This document shows positions 1 through 64,000 of a DNA stretch of 64,000 nucleotides, piece by piece. The notes under the pieces are model-generated. The model saw only the letters and a list, made by a program, of their open reading frames with translations, was not told the DNA's origin and did not search any database. A program made the position numbers and the translations under genes. Numbering within the stretch: position 1 is the first letter of the stretch; each line of letters opens with the position of its first letter. Origin of the DNA: Candidatus Bathyarchaeia archaeon (GTDB taxonomy: Archaea; Thermoproteota; Bathyarchaeia; Bathyarchaeales; Bathycorpusculaceae); assembly GCA_049521795.1 (NCBI GenBank), contig JBEKOM010000002.1, forward strand, positions 192,001 to 256,000. The letters run 5' to 3'.

Positions 1-66
1 GGTTATGCTTTCAAACAGTGCGATGTATCGCATCTCGTTGCTGGTGAACTTTATCCCTGTTGTCAT
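1..66 (-). CDS. nusA: NusA-like transcription elongation factor (5' part only; runs off the window edge)
   Basis: Reverse strand from ATG at 66 reads MTTGIKFTSNEMRYIALFESIT, typical of the archaeal NusA N-terminus; ATGA overlap with the rpl30e stop; canonical rpoB-rpoA-L30e-nusA order. Confidence 0.85.
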   Translation of the reverse strand, partial: MTTGIKFTSNEMRYIALFESIT

Positions 67-398
67 TCGTTTCCTCCGCCGGACTCCTCAGGCTCAGCGG
101 TCTCCGTTAACTTGAGGATTTCTGAATCACCTGGCTCTCTTATACTTAACGCTGAAACCGTGAAGGGCTTGCCGCACGCAGCGGCCAGATCCATCGATGA
201 CCCTTTGTAGAGGACTAATGGAACCTTTGAGAGGTTGCTGTAGTATTCAACGTCCTCGCGGACCTTCTTAGGAGCGTTTGACGCGAGAATTATGAGCTTT
301 GCTCTTCCTGTTTGAGCGCTTTGCACTGCGGAGCTGGCTCCAATCGACACTTTGCCAGTTTTCACGGCTGCTGAAATTGCTTTGTTTACGTCTATCAC
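63..398 (-). CDS. rpl30e: 50S ribosomal protein L30e
   Basis: AVKTGKVSIG...AKLIILASN...YKGSSMDLAAACGKPFTVSALSIREPGDS; position after rpoA. Confidence 0.97.
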   Translation of the reverse strand: MIDVNKAISAAVKTGKVSIGASSAVQSAQTGRAKLIILASNAPKKVREDVEYYSNLSKVPLVLYKGSSMDLAAACGKPFTVSALSIREPGDSEILKLTETAEPEESGGGNE

Positions 399-3300
399 TT
401 CTTCTCACTCTTCTTCTCGATCGTTGACATGAACAATTCTACGAGTCCCGTGCCGATCGGTATCGACTGTCCGACTATTACGTTTTCGGTCACTCCTGCC
501 AAGGGGTCGCTTTCACCCTTGACTGCCGCTTCAACGATGTTCGGGACCGTTATCTCAAAGGCTGCTCTGGCCAGAACGCTTGATTTCTTGCCGCTGATGC
601 CGTGCCTTCCTATCTGCTGCACTTCACCCGTGGAGGTCATCATGTCTGCGACGAGCATGACGTGACGCGTGTCCACGTCCAACCCTTGTTCTTCCAGGAC
701 GCCCTTAGCCTCGTTCACCAAGGCGTTTCTAGCAGCCTCAATGCCTATCGTTTTCGCTATTTCGTGAACGTTGTTGGTTGTTGTCCTTGAACTGTCAACG
801 CCTGGGATTTCTAGGACCTTGGGCAGGTTTGAACCGTCTGTGTTTATGACCCATTCTCCATGCTCTTCGGTGACGAGCACGCGCTTTATGCCAGGGACTC
901 CTTTGATGTGAAACACAGTGACTTTTCCAAGCATTTTCCTTATCGCTTCGACTTTTTTCGGCTGTACGTGTATGGTGTTGCCCTTTGTCTTTATGGTGCA
1001 GTTCGGAATTTGCAGTTTGTCCTTTAACTCCTGCATTGTCACTTCCCGGTCTTCCATCATAGTTTTGTCGGGTTCAATGATTATCTCTTCGTGCAATGGG
1101 TCTATGTAGACTGCTTCTGCAAGGTTCTCCATGGTTGTGTACACGATTTCGCGTGCAATCTTAACCGCGGCTTCCCTGCTTTTTCTGTTCTCTTCTGCCA
1201 AGTAAATCTTCATGATCGGAGTGGACGGGATTCTCCTCGCATCCACGATCTCGATCAGTCGAGGCAGGCCGAGGGTCACGTTTTGTTCCCTGACGCCTGC
1301 GTAGTGGAAGGTCCTAAGCGTCATCTGCGTGCCAGGTTCGCCGATGGATTGAGCCGCAACGATGCCTACTGCCTCGCCGGGTTCCATCAGGGCGTGTTTG
1401 TAGTGCTCGACGGTCGTGTTAACCGCTTTCTCGACGCCCGTCTTGGTCAGCCCTGCCTTTGCTGAGGTTTGCTTGAGCTGGTCTACAAGGATCGGTGTGA
1501 GTCGTCCTTGAACTTCGTCCAGTTTTTCTTTGATGAATTCGGCGGACGCTGGTCTGCCCTTCTCCTTAGCAATTCTTATTTGGTCAACCAACCGGCTAAC
1601 GTTCACTGCCTTTCCATGGTCGCTCTTGGCCGGGTCGACGCCGTCTTCGCCGTATTGGAACTGGATTATGTCTCCAGCCGAGTTTCTCACCGTGCTGTCG
1701 TACTCCAACCGTATGTGCTCAAGCGCGTTGATTAGTCTTCTCTGCATGTAGCCGCTCTGCTGTGTTCTGACGGCTGTGTCGACGAGGCCTTCTCGGCCGC
1801 CCATAGCGTGGAAGAAGAACTCTATCACGTCAAGCCCTTTCTGATACGAGCTGTACACGAATCCTCTGGCTTTCGGCCGTTGGTCTCCCGATTTGAAGTG
1901 GGGAAGAGCTCGGTCCACGTACCCACGGAGTATTCTCTTCCCACGGACTGATTGTTGTCCCACGCAGGCGCTTATCTGGCCGATGTTCAGGCTTGAGCCT
2001 CTGGCGCCGGTTCGCGTCATGATTATTCCAGAGTTCTCCAGAGTGAAGTCTTCGTCAGCTATCTTGCCTGATTCATCTCTTGCCTTTGCCAGCTCGTTCA
2101 TGACGTATATTTCGAAAGATTCTTCCAACGTTTGGCCTGGAAGCCTTGGCAACGTGCCCTTACGATAGCTTTCAATGAGGTCCTCTATCTTCTTCTCGAT
2201 TCTCTCCATAGTTTTTTCTATTCTGTCTTCAGCCTTGGGAGACAAGACCAGCTCGTTGTACGAGTAAGTGAAGCCTCGCATGGTTATGAAGAGCTTCAGC
2301 ATCCTTGTGATCTTGTTGAGGAACTCCCGCCCCGCCTGACTGCCATAATCCTTGATTATCCTGTGAAGAAGGCTTTCAGACTGTTCGGCACCTATGGAAC
2401 GTCTGTCAATCACGCCGCTTACAAGCTCGCCGTTCTTCACGACAACGTAAGCGTCATATTTGCATTCTTCTTCTAGACACTTCACGCATCCTTGACAGAT
2501 GTTAGCCTTCAAAACGTAGTTCATGTCCTTCGGTAGGAACAGACTGAAGATCTGCTTTCCCGTCCACAATGGTTGCGGCTGTTTGACCACTGGCAGAGGC
2601 ACTTGGCCCTCGTATTTGGCTGCCAAGAGCAGCTTGTTTACTTCGCTTCTTGTCAAGTAGTTTGCTTTTCTAGTGAACAGGTAGGCTGACGTTATGAAGT
2701 CTCTGATGGCCCCTATTATTGGACCTCCAAACCTAGGCGAAAGGATCTGGTCCTGAACCTGCATAAGCAGGAGAGCTTCGGTTCGAGCCTCTTCGCTTTG
2801 AGGAATATGCAGGTTCATCTCGTCGCCGTCGAAGTCTGCGTTGTACGGTGGACAAACGCACAGGTGCAGGCGGAACGTTTTGTATGGCAGAACGCGGACG
2901 TAGTGCGCCATGATCGACATGCGGTGAAGTGAGGGTTGACGATTGAAGATGGCAATGTCTCCGTTCTTCAAGTGCCTCTCCACGATGAAACCCAGTTCGA
3001 TGGCTTCAGCGATCTTTTCTCTGTCAACCACGAATTCGAGTCTTATGCGCTTGCCGTCGGGCCTGATGATGTAAAGGGCTCCGGGGTAGCCTTCAGGTCC
3101 GTTTTTCACGAGGGTTCGCATCTCTTCAATGTTCCATTCTGTGACTTTTTCGGGCACTGAGAGGCGCATCGCAATTTCAAGCGGAACGCCTACCTCGTTT
3201 ATGTCGATGTTCGGGTCAGGCGAAACAACGGTGCGCGCTGAGAAGTCTACCCTTTTTCCAGAAAGGTTGCTTCGGAATCTTCCCTCCTTTCCCTTCAGTC

Positions 3301-4213
3301 TTTGCGAGAGTGTCTTGAGGGCTCTGCCAGAGCGGTGTCGGGCCGGGGGAATTCCTGAAGCCTCGTTGTTGAAGTAGGTCGTCACATGGTACTGAAGGAG
3401 TTCTGACAAGTCTTGAATTATGAGCGTAGGCGCTCCTGCGTCCATGTTTTCTTTGAGCCTCTGATTAATTCGAATTATGTCCACGAGCTTGTGAGTCAAA
3501 TCGTCCTCTGAACGAATGCCCGATTCCAAAGTTATTGATGGGCGAACATAGACGGGTGGTACAGGAAGAACCTGCAGAACCATCCATTCGGGGCGAGCCG
3601 TTTTCGGGTTGAACCCCAACAGTTCAAGGTCCTCGTTAGTGATGCGTTCCAGTCTTTCTCGGACCATGCTGGGCGTCAACGGTTCTGAACCGCTTTCAGG
3701 GATCTGTTCGCTGAACTTTGTTGGCTTCTCAAAAGTGATCTTGTACTGCACCGCTGCACATTGAGGACACTGCCTTCTCTTCGTTTCCTGCATGATCGAT
3801 TTATAAACTTCGTCCGGAACCAGACCCAAGAGTTGGCGCGTCTTCTCCACCTTTGCCTTGGCCCTCTCAATGACGTCGTCTGGAAGCATTATGCGTCCGC
3901 AGTTTCGACAAGTCGCCCTCAGGAGGTCGTATATGATCTTCGTGAACTCAATGTGCACTATGGGAACTGCTAGTTCGATGTGACCGAAATGCCCTGGGCA
4001 GCGAATTGCCGTGTTGCCGCAGGTCTTGCACCTCTGTCTTGGTTCAAGGGTTCCAAGCCTCCCGTCCATCAGGCCTGAGGAGATTGGAGCGCCGTCTTCA
4101 TCGTAAGTGTCTGGTGTCTGAATTTCCACTACTGAATTCTTGCGCACGTCCTGTGGCGAGAACATGCCGAAGTTTATTTCATTCACAACTTTGCGGACAA
4201 TTTCCTCGCTCAT
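395..4213 (-). CDS. rpoA1: DNA-directed RNA polymerase largest subunit, fused A'+A''
   Basis: NADFDGDEM catalytic motif, CKTC/CPGHFGH Zn site, and A'' motifs (AQSIGEPGTQMT, LARAAFE) in one 1272-aa frame. Confidence 0.98.
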   Translation of the reverse strand: MSEEIVRKVVNEINFGMFSPQDVRKNSVVEIQTPDTYDEDGAPISSGLMDGRLGTLEPRQRCKTCGNTAIRCPGHFGHIELAVPIVHIEFTKIIYDLLRATCRNCGRIMLPDDVIERAKAKVEKTRQLLGLVPDEVYKSIMQETKRRQCPQCAAVQYKITFEKPTKFSEQIPESGSEPLTPSMVRERLERITNEDLELLGFNPKTARPEWMVLQVLPVPPVYVRPSITLESGIRSEDDLTHKLVDIIRINQRLKENMDAGAPTLIIQDLSELLQYHVTTYFNNEASGIPPARHRSGRALKTLSQRLKGKEGRFRSNLSGKRVDFSARTVVSPDPNIDINEVGVPLEIAMRLSVPEKVTEWNIEEMRTLVKNGPEGYPGALYIIRPDGKRIRLEFVVDREKIAEAIELGFIVERHLKNGDIAIFNRQPSLHRMSIMAHYVRVLPYKTFRLHLCVCPPYNADFDGDEMNLHIPQSEEARTEALLLMQVQDQILSPRFGGPIIGAIRDFITSAYLFTRKANYLTRSEVNKLLLAAKYEGQVPLPVVKQPQPLWTGKQIFSLFLPKDMNYVLKANICQGCVKCLEEECKYDAYVVVKNGELVSGVIDRRSIGAEQSESLLHRIIKDYGSQAGREFLNKITRMLKLFITMRGFTYSYNELVLSPKAEDRIEKTMERIEKKIEDLIESYRKGTLPRLPGQTLEESFEIYVMNELAKARDESGKIADEDFTLENSGIIMTRTGARGSSLNIGQISACVGQQSVRGKRILRGYVDRALPHFKSGDQRPKARGFVYSSYQKGLDVIEFFFHAMGGREGLVDTAVRTQQSGYMQRRLINALEHIRLEYDSTVRNSAGDIIQFQYGEDGVDPAKSDHGKAVNVSRLVDQIRIAKEKGRPASAEFIKEKLDEVQGRLTPILVDQLKQTSAKAGLTKTGVEKAVNTTVEHYKHALMEPGEAVGIVAAQSIGEPGTQMTLRTFHYAGVREQNVTLGLPRLIEIVDARRIPSTPIMKIYLAEENRKSREAAVKIAREIVYTTMENLAEAVYIDPLHEEIIIEPDKTMMEDREVTMQELKDKLQIPNCTIKTKGNTIHVQPKKVEAIRKMLGKVTVFHIKGVPGIKRVLVTEEHGEWVINTDGSNLPKVLEIPGVDSSRTTTNNVHEIAKTIGIEAARNALVNEAKGVLEEQGLDVDTRHVMLVADMMTSTGEVQQIGRHGISGKKSSVLARAAFEITVPNIVEAAVKGESDPLAGVTENVIVGQSIPIGTGLVELFMSTIEKKSEKK

Positions 4214-4214
4214 C

Positions 4215-7200
4215 TTATGCCCTCTCCTTAAGCGTTAATCTTGGCGAGATGCACAGGCTCATCAGTTCTTGCAGCAGAAGCTTGAACGCATAGGAAACTA
4301 TAACGGGAGAGATTCTGGCCTTGTCCTCGCAGAGCTTGCAAACGTATTTTCTTTGCTTCATGTCATAGTAGGCTATGTGTCCACACGTCTCGCAGATGTA
4401 GAGCGTGTACTTGTCAGATTCTTCGAGCAGTCTGTCTCTTAGGAGCATAGCGGCTCCATGGCCAATCAGACAGTCGCGCTCCATTTCACCGAACCTGAGG
4501 CCGCCTCCTCTGGCTCTTCCCTCAGTCGGCTGCCTCGTCAGCATCTGAACTTGTCCACGGGCTCTGGCGTGAATCTTGTCCGCCACCATGTGATGCAGCT
4601 TCTGATAGTGCACAACGCCGACGTAGATGTCGGCGACGAATTTCTGACCTGTCACACCGCTGTAGAAGACTTCACTGCCGGTGCTGCTGAAGCCCAGCTT
4701 GATCATGGCAGACCTCAGCGCGTCGGGCCCTTCGTTTGAGAAGGGCGTTCCATCAGTAGGCCGTCCGCGTGCAGAGGCAACTTTTCCGGCTATTGATTCG
4801 ATGAACTGGCCAACGGTCATCCTTGACGGGATAGCGTGCGGGTTGATTATCAAGTCTGGAACGATGCCGTCTTCCGTGAAAGGCATATCTTCCTGAGGAA
4901 CGATCAGGCCGATGACGCCTTTTTGTCCGTGGCGCGAAGCGAATTTGTCGCCTAGTTCTGGGATGCGTTGGTCGCGGACTCTGACTTTTACAAGCTTGCT
5001 TCCTTCTCCAGACGCTGTGATGAAGATTGCGTCGACGACGCCTGTTTCTGATGGGCGCATGTCCACTGAGGTGTCGCGCATAGAAGGCCCTTTGACTTCA
5101 AATTCTTTGTATTCTTCAAGGAACCTTGGCGGACTGATTCTGCCGATGAGGACGTCTCCGCCTGCAACGGCCGACTCTAGGCCTATTATTCCGTCTGGTT
5201 CAAGCAGTCTGTAGTACTGTTCTCCTCTGTATCCGCGTGTTCCTGCTTCGGGTAGGGTGAATTTGTCTTTCAGTCCGCCCAAGTATTGGCGACACTCAGC
5301 CTCGTAGATTCGGAAGAAGGTTGAGCGTCCTAGGCCTCTTTCTATCGAAGCCTTGTTGAAAACAAGGGCGTCTTCCATGTTGTAACCCTCAAAAGATAGC
5401 ACCGCGACTACGTAGTTTTGACCTGATGGGCGCAGCTTGTAGCCCATTGTGTCCATCAGTGCGGTTTCAGCAAGCGGGGCCTGTGGGTAGTGCAAGATGT
5501 GTGATCTTGAGTCTACGCGTTGCTGGAAGTTTGTCGAGTAGATTCCTAGAGCTTGTTTGGCCATTGCGGCTTGATACGAGTTGCGGGGTGACTGGTTGTG
5601 CTCTGCGTAAGGTATTGTTGACGCGCAGATTCCTAGAATGGTGTACGTGGCAATTTCTAAGTGCGTGTGGTCGCGGCTCAATTCTTCGGGGCTTAAGGCG
5701 ATATAAGCGTTCTCCTCTTCTTCAGCGTCCAAGTATTCTATGATTCCGTTCTTTACGAGTTCTTCCCAGGACCAGACTCCCGTGGCGATCTTCTCAATCT
5801 GTTCAGGCTGAAGCTTTGGCACACCGTTTTCAACGATTATAAGAGGGCGTCTGACTCTGCCCTCGTCGCAGTTTACGTAGACTTCTTCCCTCTCTCCCTG
5901 GGCCTTCGAGAAGTAGGCTATGTTGACTTCGGTGGAAACCTCTCCTCTTCTCCTTCTTTCCCTGAAGTCTTGGGCCAGGCGATCTGGAGAGTTGCAGTAT
6001 CCTATTGTGTTGCCGTCTACGAAAACCTTTGTTCCAGAAAGCTTCAACGTGTCGTTGGCCTCAAGAATCGGTGTTACGCCGCTGGCGAACAAAAGCTGTC
6101 TCATCTTTTCCGGGTTCACGCCCACAGAGATGCAGGCAGACAGGGCCAAGTTCTTCACCAGTCCGCAGTTTGAGCCCTCTGGTGTTTCGTTTGGGCAAAG
6201 GCGGCCCCAGTGGGTTGCGTGTAAGTCCCTTGCTTCGAAGTTGGGTTGGCTTCTGCTGAGAGGCGATTGGAGGCGTCGCAGGTGACTTAGTGTTGAAATG
6301 TGGTTTGTTCTGTCGAGAAGCTGGGTTATGCCAACTCTGCCTCTTCCCCAGTTTCCGGTTGCAAGCGCATGTTGAAACCTTTCAGCTATTATGCCCGGCC
6401 TCACGGCTGCTGAAACGGTTATTATCGGCCCCTTCACACCGATTCTTTCAAGTTGATATTTTATGTCGCGGGTGAGATTTCTAAACGCTACTCTGAAAAG
6501 GTCTGCAAGCAGAGGACCTGCCAGTCTCAACCGCTTATTCTTGAAGTGGTCTTTGTCATCTTGCTTCCTCCTTCCAAGCTGCATTTCTATTGCCCTGCAG
6601 GCCATCTCGCCTAAGAACAGGGCCTTGTCCTTCCTCTTCTGTTCCGTTCTGCCTATGTGTGGAAGGAAGTTCTTGTCCACCGCAGTTTCGGCTTTCTGCA
6701 CACGGTACTCTTCTACCTGTCCATGAGCAACACGGTTGCCAATGAACAGAATGGCGTCTTTTGCTGTGTCGACTCCGATGGCTTTTTCGAAGGACGCCTC
6801 GAGTGCGGTTTGGATTTCGTTGTCCAGAGAGATTGCCTCGGCAATTTCCTTGTCAGATTCAAGTCCTAAGGCACGCATCAGGACGACAAAAGGAACTTCG
6901 GAAGGAACGCCTGGCATTGAAACGTACAATGCACCGTCAGACTTGATCTTCAACTCGATTCTTGCCCTGAACCCCACAGTTGTCGAAAATATCTTTGACT
7001 GATAGACCGGCGTTGCTCCTTTCTCGTCAACGTCGACTATTATGCGGTTGGGAGCCAGGTCTTCCATAGCCACTACGACGCGCTCTGAACCGTTCACAAC
7101 GAAGTAGCCGCCCGGGTCATCAGGATCTTCTCCACATGAAATCAGTTCCTCTCTTGAGAGTTGTGAGAGGAAACACAGCTTTGACTTTAGCATTACAGGG

Positions 7201-7586
7201 ATGTTCCCGATGTAGACGAGCTCAGTGTCCTGTTCTCTGCCGTCTATGACAGGCGTCATTTCGAGGGCTACGGGCGCCGCGTAGGTCAGGTTTCGAAGTC
7301 TAGCCTCCAAGGGGTTTATTTCGTGTTTTGTACCATCGACTTCAGTCGCATACGGTCCGGTTATTCTGGTCTGTGGGTCTATTATCCAGATCTGACCCAG
7401 CTTGACCTTGTAGGGGCTTTCAGGCACTTCTATGGGGATTTCGCCGACTTCGTCTATGACTTCCTGCAATCCGCGGTCGATGAACTCGTTGAAGGAGTCT
7501 AAATGCTGTCGAACCAATCCCTTGTCTTTAAAAAAGGCGTTCAACAATAGATGCGTGTCTTCTTTTGATATTTCAGTCAATTTCAA
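4215..7586 (-). CDS. rpoB: DNA-directed RNA polymerase subunit B (unsplit)
   Basis: GDKFASRHGQKG, GGLRFGEMERDC, ETPEGSNCGLVKN, C-terminal Zn finger; TTG start after GGGGGATGA. Confidence 0.98.
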   Translation of the reverse strand: MKLTEISKEDTHLLLNAFFKDKGLVRQHLDSFNEFIDRGLQEVIDEVGEIPIEVPESPYKVKLGQIWIIDPQTRITGPYATEVDGTKHEINPLEARLRNLTYAAPVALEMTPVIDGREQDTELVYIGNIPVMLKSKLCFLSQLSREELISCGEDPDDPGGYFVVNGSERVVVAMEDLAPNRIIVDVDEKGATPVYQSKIFSTTVGFRARIELKIKSDGALYVSMPGVPSEVPFVVLMRALGLESDKEIAEAISLDNEIQTALEASFEKAIGVDTAKDAILFIGNRVAHGQVEEYRVQKAETAVDKNFLPHIGRTEQKRKDKALFLGEMACRAIEMQLGRRKQDDKDHFKNKRLRLAGPLLADLFRVAFRNLTRDIKYQLERIGVKGPIITVSAAVRPGIIAERFQHALATGNWGRGRVGITQLLDRTNHISTLSHLRRLQSPLSRSQPNFEARDLHATHWGRLCPNETPEGSNCGLVKNLALSACISVGVNPEKMRQLLFASGVTPILEANDTLKLSGTKVFVDGNTIGYCNSPDRLAQDFRERRRRGEVSTEVNIAYFSKAQGEREEVYVNCDEGRVRRPLIIVENGVPKLQPEQIEKIATGVWSWEELVKNGIIEYLDAEEEENAYIALSPEELSRDHTHLEIATYTILGICASTIPYAEHNQSPRNSYQAAMAKQALGIYSTNFQQRVDSRSHILHYPQAPLAETALMDTMGYKLRPSGQNYVVAVLSFEGYNMEDALVFNKASIERGLGRSTFFRIYEAECRQYLGGLKDKFTLPEAGTRGYRGEQYYRLLEPDGIIGLESAVAGGDVLIGRISPPRFLEEYKEFEVKGPSMRDTSVDMRPSETGVVDAIFITASGEGSKLVKVRVRDQRIPELGDKFASRHGQKGVIGLIVPQEDMPFTEDGIVPDLIINPHAIPSRMTVGQFIESIAGKVASARGRPTDGTPFSNEGPDALRSAMIKLGFSSTGSEVFYSGVTGQKFVADIYVGVVHYQKLHHMVADKIHARARGQVQMLTRQPTEGRARGGGLRFGEMERDCLIGHGAAMLLRDRLLEESDKYTLYICETCGHIAYYDMKQRKYVCKLCEDKARISPVIVSYAFKLLLQELMSLCISPRLTLKERA

Positions 7587-7991
7587 TCATCCCCCGCAAC
7601 CTTAGGTTTAGACGTGTGCTAGCGAAACTTCTTGGTGCGGGTTTCTTCAAATTTTGAATTTCCTCCGTTCGTTGGGTCATTCCAACTCGAAAAATGGTCA
7701 CCAATGTTAAAGAGCTAGAAAACGTAAACTGCACAGCTTTCTAATAAACTTTTTCATGTTCAAAATTCTTTTCGCTCGCCCTCATTGTTCCAGGCGATCT
7801 CTGAGTACTCGAAGGCCATCGAGCAGCCGAATGGAAAAGAGGGACTAGGCGGAAACTCATGGAAACTGTCCTCGGCTCATCCTTGGAAAAGGATGTTGAC
7901 TACCGAGGTGCCAGTCCGAACAAGTGGACTGCACGTTGGCAGTGGCTCGGGAAATAATTAATAAGAAAGTTACTGTAGTTCTGGAAGAGGT

Positions 7992-8101
7992 GCAGGGGTA
8001 GCAGAGCATGGCCAATCCCGCGTAAAGTAGGGGCTTTATGCGCGGGACTCAAGATCCCGTCCCGAAGGGGTACGTGAGTTCAAATCTCACCCCCTGCACC
8101 A
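7992..8101 (+). tRNA. tRNA-Leu(CAA) with a 22-nt non-canonical intron (8016-8037) and encoded CCA
   Basis: Acceptor GCAGGGG/CCCCTGC, discriminator A plus CCA; anticodon arm CGGGA-CTCAAGA-TCCCG; long variable arm; T-arm GTGAG-TTCAAAT-CTCAC; D-arm restored only after removing 8016-8037; AT-rich TATA-like box at about 7953-7965. Confidence 0.92.
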
Positions 8102-8655
8102 TGTCTTTTCTGACGGCAAAAGATTTCTTGAGCGATTGTATTTCTGTTGGGCGCGTTCGCAGATATGTTTATTAAGACTTGCGATACACTAAGCAGAATC
8201 TTGGGGTTAGTAGATTATGGCAAAGAAATCTAGAAAGAACTCAGATGGAAAAGATGAAAGCTCTGTTGTATTGGTTATCGAAGACTTTCTCTCTTATGAA
8301 AACCTGGTTCACAAGAGACTAACTTAAGAGTTTGGCCTTTCAACATCCTCTTGAAACTCACTTGAAGAAGAAAGCGTGAAAGGCGAAATCGAGGCATGGT
8401 CGTGTGGAACTGAAGAAAATTCAAACGTCCAGAATGTTGAAACAATCCTCCGTAGTTGTGATGGCCAAGCGTTGCTACCGTCGAGTAGACCTTTCCACTG
8501 ACGATTGATCATATTCGGGGAAAGGCCGCAAGACCATTCTTGAAAGTCCTTTTCTGGTGCCTGTGAATCAAAACGGAAAATTCTGCTTTCCAGCCAAATG
8601 CATATATCTTTCCATACGCCTAGAAACCTTCACACTTCGTGTCCAAGGCGGAACC

Positions 8656-9564
8656 ATGACTGTTGCCGACAACATACTCAAACTAAAAGCAGAGAAGAGC
8701 GCCTTGATTTTGGCTCACAATTATCAGAGACCTGAGATCCAGGACATCGCAGATTACGTCGGTGACAGCATAGAGCTGAGCAGAAGGGCCATGGAGGAGA
8801 AAGAGGCAAAGATCCTAGTTTTTTCTGCCGTCGACTTTATGGCAGAGTCTGCGGCAATATTGAACCCCAAAAAGAAGGTGTTGCTGCCTGTGCTTGGTGC
8901 ACGTTGTCCTATGGCGCAGATGCTTACGGTCGAAGAAATCAAACGTTCCAAATCGCAGCATCCAAAGGCGCCGGTGGTTCTTTACGTCAACACGCTCGCC
9001 GCCGCCAAAGCAGAGTGCGACATATGCTGCACTTCGGCCAACGCTGTGGAAGTAGTGTCCTCCTTAAACGCTGACACGGTGCTCTTTGGACCCGACCGCA
9101 ACCTCGCAGAGTACGTTCAGAGAAGGACTGGGAAGACAGTGATCCCAATCCCAGAATGGGGCTTCTGCCCAACGCACTTGCTATTTCAGCCCGAAGACGT
9201 TCAGATACTCAGAGCGCAACATCCGGAAGCTGCAGTTATGGTCCATCCAGAATGCACTTTTGAAATGCAGAAAGAAGGCGACTTCGTCGGAAGCACATCA
9301 CAAATGTGCAGATATGCAAGAGAAAGCAAGGCCAGAACGTTCATTGTAGGAACTGAAGAAGGAGTTCTGCATCGACTTAGGAAAGACAATCCAACGAAGA
9401 AGTTTTTCTTAGCCTATGACGGTGCTCTTTGTCCAAACATGAAGCTGAACACCCTTGAAAGAATTTATGCCTCGCTCAAAGAAGAGAAACATGTGGTAAC
9501 CGTTCCAGAATCGATTGCAAAGCACGCGAGAAAAGCCTTACAAAAGATGTTTGAGCTGAATTAG
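8656..9564 (+). CDS. nadA: Quinolinate synthase NadA
   Basis: ILAHNYQRPEIQDIAD, VDFMAE, CPMA, YVNT, CTSANA, HPEC, GST, CPNMK; ATG at 8656 preferred over the ORF-track start at 8557. Confidence 0.96.
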   Translation: MTVADNILKLKAEKSALILAHNYQRPEIQDIADYVGDSIELSRRAMEEKEAKILVFSAVDFMAESAAILNPKKKVLLPVLGARCPMAQMLTVEEIKRSKSQHPKAPVVLYVNTLAAAKAECDICCTSANAVEVVSSLNADTVLFGPDRNLAEYVQRRTGKTVIPIPEWGFCPTHLLFQPEDVQILRAQHPEAAVMVHPECTFEMQKEGDFVGSTSQMCRYARESKARTFIVGTEEGVLHRLRKDNPTKKFFLAYDGALCPNMKLNTLERIYASLKEEKHVVTVPESIAKHARKALQKMFELN

Positions 9565-9684
9565 ACCCACATCTCACGGCACGTTACCGATTGCTGATCA
9601 CGTGAGCGCTCAAGAAAGCAAAGGTGAGAAAATCTGAAAATAACAGGTGAAGAGAAGGAACTTGAAGCCGCCATAGTCGATGCT

Positions 9685-10083
9685 GTGAAGCTGCATGGGC
9701 ACTTGGGCCCCTTTCTGGTTGTCGGGGTCAGAATGGGAGGCGTTGCAAAGAGAGTCTTTAACCAAGATGCTGAGAACAGTGTCAGGTTTCAAGTAACGGC
9801 GAAGGTTCCGTTAGTCATTCCCTTTTCATGCACTATCGACGGAATACAGGCTGCAACCCGCTGCACGCTCGGCAACCAGAGACTCAGGATAGAAAACACT
9901 CAGAAGCAGATATTTGCGAGTTTCACGGCTGAAAACTCTGATCATCAAGTGCGAATATCTGTCAACCCGAGAGTGATCACAGAGCTGATGAGAAAAATGT
10001 CAGCGGGCATTGGTAATGACGAACTTGCCGGAGAAATCGCTGCTATGCCAGAGAGACAGCTCTTCACGATCGAGAAAGAATGA
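9685..10083 (+). CDS. FmdE-family protein (formylmethanofuran dehydrogenase subunit E-like)
   Basis: LHGHLGPFLVVGVRMG and SCTIDGIQAATRCTLGN motifs; frame is open back to CTG 9634, which follows an AGGTGA SD. Confidence 0.85.
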   Translation: MKLHGHLGPFLVVGVRMGGVAKRVFNQDAENSVRFQVTAKVPLVIPFSCTIDGIQAATRCTLGNQRLRIENTQKQIFASFTAENSDHQVRISVNPRVITELMRKMSAGIGNDELAGEIAAMPERQLFTIEKE

Positions 10084-10564
10084 GCAATTCCGGCTGTTCG
10101 AGGTTGGTGAGGTTACGACGAGCTTCAAGGATTTAGAAACAGCCAAGAGAGGACTCAGTGAAAGGCACTTAACGCTCTGTGTCGTGAAGGAAGGACACGT
10201 CATTTTTGAAGCAAGGACCCACGGAGTCTTGGGTTTGGTGGAAGCCGTGGAGGAGTTTAAAGACAGGCTTGATGGTGCTTCAGTTGCAGATCGAGTTGTC
10301 GGAAAGGCAATCGCACTGCTGTGTGTCTATGTCAACGTCAGAGCTGTCTACGCGGCAACTATCAGCAAGGCTGCGAAGGCACTGCTTGAAGGAAACTCGG
10401 TTTACCTTGAATGTGACAGCCTTGTCGAAAACATTCTTGGTGCAGACAAGTCGAAGACTTGTCCGTTCGAGCAGCTGGTAGACAGGATTGCAGATCCAGG
10501 TGATGCGTACAGGAAGCTGAAGAACGCGTGCGGTTCAGCAACGCGCTTCAATCCACACGGATGA
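10010..10564 (+). CDS. DUF1893 (TM1506-like) protein; true start probably near 10115-10118
   Basis: GASVADRVVGKAIALL...ISKAA...CPFEQ family motifs; the track start overlaps the upstream gene by 74 nt. Confidence 0.8.
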   Translation: MVMTNLPEKSLLCQRDSSSRSRKNEQFRLFEVGEVTTSFKDLETAKRGLSERHLTLCVVKEGHVIFEARTHGVLGLVEAVEEFKDRLDGASVADRVVGKAIALLCVYVNVRAVYAATISKAAKALLEGNSVYLECDSLVENILGADKSKTCPFEQLVDRIADPGDAYRKLKNACGSATRFNPHG

Positions 10565-10570
10565 AAATGC

Positions 10571-10993
10571 ATGAGCGGTGAACACGAACGACTTATATCA
10601 AAGGAAGAAGAAGAACTGAAGCGTATAAGGGAAAAGAAACTGGCTGAGTTCAAGGCGAGAAAGAAAATGGGCAACGAACCTGTTCATGTGACTGACGCGG
10701 ATTTCGAAGAGACGGTTAAGAAGCACTCGCTGGCGTTGATTGACTTCTGGGCTCCTTGGTGTGGTCCATGCTTGGCCCTGACACCGGTGATTGAGGAGTT
10801 GAACAAGGACTACGCTGGAAGGGTGTTCGTCGGGAAGCTTAACGTCGATGAGAACCCGCAGACTGCTGAATGTTTCCAAGTCTTCAGCATACCGACCTTG
10901 CTGATAATGAAAAGCGGACGAGAAGTCGATAGAATCGTAGGATGTGTTCCGAAGAAGCACATCGAAGCTGCATTAGGAAAACACCTCGGATAG
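10571..10993 (+). CDS. trxA: Thioredoxin with N-terminal charged helix
   Basis: DFWAPWCGPC active site, KLNVDENP, SIPTL. Confidence 0.93.
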   Translation: MSGEHERLISKEEEELKRIREKKLAEFKARKKMGNEPVHVTDADFEETVKKHSLALIDFWAPWCGPCLALTPVIEELNKDYAGRVFVGKLNVDENPQTAECFQVFSIPTLLIMKSGREVDRIVGCVPKKHIEAALGKHLG

Positions 10994-11192
10994 GTAAAAC
11001 ATGGACATACTTGAACGGAGATTACTAGGAGCGCTCTTGCTCCTTCTAGGCGTTTCTTTCTTGGCCATCGCCGTCCACACGGGACAAATCGAAGTTGTAA
11101 GGAGACTCTTGACAAGAGGATTCCCTTAGGCTGCTTGAACGTAAACATTCTTAAGGCAATCAGAAGCATACCTTAATATCGTCACCTTCGCT

Positions 11193-11774
11193 GTGCGAGT
11201 GGTCAGAATGAGCCCACCGACGATAAAGAGCAGGGACGTCGAAAAAGAGGCGGTTCAGGAAGCAGCTAGGTTCATGCTCATCGCTGCACGGACAGCTCCC
11301 AAGACTGCTGGGGTTGACGACGTTCTAACGTCGATCGTTTACGGGCATGAAAAGGATCTCATCGCAGACAAGATGGAAGAGATCGGCGTAGAACGAGGAT
11401 TGAAAGGCTTCAAGCGGGACGCTGGGAACGTGAGGGATTCTGAGGCCGTGGTCCTTATCGGTGTCAGAGGAAGCAAGAGTGCCGGCTTGAACTGCGGAGG
11501 TTGCGGCTTTGAGAACTGCAAAGAATTCGATAAACGGGAGCGAAGACTTGGCAGAGACTTCCTTGGCCCTATGTGCATCTTTAAGGCCTTAGATCTCGGG
11601 ATAGCCACGGGCTCTGCCGTTAAAACTGCTAGCACCTTGAACGTGGACAACCGCATCATGTACCGCGTGGGTACGGCGGCTGCGAAACTGAGGATGCTGC
11701 CGGAAGCATCTGTTATCATGGGCGTCCCAGTTTCAGCTCATGGCAAGAGTATCTATTTTGACCGATCCACGTAG
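11193..11774 (+). CDS. DUF2148 ferredoxin-domain protein
   Basis: AARTAPK, NCGGCGFENC, DLGIATGSAVK, VDNRIMY, KSIYFDR. Confidence 0.88.
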   Translation: MRVVRMSPPTIKSRDVEKEAVQEAARFMLIAARTAPKTAGVDDVLTSIVYGHEKDLIADKMEEIGVERGLKGFKRDAGNVRDSEAVVLIGVRGSKSAGLNCGGCGFENCKEFDKRERRLGRDFLGPMCIFKALDLGIATGSAVKTASTLNVDNRIMYRVGTAAAKLRMLPEASVIMGVPVSAHGKSIYFDRST

Positions 11775-11785
11775 TTTTTCTGGCT

Positions 11786-12388
11786 TTAGCCCTTCATCTT
11801 CTCGAGCATCTTCTCGAAAGTCCAGCGGATGCTTGACTTTAGCTCCTTTAGACGGTCTGAGTCGAAGTTTCTGATCACTATCTCGCGTATCACGTCGCCC
11901 TCTCGCGCGATGTCGAAGCACAGAATCTTGTCAGCGGCCAGTTGACCAGATCTTGCAAGCTCGCTGTCCCGCTCCTGCATTTTCAGCAGAACTCTTTGGA
12001 CGAAGAACTGGTTGAAAGGCGGTGTATTGACGCTGAAGTCCTTGTCTTCGGCAGGCACAACGTGCAGAGAATTATCATCGACATAGAAGTCTGCGAGCAC
12101 CTCTCCGTTGACGGACTTCAGCGTGTTGACGTTTTCAGGCTCCACTTCGGCCTCAAAGGCGCCGTGCTCAGCCCCCACGGTTTCCTCCTTCTCTTCCGTT
12201 AAGGTTCTGGCGGCATCGGGCTTCGGCTCTATTTCCACGCGTCTGAATCCTTTTTCCAACAGTATCGAATTTACGGTGTCAAGCATGGTTTTGAACTCTT
12301 TGAGCTCCGCTTCCAGTTCTTGAAGTCTCGTTTCAATTCTTTTCTTGAAATCGATAAGCCTCTTTACGTTTTCAGAATCTTGGGACAT
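11786..12388 (-). CDS. Conserved archaeal hypothetical protein (N-terminal coiled coil)
   Basis: 200-aa ORF with a coiled-coil start and FSVNTPPFNQFFVQRVL / SIRWTFEKM segments; GAAGG upstream. Confidence 0.7.
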   Translation of the reverse strand: MSQDSENVKRLIDFKKRIETRLQELEAELKEFKTMLDTVNSILLEKGFRRVEIEPKPDAARTLTEEKEETVGAEHGAFEAEVEPENVNTLKSVNGEVLADFYVDDNSLHVVPAEDKDFSVNTPPFNQFFVQRVLLKMQERDSELARSGQLAADKILCFDIAREGDVIREIVIRNFDSDRLKELKSSIRWTFEKMLEKMKG

Positions 12389-12446
12389 CTGCCTTCACAA
12401 GGATCATTGTGCAGGTTATCCCTTATCAAGGCTTTGAAGCTTGAAT

Positions 12447-12944
12447 TCAGGCCACTGCTGCCTCTTCGCAACTGCTCACTCTTACTCTTCGGCAAGAAAG
12501 GGGTGGAAAAGGCTCAACTCTGACCTTCAGTTCACTTTGAAGGAACTTCTCGAATTCTTGAAACACCTGACTGTCAGTGTTGTTCAATCTCACGCAGAGG
12601 TCCTTGCCCTTTGTCACTTGGCTCAAGTCATAGAGGGCTACGTTCTTTGATACAGCTGGGTTTTCGCAGATTGTTCTCACCAATTCTTCAGAGGGAGTCT
12701 GTGAGAACAGCCAGGCGGTGTAGGAGGCTTCAACAACGCGGTAGGACGTTCCTTCTCTGACCACGCATTTCTTATCAAGTGCTATTCTCCTGAAGGAAGA
12801 GGGATGCACGTCTCTAGCCCATAGAAAATTGTGATAGTTATCCTCCAATTCAACCCAGTCTTCGCCCTCAGAAGTTTTCCAGCCGAGACTTATGCAAAAA
12901 AGTTTGAACTTGCGGAGTATTTCCCAAACTCTAGAGATCACCAT
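12447..12944 (-). CDS. Hypothetical protein
   Basis: 165-aa ORF with protein-like composition filling the gap; no recognisable motif. Confidence 0.6.
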   Translation of the reverse strand: MVISRVWEILRKFKLFCISLGWKTSEGEDWVELEDNYHNFLWARDVHPSSFRRIALDKKCVVREGTSYRVVEASYTAWLFSQTPSEELVRTICENPAVSKNVALYDLSQVTKGKDLCVRLNNTDSQVFQEFEKFLQSELKVRVEPFPPLSCRRVRVSSCEEAAVA

Positions 12945-13214
12945 ACTTTGCTGACCCGCCTCTGGAAGAACAATCTAGAACAATCTTTATTCCACCTACC
13001 ACAAATTTAAGCTTTTTGCCCCAGCTGTTCGCACAGGTGAGCCTGTATTGCACGTATTTCCGAATATTTGTAGCTTGATAGCCTTCGCCGCCCACAGGTG
13101 TACGGCAAACGTTCCGTGAAATTGACTAAGAAGAGTCTGAAAAACTACAATTATCAGACGGCAAACGATAAATTCAAACGTGATCACTTGAATATTGAAA
13201 GGAGCAGCCTGACA

Positions 13215-13715
13215 TTGAGGCGCAAGAGCCCTGCTTTATTCTTGGATGCTAAGGACTTGGAAATCTTGAAGGCTTTGCAGGAGGATTCTAGGCAGACTTA
13301 CACTGCCATAGGTAAACGCGTGGGAATAGCCCACTCCACAGTTTATGACAGAGTGAGAAGAATGGAGGTGCAGAAAGTGATAAAGAATTACACGGCGCTG
13401 GTTGACCTTGAGAAGGCTGGGGTGAAGAAGATCATGGCGATCATGACTGTTTACACCGACCCTAAAGAGACAGAGAGAGTTGCGGAGAAACTGGCAGAGT
13501 CGCCTGAGGTCCTTGAGGTTTACACGTCGCTTTCAGATGAGCTGCTGATTATGGCAAAGGTTTTGGCTGCAAGTCAAGAGGGTCTTCACGCTTTCGTAGC
13601 CAATTCAGTTGCGCCCTTGAGGGGCGTCTTGAGAATTCGCACAGCAATCGTCACTAGGAAACTGAAGGAAACTCATTTCCTTGTCAACGATTGTTTGGAA
13701 GGGTCACGCTTATAA
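13215..13715 (+). CDS. Lrp/AsnC family transcriptional regulator
   Basis: LDAKDLEILKALQEDSRQTYTAIGKRVGIAHSTVYDRVRRM HTH plus RAM domain; TTG at 13215 after GGAG preferred over 13098. Confidence 0.93.
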   Translation: MRRKSPALFLDAKDLEILKALQEDSRQTYTAIGKRVGIAHSTVYDRVRRMEVQKVIKNYTALVDLEKAGVKKIMAIMTVYTDPKETERVAEKLAESPEVLEVYTSLSDELLIMAKVLAASQEGLHAFVANSVAPLRGVLRIRTAIVTRKLKETHFLVNDCLEGSRL

Positions 13716-13748
13716 ACAGAAACACATGATATAGGTGAAAGAAGGAGA

Positions 13749-14093
13749 ATGAGTTCAGAAACGAGTTCAAAGATTCTCAGAGTTGTGCCGAGGGAGAAGG
13801 CGTTCTATTTCTTCACTTCTATTGGAAACTACACTGGCACAAGTGCCGCGTCCTTGAAGGAATTCATGGAAAAGGTCAATGAGGTGAACGCCAAATCATT
13901 GGAGTTTCATCTTTACCGAGCGGACTTTGAAAAGTGGATAGCTGAGGTTTTGGAGGATGCTTGGTTGGCTGGAGAGGTTAGAAGGCTGCAGAAGTCCGGT
14001 CTGACCGGCGAACCCCTGAGGAACCAGCTGTACCTGACTGTTTCGAGACGGTTCAAGAGATTAACTTCTCCGGGAAGCCCTGTTCAATTCTAG
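13749..14093 (+). CDS. DUF5752-like protein
   Basis: VPREKAFYFFTSIGNYTG...ASLKEF...SLEFHLYRADFEKWI; SD AAGGAG. Confidence 0.75.
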   Translation: MSSETSSKILRVVPREKAFYFFTSIGNYTGTSAASLKEFMEKVNEVNAKSLEFHLYRADFEKWIAEVLEDAWLAGEVRRLQKSGLTGEPLRNQLYLTVSRRFKRLTSPGSPVQF

Positions 14094-15004
14094 AATCGGT
14101 TGCCCCGAGGGTCTTCAACTTTCTCGGAAACCGGCACGATCATAAGTGCGGTGTTTGTGCTATCGTTCTTCCTGTAGTCGGGTATAAGATAGTTTCCGGC
14201 GCTGACTGGGTCGTACACCAGGCGGGCCCAGCCGAATTCTGATGGAAAAGGCCACAGTTTGCCCACTGCCGCGCTCACAGTGTTATTCTCGTCTATCAGA
14301 TGTTGAAGGAGGAGACTTGCTGCATAGTCGTTGTCGGAAGTGCTAACCCAATTGTCCCAGCTTATTATCACCCTTGCCCCCTTTGCCTCAAAGGCTTGGG
14401 CTGTCTTAAGGTACCCTTGCTGCAGCCCGTTGCAACTCATCAACACGATCACGGTGTCTTGGAATGTTCCGCTCATGACCTTCTCGATGAATGTTGGGGT
14501 TATCCCAAAATAGAGAGTTGGGTCTCCGGTTATGTTGACAAGTGTGAGGCTGCCGTCTGGGTACTGGTCGTAGCTTATCGAACCATACTTGTCGGTCGTG
14601 GACATGGCGATGTACTTTGAATTTAAGTCTAGAGCTGAATGGGCTCTCCACAGTATCAGTTTGTAGCCCGCCGATGCTAATTTGCTGTACTCCTCCACCG
14701 TTGCGTTGTCCGAGTAGTAGTCGACGATGGAAAACCGTTTGTAAAGTAACTCGCTTGCCGATTCTATGAAAGTCTGATTCTCGTCGCGAATCAAATCGTC
14801 TAGCTTGGAGCTGCCCAACTGATCTATAATTGCCGCTTTGGCTTCGGCTGGTTGAGAAAGAGAGGCTGAGTAGAAGTAGATGGCTGGTATCAAAATGACC
14901 ATTAAGGCAACCGCTGCATAAATTGGTTTTCTGCTATGCTTAGAGACTCTTGTTTGCTGCTCGGTCCTTTTCACAAGCTGGGGCACCCAAAGTAGCCATA
15001 CCAA
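14090..15004 (-). CDS. Membrane-anchored exported protein, putative clan CD (caspase/CHAT/gingipain-like) peptidase; paralog of 48570
   Basis: N-terminal TM; KLILWRAHS ... IVLMSCNG ... AQAFEAKGARVIISWDNWVS resembles the His/Cys CHAT-fold pattern. Confidence 0.6.
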   Translation of the reverse strand: MVWLLWVPQLVKRTEQQTRVSKHSRKPIYAAVALMVILIPAIYFYSASLSQPAEAKAAIIDQLGSSKLDDLIRDENQTFIESASELLYKRFSIVDYYSDNATVEEYSKLASAGYKLILWRAHSALDLNSKYIAMSTTDKYGSISYDQYPDGSLTLVNITGDPTLYFGITPTFIEKVMSGTFQDTVIVLMSCNGLQQGYLKTAQAFEAKGARVIISWDNWVSTSDNDYAASLLLQHLIDENNTVSAAVGKLWPFPSEFGWARLVYDPVSAGNYLIPDYRKNDSTNTALMIVPVSEKVEDPRGNRF

Positions 15005-15029
15005 CAGTTAAAATACAGAAGGGGGATGG

Positions 15030-15569
15030 TTATTTCCTTTTTCTTTTGACCACGATCAGAGCCGCAGCGAAGGCACAGAGCAGAGTTGAGTAAGCTAAGG
15101 CCTGAACGAGTGACGTATGGTTCGCAAGTGAGACTGAGTAGTCTCCTACTGGAACTGGCACGACTGTGACTTTGGCGCTGCTCGAGTAGGCAGTGTTGTT
15201 GTTAGCGTCGGTGACCTTTAGGTACACGAAGTACATGCTGGTTGACGTTGCGGGGAAGGTCCAGCTGGCTGATGTTGCGCCCGACAATGGTGCTCCGTCT
15301 ACGTACCACTCGTACGAGTAGGCGCGGGTGAGTAGGGTTCGATGCCCCCGGTACGCTTGATGCGAATAACACTGATCCTCACGCGGCCACTGTGGAATCT
15401 AGGGGACTTATGGTAACTGATGGCGGTGGCGGGGCAATGCTGAAGACAGCGATCAAGGTGTGGTTCGTTTCATCAGGACTGGGATTGGGTTGACCGTTGA
15501 GCTCACGTTGGTGCTGTAGAGTTCCCAGTGGTCAAGTACGTAGCCCGAGTTGGGCAATGCTGTGACCTG
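15030..15569 (-). pseudogene. 3' remnant of a surface-protein gene paralogous to 38906-40510
   Basis: Translates as QVTALPNSGYVLDHWEL...NHTLIAVF...VTISP...YSYEWYVDGAPLSGATSASWTF...VPVGDYSVSL+TM+KRKRK with frameshifts and a stop; similarity begins at GGCGCGCC 15569-15576. Confidence 0.85.
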
Positions 15570-15747
15570 GCGCGCCCAAATGATATCGTGGCAAGGAAGG
15601 TGGCTCAAAAAGGATGCGTCAACGGGACGTTTTGTGTCTAGGAGCAGTTCTTTTTGCGGGTCTCCAGTCTGGAAGCTCAGATTTCATGAGGTTTTTAAGT
15701 AAAAGCTTCGGACGAAGAAAGAAGAGGCAGTAGTCTGCGCAACCACG

Positions 15748-16479
15748 TCAGCGTTGGTCCTCGGGTTCGATCACGGGTTGAAGCTCTGCCTTTCTCCTTA
15801 AAGATTTAGGTGGCCTCTTGTGCGTGCTCAGGTAGACGACGGATGATGCTACTGCAAGAACGAGGATTTCACTGGCGATCACTGTTTCTTGGAAGCCTGC
15901 GTCTGTCCATGCTGGCGGCGGTCCTTGACCGGTTATCAAGCCGTTGACGTCGACGTGGGCAGCATCATTGCCTTGTCCATTCTTGACCAGACTTACACTC
16001 TCACCTTGAAATGGCGCGTGTATTTCTAGAGTTGTGGTTCCCACGTGAATAATCGTGAAGTTCATCCAAAATATGACTCCAGTTCCGCTTATCTGCGTGC
16101 CGTGAGATTGGAAGAGGCAACCGAAAAGTGTCGTTCCGTTTTGATTGTCCATGTAGTTCATTACGAAGTAGGTCGGAGATACATCTTTCAGGAAGGGACC
16201 CTCAATAACACCGTAAGATGGCCCCCCGCCGGTTGGCGCAGTACCATTGGGAACGCCGGTTGTGACTTGGGCTATGTAAGGGTCCCATGACACGGCGATT
16301 ACCCATTCTCCAACAGATGGCACATTTTTCAGGGTTGCAGTAAGCAAGACCGTCTGGCCAACTTGGTCTACGTTGTAAACTGCATCTATGCTCAGCACGG
16401 TGGTCGGTGGGATCGTGTAGACGTATGCAAGAACAACCACGACGACCACCAACAGCAATGCTAATGCCTTCCTTTTCAA
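15748..16479 (-). CDS. Cohesin-like domain membrane protein
   Basis: Signal/TM, VGQTV...SWDP...EGPFLK...SGTGVIFWMNF cohesin-like pattern, C-terminal TM plus basic tail. Confidence 0.75.
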   Translation of the reverse strand: MKRKALALLLVVVVVVLAYVYTIPPTTVLSIDAVYNVDQVGQTVLLTATLKNVPSVGEWVIAVSWDPYIAQVTTGVPNGTAPTGGGPSYGVIEGPFLKDVSPTYFVMNYMDNQNGTTLFGCLFQSHGTQISGTGVIFWMNFTIIHVGTTTLEIHAPFQGESVSLVKNGQGNDAAHVDVNGLITGQGPPPAWTDAGFQETVIASEILVLAVASSVVYLSTHKRPPKSLRRKAELQPVIEPEDQR

Positions 16480-16629
16480 ACCCTTTCACCTTGGCCTCCT
16501 ATAGTGCGCTTTTGTATATTTTAACTTGTTGTTTCAGAAGACAGTTAGGGCATAGTGCTTCCTAGAGCTTGCGTTTTTAAGACAGAGAAAAAAGGATGGG
16601 GCTTCCTTAAGCCTGCACGATTGTCCAAT

Positions 16630-17673
16630 CTATGTTTGTCTTCTCTTGCGGAGTCCAACAGCGATCAGCGTTGCGATCATTAGCAGCGGAATAGCCATTA
16701 GTACAGGAAACTCTGGTATCGTTCCCACTATCTGCACCGTTTTAGTGCTTAACCCTGTTGTGAAGTAGAGATAAGTGTTCGTACTGTCCTCTGCTACTAT
16801 TGGTGTTACCGGTGTTCCGTTAACCGTTACGTTCCAATGATCTGCTGCTTCGTTTGCGAGCGCCACGAGGTTCTTTGGAATTGTCACGTTGACGTAAGCA
16901 GTTGTTCCGCCGTTTGATGCAGCTGTAAGGTTGAAGTTAAGCGTCCAGTTTGCGATGTACGTCATGGAGCTTGGTACCACTGTAGCGTTGCTCACTGTTA
17001 TGACGTTGTAGTTTGTGCCGCTCTTGACGACGACGCTGGTCACCGATTCCGGGGGTCCGTAGATCACGATTTGACCGTCAGCCGTTGCCATCGTTATTGG
17101 TAGTCCATTAACGTCGCCTACTACTACGCCTGATATCGCTAGGCCTGTTTGATACTTCATGTTCGTCGGTGGAATGGCGGTTACGTTAAAAGTGAGCGTC
17201 GCTAGTGCCGTCTCTCCGTTACCGTAGTTGGCCGTTGTAACGTTGATCGGAGCGTAACCTCCGGATATTGCTGAACCGGTATCTTGGAACGTCTGTGCGT
17301 AGGTTGCGGTGCCGGCAGTGTTGTTGATTTTCAAATTGATGGACCAGATGTTGCTCCATTGATCCGACGGCGTCACGTTGTGGAATAGGATCTCAGTCAT
17401 CTTTGTGCACGTTAGAAAAGTTGTGTTCCAAGTAAGCGTGAACTGCGGTCCCATGAAGGCTGTGATGTTAGCAATGCTGACGCTCACGTTGAACAGTGTT
17501 CCGACCGTCGCGCCGGTTAGAATGGTCTGCGGTGGGTCAACAAGAACCGTTGGTGAGCTGCTGCTAGCTGAGCATTTTGGGAAAGTGGAAGCGGAGTAAA
17601 GTATTGCTGAGATTATTAGCATGCTCATGAATACCCAGTGAAAGCCCTTCGACTTCAAATTCTTAGGAGTCAT
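16630..17673 (-). CDS. Cohesin-domain surface protein with PEF-type C-terminal sorting signal
   Basis: Signal peptide, VLVDPP...FNVSVSIANIT...QFTLTWN...LATLTF, ends IPEFP+TM+RKRR; ATG 17673 after AGGTG. Confidence 0.82.
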   Translation of the reverse strand: MTPKNLKSKGFHWVFMSMLIISAILYSASTFPKCSASSSSPTVLVDPPQTILTGATVGTLFNVSVSIANITAFMGPQFTLTWNTTFLTCTKMTEILFHNVTPSDQWSNIWSINLKINNTAGTATYAQTFQDTGSAISGGYAPINVTTANYGNGETALATLTFNVTAIPPTNMKYQTGLAISGVVVGDVNGLPITMATADGQIVIYGPPESVTSVVVKSGTNYNVITVSNATVVPSSMTYIANWTLNFNLTAASNGGTTAYVNVTIPKNLVALANEAADHWNVTVNGTPVTPIVAEDSTNTYLYFTTGLSTKTVQIVGTIPEFPVLMAIPLLMIATLIAVGLRKRRQT

Positions 17674-17828
17674 TTTTAAACACACCTTTTTTATGATTTC
17701 TCAGTATGGAGTATTTAACATTTATTGTTCAAGAACTCTTCAGTCTCTCAATATGAGGATCTTCAACAGGGACAAATTCATCGACGACGCGTATGCGCGG
17801 CTGAGGAACGAAAAAAGGTGTGTTTAAA

Positions 17829-19091
17829 CTAGACTTTTCTGGTCTTTCGTCTAAACCTTATCACGTAGAACGCAAGCGCAAGCGCCCATACTACTGGTAT
17901 CACGACCGCAACTACAAGTCCAAACGATGGCAGCGGCGCAGGTGCGGGGTTTATTGTTATTGGTGTCGTTTGTCCCGCAGTGTTGCCGGCGAGGTCTGTT
18001 ACTTCCAGCGTCACGTTGTACGTTCCAGGTTGCCTGTACTCGTGGGTTACCGTGGCGGCTGTTGCGTTCGTGCCGTCCCCGAAGTCCCAGAAGTAGGCTG
18101 AGATGTTTGAGAGATGCGCGTGGCTTCCAGAGGCGCTAAAGTTGAATTTCCATTTGTAGCTTCCGAAGACAAATTCGAGGGCATCTCCAGATGCTGACGG
18201 AGAAACAGCCATGTCGATTGTTGGGGAAGTCTGATCTGCGATAAAGGTTGTTATGTTTGAGGAAGCCATCTGACCAGCCGTATTGTTTGCGAATACTTCA
18301 AGATTATGTTGTCCCTCTGAAACCTGAATAAGGTTGTTCGTAAATGTCACGTTTGCCTGGTCGTCTATACTGTAACCGATCCACGATGTGTTTCCGGTGA
18401 TTCTAAGTGTTAAATTCACAGGGATCGTGCTGTAACCACCGTTTTGGGGCGAAATAATCTCAATGAGCGGACGGACGTTCCCCACCGTTACCGAGCCTTT
18501 GGTGCTAGTCGCGGATAGCGGCATTCCGTTTATATCGCCAACTCTGATACTATCGGCCACAAAATCTATTGTAGACCTCCCATCTCCAGCTCCCTTAAAT
18601 TCTATTATTGCCACTACATACATGCCTGGCCCTATGGGTGCGTAGCCGCCTTCCAATGCCCTGTCCCTGTCTTGGAACGTTTGGGCATAAGACGCGAAGC
18701 CAGCTGTGTTGTTGTATCCCAGCTGTATACTCCAGATGTTATCCCATTCAGACTGAGGCGTTACAGAGTGAAACAGAGATTCCCATATTTTATCTGCGGT
18801 CATAATCGTTGAATTCCATTCAATGACGAACTGTAAACCCTCAACTCCCACAGAGGAGGGAATATTGATCATGATGGTGACGTTGAATTTATCTCCGACC
18901 GCTACACTTTGCGATTCGGGGGTTATCGACAACACAACGTCACTTGCGGCGTTTGACCTTGGGATACTGATGAAAAAAAAGGGCGCCATGATTAGAATTA
19001 GCAGCAGAGGACTCAAGAGTATGCTGAGTTGTCTCAGATTTAACACCTTGAAACAAGAAGAGGGGAGGGAAACATTTAAGTTTATCGACAT
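17829..19091 (-). CDS. Cohesin + Ig + PKD domain membrane-anchored protein (start probably about 19037-19046)
   Basis: VGDKFNVTIMI...QFVIEWN cohesin; FWDFGDG...HEYRQPGTYNVTLEVTD PKD; C-terminal TM plus RRKTRK. Confidence 0.82.
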   Translation of the reverse strand: MSINLNVSLPSSCFKVLNLRQLSILLSPLLLILIMAPFFFISIPRSNAASDVVLSITPESQSVAVGDKFNVTIMINIPSSVGVEGLQFVIEWNSTIMTADKIWESLFHSVTPQSEWDNIWSIQLGYNNTAGFASYAQTFQDRDRALEGGYAPIGPGMYVVAIIEFKGAGDGRSTIDFVADSIRVGDINGMPLSATSTKGSVTVGNVRPLIEIISPQNGGYSTIPVNLTLRITGNTSWIGYSIDDQANVTFTNNLIQVSEGQHNLEVFANNTAGQMASSNITTFIADQTSPTIDMAVSPSASGDALEFVFGSYKWKFNFSASGSHAHLSNISAYFWDFGDGTNATAATVTHEYRQPGTYNVTLEVTDLAGNTAGQTTPITINPAPAPLPSFGLVVAVVIPVVWALALAFYVIRFRRKTRKV

Positions 19092-19130
19092 TGCATCAAA
19101 GCGTTATATTATCTGTCTCGGAGAAGGTTC

Positions 19131-19145
19131 TGGAACTCAATTCTA
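19131..19145 (-). promoter_or_regulatory. TAGAR-N5-YTCCR operator
   Basis: TAGAAttgagTTCCA upstream of the 17829-19091 gene; spacing to TATA atypical. Confidence 0.55.
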
Positions 19146-19158
19146 CTAGGAGGCGCAG

Positions 19159-20163
19159 TCAGCTGCCTAGACCAAAGTTGTTGGCCAGTATTATCGCGTC
19201 AAGGATGTTCACGGCGCCGTCACCGTTGAGGTCAGCTTTAGGATTCCAGTTTGAGCTGCTAGGCGTGGCGAGGAAGGCGTTTGCCAGCAGGATCGCATCC
19301 AAGATGTTAACGACGCCGTCACCGTTGATGTCTCCAACTGTGATCCTATGGAACGTCGCATTGCTTGTGACCAGCGTGCTAGGGTAGTAGATATTGTGGT
19401 AGATATTGTAGTAGGTGCTAGCGTAAACAATGTAGTTTCCATAAGGCACTCCGGAAGAAGGCAATTTGAAGGAAAAGTTGTAGGTCCCGCCTGAGCTAAG
19501 TTCAAATGGGATATTGCTTGTTGCCGTGCCGATTGTGACTGTTGCATTTAGTTCTGGACAGTATGGGTAGCCACCGTTTCTCGGAAAATCAGAGAATAAA
19601 CTAGCGTATAATGTGATATTTCCGCGGGTCGATGTTGGAATCATAGTGACCTGAAACGTTAAGCTTTGCGTTGAGTTTGGCGGTAACACATAGTACAGAG
19701 GCGATTGAAAACCGAGTGAAACCGAGTTTGCATCGTAGATCGTGACACCATATTGGACAGGGTGGGCGAGTGCATCGTCAAAATTCGTCCATTCAGCATG
19801 TAGATAAACGGATTCTCCTGCTTGGAAGCTATATTTCGGAACTCCGTTCGAGTCGCAGGGGTAGAATTCAGTGAAGTTGACAAGCCAGTTTTGTGAGGCG
19901 CTCGAGTCTGTTGGCAGGGCCCGCAAGATAAACGGGCTCCCTGAAGGGTTTCTCACCTCGACTCCCACTACTGCGTCCGAGACATAAAGCGAGGAGAGAT
20001 AATAATACAAGCTTCCGCCAACGTACACAGGATCGGATAAGCCGTAAGCATGCTTGTCGGTAGTGACCGTTAGCGTCAACGTGCTTTGGGCAAAGGAAGG
20101 GCTGGCAGCGAAAAACAGAACGAGCGTGGCAATCAACAGTGCCGGTATGACTTTTGGAATCAT
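19159..20163 (-). CDS. Secreted Ig/MG-like protein with C-terminal dockerin
   Basis: Signal peptide; TDKHAY MG2-like start; GDINGDGVVNILDAILLANAF...ADLNGDGAVNILDAIILANNF. Confidence 0.85.
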   Translation of the reverse strand: MIPKVIPALLIATLVLFFAASPSFAQSTLTLTVTTDKHAYGLSDPVYVGGSLYYYLSSLYVSDAVVGVEVRNPSGSPFILRALPTDSSASQNWLVNFTEFYPCDSNGVPKYSFQAGESVYLHAEWTNFDDALAHPVQYGVTIYDANSVSLGFQSPLYYVLPPNSTQSLTFQVTMIPTSTRGNITLYASLFSDFPRNGGYPYCPELNATVTIGTATSNIPFELSSGGTYNFSFKLPSSGVPYGNYIVYASTYYNIYHNIYYPSTLVTSNATFHRITVGDINGDGVVNILDAILLANAFLATPSSSNWNPKADLNGDGAVNILDAIILANNFGLGS

Positions 20164-20212
20164 CAGTCTTTCCTCATACTCTAGTGTTGCAACCTTGCGA
20201 ATAAATGCGTTA

Positions 20213-20227
20213 TGGAGTCTTATTCTA
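20213..20227 (-). promoter_or_regulatory. TAGAR-N5-YTCCR operator next to TATA
   Basis: TAGAAtaagaCTCCAtaacgcaTTTATT upstream of 20163. Confidence 0.7.
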
Positions 20228-20824
20228 CAAAAGGTGAATTAGGCGAAACAGACTTCTGTTAGTTTCTGTAGCGAAGTTTCAAAGTCGTTTGGGCAACGGC
20301 GTTAGCTGGTAAATTCAATCCCTGCACTTCATGTTGGGAAAGGCAGTCTGCTGTCCAGCCAGAACGTCATTGGGCACTTTTTCCGAAGTTCTTTCGAATC
20401 TTATTGCGTCAGCGGGTTTGTTATTAGTTTCTGTTGTCGCTTGTGAAAGCGTTAGCGCGCGCCTAAAGTCCAAGCAACGCACGACTTGAATAGAATTGAA
20501 AAACAATGCGGAAGAGTCCCCACATCCTCAGGACACACCGCTTTTCACAGCCTAGGGTCCAGTGCTGCATGACTCAAGAGAACCCTCAGCTACTGTCTCT
20601 CATGCATGCGCGTTCCGAAATTGGTTTTCGAAGTGTCTTATGCTTCCAGATTTTGTTAGTTTGCGCATGGTGAGGGCGTCTTGAGCGGTGAGTAGTGCGC
20701 GCAGCAGTCCCTCAATAGCCGATGATCAGCATATTGTTCCTCACGACATATTACACAATTGAAGCACGCCTTTTCTACCAAAATGACTTAGGACACGATG
20801 ACAGCATTGGCAAGCTATGCAAGA

Positions 20825-20839
20825 TAGAGGAATATTCCA
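20825..20839 (+). promoter_or_regulatory. TAGAR-N5-YTCCR operator
   Basis: TAGAGgaataTTCCAtaacgaacTAATA upstream of 20957. Confidence 0.6.
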
Positions 20840-20956
20840 TAACGAACTAATAGGGCGCAGATTGATGTCTTAACATGAGAAGACGAAGTCCATCAATCCA
20901 TGGAAGAGAGCTTGAAACGCTAGGGCTGGCACTTACGCTGCCAAGAAGGAAAAGAC

Positions 20957-22285
20957 ATGCGGGGGAGAATGGAGAAGACGCACACAACGTTTTTCTTAGC
21001 TCTCGCGCTGTCGATTGTTCTGATTTCCTCGCTGTTTCCAAGCCTAGCGCACGGTTCTGCCGATTCAGAGACTGGCGCAGTCATTGATCTCTACACTGAA
21101 AAAACGCCCTTCAACGGCATGGGCGCAAACAAGTTCAGTGACGCTTTTGAGCCTCAAGAACTGGTAGTTCTCCATGCACTTGTAACGTACAACGATTATC
21201 CTGTGCAACAGAAAGACGTAGCGTTCCAAGTCGATGGTCCACCAAATCCTTTCCAAAACATCACATTTATTGGCTCAGGACGAACTGACGGGATAGGCAC
21301 AACAACATTCTCATTCAGAATCCCTTGGCCCTCTGAAAATGCCGAGAGCATAGTCTTTGGCGAGTGGACTGCTATAGCGGTTGTTAGCATCGCAGATCAA
21401 AATGCAGTGGATACTTTGACCTTTCGGGTCGGCTGGATAATCCGAATAACAGAGATTGCAACTCTGAACTCTTTGCTGGAGCCTCAATCAGTGTTCACGC
21501 GAGAGAACCCGATAGTGTTCAACCTTACTGTAGAAAACATCGCGATGACGGCAAAATCTGCGACGATAACGATCGATGTCCAAGACTCGGCGCAAAATCC
21601 AATAATCCACATACAAATGGATGACATGCTTTTTCAGCCTGGACTAAGTAACGTACAAGCACGTTCGCAGGTTCCGATTTCTGCATACGGTGGTCTCGCA
21701 AATGTTTCAGCGGCTCCTTTTACGGCGCCCCCGGAAAGCGGAGGACGACTTTACAGTCCAGCCGTGTACACGACATTTCAGATCACCGTAACAGACATCG
21801 CTATAACAAACATCAAGTTGTCTAACACTACGGTCTTCATCGGCGATACTCTCGGAATAGATGTCACCGTTGTCAACCAGGGCAACGAATCGGCAACATT
21901 CGATCTCAGCACTTATTACAATTCATCCCTGATTGAAACACTACATGGTGTTGAGCTGGCCCCTTTCGCACAAGACACGTTCGCTTTCGTCTGGAACACG
22001 AGCTTCGTAAACCCTGGTTTCTACCAGATAAGTGCCTATGCACCTCTTCCAGGAGACCCCACGCCTCTGGACAATTATTACGTTGATGGAATAGTGGAAG
22101 TCAAGACTGGGGTAACTCCGCCATATTTCCCAGCGCTTGGCTGGCTGGTTTTCTGGATAATAGTTGTGCTAGCAGTTGTTGCAGGCCTGATTATGCTGTT
22201 CCTCATCTTAGGTTTGGACAAGGTTCGCAGAAGAAGAAAACGCCCACGTCCGACCTATGCCGTGATCGTTCACCCTCACATATAG
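20957..22285 (+). CDS. Secreted Ig-like + CARDB protein with C-terminal TM anchor
   Basis: Signal peptide; domain shared with 22997 (SDxFxPQ...VTYNxYPxQQKDVAFQ); DIAITNI...VVNQGNESATF CARDB; TM plus RRRRKR. Confidence 0.82.
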   Translation: MRGRMEKTHTTFFLALALSIVLISSLFPSLAHGSADSETGAVIDLYTEKTPFNGMGANKFSDAFEPQELVVLHALVTYNDYPVQQKDVAFQVDGPPNPFQNITFIGSGRTDGIGTTTFSFRIPWPSENAESIVFGEWTAIAVVSIADQNAVDTLTFRVGWIIRITEIATLNSLLEPQSVFTRENPIVFNLTVENIAMTAKSATITIDVQDSAQNPIIHIQMDDMLFQPGLSNVQARSQVPISAYGGLANVSAAPFTAPPESGGRLYSPAVYTTFQITVTDIAITNIKLSNTTVFIGDTLGIDVTVVNQGNESATFDLSTYYNSSLIETLHGVELAPFAQDTFAFVWNTSFVNPGFYQISAYAPLPGDPTPLDNYYVDGIVEVKTGVTPPYFPALGWLVFWIIVVLAVVAGLIMLFLILGLDKVRRRRKRPRPTYAVIVHPHI

Positions 22286-22996
22286 ATGGTTTACTCGGAA
22301 AGAAACCAAACTGAAAGACACCTATGGTCTCCATAGGCCGCTCTTAACTAGTGGGATGAAATCCCAGAGACTGAAAAGTCAAAAATTTTATGGCGGACCC
22401 TCTTCGAATATGCTTTGGAATGTGAAGAAGTTTCTCCGTGGACGATTGGACTAGACCACGCGAGCGCACTCGGAATCGTTATGGTTTGAGGCGACTCAGC
22501 CGAAAAAGAACTGGCCTCCGGATTGCTGCGGGGGATACTAGCCGCCAACGGGCACAGAGTTTGTGCGCGCGCTGATTTATCCTGTGTTGAAGCTTTCTTT
22601 TGGGACTTCGTTCGAACGCAGGGATGGAACTGAGTAAGGCTGACGGGCTGATCTCTGGGTCGTAAACAGGTCTGTTGCACTGGGCCTGACAACAAACGGT
22701 AAGCCATTCGGTTTCTTTTTAGGCTCCGCTCAGTCCTTCAGCCATCGGAATTATGTTTCGAATCAAAATTAGTCTTCCACTAATGTCCGCAACGTGATTA
22801 AGCGAGACCTGCTTGTGTTGGGCTTGAACAACTGCGTTAAGGGTTGTTGCAGATTTACGTCTAGTTGGTTTTGAAAGAGTTGCGGAATACGCTTGCACCG
22901 CCATAATCTTAAGGTTTATGCTTCGTGCCGTTGGTTCATTGAAACAAAGAAAAAGTGGGGGGGAGCGCGCGCGTTCGTCCACTTGGAAATCTGTTC

Positions 22997-24997
22997 TTAC
23001 GCTGGGTTTATGTAGATGGGCGTGGGGTCGTATGGCAACCAGCCCAATTGGTATGTCGGGTTTGTATTGAAGTATCCGCTTATCACTTCTCCGCCAAAGT
23101 ATGGATAGTTGCTTAGCACTGCGCAGTCTATTTCGCTGTTTCCTGCGACTGCAAATTTGGGTATCTGGAAGGTTAGTGATACGGTGAAGTTCTTGTACTG
23201 GCACCAGACGGTTCCACCGAACGGTTCCATCGTAGAGTTTGCGCTGATCGGGGTTGTGAACTGTAACTGCGCGTCGACCGTGCCGTATGGGACGCGAACT
23301 TCGTCGAAGGCGGTGATTACTACTGTTACGTTGCTCAAGTCCATTGTTTTGCCCGTGAGCTCGTCCAAGTACACCGCGTCGGTTTGCTGTAGGTGTGTGC
23401 CGTACGTGACGTTGACGGTTACGTATCCGGCGTGATTGTAGTTCGTGAAGTCTGTTGTCTGTTTGAATATGCGAGCTAGGTAGTCGTAGTGGAACTGCAG
23501 GGTGTCGTTCACGACGACGCAGGCGATGTCGACTGTGCCTATGATGGTCCACACTCCGAACCACTGTTGTGGGTCGTCGCATGGCCATGGCAGTGTGAAG
23601 ACTGTGTATGCTGTCCCATTTACGTTTGACGTGGCGTAGATTATTGCCCATGTCTGGTTGTTCGGTGCTATTATCTGGAAGGCTACGTCTTTCTGTTGTT
23701 CAGGGTAGCCGTTGTACGTTACGTTTGCGTAGAGGCTAACAGGCTTCTGCGGCCAGAACATGTCGCTCGGCTGGTATAGTCCCTGTCCACCGTATGGTGC
23801 GGGCCAGCCTGTGAAGATGTCGATGACGCGGCCATTGGTGATCGCTAAACTACTTTTCATGATGTACGTGCCTGAAACTGGAGGCAGAATCTGTGGCATG
23901 ACGGCTGCGGTGGTGTTGGCTACGATCGTGTCAAAAAGTGTGAGAGGACATGTTAAGTCGGGCGCTGGGACTGTGTTTGGGGGCAGGGTCGCGTTGAACT
24001 CGATTATCGCTAGTACTCCTGTGCCGCTTGGGAACGGCTCGTGCCACGTGCCGTTGGCGTCTGGCTCAACAACGTCTCCAATTGTTACGTAGTCTTGGTT
24101 GATTGTGGTGTTGAAGCCGAAGACGTGGTTGAGGAACGTTGTGCCCTGGTTTGGCGCGGCTCCGAATGGTGGCAACCATGGTCCTTCAAAAGTGTTCAAC
24201 ACTTGTAGCAGCGTGCTGTTGTAGCCCAGGCTGAACTGGAACCCGACTGCTTTGAAGGAAGCGTCTAGGTTGTTCACGCTCACGCTTACGTTGAAGATTT
24301 CACCTACGCTGTGTGCAGTGTAACTGCTCGCTGAGAAGTAGGGTGGTGTTATGGCGAAGGTGTTCTCGTACTTCCCGTCCACGTTCGTGTGTGCGATCGG
24401 GAGGCCGTTGAGGTCACCTAGTATGTCGTTGCTTATGTGAAGGTTGCTGCTGAGGCTGGGCACCGTGGAGTTTGGTGCCTGAAGCACGATGAAGGTGAAT
24501 GCGGCAACTCCGTGCTTTCCTTCTGGCCATGAGTAGCTGGGTATGCCGACTGCGCTGCCGGTGGTCGTTATGTTTGCTGGGTCGTATCCATCTGCTTGTG
24601 CTAGGCCGCCGTCTACCCACGTGACGCCGTAGGTTGCGGTTCCTGCAGTGTTGCTGAAGGTTTTCTTGATGACGTTAATGTTGCTCGGATTGTCATCGGG
24701 CGCCGTTATGAGCGTGTCGTGGAAGAAGACCTCGGTCATGCTGGTGCAATTCAAAAGGTTGTGGTCCCAAGTAAGCGTGAACTGTATGCCTGCGAGCATC
24801 GTTATGTTTGCAACTGAAACGTTTAATTGGAACGATGTACCAACCGGCGCGGTAGGAAGGTTGGTGTTTTGAGGGTCAACGAACAGGAGTGCTGGTGGCT
24901 GTGCTTTTGCTACGTTTACCGTGAAGACTGCTGCGAAGCCGAGAAGTGTTGTTACAATCATCAGTGTGGAGATAACTTTCGCTAAAGTATTCTTCAT
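22997..24997 (-). CDS. Secreted scaffoldin-like protein: two cohesin-like domains plus Ig-like domains, no TM anchor
   Basis: LFVDP...FQLNVSVANI...QFTLTWD and IFNVSVSVNN...QFSLGYN...EGPWL...SGTGVLAIIEF; tandem GGAG leader. Confidence 0.82.
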   Translation of the reverse strand: MKNTLAKVISTLMIVTTLLGFAAVFTVNVAKAQPPALLFVDPQNTNLPTAPVGTSFQLNVSVANITMLAGIQFTLTWDHNLLNCTSMTEVFFHDTLITAPDDNPSNINVIKKTFSNTAGTATYGVTWVDGGLAQADGYDPANITTTGSAVGIPSYSWPEGKHGVAAFTFIVLQAPNSTVPSLSSNLHISNDILGDLNGLPIAHTNVDGKYENTFAITPPYFSASSYTAHSVGEIFNVSVSVNNLDASFKAVGFQFSLGYNSTLLQVLNTFEGPWLPPFGAAPNQGTTFLNHVFGFNTTINQDYVTIGDVVEPDANGTWHEPFPSGTGVLAIIEFNATLPPNTVPAPDLTCPLTLFDTIVANTTAAVMPQILPPVSGTYIMKSSLAITNGRVIDIFTGWPAPYGGQGLYQPSDMFWPQKPVSLYANVTYNGYPEQQKDVAFQIIAPNNQTWAIIYATSNVNGTAYTVFTLPWPCDDPQQWFGVWTIIGTVDIACVVVNDTLQFHYDYLARIFKQTTDFTNYNHAGYVTVNVTYGTHLQQTDAVYLDELTGKTMDLSNVTVVITAFDEVRVPYGTVDAQLQFTTPISANSTMEPFGGTVWCQYKNFTVSLTFQIPKFAVAGNSEIDCAVLSNYPYFGGEVISGYFNTNPTYQLGWLPYDPTPIYINPA

Positions 24998-25059
24998 TCT
25001 TTTCTCCCTTCTCCTTTTGTTCTACGTATAGTGTCTCTGCTCTGCCCATTTAAAGATTC

Positions 25060-25074
25060 TGGAATTATCTTCTA
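25060..25074 (-). promoter_or_regulatory. TAGAR-N5-YTCCR operator next to TATA
   Basis: TAGAAgataaTTCCAgaatcTTTAAAT upstream of 24997. Confidence 0.75.
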
Positions 25075-25300
25075 GCACGCAAGAAAAACCGACTGGTAAA
25101 GAATTGACGGGTTGGGAAAACGTTCTGCAGAGTTACATCTGTTTCATTTGAAAAGTTCGAGATTCTCCGTTCGGAAAGTTCAAAAATAAAAGGAGGATTT
25201 TCGAGTGTATTCTGCTTTTTACGGTTTACATGCTTGCTGAACTTGTTCGTAGGCGCGAGCGGTCTCAGCGTAGGGTTTCCTCAAGTCTTAAAACAAGTTT

Positions 25301-25320
25301 TGAAACAAAAAAGGGGGGAA
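25301..25320 (-). terminator. C-run/T-run terminator after oppA (same type at about 15012, 16580, 22941, 43099, 45600, 46500, 46578)
   Basis: TTCCCCCCTTTTTTGTTTCA on the coding strand just past the stop, typical of archaeal oligo-U termination. Confidence 0.6.
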
Positions 25321-25352
25321 TGAGATTTTTTCAGTTCTTTTGAGTCTTTTTG

Positions 25353-28100
25353 CTATGGGCCGAGAGTTGTGTAAACCAGCTTCGCATTGAAGTGGTTTCC
25401 CAGTAGGATGGCGTCCAGGATGTTTACTGTGTTGTCGCCGTTGAGGTCCGCGTCGGGGTTGAAGCTGGGTTGTCCTTTGCTTAGACCGAAGCTGTTTCCT
25501 AGCTTTATGGCGTCCAAGATGTCAACTGTCGCGTCACCGTTGATGTCGCCGACCAGTACGAAGTACTTGCCGCTCGACGTTGTCGTGTATGCAGTTGTGG
25601 TGCCACCATAGTTGACTGTGTCGTTGACTCCAGCGCCTTGGTTCTGTGCCGTAGCTCCTGGCCCAACTGCTGCGTAGCCGCCTGGTTGCCACGTCACGTT
25701 GGCTGGCAACGTGATTAGGACTCCATCCTCGTACCAACCCACCGGCACGTCGTACGCTGAATTCGGACCAGTTAGAACGAAGTTGTTGGTTGGGTACTCA
25801 AGGCTTAGAGAGTTGACTGGAATCGCCGATCCGAGGGTGTTGCTCGTGTTGTATCTTTGCAGCGCGATTTCTATGAGTACGCCTGCGGGGCCTGCAATGT
25901 CGTTCCTTGTGAAGTGAACGGTGAAGTTCATTACTGCGGGCAGACCGCCTCCGTACATTTGGTTCATTTTGCCTCTATAGATGTAGACCTGCGAGTAGAA
26001 GGTGCCAGTTGATATGATGCTGTCCTGTACGTCGAGGCTGATTGATGTGTAGGTTGTTGGCGCTTTCTTGTATAAGTCTTGGTAGTAGAAGCCTGGGTAC
26101 AGCTCGTTCACGTAGTAGCCATTAACCCAGTCTCGTTCCCAGTGGCGGCCTGTCGGCTGTACGGTCGGCAGACTTATCGCCTGTTGCATGTATTCGTACT
26201 GCAGCTCGTAGAGCAGAGAGATTCTTGCCGGTGATGCCGGCGTGTTGCCCAAATTCTCTTCAGCGAGTATGTTGTCGTCGACGGTCGTGTTCAGGTATGC
26301 CTGCCATGCGGTGAAGGCTCCCCACGAAGCCATGAACGGGTTCGCGAAGTCGTCGGCGTCTGAGAAGTCTGCGAGCCATCCTATGTTGAAGAACGGCAGG
26401 TTTGACCCTTCAGCGTCGGCGAGGTAGATCGGCCAGTCTTCACTTGCGACGGTGCACACGTAGTGCGTGTTGTGCTTGGCGTTTATGTCGTTGAAGGTGT
26501 TAGCGATCGCCTGAACCGCGATCCTTCTCTGGTCGTTTCCAGTGTTGTAAAGAATGGACATCTGGAAGCCGGTTATGCCTGCGGCCGTCAGGTTTCCGTA
26601 GACGTAGTCTTCGTTTATGTCCCACGCTGTCTGGTTTGAAGCGTAGGCGCTTGTCGGTGTTAACCCTATGGCCCACCAAGAGGTCGGGTGGATCGCTTCG
26701 CCGTACCATGCTCCGCTTATGTAGGCTGATATGTTCAACGCTTGACAGAACGCCCATCTCACGTTAAGGTCGCTGAACAGCGCTGGGTCAGGAAGGTTGG
26801 AGCTTCCGTTGCTGAAGCTGACCAACGGTATCCACTTAGACGAAGCCGCTATGTTGAAGGTGAAGAATATGGCGTCCGTCTCGAGCGTTGGAATGTTGTA
26901 GTACAGGTGTAGACCAGCGATTGGCAGGTAAGCGTTGCTGCCTTGCAAGAGGTCGTACATGTTTGCCCTGTTGACCACCGCCATGTCGAAGTCTCCAGCG
27001 AGGAACTCCATCTTCCTCGTTGGCCAAGTGTTCACGCCTGTCTCGATCACTGTTGTCGGAGCGCTGGCACTTGATCCCAACGAAGCCACGTAGGGTCCTG
27101 GCCACGGGTGAGATACGCAGTCAGCGAACGCGTCGATCCTCCATTCGTTGGTCGATTGTGTCCAGTACGTGAACTTGTACGGGCCGGTTCCGCACATCGC
27201 GGGTTCGGCGTTCGAGTTCGCGTACTGCGACGCTGCGGTGTGTTCGTCGAGTGGTGTGAAAACGTTGTCTGGTCTTCTCCGGAAGTTTTCACTCCAGCCT
27301 GCGGTGAACGTGCCGTCCCAGCATCCGTGGAAGATGCTCCACTGCTTTGGAGGCACGGCCGACCAGGTCTGAGCGAAGATGTCGTACATTCCGATGGCTG
27401 CGTACTGGAAGAAGAATTGCACGTACGCTCCGCTTGCGTTGCTAACATCTTTCACATAGTTCTGTATGAGTCCAGCGACTAGTGTTTCGTTTGTTCCCAA
27501 CGTGTGGCCGTCTCCACCCTTGGCGTATTTGGACCAGCTGCCGAGGCCGAAGGCTGGACCGAAGAACATCCACTCTGGGCTGTTGCTCGAGTCCTGCACG
27601 ACCATTCTCTGGAAGAGGTAGACAACGTCTGCAGCCGTTATGTGCTCCCCGGTGATCAAGGTGCCGTTGGGCGCCAGCCAGGGCTGGAACACGAGGTTCG
27701 TGTTTATTTTGAAAACCCAATTGCTGCTGCCGTCCGGGAAGTTCGTGACTTCTGGCATAGAGCCTATGCCGGGTACGTCGGTTGTTGCGCCTAGCGAGGC
27801 AACGTAGGTGCTGACGTTCACGGAGTTACCCGTGAGCAGTGGTTTGTGTGCGGTGTCGTTTGCGACATTGCTGCCTTCGCTGCCGAACTCTAGCAGTGTG
27901 TCGTAGACGTTCATTATCAGTTCGCCGCTCGCGGTGTCGTACGCCTGCGTTGGGTCGACGTTTTTAGGTTGACCTATCGTTCCAAAGTACATTGTGTCAG
28001 TTTTCAACGGTGGTTGAGATGAGAAAGCCGGAAGAACTGCAAAGATGCTCGTTACCATCAAACAAGTTATGATGCATGCTAATAGTTTCATGTTTTTCAT
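25353..28100 (-). CDS. oppA: Oligopeptide ABC transporter substrate-binding protein (family 5) with C-terminal dockerin
   Basis: PKNVDPTQAYDTASGELIMNVYDTL, GTGPYKF, FSDLNVRWAF, IGWLADFSDADDF; ends GDINGDATVDILDAI...ADLNGDNTVNILDAI. Confidence 0.9.
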   Translation of the reverse strand: MKNMKLLACIITCLMVTSIFAVLPAFSSQPPLKTDTMYFGTIGQPKNVDPTQAYDTASGELIMNVYDTLLEFGSEGSNVANDTAHKPLLTGNSVNVSTYVASLGATTDVPGIGSMPEVTNFPDGSSNWVFKINTNLVFQPWLAPNGTLITGEHITAADVVYLFQRMVVQDSSNSPEWMFFGPAFGLGSWSKYAKGGDGHTLGTNETLVAGLIQNYVKDVSNASGAYVQFFFQYAAIGMYDIFAQTWSAVPPKQWSIFHGCWDGTFTAGWSENFRRRPDNVFTPLDEHTAASQYANSNAEPAMCGTGPYKFTYWTQSTNEWRIDAFADCVSHPWPGPYVASLGSSASAPTTVIETGVNTWPTRKMEFLAGDFDMAVVNRANMYDLLQGSNAYLPIAGLHLYYNIPTLETDAIFFTFNIAASSKWIPLVSFSNGSSNLPDPALFSDLNVRWAFCQALNISAYISGAWYGEAIHPTSWWAIGLTPTSAYASNQTAWDINEDYVYGNLTAAGITGFQMSILYNTGNDQRRIAVQAIANTFNDINAKHNTHYVCTVASEDWPIYLADAEGSNLPFFNIGWLADFSDADDFANPFMASWGAFTAWQAYLNTTVDDNILAEENLGNTPASPARISLLYELQYEYMQQAISLPTVQPTGRHWERDWVNGYYVNELYPGFYYQDLYKKAPTTYTSISLDVQDSIISTGTFYSQVYIYRGKMNQMYGGGLPAVMNFTVHFTRNDIAGPAGVLIEIALQRYNTSNTLGSAIPVNSLSLEYPTNNFVLTGPNSAYDVPVGWYEDGVLITLPANVTWQPGGYAAVGPGATAQNQGAGVNDTVNYGGTTTAYTTTSSGKYFVLVGDINGDATVDILDAIKLGNSFGLSKGQPSFNPDADLNGDNTVNILDAILLGNHFNAKLVYTTLGP

Positions 28101-28175
28101 TTGTATCCCTTCTTATCTCCTATTCTCCTTTATTTCAGCGAACATAGATAAGCCAAGCCTCGTATTTAGGATTTA

Positions 28176-28190
28176 CGGAAAAATGTTCTA
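28176..28190 (-). promoter_or_regulatory. TAGAR-N5-YTCCR operator next to TATA
   Basis: TAGAAcatttTTCCGtaaatccTAAATA upstream of oppA. Confidence 0.72.
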
Positions 28191-28522
28191 TAGGCTCACT
28201 CATGAATGAGAACGCCTTTAGCGCGTCGGTGGGTTCGAGCCGGCGTTTAGAAAGCCCAAGTCCCCAAGTCTAGATCAAGCTAGCCGACAGTCCCTTTCTG
28301 TTAGCGTTGGAGCAATTGTTGATGGTGCAGTTTGGGGCTTTAGCTCAGCTGCGTTTGACGGCGAAAGATGGTGGCAAGATGGGTTTTTGGAGAATCTCGA
28401 CATTTTCCTCATTGGTGGATGCTCAAGCTTGAGCCTAGATAATGGACTGCTATTGCTTCCTCGCGTTGTGTCGGGCATTTTCGGGCGGGCCGAGCAGTCG
28501 TCATCGGTGCGTGTGGTCCGCT

Positions 28523-30619
28523 CTAATAGACGTGTCTCCTTCTTGTTTGGTACGCATATCTTAATGTCGATGCCGCGTAGACAACACCGAAGGACAATAA
28601 GAAGAACAGGGCGACGTTCGAGAGGAGCCCAGTCCACAGTATCGTCGGTGTGCTCGTCTCAGGGACAGACAGTACTGAGACGGTTAGTTCAAAGTTCTGC
28701 ATTGTCACTGTATTCGGAATCGGAAGTGCTATCATTTCAAACGGATAGCCGATGTTTCTCATAGTTACGATCGTCGGTACTCCATGCTGGATCACTTCCG
28801 TGTTTGCAATCTGCACGTACGATGCGTAAGATGAGAAGAGTAGAAATGCCGTCAAAAGAACAACCCAGACCCATTCTGCCGACCTCATGCCGTAGACAAT
28901 CTCATAGTACAACTTCAACAAGGCCGCTCTAGCCTTTGAGCGTTTAAGAGCAACTACGACAGCCAATATGACGATGACCGTTGTGGTTCCTATCAAAACC
29001 AGCGACATGGTGAGCGCGCGACTTTGGATCGCGGCTAGAAATCGCATAACTGATAGTGCCCCAACCTTGATGTGCGCTTCAAGGTCATCAGTCTTGATCC
29101 AATGGAGCGTGGCAGTCGATGTCGAGTTATCGTATTCTGTGTAAATCCAACCGCCTTCGAAGAACGTAAGCGGGTACGAGGACAGCATGGTGCTGGATTC
29201 TACCCTGGCAGCATCGCTTATGTTGGGGTCCGTTCCCCAGCGTTGTGCGTAGGTCATGCTGGACTGCGCAGGATTCCTGAAGGCTTCCTGGTCTGAGTCT
29301 CCGGGAGCAGTTAAATTTGCCCTTACACCCAAATCTGCTGCCGCATTCAGCACAATCTGATCGAGTTCTAACCCGTTACCATCTGGAAAAGTCTCTGAAA
29401 CCTGCAGGTCGCCCGTGCCGATGCTGTCCAGATTGATTACTGCGCTGATGCTTTGCATCTCAGGCTTGTGTTGCTTGATGTAGTTTATCGAGCCGACATA
29501 GCCAAGTTCCTCGCCTGTAAACGCTATAAAAATCAATGACTGTTGAGGAGTGTACGCGCCGTTCTTTGCAGCGTCTGTGAAGACCCGAGCCAACTCGATC
29601 ACGCCTGCTGTACCAGCGCCGTTGTCGCAGAAGCCTGGACTCATGACAGTGTCGTAGTGTCCCGAGACGATGATGGCTCTTTCCGGATTAACCGTGCCTT
29701 TTAACTCTCCTATAACGTTGTAGTTTGTTCCATTGTCGATAATCGCTGGGATGTTGACGGTTGCAGACAGGTTCCCGGTGGCTGCCATTGCTTGAATCAT
29801 CAGCCCGTCTTGATAGCTGACCCACGCTGTTGGGGTGTTTGCACCAACACCGATATCCGCCCTGGCCCCTTCCATCGGTTCAAGAATCGGCGGTGCCGAA
29901 CTCATCCAACTGTACCAGTATGTGTATATGACCGCAAGTGGCGGTTGCGAACTCAATTTCGCGAGAAACGTTCTGCGATACGCGTCATACCAGTTGACCT
30001 CTCTGCCGACCAACACGATTTTGCCAGTCGTGTCAATTCCATTCCATTGGAGGCGGAATATTGAGGTCGAGATGTCGCCGCCTTCAAAATCCCCAAATCC
30101 CAAGCCAGAAGGCAAGGGTAAGACAACGAGGTTACCAGATACTCCACCTTCAGGGGTTGGACAGCTGTATTGCACAGGTTCGAATGATCTGATTGCTATT
30201 TGACTCTCCGTATCGTTCGGGCTGCCCTGTTGGTCGACAACAAGAGTTGGGCTACTCGGCAGATACCAATTTGTAAATTGGAACGATTCTAGCTGTGTTT
30301 CAAGGCCGAGACTTTGAAACTGGTCCTTTATCCAGTTCGCCGTTGCATTGGCCCCTGGAGAGCCTGCAGAACGAAACGAGTAGCCAGAAACGTTGTGGTC
30401 TAGCGCAATTCTTTCAAGTTCTAGGTCATAATTGTAGGCGTTTGTTCCGTTCACCTCCGACACAACGCTTGACTCCTGCGCGGTCAAATCTGAAGACTGG
30501 ATGTTCGAGGAGACTGCACGCTCACCTAGACACATCGCCAACAACGCGATTAGTAAAAGAATTGTAGCGAGCTCAGCCTTCCTTGACATTGCTTCAAAGT
30601 ACTGATTTGACTCCAACAT
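28523..30619 (-). CDS. M28 family metallopeptidase with PA-like insert and C-terminal membrane domain
   Basis: IVSGHYDT, GFCDNGAGTAG, FTGEELG, INLDSIG; three C-terminal TM segments; last Zn-ligand His appears as Tyr. Confidence 0.88.
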   Translation of the reverse strand: MLESNQYFEAMSRKAELATILLLIALLAMCLGERAVSSNIQSSDLTAQESSVVSEVNGTNAYNYDLELERIALDHNVSGYSFRSAGSPGANATANWIKDQFQSLGLETQLESFQFTNWYLPSSPTLVVDQQGSPNDTESQIAIRSFEPVQYSCPTPEGGVSGNLVVLPLPSGLGFGDFEGGDISTSIFRLQWNGIDTTGKIVLVGREVNWYDAYRRTFLAKLSSQPPLAVIYTYWYSWMSSAPPILEPMEGARADIGVGANTPTAWVSYQDGLMIQAMAATGNLSATVNIPAIIDNGTNYNVIGELKGTVNPERAIIVSGHYDTVMSPGFCDNGAGTAGVIELARVFTDAAKNGAYTPQQSLIFIAFTGEELGYVGSINYIKQHKPEMQSISAVINLDSIGTGDLQVSETFPDGNGLELDQIVLNAAADLGVRANLTAPGDSDQEAFRNPAQSSMTYAQRWGTDPNISDAARVESSTMLSSYPLTFFEGGWIYTEYDNSTSTATLHWIKTDDLEAHIKVGALSVMRFLAAIQSRALTMSLVLIGTTTVIVILAVVVALKRSKARAALLKLYYEIVYGMRSAEWVWVVLLTAFLLFSSYASYVQIANTEVIQHGVPTIVTMRNIGYPFEMIALPIPNTVTMQNFELTVSVLSVPETSTPTILWTGLLSNVALFFLLSFGVVYAASTLRYAYQTRRRHVY

Positions 30620-30746
30620 TTATGTTTAACGATAGAACCTGTTGAATATGCAGTTTAAGCCTAAGAGCCTAGAAAATAGACTGCTACTGCTCTTTATGCC
30701 CTCATTATAGCATTCTAGGGCAGACAAGCCGCGCTGGTCAGAAGCG

Positions 30747-31037
30747 TCATGCAAAAGCTCCGAAACCAACAGATATCCCGAACATCGAAGCCCCAATAAC
30801 CATCAAAGCCTTGGCGCGTAAACTTACAGGGGAGTGAAAAAAGGCCAACAGTGCTCCACCGAAGAAAAGCACGGCGCCTTCAACAAAGCAGAGGTCCGAG
30901 ATTATCCTGGGAACCGACTTCTCTGAGAAGTATCCGACCGGGAAAAAAACGTAGAAAAACCCGCCGATGACCGCGTTCGCTGCTAAAAGAACTGCGAGTG
31001 CAAGCAGAATCCTTTCAACAATGAATCGCTGAACCAA
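30747..31037 (-). CDS. Small membrane protein (3 TM)
   Basis: Hydrophobic 96-aa ORF directly downstream of oppF. Confidence 0.6.
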   Translation of the reverse strand: MVQRFIVERILLALAVLLAANAVIGGFFYVFFPVGYFSEKSVPRIISDLCFVEGAVLFFGGALLAFFHSPVSLRAKALMVIGASMFGISVGFGAFA

Positions 31038-31070
31038 ACCGCGTCTTCCACAGAAGCATTTTTGAAGCGT

Positions 31071-32120
31071 TCACTTGTTGAATAGATGACACGCAACCAT
31101 GTGGCCGTTTCCAACGTCCAAAAGCTGCGGTTCTTGCATCTTGCACACCTGCATGGCGCTGGTGCATCTGGGATGAAACCTGCAGCCGGCCGGAGGGTTC
31201 ACCGGGCTCGGAACCTCGCCGCTCAGAATGATCCTTTTCCTCTTCAAAGTAGGGTCGGGTACAGGAATGGCAGAGAACAAAGCTACAGAATAGGGGTGAA
31301 GCGGCCTAGCGTAGAGTTCAGGCGTTTGAGCAAGTTCCACTATCTTTCCAAGATACATTACAGCCACCCTTTCAGCTATACATTCGACGACACTTAGGTC
31401 GTGACTAATGTAGACGTAGGTCAGGTCAAAATCCTTTCGCAGCTCTTGAAAGAGATTCAGGAGCTGAGCGCGCACTGAAACGTCGACCGAAGACGTAGGC
31501 TCGTCCAGAAAAACAAGTTTAGGCGTGGTGATCAAGGCCCTGGCTATGGCTATCCTCTGCCTCTGACCGCCGCTGAACTCGTGCGGATACCTGTATATGT
31601 GCCTCTCTCCCAATCCCACTCTTTGCAGCATCTCGCTAACTCTTTTAAGGCCGGCGGTTCCCTTGGCGATGCCTTGAACAGCGAGGGGCTCCAGCAGAAC
31701 GTCTTTAACAAGCATTCTCGGGTTCAAAGAACGTGTTGGATCCTGGTAGACAAGCTGCATTCTCCTCCTCGCTTCTCTCAGCTTGCGGCCCCTGAAGTCA
31801 GCGATATCCCACTGTCTTCTCAAGGTCCTAAGCTCGGAAGATTGTTTCTTCTCCCTCTGCAGCGTCCTTATCCTTTCCTTGACTTCGTCAGGCACGTCAA
31901 AGAATATGTTTCCCGCGTCTGGGTTTAGGAGTCTCAGAGTGGTCTTTGCAAGGGTGGTTTTTCCACAGCCTGATTCTCCTACTAGGCCAAACGTTTCTCC
32001 TTTCTTCACGGACAGAGAGACACCGTCAACTGCCTTGACGGCGCCGACTTTTCTGCGCAGAAGCCCACCCGAGATCGCATAATATTTTTTGAGGCTGTCT
32101 ATTTCAAGTATGGAACTCAT
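31071..32120 (-). CDS. oppF: Oligopeptide ABC transporter ATPase OppF/DppF
   Basis: GESGCGKT, FSGGQRQR, LDEPTS, PLHPYS, PPAGCRFHPRC. Confidence 0.95.
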   Translation of the reverse strand: MSSILEIDSLKKYYAISGGLLRRKVGAVKAVDGVSLSVKKGETFGLVGESGCGKTTLAKTTLRLLNPDAGNIFFDVPDEVKERIRTLQREKKQSSELRTLRRQWDIADFRGRKLREARRRMQLVYQDPTRSLNPRMLVKDVLLEPLAVQGIAKGTAGLKRVSEMLQRVGLGERHIYRYPHEFSGGQRQRIAIARALITTPKLVFLDEPTSSVDVSVRAQLLNLFQELRKDFDLTYVYISHDLSVVECIAERVAVMYLGKIVELAQTPELYARPLHPYSVALFSAIPVPDPTLKRKRIILSGEVPSPVNPPAGCRFHPRCTSAMQVCKMQEPQLLDVGNGHMVACHLFNK

Positions 32121-33310
32121 TCCGTTTCACCCGTGTAAAGATGGCACAGGACCTGATGGCCTTCCTTTGCAGTTACGAATTGTGGTTTTTCCCTTGTGCA
32201 TTTATCCATGGCAAACGGGCACCTGTCATTGAACCTGCACCCTGTTGGCGGGTTAATCAGGCTTGGCACGAAACCCTCTATCGACTTGAACTCTGTTCCA
32301 GGCCTGGGGATGCACTCTAGAAGCGCTTTAGTGTAAGGATGCAGCGGATTCTTGAATATTTCAATGACTTCGCTCAGCTCCACAACGTTTCCAGCGTACA
32401 TGACTGCCACGCGGTCGCACATGTCAGCGACAACGCCCATGTCGTGAGTGATGTACTGAATGGTCGTCCCGTACTCCTTCTTTAGCTCCCTGATCAAAGT
32501 CAGAATCTGAAGTTGCACTGTAACGTCCAAGTTTGTCGTCGGTTCGTCGGCTATGAGTAGCTTCGGGTTGCATGAAAGACCCATGGCTATGACGGCCCTT
32601 TGAGCCATTCCGCCACTCAGCTCATGCGGATACATGTCAGCAACTCTTTCAGGATCGGGTATTCGCATGTCCTTTAGCATTCTTACAACTTCTTGAGTGA
32701 CTTTGTCGTTAAATCTGTGTTTAAACCGATTCAGAAATGGGACCCTTGAGGCAATTCTCACAGTCAGCCCGCTAGGATCTTCAATCATCATTCCCAGCAT
32801 TCTTTTTTCCCATTTAGTCAGAACACTTTTCCTCAGCTTTGCTTCCTCATGATCTTTCAAGTTGCCTTGCTTCAAGGCTTTGACTGCGTTATCGCTGTCT
32901 TCCAGCAGCTTCTTGCACAATTCTTCAGTTCTGTGATGTACGATAGCTTCGGCGATCTGCTGTTTGACTGTATACACGGGGTTCAACGCAGATTTGGGAT
33001 CCTGAAATATCATGGAAATGTTGTCTCCGCGCACTTTTCTGAGGTAGGCGTCTCTTTGCCGCAGCAGGTTTATCCACTGGTCATCCCTTCGCAGAAGAAT
33101 TTTTCCGCCTTCTATCTTTCCAGGAGGGGGGACGAGAACCAGTTCTGAGAGACCCGTTACAGACTTGCCGCAGCCCGTTTCTCCGACCACGCCCAAGGTC
33201 TCTCCTTCTTTTATGTACAGATTTACTTCGTCTAACGCTTTGACTACCCCTTCATACGTGTAGAACCTTAGGTCCAACTTTTTTATTCGAAGAAAAGTTT
33301 CTTCGCTCGT
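32117..33310 (-). CDS. oppD: Oligopeptide ABC transporter ATPase OppD/DppD (start ACG 33310 or TTG 33277)
   Basis: GETGCGKS, LSGGMAQR, ADEPTT, PLHPYT, GCRFNDRC; insertion of about 65 aa after the Q-loop. Confidence 0.95.
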   Translation of the reverse strand, partial: TSEETFLRIKKLDLRFYTYEGVVKALDEVNLYIKEGETLGVVGETGCGKSVTGLSELVLVPPPGKIEGGKILLRRDDQWINLLRQRDAYLRKVRGDNISMIFQDPKSALNPVYTVKQQIAEAIVHHRTEELCKKLLEDSDNAVKALKQGNLKDHEEAKLRKSVLTKWEKRMLGMMIEDPSGLTVRIASRVPFLNRFKHRFNDKVTQEVVRMLKDMRIPDPERVADMYPHELSGGMAQRAVIAMGLSCNPKLLIADEPTTNLDVTVQLQILTLIRELKKEYGTTIQYITHDMGVVADMCDRVAVMYAGNVVELSEVIEIFKNPLHPYTKALLECIPRPGTEFKSIEGFVPSLINPPTGCRFNDRCPFAMDKCTREKPQFVTAKEGHQVLCHLYTGETE

Positions 33311-33311
33311 G

Positions 33312-34676
33312 CTATTTCCTCCTCAACGTTGGGTCGAGTATGTCTCTCAATGCGTCTCCGAGCAGGTTCCATCCCATGACGAATAGCGATATGAAGGCGC
33401 CGGGTATTATGAAAGTGTACCAGTAGAGAAATGGGTTTGACGGTGGGCCGTATATGTAGTTTTGAGACACGGCAATAATCTGTCCCCAATCCGCGTACCC
33501 TTCAGGAGCGCCTAAGCCGAGGAAACTTAGGGCTGCAGCCGCTAAGACTATTGTTCCTATATCCAGTGAAAAAACCACCAGTACTGGGTAGATCGAATTT
33601 GGCAGGATGTGTCTGCCAATGATTCTGGCGTCTGAGCAGCCTACGGATTTTGCTGCTTCAACGTAGTCCTCGTTCTTGATCCTCAGTACTTCTCCTCGTA
33701 TCAGTCTTGCATAACCCGGCCAGCCTACTATGACCATCGCGATCATCACTGCATCCAGACGCGCGAAGCCTATGGGCACAAGAACAACGACCAATGTCAT
33801 GCACAATATCAGGTACGGAAAAGCAAAAATGATGTCCGTGAACCTCATCAAAACCTCGTCTATCCACCCTCCATAGTAGGAAGCGATGATTCCGATAAGC
33901 AGACCTATAATCAGGGAAGAGCCGGCCACGTAGACTCCTATACGGAGCGCCGAGCGCGCGCCCCAGATAACCCCGTAATAAATGTCGTACTGGCTGTCCA
34001 TGGTGCCGAAAGGATGCGCCGCACTTGGAGGCTGTGGCTTTCCGACTCCCATTATCGCCAGAAGATTGCGGTCAATCGGAATCATGTTTGGGTCGCCTCC
34101 CTGAGTCACATCTCCGGGGTGCGCTAGGTAAGGAGCAAGGATTGCCATCAAAACGAAGAATATGATGATCGAAAGTCCGATGATTGAAAGGGAACTTTTT
34201 CTCATGAGCTTCAGGCTGAACCGCAACTCTTTGATCCTAGGACCTATCTCCGTCCTGAACTTCTGAAAAACGGCGCGCACCGTTCCGCCGCCGAATAGGG
34301 GCATCACTGAAGGTCTCGTCAAATAGTAGAGCACTGCAAAATCTAGGACGACACTTAATGCAAATGGTGTCCAAGAGCCTCCGTAAACGGTCAGCAGCCC
34401 AAGTTTCGCGGCCACGTCGATGCCCGAGAAGGCTAAGGCTGAAACCCATCCGATAGCTTCTCCTCCGCGAAGGTTGTAAAAAACATACAATCCAAGCAGG
34501 CCGAAGGCCACTAGGACAAGGCCAGTGTAAAGGCCATTAATCGATGGAATAAATGTTTCCAGCGGATTTCCAACTGTGAACAGGAGTACACCAAAGATCA
34601 GTTCTGTTAGAGCTATTGCAGCTGAAAGCAGTATGAGCAGCCTTAATCCTAACGGTCTCTGTTCTGGCATTCTCAT
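33312..34676 (-). CDS. oppC: Oligopeptide ABC permease OppC/DppC with extra N-terminal 4-TM module
   Basis: HPFGT, WGARSAL, WPGYARLIRGEVL, YVEAAKSVG, NLLGDALRDILDP. Confidence 0.93.
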   Translation of the reverse strand: MRMPEQRPLGLRLLILLSAAIALTELIFGVLLFTVGNPLETFIPSINGLYTGLVLVAFGLLGLYVFYNLRGGEAIGWVSALAFSGIDVAAKLGLLTVYGGSWTPFALSVVLDFAVLYYLTRPSVMPLFGGGTVRAVFQKFRTEIGPRIKELRFSLKLMRKSSLSIIGLSIIIFFVLMAILAPYLAHPGDVTQGGDPNMIPIDRNLLAIMGVGKPQPPSAAHPFGTMDSQYDIYYGVIWGARSALRIGVYVAGSSLIIGLLIGIIASYYGGWIDEVLMRFTDIIFAFPYLILCMTLVVVLVPIGFARLDAVMIAMVIVGWPGYARLIRGEVLRIKNEDYVEAAKSVGCSDARIIGRHILPNSIYPVLVVFSLDIGTIVLAAAALSFLGLGAPEGYADWGQIIAVSQNYIYGPPSNPFLYWYTFIIPGAFISLFVMGWNLLGDALRDILDPTLRRK

Positions 34677-35710
34677 CCTAACCTTATCCTGGGGTCGATG
34701 TACGCGTACAGCACGTCAACGATCAAGTTTGAGAAAACAAAAATGACGGCGCTCATGAGCGTGTAGCCAATTACAGGAGGGATGTCAAGTATTTGTGCTG
34801 ACGTCGCAGCGTATTGTCCTATGCCGCCCATGTTGAAAACTGTCTCGGTTATGACGACTCCGGTCAACAACCCTGCAACCATCATGCCAGAGATCGTTAT
34901 CGCTGGAATCAAAGCGTTTCTCCTGGCGTGTATGTTGACGACTTCTTTCCTGCTGAGCCCCTTCGCTTTTGCAGCAGTTATGTAGTCCTTTCCAAGCGCC
35001 TCCAACATGCTAGACCGAGTCACCCTTACTAAGAGAGCCGAATTAAGCAAGACAAGCACAGTCACAGGAAGGACCAGGTGTCTGAGGCCATCCACGAATA
35101 CCCAAAACTGTCCGTTTATCAGCCCGTCAATGGTAACGAGGCCAGTGTGCCAGTGCCAACCATTGATCGGATTGCCAATGTAAGTTCCGACTTCCTGCCC
35201 CCACCTCCCAGGGGGAAACCATCCTAGGCCAGCGTAAAATACTGACAGTAGAACTATACCAAACCAGAATGAGGGGAGAGATGTCCCCATTATTGCAATG
35301 ACTCTTGAGGCCTGGTCCACGAATTTGTCCCTGTTTGCCCCGGCAAGCACGCCGAGCGTCAGGCCGACCAAGACTATTAATGGAGCAGAGAACAAAACAA
35401 TTTCTGCTGTTGCTGGCAACCTCATCATTATGGCTTGAAAAACAGGCACACCATGACTGTCGAACCCGAGACTGCGGTCGACGAGCAACACGTTCATCCA
35501 GTGGTAGAACTGAACGTAAACGGGGTCGTACAGACCGTTATCTCTTGCTATTTGTTGAAGGCTTCCCGCGGTCCTTATGTTCGTAATGAACAAAGTTGCC
35601 CGAACCAGAGGAGGAATAAACTGTATAACCGCAAAAATGAAGACCACTGCTCCCAAAAGGACAGGTATGGCTAATAGGAGCCTTCGCAAAACGTATGTTC
35701 TCAATCCCAT
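34673..35710 (-). CDS. oppB: Oligopeptide ABC permease OppB/DppB
   Basis: YVLRRLL, RLPATAE, SLPSFWFG, RSSMLEALGKDYITAAKAKG, DVLYAYIDPRIR. Confidence 0.95.
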   Translation of the reverse strand: MGLRTYVLRRLLLAIPVLLGAVVFIFAVIQFIPPLVRATLFITNIRTAGSLQQIARDNGLYDPVYVQFYHWMNVLLVDRSLGFDSHGVPVFQAIMMRLPATAEIVLFSAPLIVLVGLTLGVLAGANRDKFVDQASRVIAIMGTSLPSFWFGIVLLSVFYAGLGWFPPGRWGQEVGTYIGNPINGWHWHTGLVTIDGLINGQFWVFVDGLRHLVLPVTVLVLLNSALLVRVTRSSMLEALGKDYITAAKAKGLSRKEVVNIHARRNALIPAITISGMMVAGLLTGVVITETVFNMGGIGQYAATSAQILDIPPVIGYTLMSAVIFVFSNLIVDVLYAYIDPRIRLG

Positions 35711-35841
35711 ATCGGTCGAGTAAGCTTAGCCCAAACTAAACATATAACTTTGTCGGAAACGCATAAAACACGGATAAACGTCGTATAATGCGCGAAGGAG
35801 TCTCCCAGTCGCCCAAGCCGCTGCAAAGGGCTAGTCGTTGC

Positions 35842-36492
35842 CTAGTTACGAGTTCTCTTGTGCCTGACCCCTTCTTTTCTAAAGACGCTAACAACGAGTG
35901 TGATGCCTCCGAAGATGCCAAGCACTCCGCCTCCAGAAGCTAGGAGAGTGTAGGTTTCACTGTTCGAGGATACTTCTTGATAGAAAACGAAAAAGTCTGG
36001 CGCTGCGTCAATCACCCACCCCTCGTCAAGAACACGAGCAGTATACGTGCCGCTCTCCTTAACCGAGAAACGTATCTTCCCAGAAGTCGTATCGACGCTT
36101 AGACTGTTGTAGTCTGCGTTCTCGTAGATGACATCAACGATTGCAGGAGGGGTACCTTGGTGGTAGTACTGGCTACTCGCGGACAAACTGAAAAAGAAGG
36201 CTTGCAAACTCGTAACGGCGCCTCCAGGAGAGGTTATCGTCACATTCACGGGTTGCGCAGCCGTGAACGCACCGTTATCAAAAGGCACACCCCAAGCAGC
36301 GTTCGACTCGATATAGACCCAGTACGTATTCCCCCTTGTCAAGTTACAAGCAAAGTACCACGCGCCCACTTGGGTCTTATTATCCCCAGCGTCAACTGAC
36401 TTAACGTTTTGCAGGTTAACCGCACCGACAGCTACGCATATTATGCCGAGCAGCAACAGTGTCAACCCGAAATATGATAGCTTCCTCATCAA
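35842..36492 (-). CDS. Membrane protein with extracellular beta domain
   Basis: N-terminal and C-terminal TM with basic tail. Confidence 0.7.
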   Translation of the reverse strand: MMRKLSYFGLTLLLLGIICVAVGAVNLQNVKSVDAGDNKTQVGAWYFACNLTRGNTYWVYIESNAAWGVPFDNGAFTAAQPVNVTITSPGGAVTSLQAFFFSLSASSQYYHQGTPPAIVDVIYENADYNSLSVDTTSGKIRFSVKESGTYTARVLDEGWVIDAAPDFFVFYQEVSSNSETYTLLASGGGVLGIFGGITLVVSVFRKEGVRHKRTRN

Positions 36493-36797
36493 CTGAAGCT
36501 CTCCATGACTTTCGCGACGTTACTCTAGCGTAATACAGCAAAAACGAATTCATTAACCTTCTGATTATATACGGTGTAACGATGGTTTGCCATTCACGAT
36601 CAGAAAAGTTAAGACTAAGCCGAAAACCTGTTGCCTAGAAATACGGCGGAAACGGACAGATCAGAAAGCCACATCAGACGGCTCGGTTTATTTAGAGTCA
36701 CACATCCTCGGATCAACGTGCTTAAATAATGGAGGCTCATCGCATACACAAACAGAGTGTCGAACCTTCAGAAAGAAAAAGAAGCCGGTTAGACTTC

Positions 36798-37349
36798 ATG
36801 AGGATTAGCCGTGGCAACGTTGCGACATCGATTGCTTTCGTTTGCCTAGTCGTTGTTGCTTTTTGGCTTCCTTCTGCCCAAGCGCAGGGTGAAGGAAACG
36901 CAAGGCTTACGCAGGTGAAGTATCAAGCAAGAATCCCTTCAGGCACCCCGGACGCTTGGAGCTTCACAGTGCATAACACAAACTGCTCAGAGAACGATGA
37001 AGGCATGGCGCATTTTTTCTTCGAATTCTACGTTGATGATTCTTTGTCCTTCGACGAATACAACTCCACGGCGTACAGAACTTGGAACTGCACAAGGGGG
37101 CAGACGGTATCCAACAGTTATAGGGTTAATGGCTGGTCCACGATCGCGCCTGTGACTTATGATCTTAGAATTGAACTTTACTGGTTTCACAACGGCACGT
37201 CCCGTCTTGAAGACACAGCACTGTTTAGGGTCGGGGTCTCAGTTTTCATGCCTCTGCAAAACATCTACGCAACCAGCTACTTCGCGCTCTACCTGATAGC
37301 CTGCTTTTTGCTGCTCATGTACGACTACGTGCTTAGTCTTGAACAGTGA
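36798..37349 (+). CDS. Secreted/membrane-anchored hypothetical protein
   Basis: Signal peptide from MRISRG..., beta-rich core, C-terminal TM. Confidence 0.65.
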   Translation: MRISRGNVATSIAFVCLVVVAFWLPSAQAQGEGNARLTQVKYQARIPSGTPDAWSFTVHNTNCSENDEGMAHFFFEFYVDDSLSFDEYNSTAYRTWNCTRGQTVSNSYRVNGWSTIAPVTYDLRIELYWFHNGTSRLEDTALFRVGVSVFMPLQNIYATSYFALYLIACFLLLMYDYVLSLEQ

Positions 37350-37464
37350 GGCGAGTTATCAGCAAATTGGGCCTTGTGCGAAACTCTTGCTAAGGAAGAT
37401 TCTCTCGCGTTTTAAGAATGGCTCGCCGACAGGATTTTATCCTCTGGTCTAGTTATGATTTTCT

Positions 37465-38265
37465 GTGAAGCCCATGTCTGCAAGAGCTCGAGTTATCATT
37501 TGCTTCATTCTTTTTGCCTTGGCTCTGGGTCTCCATCAGACCTCTAATCTAGTCCCAAACAGTAACTCCTCGCTCGGTTGGGTTTCAACCCTAGCCCTTC
37601 TTGCGACCGCAATTATCCCGTTTCTCTTTTTAAGAGCTGAGAAGCTAAGCTTTGGCCAACATGGTTTTGTGACTCCTAAGGGGGCACGAAGGCTGTTGAC
37701 AATGTCCCTGTTTCTCGCAGTTCTCTACTGTCTGATAATTCTCTTCGTGCCTGGAGGTGCTTCAGGGTTTGAAGCCCTTCCAGCCGTGCCCCTGTCTTGG
37801 GACCTCTTCTTCGGCGGCTGCAGCATCCTGTTGGCCAGTATAGCTGCTGAAACGATCTTTCGAGGCTTCGTTCAAACAGAACTTACGAACGTGTATGAGT
37901 TCTTCACAGCCCTGATCGTCGTTTCTGCAATGTTTACGCTCTACACGCTTCCGATAACGTTGTACTTCACTTCCGATTCAGCGACAATCCTGGGACAGTT
38001 GTTACCCGTTTTTGCCGAGAGCGTTTTTCTCTGCTTCCTCTTTACAGAAACGAAGACTCTGTTGTGCCCGATAGCTTTCTCAGCGACGGTTACGCTGCTG
38101 CAAACGTTCACTCCTCTTCAGCTACCGTTTGGCGAATACCCGACTGCGGTTGCGGTCATAACTTACGCGGTTCTGGTCCTGGTCATGCAATCCTACGTCT
38201 CTCACGTTAAAGAGCATAGTTGGAGACTCGATGAAGCCCCCGTTGAAGACTCCGATCAGCAGTAG
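37465..38265 (+). CDS. CPBP (CAAX/Abi) family intramembrane protease-like protein with degenerate motifs
   Basis: Multi-TM; AETIFRGFVQ, SAMFTLYT and CPIAFSAT occupy the EExxxR, FxxxH and HxxxN positions. Confidence 0.7.
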   Translation: MKPMSARARVIICFILFALALGLHQTSNLVPNSNSSLGWVSTLALLATAIIPFLFLRAEKLSFGQHGFVTPKGARRLLTMSLFLAVLYCLIILFVPGGASGFEALPAVPLSWDLFFGGCSILLASIAAETIFRGFVQTELTNVYEFFTALIVVSAMFTLYTLPITLYFTSDSATILGQLLPVFAESVFLCFLFTETKTLLCPIAFSATVTLLQTFTPLQLPFGEYPTAVAVITYAVLVLVMQSYVSHVKEHSWRLDEAPVEDSDQQ

Positions 38266-38371
38266 AGGCCGTGTGTGTGCTTCATAGACGCGTAAATGGC
38301 ACACCTTGGAAAAGCAACCAACAAGATTTTAAGTATAGAGCGCGTCATGTATACATAGGGGAGAGGACAAG

Positions 38372-38626
38372 TTGCAGCCGGCCATGTGGGTAGAGATGAG
38401 TTGCCCCGACCACGGCTTGGAACGTTTCAAGATAAAAGTCATCAAGAAGTACAACGTCAACAAAGAGTTGATCGAGCCGAAGTTCAGGACAAAGCCCAAG
38501 CATGAACTTGCCGGGGTAGTTGTTGGAAAGAACGTGAGCCACCGAGAAGTCAGAGACTACCTAATGGAGTACTTCAGAGAAGCAGGAATGATGGACAAAA
38601 TCCTGAGCATGAGGTTCCAACTCTAG
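38372..38626 (+). CDS. Small basic hypothetical protein (CPDHG motif)
   Basis: 84 aa, SD GGAGAGG, TATA-like TTTAAGTA upstream. Confidence 0.65.
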   Translation: MQPAMWVEMSCPDHGLERFKIKVIKKYNVNKELIEPKFRTKPKHELAGVVVGKNVSHREVRDYLMEYFREAGMMDKILSMRFQL

Positions 38627-38841
38627 CAACCCTGTTCTTTAGACGTTCAAGAAGAACTTTAAGGTTAACCTGGCTAATGCTCAGAAGCAACAGCAAGATG
38701 TCCCACAGGACTTTGTTCCTGACAGTGTTATCTTTTCCCACCCAAGCATCATGGGTATGTCTCCACGCAACATTAGATTTGAATTGGCCTTGTGACCCTT
38801 CAAAAACTTGCACTACGGGGCGCGGGCTGTTGTGTGCACTC

Positions 38842-38856
38842 TAGAGGACAATTCCA
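38842..38856 (+). promoter_or_regulatory. TAGAR-N5-YTCCR operator next to TATA
   Basis: TAGAGgacaaTTCCAtaagTTTTAACT upstream of 38906. Confidence 0.72.
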
Positions 38857-38905
38857 TAAGTTTTAACTATCAGATGAACACTCAGTTTATTGGGAGGGGA
38901 GGTAC

Positions 38906-40510
38906 TTGAGAGTGGGCTCATTGAGATTATTGATTCCAGCAATGATTATGGTCGTTGCTTTGTCCCTGTGCCTTTCCGGTTATGTTGCTCCTGTACACGC
39001 TGCGGAGCCTAGCCTCATAGACATCTTCAATCAGCTTGGCTTCACGAATGTGACCCAGACAGCCATTGAAACCTTTCCAGCAGGAACGTACAACATCACG
39101 CTGTACGCCAAGTTCGCTACTTATGTAGCTCTGAATGAGCTGAGCTATTATCAGGTTAACACAACCACTTTCATCGTTATCTTCGCACCTTCTGAAGGTG
39201 GATACGGATATCTCACTCCTCCTATAACAAAGACGTTCGAGGCAGACTACCAGTTCGGCCTTTCCCTATTCACGTGGCTACAAACCCGTTATTATTCTGA
39301 AACGCCACTAAACCCTAACGGCGAACTGCACCACGAGGTGTACAGAAACCTCAACGATCCCAGCATGCTTCTGATAGGATACGACGAGCGTTCGATCTGC
39401 AACCAGAGCGGAGATCAAGACTTCAACGACATGGTCTTTTCGCTTCAGCTAGAACACTACCTCCAAGTGACTTCGCCTTATGACACTCCGGGCGGCGAGG
39501 GATGGTACTATAATGGCACGAACGCGTTTGCCTCCTTGGCCGACGGCGTTGTTGATTATGGAAATGGAACACGCCGAGTTTTCACTCAGTGGAGCGGCGA
39601 CGCAACTGGAACGGACTATTCCAAGAGCAACACGATCTACATGGACCAAAACAAGACGGCCATGGCCGGCTGGAAGACCCAAAACTACCTGACTGTTAAA
39701 ACCGACCCAACGGGCATTGCCACTATCCCAGGGCAAGGTTGGTACGACCAAGGACAAGGAACACCGTTAACGGCTCCGTCGGTTTCAGGCTACTTCTTTG
39801 CATACTGGGATGTTGACGGTGTCTCCCAAGGCAACGGGGTGAACCCGATAACGGTCACTATGAACGGGCCGCACACAGCCACGGCTCACTACAGGCAACC
39901 GTACACACTCACAATTCAGACGACGCCAGGCGGATCAACAAGCCCGCCTCCGGGAGGCTACAATTACAGCCCAGGCTCATCGGTCCAAGTTACGGCAGTT
40001 CCAAGCACAAACTATGTTCTTGACTACTGGTCGCTCGACGGTGCGAACGTAGGTTCTGCGAACCCTTACACTGTCTTAATGGATAAGAACCACACTCTAG
40101 AGGCAGTGTTCAAGTCCTCCCCTCCAATTGTTGTTTCCATAAGCCCCATGTCGAGCAGGGTCTTGTTAGGCCAAGCGGTGGTGTTCACGTCGACAGTATC
40201 CGGGGGAATCGCCCCGTACAGCTATCAATGGTACCTTGACGGTAGCTCCGTTCCAGGGGCAACGTCAAGCGGCTGGACGTTCACTGCAGCGACAATAGGC
40301 ATACATTATGTGAAACTCGTAGTGACAGACTCTAAAGGCAGCACAGGCGAATCAGGCTCCGCACGCGTCGAAGTGACAGCCGTGCCTGTGGGAGGCTACT
40401 CAGTCTCAGTGAAGGGGCAGGCAACGGCAAAACCCTTGGCGACCTACTTATCTTTGCTCGGAGCGTCGACAATAATTCTCACAGCAGTCAAACGCAAACG
40501 TCGCAACTAA
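38906..40510 (+). CDS. Surface protein: DUF4114-like domain, InlB B-repeat-like units, Ig domain, VPVGG C-terminal signal
   Basis: GDQDFNDMVF; repeats of G-x-GWY...FxxW; VPVGGYSVSV+TM+KRKRR. Confidence 0.82.
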   Translation: MRVGSLRLLIPAMIMVVALSLCLSGYVAPVHAAEPSLIDIFNQLGFTNVTQTAIETFPAGTYNITLYAKFATYVALNELSYYQVNTTTFIVIFAPSEGGYGYLTPPITKTFEADYQFGLSLFTWLQTRYYSETPLNPNGELHHEVYRNLNDPSMLLIGYDERSICNQSGDQDFNDMVFSLQLEHYLQVTSPYDTPGGEGWYYNGTNAFASLADGVVDYGNGTRRVFTQWSGDATGTDYSKSNTIYMDQNKTAMAGWKTQNYLTVKTDPTGIATIPGQGWYDQGQGTPLTAPSVSGYFFAYWDVDGVSQGNGVNPITVTMNGPHTATAHYRQPYTLTIQTTPGGSTSPPPGGYNYSPGSSVQVTAVPSTNYVLDYWSLDGANVGSANPYTVLMDKNHTLEAVFKSSPPIVVSISPMSSRVLLGQAVVFTSTVSGGIAPYSYQWYLDGSSVPGATSSGWTFTAATIGIHYVKLVVTDSKGSTGESGSARVEVTAVPVGGYSVSVKGQATAKPLATYLSLLGASTIILTAVKRKRRN

Positions 40511-40906
40511 GCCTCGATAAATCATAGCGTGCCCCCGCTTCACTCTGAGTTGCCTAGAGGCGAAAGGCATCGTCTTGGTTACCCTCACTACACTGCCTCC
40601 GCCAAGTTCTCAGCTATGATCATTGTTTTTCAAGAGGCTCCGGTAATGTGGACGAGAAGTATAAGACTTCTCGAGAATCTCATCGATTGTTACACGTCAA
40701 GCGCCTACGCACCGGCAAGAACAGATTTATCGGACGAATTCTACGAAAGAGGTCTGGTTGAAAAAAGTCGCTGGCCGACTGAGGGAGCGTAAGACTGTTA
40801 AGGATTTAACATCCCTGTTTTGGATAGAGGTTTGTGTTTGAGCGCGCGCGCTGAGCAAGTGCATGTGAAGAATCGTTAGCTCTTCTAGAACGCGCGCGGA
40901 TGCGAG

Positions 40907-42319
40907 TCATGGGAAGTGTTGTAGGAAGTGGTTTCCCAGTATTATCGCGTCTAAGATGTTTACGACGTTGTCGCCGTTGATGTCTGCGTTCGGGTTCCAG
41001 TTTGAACTGCTCGGGTTGGAGAGAAAGGCGTTGCCAAGTTGTATGGCATCCAAAATGTTGACTATGCCGTCGCCGTTGACGTCGCCGGGGATTGTGACTG
41101 ATACGTACGTGCTGGAATTTTTGTCGGCTGTGTTTATGTCGTACGGCAATGGAGTGACGTGGGCTAGTAACGTGTAGTTGCCGTAGCTCAGGGTTGAGGT
41201 GTTCCATGGGAAGGTCAGGGTTTCGCTGCCTCCGCTGATCAAGGCTGTTGTTTGTGTGTCGACGAGGTTTGTGCCGCTTACGTTGCTCACGCTGTAGTAT
41301 AGCGTTACGTTGAACGTTTCTGTGTCTTGGCCATTGTTTTTGAGGGACACGGAGACGTTTATTCCACCCAGCGAGTATTCTATCGGTACTGAGGTTCTGT
41401 AGGGGCTAACACCGGTTGCGGCTATGTCTCTTGTGCCAACGTAGACGCTGAGGCTGATGTTCTTGTCGGATAGGTCCGTTTCGCCCGGAACCAGTGTTGC
41501 TGTGGCGTTCAGTGTATACTCTCCTATGGGCATGGATGTGGTGTCCCACGCATAATATAGGGTTTGACTTCCTCCTGCTGCCAGGTTTAAGACTGTTTGT
41601 GTTCCGATGGGGTTGCTATCGTCGAGTAGGGTCACGTCGAAGGTTTCTGAGACTCCGCCTCTGTTCTCAGCGGTCACGTTGATGTAAGCCATCGAGCCTT
41701 GGGGAATGTTTATCGGAGTTGCCAAGTCGCTTACGGTCACGTGAACGAGTCCTGCGTAGGCCCAGCCGTCGACCGATGTGAAGGAGATCTCGTTCGGCGG
41801 GTGAGCTGAATCTAGGAGCTGGATACCATCCAGGTGCAGGGTTGAGCCTCCGCTGCCTACGACCACGAAGTCGATGGATGCTACGCTTCCGCTTCCGCTT
41901 ACTCCTGTCACGTTTTGTCCAATAATGAAACGAGCATCAGCCAAGAGTATTACGCCGCACGTATCGTTGTAGTTGTTTGTGAAGTTGGCCACGACGAAGA
42001 ATGTGCTGACCCCTTCCTCTTGGAGGAAGGGCCCTTCAGTCGCGTTAGCCTCTAGCGTTATTCCGTCGGATCCTAAATGCGTGCCCAAGTTTAGAACTGC
42101 CTTTTGAAAGAATAGGCTGAATTGCCAACCCCTCAGGTCGGTCACGTTTGAAACCGTTACGTTCACCGTGAAGGCGTCGCCGATGTGTAGGCCAGCGACG
42201 GCGCCAGGCTCAAAGCCAACCATCGTCGTCGGTGACTGAAGCCCTGTTCCTTGGCGGAGAGGAAGCAAAAATGATAAGAATATTGTAACGAGTACTACAA
42301 GAACGACCTTATTCCACAT
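40907..42319 (-). CDS. Cohesin + 2 CARDB + dockerin adaptor protein
   Basis: FTVNVTVSNVTDLRGWQF...EGPFL...SGSGSVASIDF; two CARDB; GDVNGDGIVNILDAI...ADINGDNVVNILDAI; ATG 42319 after GGAG. Confidence 0.88.
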   Translation of the reverse strand: MWNKVVLVVLVTIFLSFLLPLRQGTGLQSPTTMVGFEPGAVAGLHIGDAFTVNVTVSNVTDLRGWQFSLFFQKAVLNLGTHLGSDGITLEANATEGPFLQEEGVSTFFVVANFTNNYNDTCGVILLADARFIIGQNVTGVSGSGSVASIDFVVVGSGGSTLHLDGIQLLDSAHPPNEISFTSVDGWAYAGLVHVTVSDLATPINIPQGSMAYINVTAENRGGVSETFDVTLLDDSNPIGTQTVLNLAAGGSQTLYYAWDTTSMPIGEYTLNATATLVPGETDLSDKNISLSVYVGTRDIAATGVSPYRTSVPIEYSLGGINVSVSLKNNGQDTETFNVTLYYSVSNVSGTNLVDTQTTALISGGSETLTFPWNTSTLSYGNYTLLAHVTPLPYDINTADKNSSTYVSVTIPGDVNGDGIVNILDAIQLGNAFLSNPSSSNWNPNADINGDNVVNILDAIILGNHFLQHFP

Positions 42320-42376
42320 ACGCTCCCGTTCTCTCCTCAATGCTAAATGTACTCTCTGCACATTATTTAAACGCTG

Positions 42377-42391
42377 TGGAACTATCCTCTA
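42377..42391 (-). promoter_or_regulatory. TAGAR-N5-YTCCR operator next to TATA
   Basis: TAGAGgatagTTCCAcagcgTTTAAATA upstream of 42319. Confidence 0.72.
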
Positions 42392-42984
42392 CAGTTTACT
42401 TCTCTTTTTCTTAAAATGATGACTAACAAAGTTGAGACTAAAAACAGTGGTAGAGCCAGGGCGACGGGAAACTCTGGAACCACGGTGACTTCACCGTCGG
42501 CTGAAGTGAGAGGGATTGAAGCTGGGGTTGGGTCGCTGAGTTTTACGTCGTAAAGGTGCAGGATTCTCGGTCCGGTCGTCGCCGTGGATTTGAACGTGGC
42601 TGTTGCCAGGGTTCCGCTTCCATTGACGCCCGGTGAGCTGGTTTCCATGGACAAGCAGACGACGTTTAAGAGGCCGTGTGTAGCGTTGTAGTTGTCTGTG
42701 AAGTTAGCCACTGCAAAGACCGTGGTGCCTCCCTTCTTGAGGAACGGCCCTTCGACCACTTTTGTTCCGTTGAGGACGTCGTTTGGGTAATACAACTTGA
42801 ACTCGTAGGCATATAAGTTCTCGACGTTCTCAACTGTTATGTTTAAGCTGAAGCTAGCGCCTACGTTCGGAACCGTCAGCGATGCTGGGACCACCTTAAC
42901 CGTGGCCTGCTGCGCGGACGTTCGTGTCACAGTCAAACTTGCAAGTGCAAGTGCCATAAAAAGCAACAGCATTTTCCCCTTCAA
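42382..42984 (-). CDS. Single-cohesin anchoring protein with PEF-type C-terminal signal
   Basis: FSLNITVENVENLYAYEF...EGPFLK...NGSGTLATATF; ends VVPEFP+TM+RKR. Confidence 0.88.
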   Translation of the reverse strand: MKGKMLLLFMALALASLTVTRTSAQQATVKVVPASLTVPNVGASFSLNITVENVENLYAYEFKLYYPNDVLNGTKVVEGPFLKKGGTTVFAVANFTDNYNATHGLLNVVCLSMETSSPGVNGSGTLATATFKSTATTGPRILHLYDVKLSDPTPASIPLTSADGEVTVVPEFPVALALPLFLVSTLLVIILRKREVNCRG

Positions 42985-43151
42985 GTGTTGTCAACCCTTA
43001 ACGCTTACAAATGTTCTCGTCACCCAAATAAACTTCGCGTTCCCCATCTGATTTTCAACATGAAAGAGCGATGATCAATATTTAGTTTCTGTGGGTTTTA
43101 AACAAAAAAAAGGAGGTTCGTGACTCTGCTAGTCACTACAGCTTCTGCTTT

Positions 43152-44549
43152 CTACGGATCTTTGAAGTTCTTCGCGACAGCGACGATGTCGAAGATGTCT
43201 ACGTTGGCGCCGTTATATGGCGCGGTGTCATAAAACACGTGCCAGGGCACTGCGTTCCCGTATTGGTCTATTATCAGCATTAGGTCTTTGATGTCAATCG
43301 TGCCGTCTTCGTTAAGGTCGTATTTCTTCGGGTTGAAGAAGTTGCGCATGTCACACGAGTATATCAATGGGAATGTAGATACATAGGCTGGCACGATACC
43401 GTTAGCGAGGACGTCTACGTAGTTGTATTGGACAACAAGTGGATAGTAGTCCGCATATTCTAGGAGCCAAGCCTCGCCTACGCTTATTGAGGTGTTCGCT
43501 ACGGTTGGAAGACCTAAGGGTAAGTCGGGTGAAATCACGGTTAAGTCAATTTCGAACGCTTCTGTCTTTGTGCTGCAGATCAATGGTTTGTCTGGCGGCA
43601 GTGGTCTAATCACAGTAACATTAACATAGTCAAGCGTCCCGATTTCTCCGAACACTACGTTCTCGTAGAAGTAGTTCGCTAGTATCCAGTCTGGACCTAT
43701 CCTCACGTGCTGTATGTCCGTCTCCTTGTATCTCGAGTCCCAGACGAGCTGGATCATGAATCCGAACGCGTGTGTGATGTCGGACAGGTACACTTTGATC
43801 GTGTGCACCACGCCGACGGCTCTTTCAGTCACGACGTATATCGGTGTTCCTGTAGAGTTGTCAAGTATTTGATCGCTGGCGAATAGGTGTATGTCCGACT
43901 GTTTTGAGTAGAGGTAGTAGTTGCCATTGTCAATTTCCGGGGTTAGGGCAACTGGAACTGTTCCGTCTCCGCTCATTGAAACGGAGTGAAGCTCGAACGT
44001 TGAATGGAATACGTCGTTGTAAACGGGTTCGTTGTCAATGTGGAACGTCAGTGTCACTAGCGAAATGTTGTTGGCCACCAGAATGCCGTGGTCCGGGTAC
44101 ACGTCTGTCGCTGCGAAGTGGAAACCATGCTTGTTCATTGCCTGAAGCAGGGTGTCCTGGTATACGACTTGCCAGCCTGTTGGAAGATGAGTCGTGATGC
44201 CCACGAGGGTTATGTAGCTTGTAGTGTTCGCGGCCCAATCGAGGGTGAAGTCGAAAGCGTATACGTCGACCCCGGTTGTGGCGTTGTTGTTCCAGAGTCT
44301 CACGTCAACGGGGAAGTTGGTGCTTACCACGCAGGGACCATAAACTTTCATGTCACTGGTGAAATTGAGATCACCTGAATGGGAACCAGTCCCGTTGTAG
44401 GCTTGCCCAGTGTTGTTCATGTCGACGAACAGAATTGGGTTACCTTGTGGTGGTGGTGGCGGTATTGGCCAGTCAGCGCGTACAATCGATGTGGCTGCTA
44501 CAAGTGGCAGTAGAAGCAGAAGAGCAAATATCAATGCTTTATATTTCAT
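43152..44549 (-). CDS. Secreted protein with divergent cohesin-like domains and a divergent dockerin
   Basis: Signal peptide, poly-Pro, DVYAFDFTLDW and HAFGFMIQLVWD segments; YDLNEDGTIDIKDL...NVDIFDIVAVAKNF. Confidence 0.75.
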   Translation of the reverse strand: MKYKALIFALLLLLPLVAATSIVRADWPIPPPPPQGNPILFVDMNNTGQAYNGTGSHSGDLNFTSDMKVYGPCVVSTNFPVDVRLWNNNATTGVDVYAFDFTLDWAANTTSYITLVGITTHLPTGWQVVYQDTLLQAMNKHGFHFAATDVYPDHGILVANNISLVTLTFHIDNEPVYNDVFHSTFELHSVSMSGDGTVPVALTPEIDNGNYYLYSKQSDIHLFASDQILDNSTGTPIYVVTERAVGVVHTIKVYLSDITHAFGFMIQLVWDSRYKETDIQHVRIGPDWILANYFYENVVFGEIGTLDYVNVTVIRPLPPDKPLICSTKTEAFEIDLTVISPDLPLGLPTVANTSISVGEAWLLEYADYYPLVVQYNYVDVLANGIVPAYVSTFPLIYSCDMRNFFNPKKYDLNEDGTIDIKDLMLIIDQYGNAVPWHVFYDTAPYNGANVDIFDIVAVAKNFKDP

Positions 44550-44620
44550 ATAGTCCTTTCTCCTTCTCCTTTTGCTTATTCAGCAAGTTAGTTAACCACT
44601 TTCTAACTATTTAAGCTTAA

Positions 44621-44635
44621 TGGAAATAAGTTCTA
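44621..44635 (-). promoter_or_regulatory. TAGAR-N5-YTCCR operator next to TATA
   Basis: TAGAActtatTTCCAttaagcTTAAATA upstream of 44549. Confidence 0.75.
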
Positions 44636-44746
44636 TATTGGTTAACTAAGCTTAGAACAGTGCGCCACTCACTTGCTTCTATGAAAAACCAGGGTTTAAC
44701 GTAAGTACATGTTGAGTGTAGAGGGTTGTTCCCAGAGAGCGCGCGC

Positions 44747-44815
44747 TTCGGAACTGCTTTGTTTATACAGTTCTATGTAGCCGCAGCCAACGCAATAGAA
44801 GACTTTAATGTAGTC
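44747..44815 (-). pseudogene. Zinc-ribbon gene fragment (C-terminal half) between two (GC)n tracts
   Basis: Reads DYIKVFYCVGCGYIELYKQSSSE (CxxCGYxELY knuckle); no start codon and no first CxxC. Confidence 0.6.
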
Positions 44816-44969
44816 GCGCGCGCAACTAGCAAAACCTTGAAGCTTCTCGTCTTGTTTTCATGTAGCTGATGATTGGATTGGCAAAGGTGCGCCCAACCCA
44901 TAAATACTAATTGATTTAGGGACAAGCCAGCGCGCGCCATATGCGACGTATAAGCGTGAACGGATGGGG

Positions 44970-45323
44970 CTAAGACGGCGAAGATGAAGGGATGTAACCG
45001 TCTGTCCATACCACAGCGTAGTCGACCTTGAAGCTTGGATTACCTTCCTGTCCATAGACATATTCGGGACATGTCCAGGAACTCTGAGCTATGCCGCTAC
45101 CGTAAACAACAGAACCATTATTGTACATATCGTAATATATGGCACGAAAAGCGTAGCCTGACGGTGGTGGATTGCCGTCCCAAGCAAGATAAGTCTGTCC
45201 TGGATATATCCTCTTTGAATAAGACACGTCCCTTGGCGGGATTATGAAATGAATCACTACTGCCACTGTGACAGTCACTGCTAGAATCACCGCTACGATT
45301 TTACCAACCTTGCGCTCTTTCAT
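44970..45323 (-). CDS. Small exported protein, possibly 3'-truncated
   Basis: Basic N-terminus plus TM, beta-rich remainder; TATA-like TTTATA upstream. Confidence 0.55.
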   Translation of the reverse strand: MKERKVGKIVAVILAVTVTVAVVIHFIIPPRDVSYSKRIYPGQTYLAWDGNPPPSGYAFRAIYYDMYNNGSVVYGSGIAQSSWTCPEYVYGQEGNPSFKVDYAVVWTDGYIPSSSPS

Positions 45324-45625
45324 CTATTCACTTGAGACTAGGCGGCAGGCTGTACTATAAATGTGTTCTGCCAGCTCAACAGGCCTACGCGAAGCAGCTC
45401 CCAGCGAAGAACCGTCCCCGTCATTCGTTACCCTGCAAGACCGATGAAAAGGGTCAAGGACCTCTTCAAAGTTGACAGGAAATTCAGAAGTCACGGACGC
45501 TCAGAACTCAAAAGGGCGTGAAGAGCGCACGCCAGCTCAAGCCGCCCTGAACACTCGCAAACCAGGCTACCCAAGAAGCACCGTAGTCGTAATGTCGTTT
45601 AAAACAGAAAAAGGGGATTGTGGAT

Positions 45626-45740
45626 TTACCAGCGTTTCCTCAACAAACGGCGTGACCCGGCTGCAGCTGCTGCAAGGGCTATTACTAGCAAGGCCAGTGC
45701 AACCCATGGAGTGATGACCTGCACGGTGGTTATCGGAGCG
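45626..45740 (-). pseudogene. Orphan C-terminal anchor of a 46599-type surface protein
   Basis: APITTVQVITPWVALALLVIALAAAAAGSRRLLRKRW matches APINTLMLLAPWIALGLIAAASAVAMYRRLLKKHW; starts at (GC)5; own T-rich terminator. Confidence 0.8.
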
Positions 45741-45748
45741 CGCGCGCC

Positions 45749-46246
45749 TGTCTGGAACACCCTAGGGATGTTATCGGTAACGAAAATGTGCGGAGGGTTT
45801 TCGAAAAGGCGGCAGCAGAACCATTCCAAGACGAGGTGGATGAGAAGTTGGCTGTATGCCTATCCAGAGCTCTAACTCACCTTGGAGATTCTGCCCAGCA
45901 TAGTATAGAACGGAAATGGATGTCAGGAAAGCTTCTCCCGATCCTCTTGAATAATATGAAGAACAGAGACGAGAAAGCTAACGTGTGGTCCATGAAAGAA
46001 GCCGTGAAGACAGCAGGTCTGAGCGAGGAATTAAGATTTCAGGTCAGAAATAAGCTGCTTGAGTTTTGGTTTTCAAAAAAAGTCAAAGCGGACGATAAAG
46101 TTGGTACCGAGGTTTGCAAGCAATTGTCGCGTCTCACCTCAGAAGGCTTGTTTGAGACGGTTAGGGCAAGAATGAAGAGCAAAGATAAAGGGGTCGAAGC
46201 GAAAGCTGAACTTCTTCTGAGGGAACTAGGGAAATGTCTGCTCTAA
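45749..46246 (+). pseudogene. Probably 5'-truncated helical protein gene (ORF track 45788-46246)
   Basis: Frame is open from the (GC)5 tract without SD or promoter; followed by GCGCGC at 46268. Confidence 0.5.
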
Positions 46247-46598
46247 GCTTTAATGAGTAATCAGCATGCGCGCTGAAAAAGCAAGTGATCGAGAGACAGC
46301 TTCAGACTTCCAAAAATAGTATATATACTATCTTGATTGACATAGGACGTTATTCGAAATCTCTACGTGCTTGGAGAGTAGTACATGAATTGATTCGTTG
46401 GACCCCCTCCCACCCCTCTGGTAAAGATGTACGCCAGAACTGCTGACAGTGCAAGCTCAAAATCCTAGATAGACTCACAATTCTCCAATTTGAGATTTAG
46501 AACAAAAAGGAGGAAGAGGTTAATTTGATTAGCGTGCGCACGCACGAGAGCAGCCCTGCTCGGGCGATAAACTTGATAGAAAAAAAGGGATATGAGTT

Positions 46599-48278
46599 TT
46601 ACCAGTGCTTCTTGAGCAAGCGTCGGTACATGGCGACTGCAGAGGCCGCGGCAATGAGTCCTAGAGCAATCCATGGAGCCAGTAGCATAAGCGTGTTTAT
46701 TGGAGCCAGAGTCTGCATTGGGATCGGAGCCCATTCTCCACCGACCTTTGAGTTCCACTTCCAAGTCACTGAGGAAGCTGTGGTTATCGTGAAACTCACG
46801 CTGTTCCCTCCTCCAGAAGCAGGCGCACTTCCAGTTCCAGTCCAGCCGATGCTCGAGTAGATGTTGCTACCCACGAGCACAGGAGATGTAACGGAAGACG
46901 TCACTAGAGTATTAGGGGCGTACCAGCCCGCTCCAGTCGGTGTGTCGTAAGGCGATGTTACAGTCAAGAGGAACTGCTCATTCCAGAAGAACTGTATGGT
47001 GTGAGGTGCGTTTACAGCCGTGAATTTGTAGCTGGTTCCAGCAGTGAGAGCTCCACCATCGATCTTGTAGCCTGTGCATACCCACTCGTGACCGGCTGAA
47101 ACAACGTCCGGACTTGTAACAGAAGCAGTGAAGTCAGTGCCATCGTCAACCCATGCTGAAGCAGTGTATGGCGCGCCATGAGCGCTGTTAACCGTTATGT
47201 ACCATTGAGTCTTCCACTGTGCAATCGCTTCTTTAGCCTTGTCCATTGTTATCGGGTTGCTTTGCAAATAGTTTGTTCCTGAGGCATCCCAAGTCCAAGT
47301 GGTGAAGACGTGTTGTTTTCCAACGCCATCTGGAACTGTTCCAGACGTCAGGCCAGCGTAAGCAGTTGTGCCGTCACCGTACCAGCCCGCGCCAGTAGTA
47401 GTACCGTAAGCAGAAGTGACTTTCAAGTAGTAGTTGGTCGACCCAGTCGCCTGAACACTGTTCCAAGTGATAGTGCCACCGCCGGCGCCAGCACCCCAGT
47501 TGCCAACGAATACAAAGGGCTTCACGTTAGTCCAATCAAAGGTCGGGGCACCTGGGATAACAAAGACGCTTCCCGGAGGAAATGTTGGAAGCCACACCAT
47601 AGCTGGATAGGAAAATGGATCAGTTGTCGCGTAGACCCGAATCAATGGAGTGAAGAGGACATCGCCACTTGCCAAGTAGTGGAACGTCAGTTGCATGTCG
47701 AAAGTGTCGTAGAGTGGGTTCCCGGTGCAGTGGACTCCACCTAATGGCGCGATGACCCCTAGATAGGGGGTGTTGAAGCCTTGTCCGAGAATATTCCCAT
47801 CCCATGGCGTGCTCTTGTTTTCGTACAAGTTGCTTGCTGCATCAGTGTATGCCGTCTGTGTTAGGTAATAATCTGAACCAATGGGTCCTCCACCTCCAGC
47901 GACGAGAAGGCTAGAGAATGCGGAAGATGATGGATTAATCCAAGGCGACCCAAAAGCCGTTTGTTGCGTCACTCCAACCTGTATCCCCGCCACTTCGAGC
48001 GGAGCTGGCCATCCAGCGTAGACACCGGGACCAGGTGTGGGAAACCTGCTCTGTGTCATGTCAATGCCATAAACAGTCACTACCAAGTCTGCCTTTGTAA
48101 CATCGAAACTCACATGTGTGTCATCGTAGATGGTGCCTGAACCACCATCCCATGCTCCAAGTCCTGTTGTAACAGAACCACCCGGAAAAACAACAGTGAT
48201 AGCATGTGCTGCTGGTATAGCTATTACAGCAAATAACATTAGGGACAATAGAACGATAGGAACAATTGTCTTTTTCAC
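46599..48278 (-). CDS. Surface protein with InlB B-repeat-like units and VGG-type C-terminal anchor
   Basis: Signal peptide, repeats of LxVTSxY...GAGWY...W, KVGGEWAPI+TM+RRLLKK. Confidence 0.82.
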   Translation of the reverse strand: MKKTIVPIVLLSLMLFAVIAIPAAHAITVVFPGGSVTTGLGAWDGGSGTIYDDTHVSFDVTKADLVVTVYGIDMTQSRFPTPGPGVYAGWPAPLEVAGIQVGVTQQTAFGSPWINPSSSAFSSLLVAGGGGPIGSDYYLTQTAYTDAASNLYENKSTPWDGNILGQGFNTPYLGVIAPLGGVHCTGNPLYDTFDMQLTFHYLASGDVLFTPLIRVYATTDPFSYPAMVWLPTFPPGSVFVIPGAPTFDWTNVKPFVFVGNWGAGAGGGTITWNSVQATGSTNYYLKVTSAYGTTTGAGWYGDGTTAYAGLTSGTVPDGVGKQHVFTTWTWDASGTNYLQSNPITMDKAKEAIAQWKTQWYITVNSAHGAPYTASAWVDDGTDFTASVTSPDVVSAGHEWVCTGYKIDGGALTAGTSYKFTAVNAPHTIQFFWNEQFLLTVTSPYDTPTGAGWYAPNTLVTSSVTSPVLVGSNIYSSIGWTGTGSAPASGGGNSVSFTITTASSVTWKWNSKVGGEWAPIPMQTLAPINTLMLLAPWIALGLIAAASAVAMYRRLLKKHW

Positions 48279-48355
48279 TTTCTCCCTTTCTCCTTTTATT
48301 TAACTATTACCCTTTCGGGTAAACTAAACTTACGGTTTCTAATATTTAACGTTTA

Positions 48356-48370
48356 TGGAACGCTCTTCTA
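48356..48370 (-). promoter_or_regulatory. TAGAR-N5-YTCCR operator next to TATA
   Basis: TAGAAgagcgTTCCAtaaacgTTAAATA upstream of 48278. Confidence 0.75.
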
Positions 48371-48569
48371 TAGCCGCTCGGTATCTACGTGAGCAAGGCT
48401 TATCAAATGCAAAAAAAAGCGCGCGCGAGACAACGCAAAAAGCCCTTGTTGCCCATGAGCGTGCCGCTGAATCATGAAGACTAGAACCAGAAGAAAGGAT
48501 AGGCCTAAATCAGTGTACGCATCTTTCTTCCAATAGAAGTGAATAGCACGGGAAACGAAGGCTTCTTCA

Positions 48570-49517
48570 GTGAAAAGCGGAAAGACACATAGGACGGAGA
48601 AATCCAGAAAGCGCCTGCTTAGGAAGAGAGTTTCCTACGTCTTCGCCGCCATGGTCGCACTCATACTTGTCGGCGTGCTTGCATACACCTTTCTGAGCCC
48701 CAGAAGCCCAACCATCAATGACAGCACTCCGAAGATCGCCATAGTCGACCAGCTTAGCGCCCAGTGGCCTGACCCAGAGTTCAACCAGACAGTCCAGGGC
48801 ATCTTGAACCAAACAGGCCTCAAAGTCGACTACTACCCAAGCCAAGACGTCACCGTTGATTTCTACCGAAACCTACCATCGCAAAATTACAAACTCATAA
48901 TCTTCAGGGTTCACTCAACAGCTGAAACGGGCGCTAAAGACATGCCGCCATGGGTAGTTTTCTTCACATCAGAAAACTACAGCGGCACAGCCCACGTCTC
49001 GGAGCAATCGGACATGCGAGTCGTGTACGTCAAATTCCCCGATGTTGCGCAGTTGTACTTCGGCATAACCCCAACGTTCGTGGAGAACTCAACGGAAGGA
49101 AAATTCAACGACACAACGATAATAGCCATGGGCTGCGACGGCTTGAATAAGACCAGCATGGCTGAGGCTTTCATTGAAAAGGGAGCAAAAGCCTACATAA
49201 GCTGGAACGGGTTCGTATCAGCAGACCACACGGACGAGGCGACAGAGTGCCTGCTCCGCCATCTCGTCACGGAAAACCAAACCGTTGAAGAGGCCGTGAA
49301 GGAAACCATGAACGAGGTGGGCCCCGACCCGACAGACAAAAGCGTACTGATGTTCTACCCAGACAACGCTGGGCCGAGTTTTCTCCTCCTCAGCGCAGCC
49401 ACGGCCGCTCCAACAGTCATGGCCACTCCTGCAGTCAGCGCGCCCGGTCTCGTCAACGCAACTGTCGCCACCCCGACAGTTAGGACAGCAAGGAAGAACA
49501 CCAACCAAAAAGACTGA
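48570..49517 (+). CDS. Membrane-anchored putative clan CD (CHAT/caspase-like) peptidase; paralog of 14090
   Basis: KIAIVDQL, KLIIFRVHS, LYFGITPTFV, IIAMGCDG, AEAFIEKGAKAYISWNG. Confidence 0.62.
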   Translation: MKSGKTHRTEKSRKRLLRKRVSYVFAAMVALILVGVLAYTFLSPRSPTINDSTPKIAIVDQLSAQWPDPEFNQTVQGILNQTGLKVDYYPSQDVTVDFYRNLPSQNYKLIIFRVHSTAETGAKDMPPWVVFFTSENYSGTAHVSEQSDMRVVYVKFPDVAQLYFGITPTFVENSTEGKFNDTTIIAMGCDGLNKTSMAEAFIEKGAKAYISWNGFVSADHTDEATECLLRHLVTENQTVEEAVKETMNEVGPDPTDKSVLMFYPDNAGPSFLLLSAATAAPTVMATPAVSAPGLVNATVATPTVRTARKNTNQKD

Positions 49518-49539
49518 AACTCGCGCGCGCTAGTTGAAA

Positions 49540-49554
49540 TAGAACTCTATTCCA
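49540..49554 (+). promoter_or_regulatory. TAGAR-N5-YTCCR operator next to TATA
   Basis: TAGAActctaTTCCAtaacccTTATAC upstream of 49594. Confidence 0.72.
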
Positions 49555-49593
49555 TAACCCTTATACTGTCTTTTCTGATTCATACTTGAAAAG

Positions 49594-52278
49594 ATGCGTT
49601 CAGAACAGATGATAGGTAGTAGAATCTTGAAACGCGCAGCAAGCATATTTGTCATGGTAATAATAGTGTTTGCCAGTCTGTCAACGCCGTTCGCTCGGTC
49701 CGAACAGACAATGACAAGCCGTAGCCTGGGAATTAGGCCCCAACTGGAACGTAAAGACACGTACATGCTGGATCTCCAATACCCCTTATCTGGACCGGAC
49801 GCCTGGGACATACCACATAATAACACAAGCTCGGACGACGAAATCCGTGGTATGAAGGCAGTGGCATCCATGATAGCCTCGTACTATGGTGGAAACCTGA
49901 GTCAAGACCGCATTGCATACTACGTGTACTACGATTATCTCCGCTACCCGTCTCCGGAAGACGACCTCGGCGATGGATCTGGCATTATCCAAGGTATTAA
50001 CATCCTTGACATACTTCACTGGGAGTTAAACGGGGCCTTATTCACCCGTTTCATGGACGCGAGACCCGGTTTTTCCGAGATAGAGTACTGGATAGATTCC
50101 AACATTCCGATCATCGTAGACCAAGGAGGCAACAACCACCTCCTAGCGATAATCGACGGCTACGACACAAACGGTGAGATGGTTTATGTCCTTGACCCCT
50201 TATTAGGAAATGAAACCAAGATCCCATACGATAGCTTGAGCATATTTGTCGTGTGGATTGTCACGGGCGACCATATAACGGCCCGGTCGGATGAACCTAC
50301 GATTTGGATGGATTCCGACGGTGACGGAGTGGTCGACTTTGACGAGATCAACAGATTTCATACCGACCCTTACAATAACGACACATATGGTCTCGGAATA
50401 AGCGACAAGACGTGGATAGAACTCACCTATATGGGTAAACTCACCTATCCGACAGCGACGTTCACATGTTCCCCAGAAACGCCGTTAATCAATGAACAAA
50501 TAACGTTCGATGCCTCAAAAAGCATCGGAAACATAACGGCATACAAATGGAATTTCGGAGACAACAACGCGACTACGACAGCGGCACCAACGACAACCCA
50601 TGCTTATGCCCAGCCGGAAACCTACAACGTGACTCTGACAGTGGATGATAGCAACGGTCTTTGGAACACTACCACATTCTCGGTGACCGTGGGCGAGAGT
50701 GAAACTCAGAGCGGGAGTGAGTATGTTTCCGAAGCGGCCTTCTACCGACAGTCTCTTGACCGAAAGGGGTATGCGCCCACGGAAGGCCCTGAAACGCCCG
50801 ATCTCCTCTGGACAACGTACCTTAATGATTCGGTGACAACGTCACCTGTAGTGGCTGACGGAAAAGTTTTCATTGGTACCTCAGGTGGAAAGTTCTACGC
50901 GTTAGACGCAACCAGCGGCGGGATCATCTGGACATTTGATGCCGGAAGCCCTGTTTCCTCATCGCCAGCTTTCCAGAACGGAGTGGTTTTTTTCGGCACC
51001 GAAAACCCTGGAAACATATACGCTCTTGACGCATCCACCGGCCTTCCTATCTGGCAATACCAAGTTGGCACGACGGCTGCACTGCCCTCTTCCCCTGGAG
51101 TTATCGACAACAAGGTCATTATGGGTACCTCTGATGGCAAACTTCTCTGCCTAAACGAATCGGAAGGCCAGTTACTGTGGAATACTCAGCTGGGCGCAGG
51201 ACCTCTTTCCTCACCGGCTATACAGAACGGCACGATCTTTATCACGTCAACCCTAGGGGTTGACGCAGTTGACTTGCAGACCGGAACATCTATTTGGGAA
51301 TTTGCAACAAGCTGGCCAGTCACTTCAACCCCCGCGGTTGCCGACGGCCTGGTCCTTGTTGGAACCGAAAACAATGACCACGTATACGCTCTAGACCAGA
51401 GCACCGGAAGTCCCGTATGGAACTATTTCACAAGCGGCTGGCTCACTTCACCAGCGGTGGACACCTCTGCACAGCTCGTGATCGTTGGATCGAAAGACTA
51501 CAAGCTCTATGCCTTTAATGAGCAAACAGGCCTTCTCGAATGGAGGTACTTTAACGGCCCAAACTACCTAACAGCATCAGCAATAAGCGCGAACGGGTTG
51601 GTGTACGTAGGAACCTTTGACGGAAACCTGCATTGCGTCAACGAGACCACTGGCGAGGAAATCTGGAACTACAGCGTGACTGCACCAATAGTTTCTTCAC
51701 CAACCATCATTTATGAGCACGTTTTGGTGGGAGCGCAGGATGGGAGCATTTACTGTTTCGGCCCGCCCTTTATAGTCCACAAAATCGCAGTTTCAAACCT
51801 AATCGAGTCCAGTTCTGAGGTGGGACAAGGATACAGCTTGAACGTGAACGTAACCGCCGAGAATCAGGGCGATTCTTTGGAAACCTTCAACGTGACACTC
51901 TACGCAAACGGAACCGCAATCAAAACAGAGCAGATAGTCCTGATGAACTCAAGCTTTACAACCATAACCTTTGAATGGAACACCACAGGCTTTGCCTATG
52001 GCAACTACACGATAAGCGCCTATGCAACGCCGGTTCCAGGCGAAACAAACACGACAGACAACACACTAGTCGGCGGCTTGATAGTCGTGACCATCCCAGG
52101 AGACATAAACGGCGACGCCACTGTGAACATCCTCGACGCAATAGCGCTGGCCAACTCCTTCAACAGCCACCCAGGCGATCCAAACTGGAACCCCAACGCA
52201 GACATAAACAGTGATGGCGTCGTAAACATCTTAGACGCTATAATACTGGCAAACCACTTCTTAGAACACTACCTATAA
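49594..52278 (+). CDS. Multidomain secreted protein: C39-like domain, PKD, PQQ beta-propeller, CARDB, dockerin
   Basis: SMIASYYG...SQD...HLLAIIDGYD...VLDP; DSDGDGVVDFDE; WNFGD PKD; repeated SSP...G..LW; terminal dockerin. Confidence 0.88.
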   Translation: MRSEQMIGSRILKRAASIFVMVIIVFASLSTPFARSEQTMTSRSLGIRPQLERKDTYMLDLQYPLSGPDAWDIPHNNTSSDDEIRGMKAVASMIASYYGGNLSQDRIAYYVYYDYLRYPSPEDDLGDGSGIIQGINILDILHWELNGALFTRFMDARPGFSEIEYWIDSNIPIIVDQGGNNHLLAIIDGYDTNGEMVYVLDPLLGNETKIPYDSLSIFVVWIVTGDHITARSDEPTIWMDSDGDGVVDFDEINRFHTDPYNNDTYGLGISDKTWIELTYMGKLTYPTATFTCSPETPLINEQITFDASKSIGNITAYKWNFGDNNATTTAAPTTTHAYAQPETYNVTLTVDDSNGLWNTTTFSVTVGESETQSGSEYVSEAAFYRQSLDRKGYAPTEGPETPDLLWTTYLNDSVTTSPVVADGKVFIGTSGGKFYALDATSGGIIWTFDAGSPVSSSPAFQNGVVFFGTENPGNIYALDASTGLPIWQYQVGTTAALPSSPGVIDNKVIMGTSDGKLLCLNESEGQLLWNTQLGAGPLSSPAIQNGTIFITSTLGVDAVDLQTGTSIWEFATSWPVTSTPAVADGLVLVGTENNDHVYALDQSTGSPVWNYFTSGWLTSPAVDTSAQLVIVGSKDYKLYAFNEQTGLLEWRYFNGPNYLTASAISANGLVYVGTFDGNLHCVNETTGEEIWNYSVTAPIVSSPTIIYEHVLVGAQDGSIYCFGPPFIVHKIAVSNLIESSSEVGQGYSLNVNVTAENQGDSLETFNVTLYANGTAIKTEQIVLMNSSFTTITFEWNTTGFAYGNYTISAYATPVPGETNTTDNTLVGGLIVVTIPGDINGDATVNILDAIALANSFNSHPGDPNWNPNADINSDGVVNILDAIILANHFLEHYL

Positions 52279-52321
52279 TCCTCATGGTCTGTTACAAGGA
52301 GAAAGGAGAATACTGTCAATA

Positions 52322-52507
52322 TTGATAATCGATGTTTTGTGTTTGTTAATGTTCTCTGCCCTTGCGTCTCAAGTAAAGGCGAAACAGACTACACTCTTTC
52401 AGGACCATCTTGAAAGCCTCGCGGTGAGCACTTTGAGCGCGCCGGCAACGGTCTTCGTGGATCCTGCGCGCGCTAGTTCATATTCGTTGTGTAGATGTCT
52501 TCTATAG
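52322..52507 (+). pseudogene. Chimeric remnant of secreted-protein genes
   Basis: Tandem GGAG leader at about 52297-52310, signal-peptide-like LCLLMFSALASQVKA, then PATVFVDP (cohesin N-terminus-like) between two (GC)n tracts. Confidence 0.55.
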
Positions 52508-52789
52508 GAATTCTCTAGAATGCAAAATTCATGAAAGCTGTACTGATGCTCACTTGAAGATGGAGAATGAAACACCGCGCAAACCATAAAAAAGGTCATT
52601 GCGCGCCGGAGGCACTACGGAGAAAGGAGAAAGGACTACCCTGTAGTATCACCAGTCGCGCTCTGTCTTCTATAATAAACATCTACGATATTTAAAACTC
52701 CTCAATCTTTACGATGCAATCAGCATTAACCATAAGGGAAACAACTTAACGATCAGGTAAATATTTAACTACCAAAACATTAAAATCAT

Positions 52790-53356
52790 TTGAGCTTAGA
52801 CTATCTGAGGGTGCCCAAGCTGAGTAGCCCAAAGTCAGAAGTCGATTCCTGGAGGGTCTTGCGCGTCTTTGCTAATGAAGTTAGAGTGGCAGTGGTGAGA
52901 TTGTTGGCACAATTTGAATGGAGATCTCTATCAGAGATTGCTGAAAAACTAGAAAGTGATTATGGTTGGAAAATGACGTTGCCAGGACTGCTCAAACACA
53001 TGAAAGAATTGGAAGATGCTGGAATAGTGCACCATGAGTCCGGCGTCTTCGCGAAAGTGTCGGACGCGAGAAAAACCATCTACACATTGCAAGGAAAAGA
53101 AAGAGTTGAGAAAATACTGAAACAACTGGAGGACAACGTAGCAAATCCATTAGAAGCCGGACTGATATTCAGCGAAACCGCTAAACTGGCGCGTGAAGTT
53201 GAAGGTGTAGGAGCGACGGTGACCACAGAAGGACAAAGACATCTTGAATCCTTACTTGCTAAATGTGAATCACAAAAAATCTCCGGCTATCTCACAGAAG
53301 ACGAGAAGAAGAAAGTGAAGCTCTGGAGAATGATGCTGAAGATTATGAAAGAATGA
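52790..53356 (+). CDS. ArsR-like winged-helix transcriptional regulator
   Basis: RVFANEVRVAVVRLL...SLSEIAEKL...LLKHMKELEDAGIV...RKTIYTL. Confidence 0.85.
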   Translation: MSLDYLRVPKLSSPKSEVDSWRVLRVFANEVRVAVVRLLAQFEWRSLSEIAEKLESDYGWKMTLPGLLKHMKELEDAGIVHHESGVFAKVSDARKTIYTLQGKERVEKILKQLEDNVANPLEAGLIFSETAKLAREVEGVGATVTTEGQRHLESLLAKCESQKISGYLTEDEKKKVKLWRMMLKIMKE

Positions 53357-53372
53357 TAGCGCGCGTAGATGC

Positions 53373-54170
53373 TTAGAGTTTTGATGGTTGAATCAGGTCT
53401 TGAATGAACTTTGCGACATTTTCTTTTTCAGGTTTTGGAAACTCACCAAGCAGCAGATTCGCTATTTCCTGAAGGCTTTTGGCAAACTGACTTTCGGGGA
53501 ATCTCCGATAGGCCAAAAAGGATTCTTCAGACCTCACTCCCCCATAAGACTTTGAAACATTCGAGTCTTCTCTAACTTGAGCTATGCAGGGGACCTCGAG
53601 AAGACCCTCAACGTCTTTAACGAAGTCTTTCGTGAACTTCTCAGGCGTCTTAATCCTGTTCAACACGAAGCCAAGCGGGACACATTTCAGCAAATATCTG
53701 CCCAACCGAATCGTATCTATGGCCGATTCAACACACAAGACAAACTCATCCTCCGTCAAGATAAGAACAAAGTATTCACATACGCCAAGCGACAAAAACG
53801 CTGCCCTACCAAGAGGAAACGGAGCGTCGACGAGCATGAAATCCGCTTTTACGCCTAGGAGCTTCTTTGCAAAATTGACCGGGTCCATTTCAAAATAATC
53901 CTGCAACGAAACCCCAGATGGCACCAGAAACAGATTGTTAACACCCGTGGGGTATACTGCGTTCTCAATCTCAATATCTTTTTTCACGACTTCGTCAAGC
54001 TTGAAACCAGAAGAGGTGTTGATGCCAAGAATCGTCTGCAGGGGCCTATTGGGGTCTCCCTCAACCAGAACCACCTTCTTACCGCTCTCAGCTAGAGCGG
54101 CGCCAACATTCGCCGTCAGGAGCGACTTACCCACACCGCCCTTTGACACGGCAAAAGTAATTGACCTCAT
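53373..54170 (-). CDS. MinD/ParA family ATPase
   Basis: Deviant Walker A SKGGVGKS, VLVEGD, LVDAP, GFVLNR. Confidence 0.88.
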   Translation of the reverse strand: MRSITFAVSKGGVGKSLLTANVGAALAESGKKVVLVEGDPNRPLQTILGINTSSGFKLDEVVKKDIEIENAVYPTGVNNLFLVPSGVSLQDYFEMDPVNFAKKLLGVKADFMLVDAPFPLGRAAFLSLGVCEYFVLILTEDEFVLCVESAIDTIRLGRYLLKCVPLGFVLNRIKTPEKFTKDFVKDVEGLLEVPCIAQVREDSNVSKSYGGVRSEESFLAYRRFPESQFAKSLQEIANLLLGEFPKPEKENVAKFIQDLIQPSKL

Positions 54171-54218
54171 TGGACATCAACAAGTGTGTAGACAATAGAG
54201 TCTAAATGGAGGCAGATA

Positions 54219-54236
54219 CTTAACCCAACGGTTAAG
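54219..54236. promoter_or_regulatory. Perfect inverted repeat upstream of the MinD-like gene
   Basis: CTTAACC-caac-GGTTAAG; degenerate copies at 52726 and 52746 upstream of the wHTH regulator. Confidence 0.5.
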
Positions 54237-54238
54237 GT

Positions 54239-56086
54239 TTAACTTTTCTCGTCCTTTTCCTTCTTTTCAAAGCTTCCAATAACGTCCTGCAAAGTGTCTC
54301 GCGGCTGAATCTTGATACCATATTTCTTCTCGAATTCTCTGATTTTCAGGTCACGCCTCTCAACATCAGTCTCGAAAAGTGCTTGCGCAACCACAAGAGG
54401 GTTGAACGCCTGGAGAAGTCGCCTCTGCTCAACAATCTTTCGACGGTATTTGATGGTAAACACTCCTAGAACAGCCTCAACTAACACCATCCCGGCTATC
54501 CCCCAGAACCACCACTGAGACCATACGGACATTCCTGGAGACACAACAGACGCTACTGTTACCTCATGTTCCCCGTGGAGACTTGTGAAGTAGACCCACG
54601 TGTGCGTTCCGTTTGTGCTAATCACACTGTATGAAACCGAAGCATGGTCCACCGTGACTGCGAACGGAGGCGCGATCAGTACACTAGGGATTAGGATGCG
54701 GGAGAAACCCTTGTTCCCGGTCGCATTAACGTTGAAGCTTAACGTGCCAGTTTTGTTGTCTGGACTACGATTGTACTGCAATCCTGAAATCGTAGAATTG
54801 CTGATAACAGCAACAATGCAAGATTGGTTTTCGATGTCGATGCTAAACTGCAAATACTGGCCCATCAGAGGATAGCTATCCTGGCTGTACACTCCCAGCC
54901 ACCCTCTATCATCGACGATGTATGGCTTGTCTCCGATCCCGCTCGTATGCGTGTCAGCACCACCGTAGTCTCCCCAGAAGTTGCCTTGGGCGCCATCATC
55001 CCAGAAATTACCGAAAGAATCGTTGCTCGGTTGTTCGACGTTCCTAATCAAGTTGTCAATGAAGTTGTTGTCAAAAAACCTGTTATTGCTGGAATTCCAG
55101 AGGCGAACTCCAAACTGATCGTTTGCCGAGATGTTGTTGCCTGAAATTCCGTTCCCGCCGGAATTGATGAACCATATTCCAAAAGTGTTATTGGAGACGT
55201 CGTCACCATTGAAGGCGTTGTCCGCAGAATCAAAGAGAAGTATTCCATACTCGTTGTTAAAAGATGCCGTGCTATCATCGAGGGTGTTGCCGCCAGAACC
55301 GTAAAAGTATATTCCGTACCCGTTCCTTGAAAAGTCGTTGCTTTGAAGAGTGTTGTTGAAAGAATACTGGAGCCCAATTCCGCGGCCTTGGTTTGAGACG
55401 ACAAGGTTGCCCGAAAGGGTGTTGTTGCTCGAACCGTATGAATATATCCCGTTCCAGCCGCTCGATGAAACATTGTTATCTGCAAGAACGTTATTTCTAG
55501 AAACGTCAAGATGAATTCCGTTCATGTTACCTGAGGCAACGTTATCCGAAACACTGATGTTGGCAGAACCGTAGAGGTGTACCCCATATTCGTTGCCTAA
55601 AACATCGTTGTCTTCAACAATGCTGTCGTTAGACCCATACAAGTATATACCATTATAGTTGTCTTTCACGATGTTGCCGCTTATGTTGTTATCACTTGAT
55701 TGGTACACTTGTATGCCACTGTAACCAAACATGCTGTTTCGTACAGTCAAACCTGTGACACTGACGTTGTCAGCCGTTATTCGAATAACGCTGCCCAATG
55801 CACGACCGTCAATAATAGTGCTGAGCACATTATCCCCTATAAGGGACACCGACTTGTTCACTACAACGTTTTCATAGTACGTTCCCGAATTCACTCGAAT
55901 CGTGTGTCCACTCAAAGTTGCATCAGCATCTATGGCCTCCTGAATCGTCGCATACCCCAGCCCTGTATCAATGTTAAGAACTGGCAACGTGGTTTCTGCC
56001 AGCACATTGAAAGACATTGCAGCGGTCAAGAGCGAGGCCAATAGTAAAACAAGAATAGCGGTGAGAAGAGCTCTGCCCAATTTCAT
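54239..56086 (-). CDS. NosD/CASH right-handed beta-helix surface protein with C-terminal TM
   Basis: YATIQEAID...GTYYENVVVNKSVSLIG, repeated GIxLxxSxNN, GNFWGDY, DSYPLM; ATG 56086. Confidence 0.9.
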   Translation of the reverse strand: MKLGRALLTAILVLLLASLLTAAMSFNVLAETTLPVLNIDTGLGYATIQEAIDADATLSGHTIRVNSGTYYENVVVNKSVSLIGDNVLSTIIDGRALGSVIRITADNVSVTGLTVRNSMFGYSGIQVYQSSDNNISGNIVKDNYNGIYLYGSNDSIVEDNDVLGNEYGVHLYGSANISVSDNVASGNMNGIHLDVSRNNVLADNNVSSSGWNGIYSYGSSNNTLSGNLVVSNQGRGIGLQYSFNNTLQSNDFSRNGYGIYFYGSGGNTLDDSTASFNNEYGILLFDSADNAFNGDDVSNNTFGIWFINSGGNGISGNNISANDQFGVRLWNSSNNRFFDNNFIDNLIRNVEQPSNDSFGNFWDDGAQGNFWGDYGGADTHTSGIGDKPYIVDDRGWLGVYSQDSYPLMGQYLQFSIDIENQSCIVAVISNSTISGLQYNRSPDNKTGTLSFNVNATGNKGFSRILIPSVLIAPPFAVTVDHASVSYSVISTNGTHTWVYFTSLHGEHEVTVASVVSPGMSVWSQWWFWGIAGMVLVEAVLGVFTIKYRRKIVEQRRLLQAFNPLVVAQALFETDVERRDLKIREFEKKYGIKIQPRDTLQDVIGSFEKKEKDEKS

Positions 56087-56222
56087 CCCAGTACAATATA
56101 TTGTTAAGATGAAGCGACTTCTTTTATGCGTATTGGTAGCGCGCGCTGGTAGCAAACTGAAACCTGGTATCTAAGACCAGAACAGGTAAATACGAGGGTC
56201 ACCATAATTAAATTGATCCGCT

Positions 56223-57299
56223 TTGAGAAACGGAAAGGCAAGTTTGCTTGCTCTAATAATTCTAGCGTTATTTGTGGGTATATATCCACTAGGTAAAGCG
56301 ACGCCCGGAACCGTAGTGGCCGTTGATCCAACGGCAAGCACAGTCAAATTGGGACAGACCTTTGGAATCAATATCAACATTACCGATGTTACAGGGCTTC
56401 TGGGGTTTGACTTCCAGCTGTCGTATGACGCTACTGTTTTGAAGCTCGTAGACATTCAGCAAGGGTCCTTCCTGAAGAGCGTCGGATCCACTCTCGTAAT
56501 CAATCTCACAACCAATGGGGTCATTTGGTTGGCTGTGGCTGTCTACAGCCCTCAACCGCTGTCATCGGCCAATGGAAGCGGCGTTCTCGCCACAGCAACC
56601 TTTAAAGCGGTAGCGGCAGGCGAATCCTTGCTAGACTTATATTCTAAAGACCCCTACACGCCAGACGAAGTTAAACTTGTAAGCGATCCTCCGCCAGACA
56701 GCGTGGCAGCGATTCCCAATGTGGCCGCCGACGGACACGTATTCGTTTCGTCTGATCCCGCAGACCCACCAGACCCACCGCCAAACCCTCCGCCGCCAAC
56801 AACCCCTGCGCTGACAGCGCACGCGCTTGCTCCCAAAACTGTTGTCGGACAAGGCTACAAGCTACCCATAAGTGTAACGACCGCGAATCAGGGAGACCTC
56901 ACCGAGACCTTCAGCGTCGCCAGTTACGCAAACACTGCTGAAATAGGAGAACAAACCCTAACCCTGTCAAATGGAAGCTCCACCACCGTCTCTTTTGTCT
57001 GGAACACTAATGGCTTTGCTTACGGCAACTACTCCGTAACTGCTCAGGCTTTCGTTCCAGGGCAAACGAGCACGGCTAGCGACACTGTCGTTGATGCCTT
57101 CGTGATCGTAACAATTCCAGGTGATCTTAGCGGTGACTTCAAGGTTAACATAAGCGATGCCATTCTGCTATCATCGGCCTTCAATTCTAAACCGGGCAGC
57201 TCACACTGGAACCCCAACGCAGACATAAACGGCGACGGCGTCGTAAACATCCTTGACTCCATAATACTGGCAAACCACTTCCTCGAACACTACCCTTAA
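56223..57299 (+). CDS. Cohesin + Pro linker + CARDB + dockerin adaptor protein
   Basis: VAVDP...FGININITDVTGLLGFDFQLSYD...NGSGVLATATF; DPPDPPPNPPPP; terminal dockerin. Confidence 0.88.
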   Translation: MRNGKASLLALIILALFVGIYPLGKATPGTVVAVDPTASTVKLGQTFGININITDVTGLLGFDFQLSYDATVLKLVDIQQGSFLKSVGSTLVINLTTNGVIWLAVAVYSPQPLSSANGSGVLATATFKAVAAGESLLDLYSKDPYTPDEVKLVSDPPPDSVAAIPNVAADGHVFVSSDPADPPDPPPNPPPPTTPALTAHALAPKTVVGQGYKLPISVTTANQGDLTETFSVASYANTAEIGEQTLTLSNGSSTTVSFVWNTNGFAYGNYSVTAQAFVPGQTSTASDTVVDAFVIVTIPGDLSGDFKVNISDAILLSSAFNSKPGSSHWNPNADINGDGVVNILDSIILANHFLEHYP

Positions 57300-57845
57300 C
57301 CCCGCGTTTCTCGGCGACACTCCGCGGTTTCTGACCAAAGCGACAATGCGTAAATAAGTAGGCTATTCGCGCGCGCTCGTAAGAGACGCTGTGAGAAGAT
57401 TCTTGGAGCGGTATGGTTATTACCCGGGAATCAAGCGGAGGTCGAACACAGTTGAAACTTGTGCACCAACACTAGGATTCGACAACGATCCGTAGCTACT
57501 AGTGCGCTAGCGTGTTTCTGAATTCTTTGGGGAAGTGGCTTGTGCGGCTCATTCTGCTCCCTAACCATATTTGGCTCCAAATATGCATGATACATTGAAA
57601 CCGAGGAGGGGTACCAGACGCCGCCCCACGTTCATGCGCATGTAAAGAAGACTCTGCTGCGTCGCGGACAAATACAACGTTGGGTCATATAGCATACCCG
57701 GGGGGAGGGTGTGAGTGTGAGCACGCAAACACCCAGTCCGAACCATGACAGTAACCATCGACCATCGGAAAACGCTATGCCTGCTCTTGAACGGAATTCA
57801 GGAACAAGCATGCGCGCTCCGAGAAGGAACTTCAAGGTACGCCTG

Positions 57846-59609
57846 TCAAGTTTCGGTTATCTTCTTGAGTTGATTGCGGTACATCTCCAGTATTTCCGCG
57901 GATGTCGTTGCGTCTTCTGGCGCTTTGTCAACCCTATAGTTCCCTGTAAACCTTGGAAAACGAATTGCAAGCCCACTGCCCTCGCGCACAGAATCCATGG
58001 CGCATGTGTGAATTGGGCTGAGCGTGATCTCTGCGCCCAAGACTTCGATCACGACAACAGGTTCAAACCACACGTCCGCTTTAAGCAGCGAATCAACCCT
58101 AGGATGCCTGTGTTGAATAACATGTTTCTGCAACATGCTTGGAAGCTTCGCTAAATCTTGGTCTGTGAAGCCTGTGCCACACTTTGTGACGGTCTCAAAT
58201 GTGTCATCTTCAGCATTGTATGCTGCCAGAAGGAGAGCGCCGTACTTTCCAGCCCTCTTTCCCCTTCCGTGAAAAGCTCCAACGACAACCAAGTCTACGG
58301 TGTCGTGCATCTCGCTCTTGTAGTCGCGCTTGTACTTTATCCACAGCCAGCCTCTAGCTCCTGCTTGGTACACGGAATCCTTGGCGATTGACTTGCACAC
58401 TAAGCCCTCGCAACCGTTCTGAATAGCTTCTAAAAAGAACTTTTCAAGGTCAGCCGCATTATCGGTTATCGTGCGGTCGGCGAGCTTCACACGGTCGCTT
58501 TCTCTTATGGTTTTTTCGAGAATCTTCCTCCTTAAAGGATACGGTTCTAGAGTCAAGTCTTTTCCATCAACATAAAGTGCCTCAAACATGAAGAGCGAAA
58601 CAGGATAGTCCTCAATGGCCTTGTCAATGCCGTACTTGCGTCTGCGATGCATAAGCTCCTGGAACGGCCTTAACTCACCAGTGTCAGGGTCCACCGCAAC
58701 GCATTCACACTCAAGAATGGCCTCCTTCGCCTTAACATTCTGCTTAAACAGCTTAACAGCATCTGGATACTGACTTGAAATGTTCTCCAGACGACGAGAA
58801 AAAAGAGTTAAATCGTCCCCACGTTTATGAGCCTGGAGGCGCTCACCGTCATACTTGTACTCGGCTGCGCATTTTCCTCCGAGTTTCTCAAGGATCTCCT
58901 CAGGAGACGAAAGCCGCTCAGCCAGCATCGGCCTAATAGGCTCGCCGATCGAAACTTGAAAACTCTTGATGCCTTCAAGACCCTTTTCAACAAGTGTCTT
59001 GGCCACTCTTCCAAGGTCAGAACAGATGTTATAAGCACGTTCAACGTGTTCTCGGGCTTCCTTGCCACCGCCGTAGGCTATGGCCAGAGCATCGAGAACC
59101 GTCATGTCTGCTATTCCTAGGCGAAGGTTCCCAGTCACGGTCCTTAAGATGTACTTCGCTTCACTGGGGGACGCCGCAGCTAATAAGCCAGCTAAGAGCG
59201 CCATCTTCGTGTCAACGGCACCCGTTCCGGATGATTTAGCCATTTTGTCAAGCGTCTCATAGACTTTTTCAACCGTCAATGCTTGCTGAGAAAAGGTCAC
59301 TTGCTTCTTGGTGGCTATGAACTTTCGACCTGTTTCACCGACGTCTCCACTCTTCTTAATGTCCTCTTCGATCTGGCTTTCCCTGCTCCCGGTAGTTCTC
59401 GCCAAGGCCTTCACTGCGAGCTTTTCAGCCACTCCGATCTCTATTCCCACAAAATCAGGGTATATCCTGCCCTGAGTAAGGTATGCAACTTTGTCTATGA
59501 CTTCTCTCGGAGTGACTTTGAAAAGGTCAACAAGCAGATCTGTCATCTCTAACCGTTTCGTCGTCCCCTCAATCCGTTCATAAGCCTCAGCAATCATGCT
59601 GTACTTCAA
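57846..59609 (-). CDS. lig: ATP-dependent DNA ligase
   Basis: EYKYDGER, EGLVCK, YQAGARGWLWIKYK, CGTGFTD, AIRFPRF. Confidence 0.97.
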   Translation of the reverse strand: MKYSMIAEAYERIEGTTKRLEMTDLLVDLFKVTPREVIDKVAYLTQGRIYPDFVGIEIGVAEKLAVKALARTTGSRESQIEEDIKKSGDVGETGRKFIATKKQVTFSQQALTVEKVYETLDKMAKSSGTGAVDTKMALLAGLLAAASPSEAKYILRTVTGNLRLGIADMTVLDALAIAYGGGKEAREHVERAYNICSDLGRVAKTLVEKGLEGIKSFQVSIGEPIRPMLAERLSSPEEILEKLGGKCAAEYKYDGERLQAHKRGDDLTLFSRRLENISSQYPDAVKLFKQNVKAKEAILECECVAVDPDTGELRPFQELMHRRRKYGIDKAIEDYPVSLFMFEALYVDGKDLTLEPYPLRRKILEKTIRESDRVKLADRTITDNAADLEKFFLEAIQNGCEGLVCKSIAKDSVYQAGARGWLWIKYKRDYKSEMHDTVDLVVVGAFHGRGKRAGKYGALLLAAYNAEDDTFETVTKCGTGFTDQDLAKLPSMLQKHVIQHRHPRVDSLLKADVWFEPVVVIEVLGAEITLSPIHTCAMDSVREGSGLAIRFPRFTGNYRVDKAPEDATTSAEILEMYRNQLKKITET

Positions 59610-59722
59610 TCGTGAAGCCCCACGTTAAGGTGCAGTTGGGAAGATATTAAGACTCACGCAAAGAGTTTTGGCAGACACACAGCTTGTTTGACTGTGAACT
59701 TGCAGTTTCAAGTCTCTTTCCT

Positions 59723-60244
59723 TTAGAAGGTTTCGTGGTGAACGACGTGGTCCATGGGCTTCTTGCTTCTGGGCGAAGCGGACTCGGCGGCATAACCAAC
59801 GGGGACTATAGCAACGGGTCTTATTCCTTGCGGAACGTTCAGTATCTGTCTTACGTCTTGCTCCTTGAACGCACCGATCCAGCATGTGCCTAGACCGAGA
59901 GAGTAGGCGGCCAAGTGAATGTTCTGGATGGCCGCAGCCGTGTCTTGTATGCAGTACAGCGATTTTCCCCGATCACCGTAGCGTCGCGAAGAAAGATTCT
60001 CGTTTGCACACACAACGATCACGACGTCGGCTTCCTCGATGAAAGACTGTTCCCAAGCTACCTCAACAAGTCTTCTTTTGACGTCTGGCTTTCTTATGAT
60101 CACGAATTCCCACGGTTGAATGTTTCCAGCAGAGGGGGCCCAAATTGCCGCGTCAATGAGCTTCGCAACGTCTTCATCTGAAACGTCGCGTCTCTTGAAG
60201 GCCCTTATGCTTCTCCTTCCTTTTATTGCTTCAATTAGGTCCAT
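59723..60244 (-). CDS. Nitroreductase family protein
   Basis: RRSIRAF, APSAGNIQPWEF, QNIHLAAYSLGLGTCWIG; ATG 60244. Confidence 0.93.
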   Translation of the reverse strand: MDLIEAIKGRRSIRAFKRRDVSDEDVAKLIDAAIWAPSAGNIQPWEFVIIRKPDVKRRLVEVAWEQSFIEEADVVIVVCANENLSSRRYGDRGKSLYCIQDTAAAIQNIHLAAYSLGLGTCWIGAFKEQDVRQILNVPQGIRPVAIVPVGYAAESASPRSKKPMDHVVHHETF

Positions 60245-60482
60245 GATTTCAACCCGCCTTTCAGCACATGCAAACGTTCTCACAGCACAAAAGCCTTAAG
60301 CTTTTTCACACCTCACTTGTTCGTGGATGATGAGTCTGAGAGTCAATAGAGCGTATGCTGTGATGTGACTCGACGGGCGAACTGACACTTTCTTATAGGG
60401 AAAACTTATCAACGAAAATCACTGTTGAAAAAAGAGAAATTACGATGCATCAATTTGAGTAGCAGCAGGGAAAAGGGAAAAC

Positions 60483-62156
60483 TTGTCGACAAAGAGAATC
60501 ATCGAAGTTCTAGACGCCGCATCATCGAGAAGAACGGTAAAATACGCAGTGTACTTGATTGCGATTATCCTCTTTCTTGCTTTGATTCTGCTTCCTCCCA
60601 TACTTGGAATAGCCCTCAAGTGGGGCGCGATCGGTGGAGTTCTTAACGATGCGCCGCTCATGAATCGTGCTTTGAACGCTATAGCGAACAGCTTCACGAT
60701 AGCCTTGTTCGTTGCGTCAATCGACCTCGTAGTGGGAATTCCTATGGCATGGCTCATAGCTCGGAAAAGGACAAGAGCGTCAAACGTTCTTGATACGCTG
60801 TCGGACATACCGTTTATTGTTCCAACCGCGGTGCTTGGTTATTCACTTCTGCTTTTCTGGAACGGCCCCACTGGAATATCGGCTCTCTTCACTGGACCGC
60901 TTGTTTCAGAGGGGTGGCTTCTCATAATACTCCTTCACTTCGCTTTTTCGTTTCCTGTCGTTGTCAGAGTTGTGGTCGGAGCATTGCTCGACTACAAGCG
61001 AGAGTTCGAGAATGCATCCAGAACGCTTGGTGCCCCACCGTTTACTGCCGCAAGAACCGTTACGTTGCCAATAATAAAGCCATCATTAATAGCCGCCTTC
61101 ATACTTGCCTTTTCAAGGTCAGTCTCAGAGACAGGCGCAACTTTTGTCGTTGCAGGAGCTTTCGAGAACGGTTCAATCTTCCTGCAGAACGTAAAAAACA
61201 CGTTCGGACCCACGGATCCGACGTATTACGGGGCCACTGTTTTTGCGAGTTTCATTCTCATTGCAGTCTCGGTAGCAATCTTCATAACAATTCGTGCGGT
61301 GGGTCCGAGGTTGAAGCTGCCTGTTAGACGAATTTGGCCGTCTTTTGAAAGAAAACTCAGCTATTCGAAAGCAGAATCTTCGAGGAACGCTGTTACACTC
61401 GCCATCTTTCTAGTCATCGTCCTAATACCATCTCTTTTCGTCGCCCTTCCAGCGTTCCAAGCAATGTTCACTAACACGGTGAGTGAGTCCCTTCGAGGTT
61501 CTGGCATCTGGGGAGACTATTGGCAAGGCCTACTTCTTTCATATGGCCTCGCCGCAACAGTCACCTTGCTTAACATAGTCATAGGATTACCCATGGCTAT
61601 TGCAATCGCAAGGAGAAAATTCGGTAGGTTCCAATCAGCAGTTCTGGATATTCTCGTCAACATCCCCCTCGTTGTGCCCTCAATCGCACTAGGCTTCTCA
61701 TTGGGAATTTTTTGGACACGGATCTTCACTTCCATACCGGAGCTTCTTCTGCTGATCTTTGCTCATCTTGCAATCACGTATCCGTACTTCGTGAGATCAA
61801 TGTCTGCCGCCGTTGAAAGGATCAGCATGGAGATGGAAGAGGCTTCAAGAACTCTGGGAGCTAAACCATTAGGAGTCTTCAGGACCATCGTTCTGCCGCT
61901 GACTAAGTACTCTATACTTTCAGGGGCGATACTTGTCTTCACACGAAGCGTAAGCGAAACTGGCGCGACTCTGGCAGTGTCGAAGACCCTCAGAACTGTG
62001 CCGGTGGTGCTCGTGAACTGGATAAAACCCTCAAACCCTCTGGCACCGCACCCTACTACGTTACAGATAGGGTTAGGAAGCGGTTTCCTGATACTGTTCT
62101 CGTTCATCATTCTCCTAGCACTGAGACTGACTGTGAAAGAGAAAGGAAGATACTAA
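60483..62156 (+). CDS. ABC permease with duplicated domains (FbpB/ThiP-like)
   Basis: Two EAA-like loops (ENASRTLGA, EEASRTLGA) and two SVSETGAT motifs. Confidence 0.9.
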   Translation: MSTKRIIEVLDAASSRRTVKYAVYLIAIILFLALILLPPILGIALKWGAIGGVLNDAPLMNRALNAIANSFTIALFVASIDLVVGIPMAWLIARKRTRASNVLDTLSDIPFIVPTAVLGYSLLLFWNGPTGISALFTGPLVSEGWLLIILLHFAFSFPVVVRVVVGALLDYKREFENASRTLGAPPFTAARTVTLPIIKPSLIAAFILAFSRSVSETGATFVVAGAFENGSIFLQNVKNTFGPTDPTYYGATVFASFILIAVSVAIFITIRAVGPRLKLPVRRIWPSFERKLSYSKAESSRNAVTLAIFLVIVLIPSLFVALPAFQAMFTNTVSESLRGSGIWGDYWQGLLLSYGLAATVTLLNIVIGLPMAIAIARRKFGRFQSAVLDILVNIPLVVPSIALGFSLGIFWTRIFTSIPELLLLIFAHLAITYPYFVRSMSAAVERISMEMEEASRTLGAKPLGVFRTIVLPLTKYSILSGAILVFTRSVSETGATLAVSKTLRTVPVVLVNWIKPSNPLAPHPTTLQIGLGSGFLILFSFIILLALRLTVKEKGRY

Positions 62157-62232
62157 AATGCTTAATAAACAACTCTCAGCCTATCACGTTCAATCAACCT
62201 TTCGAACGTCCGAAGGGGAGGTTACCTGACGG

Positions 62233-63336
62233 ATGCCGGATGTCCGCATAGAAAACGTTACTAAGAAATTTGGGAAACTCGTCGCAGTGGACGATGTGAG
62301 CCTTCACGTCCATGAAAAAGAATACTTCGCTCTGCTAGGACCGAGCGGATGCGGAAAAACAACGCTTCTAAGGCTTATTGCAGGATTGATTAAGCCTGAC
62401 AGAGGAGAAATATTCATCGGGGACAGACTCGTCAACGATGTCCCGCCGGAAGACCGAGACATAGGTTTCGTCTTTCAAACGTTCGCTCTGTTTCCCCACA
62501 TGGACGCTTGGAACAACGTCACCTATGGGCCAAGAGTGAAGGGCTTTGACATGAAGAAAGCAGACACGATTGGACATGAGGTGCTTGAAATGGTCAGACT
62601 GCATGAAAGGTTGAACGCTTTTCCAAGCGAGCTCAGCGGGGGAATGATGCAGAGAGTAGCGGTTGCGAGGGCGCTGGCAGCTGGCGCTAAGCTGCTGCTT
62701 CTAGATGAGCCGCTCGGGCAGTTGGACGCAAAGGTGAGGAACGACCTCAGGTATGAAATCAGAAAAATGACGAAGGACCTTGGTTTGACGGCTATACACG
62801 TCACGCATGACCAGTCTGAGGCCATGGCGATCTCCGACAGAATTGCAGTCATGAAGAAGGGAAACATCAAACAGGTGGGAACTCCAAGCGAGCTCTACAT
62901 GTCACCGAAAAACCTTTTCGTGGCCAACTTCATAGGAGAATCAAACTTCCTGGAAGGGTACGCTGCAGAGTCTGAGAACAAAGAAACGTTAATAGAGCTT
63001 CGTGGCGGTATAAGGGTTCAAGCCGTTAGAAACGAAGTGAAAAAGGGTGAAAGAGTGGTTTTGGCCGTGAGACCTGAGACCTTAAGCGTTGAAGATGGAA
63101 GAAGAGAAGGCACAAACTCGATAAGTGGCACGGTTGAGAGAGTGACTTTTGAGGGAACAAACATACGGTACGACGTAATGCTTGAGAACGAGGACCACAT
63201 CGTCATAGTCAAGCCTTCAATGATCGGGGAGTGGTTCAGGGTCGATGAACATGTGACTGTCAGCTTCTCTCCGGACAAGGCTCACGTGTTCAGGTATCCA
63301 GAAACGGGACTCAAGGAGGAATTGGCTGTTGAGTGA
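62233..63336 (+). CDS. ABC ATPase with TOBE domain (FbpC/PotA-like)
   Basis: GPSGCGKT, LSGGMMQR, LLDEP, FVANFIGE. Confidence 0.93.
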   Translation: MPDVRIENVTKKFGKLVAVDDVSLHVHEKEYFALLGPSGCGKTTLLRLIAGLIKPDRGEIFIGDRLVNDVPPEDRDIGFVFQTFALFPHMDAWNNVTYGPRVKGFDMKKADTIGHEVLEMVRLHERLNAFPSELSGGMMQRVAVARALAAGAKLLLLDEPLGQLDAKVRNDLRYEIRKMTKDLGLTAIHVTHDQSEAMAISDRIAVMKKGNIKQVGTPSELYMSPKNLFVANFIGESNFLEGYAAESENKETLIELRGGIRVQAVRNEVKKGERVVLAVRPETLSVEDGRREGTNSISGTVERVTFEGTNIRYDVMLENEDHIVIVKPSMIGEWFRVDEHVTVSFSPDKAHVFRYPETGLKEELAVE

Positions 63337-63988
63337 ACTGATAAAGTGGTTCGCGAAGCGACAGGAAACAAAGGCACTGTCCTCAGTTCAACGCCATCTA
63401 GCCTTGACAACCGGCATAGTTGAAGACTTGGAGAAGGCGATAAGAGCAGCAATCGAATGCGACTTGAAAGAGATGAAAAGGTGCATCGACAGAGTTGCCA
63501 GCAGCGAAAAGGAGGCAGATTCGCTTCGCAGAAAGGTCATGTCCGAGATATCAACCGGGGAGCTCTCGCCCACAGACAGGGAGGACCTGATGGACCTCGT
63601 GAAGAGGGTGGACATGGTCGCCGACTGGAGCAGAGAATCCACACGGATCCTCGGTGCGATACCGATGGAGCACGTTCCACCTTCGATCAAGAATGCGTTG
63701 ATAGAGATGGTGCTCAGCGTGAAACAGTGCGCTGTTTCTCTACAGACATGCGTGAACAGAATGATGAAGAAAACAGAGGAGGCTCTTCAAGCCGCGGACG
63801 CGGTGGAACGGGAAGAGGAAAAAGTCGACGATATACACGAGAAGGCCCGAATCCTCCTCGGGAAAGAAGACTTGCCTAGGGCCGGCGTGGCCATACTGGT
63901 AAGCGAGCTTTTCGAGTCAATGGAAATGATCGCTGACTCATGTGAGGACGCTTGCGACCAGGTCAGAGTGATAATCGTTAGAAAATGA
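63329..63988 (+). CDS. DUF47 / PhoU-like phosphate transport regulator
   Basis: EKEADSLRR, DMVAD, EEKVDD, EMIADSCEDACD. Confidence 0.88.
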   Translation: MSELIKWFAKRQETKALSSVQRHLALTTGIVEDLEKAIRAAIECDLKEMKRCIDRVASSEKEADSLRRKVMSEISTGELSPTDREDLMDLVKRVDMVADWSRESTRILGAIPMEHVPPSIKNALIEMVLSVKQCAVSLQTCVNRMMKKTEEALQAADAVEREEEKVDDIHEKARILLGKEDLPRAGVAILVSELFESMEMIADSCEDACDQVRVIIVRK

Positions 63989-64000
63989 GGTGAAAACATA

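Follow-up and report, generated by a model that had tools for sequence, protein, structure and literature searches.

What are the short runs of alternating G and C that recur in the non-coding DNA of a surface-protein island in a Bathyarchaeia genome? The window analysed here is a stretch of 64,000 nucleotides from an archaeal genome of 2.44 Mb (G000). Its initial annotation listed 14 such runs of 8-10 nt and suggested an undescribed end-joining or recombination process, such as GC-dinucleotide addition or a GCGCGC restriction system. None of these is needed. The (T)A-(GC)4-5-T(A) tracts are better read, with a probability of about 0.7, as excision footprints of one genus-specific cut-and-paste transposon superfamily, probably sealed by NHEJ. 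If this is true, they would offer a rare view, preserved in nature, of how transposons leave and ends are joined in an uncultured archaeon. The initial interpretation as a whole is partly supported.

Tracts and edges of the island

The 14 non-coding runs are all present, and no run of at least 8 nt lies outside 20455-57376 in the window. The solo tract ttaGCGCGCGCcta (20455..20462) stands where two divergent ORFs are 793 nt apart, and the one at 22565..22572 in a 711-nt gap between convergent ORFs; another (22965..22973) lies 23 nt past the stop of the ORF for a cohesin-domain protein (22997..24997, minus strand). The solo 10-nt tract tgaGCGCGCGCGCtga (40842..40851) is followed by the CGCGCGCG run (40891..40898), 8 nt past the stop of ORF 40907..42361(-). 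Three tracts share a 420-nt gap (44550-44969): the first two (44739..44746 and 44815..44823) are solo, and the third (44930-44937) terminates a solitary MITE-A TIR (44898..44937, minus strand; plus strand ...TTTAGGGACAAGCCA-GCGCGCGC). A second solo 10-nt tract (45738..45747) is located 40 nt upstream of ORF 45788..46246(+), and the solo tract 48419..48427 has divergent ORFs on either side. The remaining solo tracts include 49522..49530, with TAG on its right flank and 4 nt past the stop of ORF 48570..49517(+); cctGCGCGCGCtag (52466..52473), with neighbouring 6-nt runs at 52437 and 52601; and 57368..57376, 68 nt past the stop of ORF 56223..57299(+). The solo tract gtaGCGCGCGCtgg (56139..56146) is at the 5' edge of an ORF call (54239..56155, minus strand), 9 nt within this crude TTG-start prediction, and was counted as probably non-coding. 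The sole run of at least 8 nt within an intact ORF (33954..33961; ORF 33312..34676, minus strand) had also been noted initially, and the seven non-coding runs of 6-7 nt (15570, 20697, 46268, 52437, 52601, 53359 and 57812) agree in number with the initial annotation; six more runs of this length lie inside ORFs of the island.

At the left edge of the island in the comparison with G001 (14275..14276), this relative reads ...CGCTA-GCGCGCGCGC-TAAAC... and continues into unrelated DNA, while G000 and G002 are still collinear. The homology with G002 (window 14007-15570, 1564 nt, 78% identity) ends exactly at the GCGCGC run 15570..15575. A copy of MITE family B (57502..57817, minus strand) is located at the right edge, with 28 nt between it and the DNA ligase stop; the edge itself is where collinear G001 homology restarts (57852..57852). 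The left TIR of this copy, GCGCGCATGCTTGTTCCTGAATTC, is the 6-nt run 57812-57817; the right TIR is degenerate, and a repeat of about 100 nt is nested at about 57578-57679. A fragment of a third TIR-bearing repeat (20604..20691, plus strand), with the degenerate end ...GCATGCGCGTTCCGAAATT..., matches G001 and G000 C13:39945, and its homology stops 6 nt from the run 20697.

Such tracts might be artefacts of assembly, amplification or sequencing, and many short Logan contigs begin or end within about 16 nt of a tract. However, contigs from three other, independent peat runs cross the tracts 40842 and 40891, and one contig (run X2) crosses 56139, all with 0 differences. The feature is also seen in 11/11 genus genomes, including a single-contig one, and a few tracts are common to orthologous sites of different genomes. 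The probability of an artefact is negligible. One contig of run X2 departs from the window sequence at 44936, within the tract 44930-44937. The contig data contain no occupied/empty polymorphism at the window tracts, and no excision event was directly observed.

Genome-wide distribution of the tracts

In the whole genome, 389 alternating G/C runs of at least 8 nt were counted (323 non-coding, 58 coding and 8 straddling), and the tracts are a genome-wide rather than an island-specific feature. The proposed link to the surface-protein island holds only as a local excess: 13 non-coding tracts were counted in the island, where the genome non-coding rate predicts 5.0 (2.6-fold, Poisson P=0.002). 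The two arms of the window have zero tracts, as was first reported, but this is not significant (1.5 expected, P=0.22).

The histogram of run lengths from 4 to 13 nt (8840, 2083, 543, 198, 219, 107, 56, 3, 3 and 1) showed a bump at 8-10 nt and an abrupt stop at 11; such a bump is absent for every other dinucleotide in the genome-wide histograms. The tract consensus is (T)A-GCGCGCGC-T(A), and the GCGCGCGC runs have A at -1 in 124/191 and T at +1 in 138/191. Non-alternating registers (AGCGCGGCGCT, AGCGCCGCGCT and the like) have 0-2 copies, whereas the alternating forms have 92, 52 and 19. With a crude in-house ORF caller, which called 80% of the genome coding, the octamer palindrome GCGCGCGC was counted 350 times (overlapping) in non-coding DNA, where an order-1 Markov model predicts 6.8 (51-fold), and 59 times against 27.5 in coding DNA. 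This bears out the intergenic enrichment suspected at the outset. The tract density is greatest in convergent gaps (0.96 per kb), and tandem gaps showed some excess at 0-20 nt past stop codons (29/168 tracts). A fixed distance to starts or stops was not found.

Turnover of the tracts in relatives

Compared with relatives of 91-95% identity, the tracts are almost never conserved and cluster at the ends of alignment blocks. In 400 kb of G001, with 2000 resamplings of non-coding positions as the null, 8/67 tracts lie within aligned blocks (null 32.3), a 4-fold depletion from aligned non-coding DNA. Tracts are located within 3 nt of a block end in 11/67 cases (null mean 1.15, maximum 7) and within 12 nt in 17/67 (null 2.5, maximum 9), which confirms the early claim that homology stops at the tracts. 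On contig C2 of G000, only 2/30 lie within aligned blocks, though 52% of the non-coding DNA is aligned. Since so few are found in aligned blocks, the tracts are scars and not conserved functional sites. In our reading, only 4/17 of the G001 tracts with two anchors have a perfect orthologous tract in any relative.

Comparison with relatives gave 11 polarised or paired cases in which 85-3292 nt of their sequence correspond to a tract. The G000 tracts are C2:78177 (756-777 nt in G001, G002 and G010), C2:146668 (2138 nt in G002 and 2154 nt in G010), C2:102191 (229 nt), C6:47053 (85 nt), C6:80524 (3186 nt) and C8:77684 (2960 nt in G002); the G001 tracts are 339435, 370826, 404058, 681540 and 683628 (501-3292 nt). 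There are also small patches where a tract substitutes for 4-7 nt. The ancestral sequences at the 11 junctions and three patches have no tract. The tracts mark junctions of DNA loss or exchange, and the idea of a scar at DNA junctions is upheld.

A selected motif could also be over-represented in this way, for example a HIP1-like palindrome linked to a methyltransferase, an element at gene ends that binds a protein or resembles a terminator, or an uptake signal; the junction position would then be a by-product of the intergenic location. The 51-fold excess, the density in convergent gaps and the excess past stops are in line with selection. Moreover, HIP1 is the closest published octamer in the available parts of the sources (PMC5861425, PMC4390886), and G000 has a C5 cytosine methyltransferase. 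However, this enzyme has no homologue in G001, the most tract-rich genome, and no Rfam family was found in the window. The poor retention at orthologous sites, the depletion from aligned DNA and the variable distance to genes also argue against selection, whereas HIP1 is described as conserved in both coding and non-coding DNA (PMC5861425, in part). A selected motif is very unlikely.

Probable source elements of the tracts

The tract sequence is identical to the abutted TIR tips of two MITE families and a 1.1 kb IS, whose ends read TA/GCGCG...CGCGC/TA. In the alignment, the ends of MITE A (about 185 nt) are (T)AGCGCG(Y)TGGCTTGTCCC ... GGGACAAGGCA(R)CGCGCT(A), and the end of MITE B (about 210 nt) is GCGCGCATGCTTGTTCCTAAATTC.... 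The TIRs of the three elements start with 5'-GCGCG(C), then N3, then (G/C)YTTGTYCC, and the GCGCG tips are a conserved part of inverted repeats of 17-25 nt in all three types, including the autonomous IS. In G007, a 1113-bp element with matching TIRs contains a single ORF of 348 aa. Its matches to PF01609 (1.8e-11) and PF05598 (2.2e-7), both exceeding the Pfam cut-offs, identify the predicted protein as a DDE_Tnp_1/DUF772 transposase. Metagenomes contain more than 120 transposase protein clusters (at least 75% identity), many of them from contigs about 1.1 kb long.

The initial annotation had excluded a MITE or REP family. The flanks of the tracts do differ, as it stated; however, the tract itself is equal in sequence to the two outermost 4-5 nt of the TIRs of MITE A, MITE B and the IS, and these elements are flanked by TA as the tracts are. 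TA is immediately outside 23/61 element ends and 172/778 tract sides (background 5.0%), and the adjacent base is A in 45/61 and 462/778, respectively (background 26.8%). The copies L268 and L271 are clean TA/.../TA elements.

At three or four orthologous sites, a whole MITE or one of its ends in one genome is matched by a tract, or a remnant resembling one, in another. MITE A at G002 C1:159420 corresponds to AGCGCGGGCT in G000; one site has MITE B in G001 (430608), AGCGCACGC in G002 and MITE A in G000; MITE B at G001 597765 corresponds to AGCGCG in G010; and a MITE-B-type end closes the 2960-nt segment of G002 that corresponds to a tract in G000. Some empty sites of polymorphic MITEs have no GC run, and therefore the element carries in its own GCGC tips.

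Several observations count against footprints. Only 38% of the element ends have TA outside, and a polymorphic MITE A (G010 C99:6220) has a duplication of 8-9 bp at its flanks, not TA. The remnants in the three MITE-versus-remnant alleles (AGCGCGGGCT, AGCGCACGC and AGCGCG) are imperfect rather than perfect 8-mers. MITE A was detected in no genome other than G000, G001, G002 and G010, and in G000 and the single-contig G001 the transposase is represented only by fragments or relatives of 44-53% identity.

The tracts might alternatively be landing pads: the transposase would favour insertion in or beside GCGCGCGC, which resembles its abutted ends, and the tracts would mark repeated insertion or breakage. 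The site with three alleles (MITE A, MITE B and a 9-nt remnant), where a metagenome contig joins a different left flank, is consistent with this, as are the deletions adjoining pre-existing tracts (G001 683628 and 536494). Several MITE copies also have an extra partial tip in front (AGCGC-AGCGCGC..., GCGCGC-AGCGGGC...) or an 8-nt end run. However, the origin of the tracts is left unexplained, with ancestral junctions and patches free of them; polymorphic MITEs have empty sites with no GC run, and just 5/389 tracts touch a TIR core. Landing pads are an unlikely explanation of the tracts, though compatible with excision footprints and not exclusive of them.

The tracts and the TIR pattern co-occur across genomes. 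AGCGCGCGCT has 92 copies in G000 and 7-114 copies in 10/10 other genus genomes (reversed control 0-4), against 0-9 copies in 30 genomes outside the genus. The TIR pattern GCGCGNNNSYTTGTYCC was found in 9/10 genus genomes, with 20 matches in G000 (control 0-1), and outside the genus by one match in 1/30 genomes. Two results count against footprints: distant genus members have 39-82 tracts yet just 1-8 TIR-pattern matches, and two genomes from outside the genus, G024 and G019, contain 9 and 5 AGCGCGCGCT copies, respectively, with no TIR-pattern match and no Ku found.

Ku-LigD operon and proposed mechanism

The search for Ku/LigD that had been suggested was positive. G000 has an operon (C5:41155-44209) of a LigD primase-polymerase, Ku and a ligase-phosphoesterase, with domain matches to LigD_Prim-Pol (2.3e-85), Ku (1.9e-40) and ligase+PE. 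Ku is present in 8/11 genus genomes against 2/30 outside. It was not found in three genus genomes of 65-89% completeness, which counts against sealing by Ku.

A polymerase, such as the LigD primase-polymerase, could also produce the tracts as filler DNA during break repair, as initially suggested, by adding or slipping alternating GC, so that self-complementary tails anneal and are ligated; the transposon ends would then have GCGC only because they were joined by the same route. The nearly genus-specific operon with its AEP polymerase, the strict alternating register, the tract-free ancestral edges of the deletion junctions and the variable run length at MITE ends (5, 6 or 8 nt) agree with such synthesis. 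However, two Ku-positive genomes outside the genus, G016 and G040, are without the TIR pattern and have 1 and 0 AGCGCGCGCT copies, which counts against GC-adding repair. The conserved tips of three element types and the TA bias common to tract sides and element ends also argue against it, and the abrupt stop at 10 nt is twice a 5-nt alternating tip, unlike open-ended synthesis. No polymerase is known to synthesise GC in vivo that is both strictly alternating and of fixed length. Filler synthesis is quite unlikely.

In the excision model, the superfamily would comprise the IS of about 1.1 kb, with its 348-aa transposase, and the non-autonomous derivatives MITE A and MITE B. The departure of an element, probably by excision and not by host slippage, would leave the terminal 4-5 nt of both ends between the flanks as TA-GCGC/GCGC-TA. 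The break is probably sealed by the Ku-LigD NHEJ operon of the genus. In some repairs, between a few nt and about 3 kb of the flanks may be lost as well, often up to a short GC microhomology, which would explain why tracts are seen where DNA was deleted or replaced. Old footprints seem to be re-used for insertion or breakage. The palindrome, the 8-10 nt window and the A/T flanks would follow from abutted element tips; the genus restriction, non-coding bias and non-conservation would follow from the same origin. TAGCGCTA, the footprint if 4-nt GCGC 3' overhangs simply annealed, is not enriched, which counts against the model; A(GC)2T occurs 103 times in non-coding DNA, similar to its neighbours, and the dominant form is 4+4. 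Kept tips together with kb-scale flank loss also count against it and would require either resection on one side at a GC microhomology or more than one step.

Comparison with known systems

HIP1 (GCGATCGC) of cyanobacteria has been reported at deletion end-points. In the available parts of the sources, HIP1 is, like the tract, a lineage-restricted GC-rich octamer palindrome with at least an order of magnitude of over-representation; it is abundant in coding DNA, conserved by selection between genomes and linked to orphan methyltransferases (PMC5861425, PMC4390886). In contrast, the tract is non-coding and unconserved, without a shared C5 methyltransferase, and has an identifiable transposon source.

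The loss of ISApl1/Tn6330 and IS629 occurs at microhomologies of 2-4 bp, which may intrude into the IS ends, and larger deletions of neighbouring DNA accompany excision; a role in this IS-excision-enhancer (IEE) system is ascribed to an AEP-type polymerase active in MMEJ (bioRxiv 10.1101/2023.06.07.543989, in part). The IS removal with microhomology junctions and adjacent deletions is similar. However, those IS are described there as copy-out-paste-in elements with circle intermediates and mostly scarless excision, whereas the scar here is constant and palindromic. The AEP here is the LigD PolDom beside Ku, and a search of G000 for an IEE-like Prim-Pol (PF09250) gave no match.

Archaeal NHEJ polymerases fill gaps and partly annealed ends, according to the available part of PMC4797286. 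As in Methanocella paludicola, the four modules (Ku, LigD polymerase, phosphoesterase and ligase) are encoded together in G000; here, the comparison is of gene content, and co-occurrence points to a sealing role.

PIF/Harbinger elements, the eukaryotic relatives of IS5, are also TA-targeting cut-and-paste transposons. A close parallel in outcome is with Tc1/mariner and Sleeping Beauty, as far as described in the available part of PMC7827188: the element is flanked by a duplicated TA, the donor site keeps a few terminal nucleotides of both inverted repeats, and footprints come to outnumber elements over time. Excision sites of Sleeping Beauty and mariner are repaired by Ku-dependent NHEJ, which is probable here, and the footprint consists of the retained overhangs between the duplicated TA (PMC7827188). 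A limited literature search found no report of prokaryotic footprints on the scale of 389 per 2.4 Mb. In the present case an archaeon is the host, with a transposase of the DDE_Tnp_1/DUF772 rather than the Tc1/mariner type. Sleeping Beauty and mariner are described as retaining 3 nt, whereas 4-5 nt per end would be retained here at the putative cut positions; the GCGC tips make the scar a perfect GC palindrome.

Abundance and shape of the tracts

The genome from which the window comes (G000) is an archaeal assembly of 2.44 Mb in 69 contigs; the window, C2:192001-256000 of this assembly, contains genes for RNA polymerase subunits of the Rpb1/Rpb2 type and for an ATP-dependent DNA ligase. A run scan of the window detected 15 stretches of alternating G/C, each 8-10 nt long and all within 20455-57376; 14 of them are outside any ORF or lie at the margin of one, and one (33954) is inside an ORF. 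Every tract position listed in the initial annotation was recovered. From 40.5 to 57.8 kb of the window, a tract is present in almost every intergenic gap. The tracts had also been linked to the island of variable surface proteins. The local excess was confirmed (13 non-coding tracts vs 5.0 expected at the non-coding rate of the genome, P=0.002); however, the feature is genome-wide, and the lack of tracts in the window arms is not significant (1.5 expected).

The numbers of alternating G/C runs of 4 to 13 nt in G000 were 8840, 2083, 543, 198, 219, 107, 56, 3, 3 and 1, respectively. The histogram of the whole genome rises again at 8-10 nt and breaks off at 11, whereas the AT, AC, GT, AG and CT runs decay smoothly without such a rise; simple microsatellite slippage was ruled out on these grounds. 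Tracts (runs of at least 8 nt) number 389, including 323 non-coding, 58 coding and 8 straddling, as assigned by a crude ORF caller that makes 80% of the genome coding. The non-coding bias first noticed in the window is also seen genome-wide, and the core octamer GCGCGCGC was observed 350 times in non-coding DNA vs 6.8 expected under an order-1 Markov model. As an exact 8-mer it is the predominant form, with 191 cases vs 28 of CGCGCGCG; A stands before it in 124/191 and T after it in 138/191.

Some other features of the window are as follows. One 1272-aa ORF on the minus strand (395-4213) contains Rpb1 domains 1 to 5, so the large RNA polymerase subunit appears to be unsplit in G000. The island proteins at 22997-24997, 25353-28100 and 49594-52278 carry cohesin and dockerin, SBP_bac_5, PKD, PQQ-propeller and CARDB domains; by domain prediction, this archaeon has a cellulosome-like set of surface proteins. 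Many genes share a recurrent C-terminal segment of ~180 nt (~40905-41100, 51950-52280 and 57190-57300). At the Rfam gathering score the window has no matching family, and relaxing the search of 57250-57900 to E ≤ 1 gave no match either.

Elements with G/C-alternating termini

An insertion sequence (IS) of 1113 bp was found in a genus relative (G007), with one ORF of 348 aa; the element is bounded by GCGCGCTGGCTTGTCCC on one side and by the inverted counterpart on the other. The ORF matches PF01609 (DDE_Tnp_1; 44.6 bits, cut-off 23) and PF05598 (DUF772; 31.2 bits, cut-off 23.1). Having a DDE_Tnp_1 domain and terminal inverted repeats (TIRs) around a single transposase gene, and being multicopy, this element fits an insertion sequence of the DDE_Tnp_1 type in the IS4/IS5/IS1182 group. 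In NCBIfam no IS family reached its cut-off (best IS1182, 81.9 bits against 270, and IS5, 62.5 against 140), and the IS was therefore not filed in IS5 or IS1182. Clustering at ≥75% identity gives more than 120 groups of the transposase in metagenomes, many of them on contigs of ~1.1 kb. G000 contains transposase fragments only, which could be explained by short-read binning.

Two shorter families share the TIR core of the IS, and filled and empty alleles of such elements are found between genomes. Family A (~185 nt, 24 matches in G000) has inverted repeats that open with an alternating run, (T)AGCGCG(Y)TGGCTTGTCCC ... GGGACAAGGCA(R)CGCGCT(A). Family B (~210 nt, about 15-26 matches) begins with GCGCGCATGCTTGTTCCTAAATTC; one copy lies in the window beside the ligase gene (57502-57817). 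Both are miniature elements of the MITE type, being short, non-coding, multicopy and polymorphic, with the TIRs of an autonomous element. The initial annotation had set aside a MITE origin; this was not supported, because the tracts match the TIR tips of MITE A, MITE B and the IS. In the window, the tract 44930-44937 itself forms the end of a lone family-A repeat. MITE A as the only source was ruled out, since six genus genomes have tracts and lack MITE A.

The interior of MITE A (e.g. G000 C1:301525-301704) contains a 13-nt unit, GCATATACAYTTT, in 2-3 tandem copies, and the octamer GCATATAC ranks with those most in excess in non-coding DNA (28 vs 4.3 expected). Within the window copy of MITE B, a 46-nt segment in a nested repeat (57566-57613) has many copies at 89-94% identity in distant members of the genus, G008 alone having at least 17. 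The locus L271 (G008:C22:2974-6134) holds a 3.16 kb element between family-B-type repeats and TA; it is nested in a further outer inverted repeat of ~25 nt, and has short ORFs only (97-198 aa).

Anatomy of the tracts

Element copies are arranged as TA/GCGCGC...GCGCGC/TA, and clean TA...TA borders are present in the loci L268 and L271. TA stands just outside 23/61 element ends and 172/778 tract sides (background 5%), and one MITE copy is flanked by an 8-9 bp duplication instead of TA. The tract consensus, (T)A-GCGC/GCGC-T(A), was compared with the element ends, TA/GCGCG...CGCGC/TA: the tract length of 8-10 nt is twice the alternating tip of 4-5 nt. In-register joins of two tips, A(GC)4T, A(GC)3T and A(GC)5T, occur in 92, 52 and 19 copies; out-of-register joins occur in 0-2. 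The tract can thus be read, from its composition, as the last nucleotides of the left and the right element end, held between the target duplication, which is the structure of a footprint. Nearly all tracts are solitary, with only 5/389 in contact with a repeat core. No longer target duplications flanking the tracts were found at k=3-12 compared with shuffled partners, and no palindrome continues into the flanks past the A/T and TA bias.

Occupied and remnant alleles were also compared. MITE A in G002 (C1:159420) corresponds to AGCGCGGGCT in G000 with the same flanks, and MITE B in G001 (597765) corresponds to AGCGCG in G010. One orthologous site has three states: MITE A in G000, MITE B in G001, and AGCGCACGC in G002. 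These MITE-vs-remnant sites (n=3) all have imperfect remnants; one further site has a MITE-B-type end vs a perfect tract, and no pair of a full MITE vs a perfect 8-mer at one site was found among the genomes compared. Two metagenome contigs cover the three-state site, one with the G002 state and the other with a new left flank at the same join point; neither carries a perfect-tract allele. Opposite two polymorphic MITEs the empty sites are free of GC runs, which indicates that the GC tips move with the element.

Tracts and synteny junctions

The identity to G000 over rpoA/B is 95% for G001 and G002, and 92% for G010. For the comparison, 400 kb of G001 was used, of which ~61% aligns to G000, mostly at 85-93% identity and in synteny with contigs C2, C8 and C6. 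Only 8/67 tracts of G001 are inside aligned blocks, vs 32.3 under a null of random non-coding positions (48% of the non-coding DNA is aligned). A block end is at most 3 nt away for 11/67 (null mean 1.15, highest of 2000 resamplings 7), and at most 12 nt away for 17/67 (null 2.5, highest 9). On the G000 side, the aligned blocks of C2 hold 2/30 tracts. These alignments indicate that the tracts are young and placed at junctions.

The four-way views of 19 G000 tracts gave 6 clean, 3 ambiguous and 10 without two anchors, and none was conserved. The tract CGCGCGCGCGC at C2:78177 replaces 756-777 nt of G001, G002 and G010. Other G000 tracts stand opposite 2138 nt (G002) and 2154 nt (G010) at C2:146668, 229 nt at C2:102191, 85 nt at C6:47053, 3186 nt at C6:80524, and 2960 nt at C8:77684, where the G002 segment ends in a family-B tip. 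Two anchors were found for 17/67 tracts of G001: five are opposite 501-3292 nt, three are in place of 4-7 nt, for one, G000 is 157 nt longer beside a shared tract, and eight are of the substitution or conserved type. The claim that homology starts or stops at the tracts was thus right, because the tracts crowd the block ends and replace longer segments of the relatives. Short GC microhomology (GCGC, GCCCGC, CGC...GCGC) is often seen at the ancestral edges of these junctions. Tract-free deletions relative to G001/G002 also exist (G000 C2:74364, C2:85776 and C6:85971; 0.5-1.3 kb), each flanked by imperfect direct repeats of 14-18 nt.

Where G000 carries the island (14276-57851, 43.6 kb), G001 instead has 37.1 kb of different DNA. 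At the left edge of the island G001 reads CGCTA-GCGCGCGCGC-TAAAC, where G000 and G002 are still collinear; beyond this edge, the GCGCGC run at 15570 is the exact point at which the homology of G002 ends. The ligase-flank loci of 80 relatives contain few tracts. Three tracts were also crossed by assembled sequence from other runs: contigs (not raw reads) of independent peat sequencing runs bridge 40842/40891 (X2, X3 and X4) and 56139 (X2) with 0 differences. In the covered parts of the window, these contigs, in which starts, ends and rare alleles would not be visible, have no joints or indels at tracts. One X2 contig departs from the window at 44936, a tract end.

Outside the window, a gene-poor stretch of G000 (C2:5800-12000) packs 19 tracts into 6 kb, interspersed with pieces resembling tRNA T-arms (GGTTCGAGTCC-like) and flanked by two family-B-type ends (C2:3120 and C2:17259). 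This region gives the impression of a graveyard for integrated elements.

Phyletic range and end-joining genes

The motif AGCGCGCGCT is present in 92 copies in G000, compared with 1 for the reversed control, and in 7-114 copies in each of the other genus genomes (10/10); 30 genomes from other genera of the family and order have 0-9. By these counts the tract enrichment is genus-specific. The TIR pattern GCGCGNNNSYTTGTYCC has 20, 26 and 37 matches in G000, G001 and G002 (controls 0-1) and 0-8 in other genus genomes (9/10 positive); outside the genus there is a single match, in 1/30 genomes. Two members of other genera of the family, G024 and G019, have 9 and 5 copies of AGCGCGCGCT vs 1 and 0 in the controls, and neither the TIR-pattern search nor the Ku search gave a match in them; their weak excess may reflect a relative of this element family whose repeat core differs.

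The search for Ku/LigD suggested in the initial annotation was positive. One NHEJ operon is located outside the window at G000 C5:41155-44209, encoding a LigD primase-polymerase (288 aa; PF21686), Ku (281 aa; PF02735), and a ligase fused to a 3'-phosphoesterase (464 aa; PF13298+PF01068+PF04679). These make up a complete archaeo-prokaryotic NHEJ gene set. Ku is present in 8/11 genus genomes vs 2/30 outside the genus; the 3 genus genomes without a match are 65-89% complete. The two outside genomes with Ku have 0 TIR-pattern matches and 1 and 0 copies of AGCGCGCGCT, which indicates that NHEJ alone does not make tracts. Judged from co-occurrence only, Ku/LigD probably seals the excision breaks. 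No IEE-like Prim-Pol (PF09250) was found in G000.

Comparison with HIP1

HIP1 is a hyper-abundant palindrome in cyanobacteria which has been unexplained for decades. It is conserved across related genomes in coding and non-coding DNA, whereas 323/389 tracts are non-coding and only 8/67 (G001) and 2/30 (G000 C2) are in aligned blocks. HIP1 is also linked to orphan methyltransferases (PMC5861425, PMC4390886). For a palindrome of this type a cognate enzyme would be expected wherever the motif is abundant; the C5 (PF00145) search of the genus gave a different picture. The PF00145 gene of G000 was found in 1/10 genus genomes, with only a distant match in G002. A HIP1-like link to a C5 methyltransferase was ruled out, since this sole gene has no homologue in G001. 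It is a 667-aa ORF at C6:17891-19891 with the domain at residues 64-391 and a C-terminal half that has no domain assignment, and such an enzyme is rare in the family (3/40 other genera). A regulatory or terminator motif was also ruled out, because the tracts have neither positional constraint nor conservation.

Interpretation

The reading that fits the tracts best is that of footprints left by a DDE transposon/MITE superfamily specific to the genus; some excisions would also carry off flanking DNA. The footprint reading predicts a transposase that cuts 4-5 nt inside on the non-transferred strand and targets TA. If true, a hyper-abundant lineage-specific palindrome, a feature of the HIP1 type, would gain a concrete mechanistic source, and hosts with Ku/LigD would let prokaryotic cut-and-paste transposons leave eukaryote-like footprints. 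The footprints would be a countable and datable record of transposition and NHEJ for an uncultured lineage of archaea in which neither is open to bench measurement. The scars would also mark lost or swapped segments of the flexible genome, help in reading hypervariable surface-protein islands in metagenome-assembled genomes, and warn annotators that these GC palindromes are not regulatory sites.

A wider and rather doubtful proposal is that one DDE transposon family and the archaeal Ku-LigD jointly run the turnover of the flexible genome through NHEJ-sealed GCGCGCGC scars that are re-used. Every excision would be sealed by NHEJ into such a scar; the scars would be preferred landing pads and microhomology for later breaks and deletions, and the surface-protein island and like regions would become cassette-like arrays with scar boundaries. 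In that case, the ~390 scars in each genome would form the first large natural record of NHEJ in an archaeon, and also the first large record of eukaryote-style transposon footprints in a prokaryote. No published account of GCGCGCGC tracts in archaea, or of so many footprints in a prokaryote, was found in the literature searched.

For Sleeping Beauty and mariner, one report describes Ku-dependent NHEJ at excision breaks that leaves retained overhangs between duplicated TA (PMC7827188). For bacteria, another describes IS loss at microhomologies of 2-4 bp, and IEE-enhanced excision with adjacent deletions (bioRxiv 10.1101/2023.06.07.543989). The closest known counterparts of the tracts are these eukaryotic TA-transposon footprints and bacterial IS-loss scars; HIP1 is similar by appearance only.
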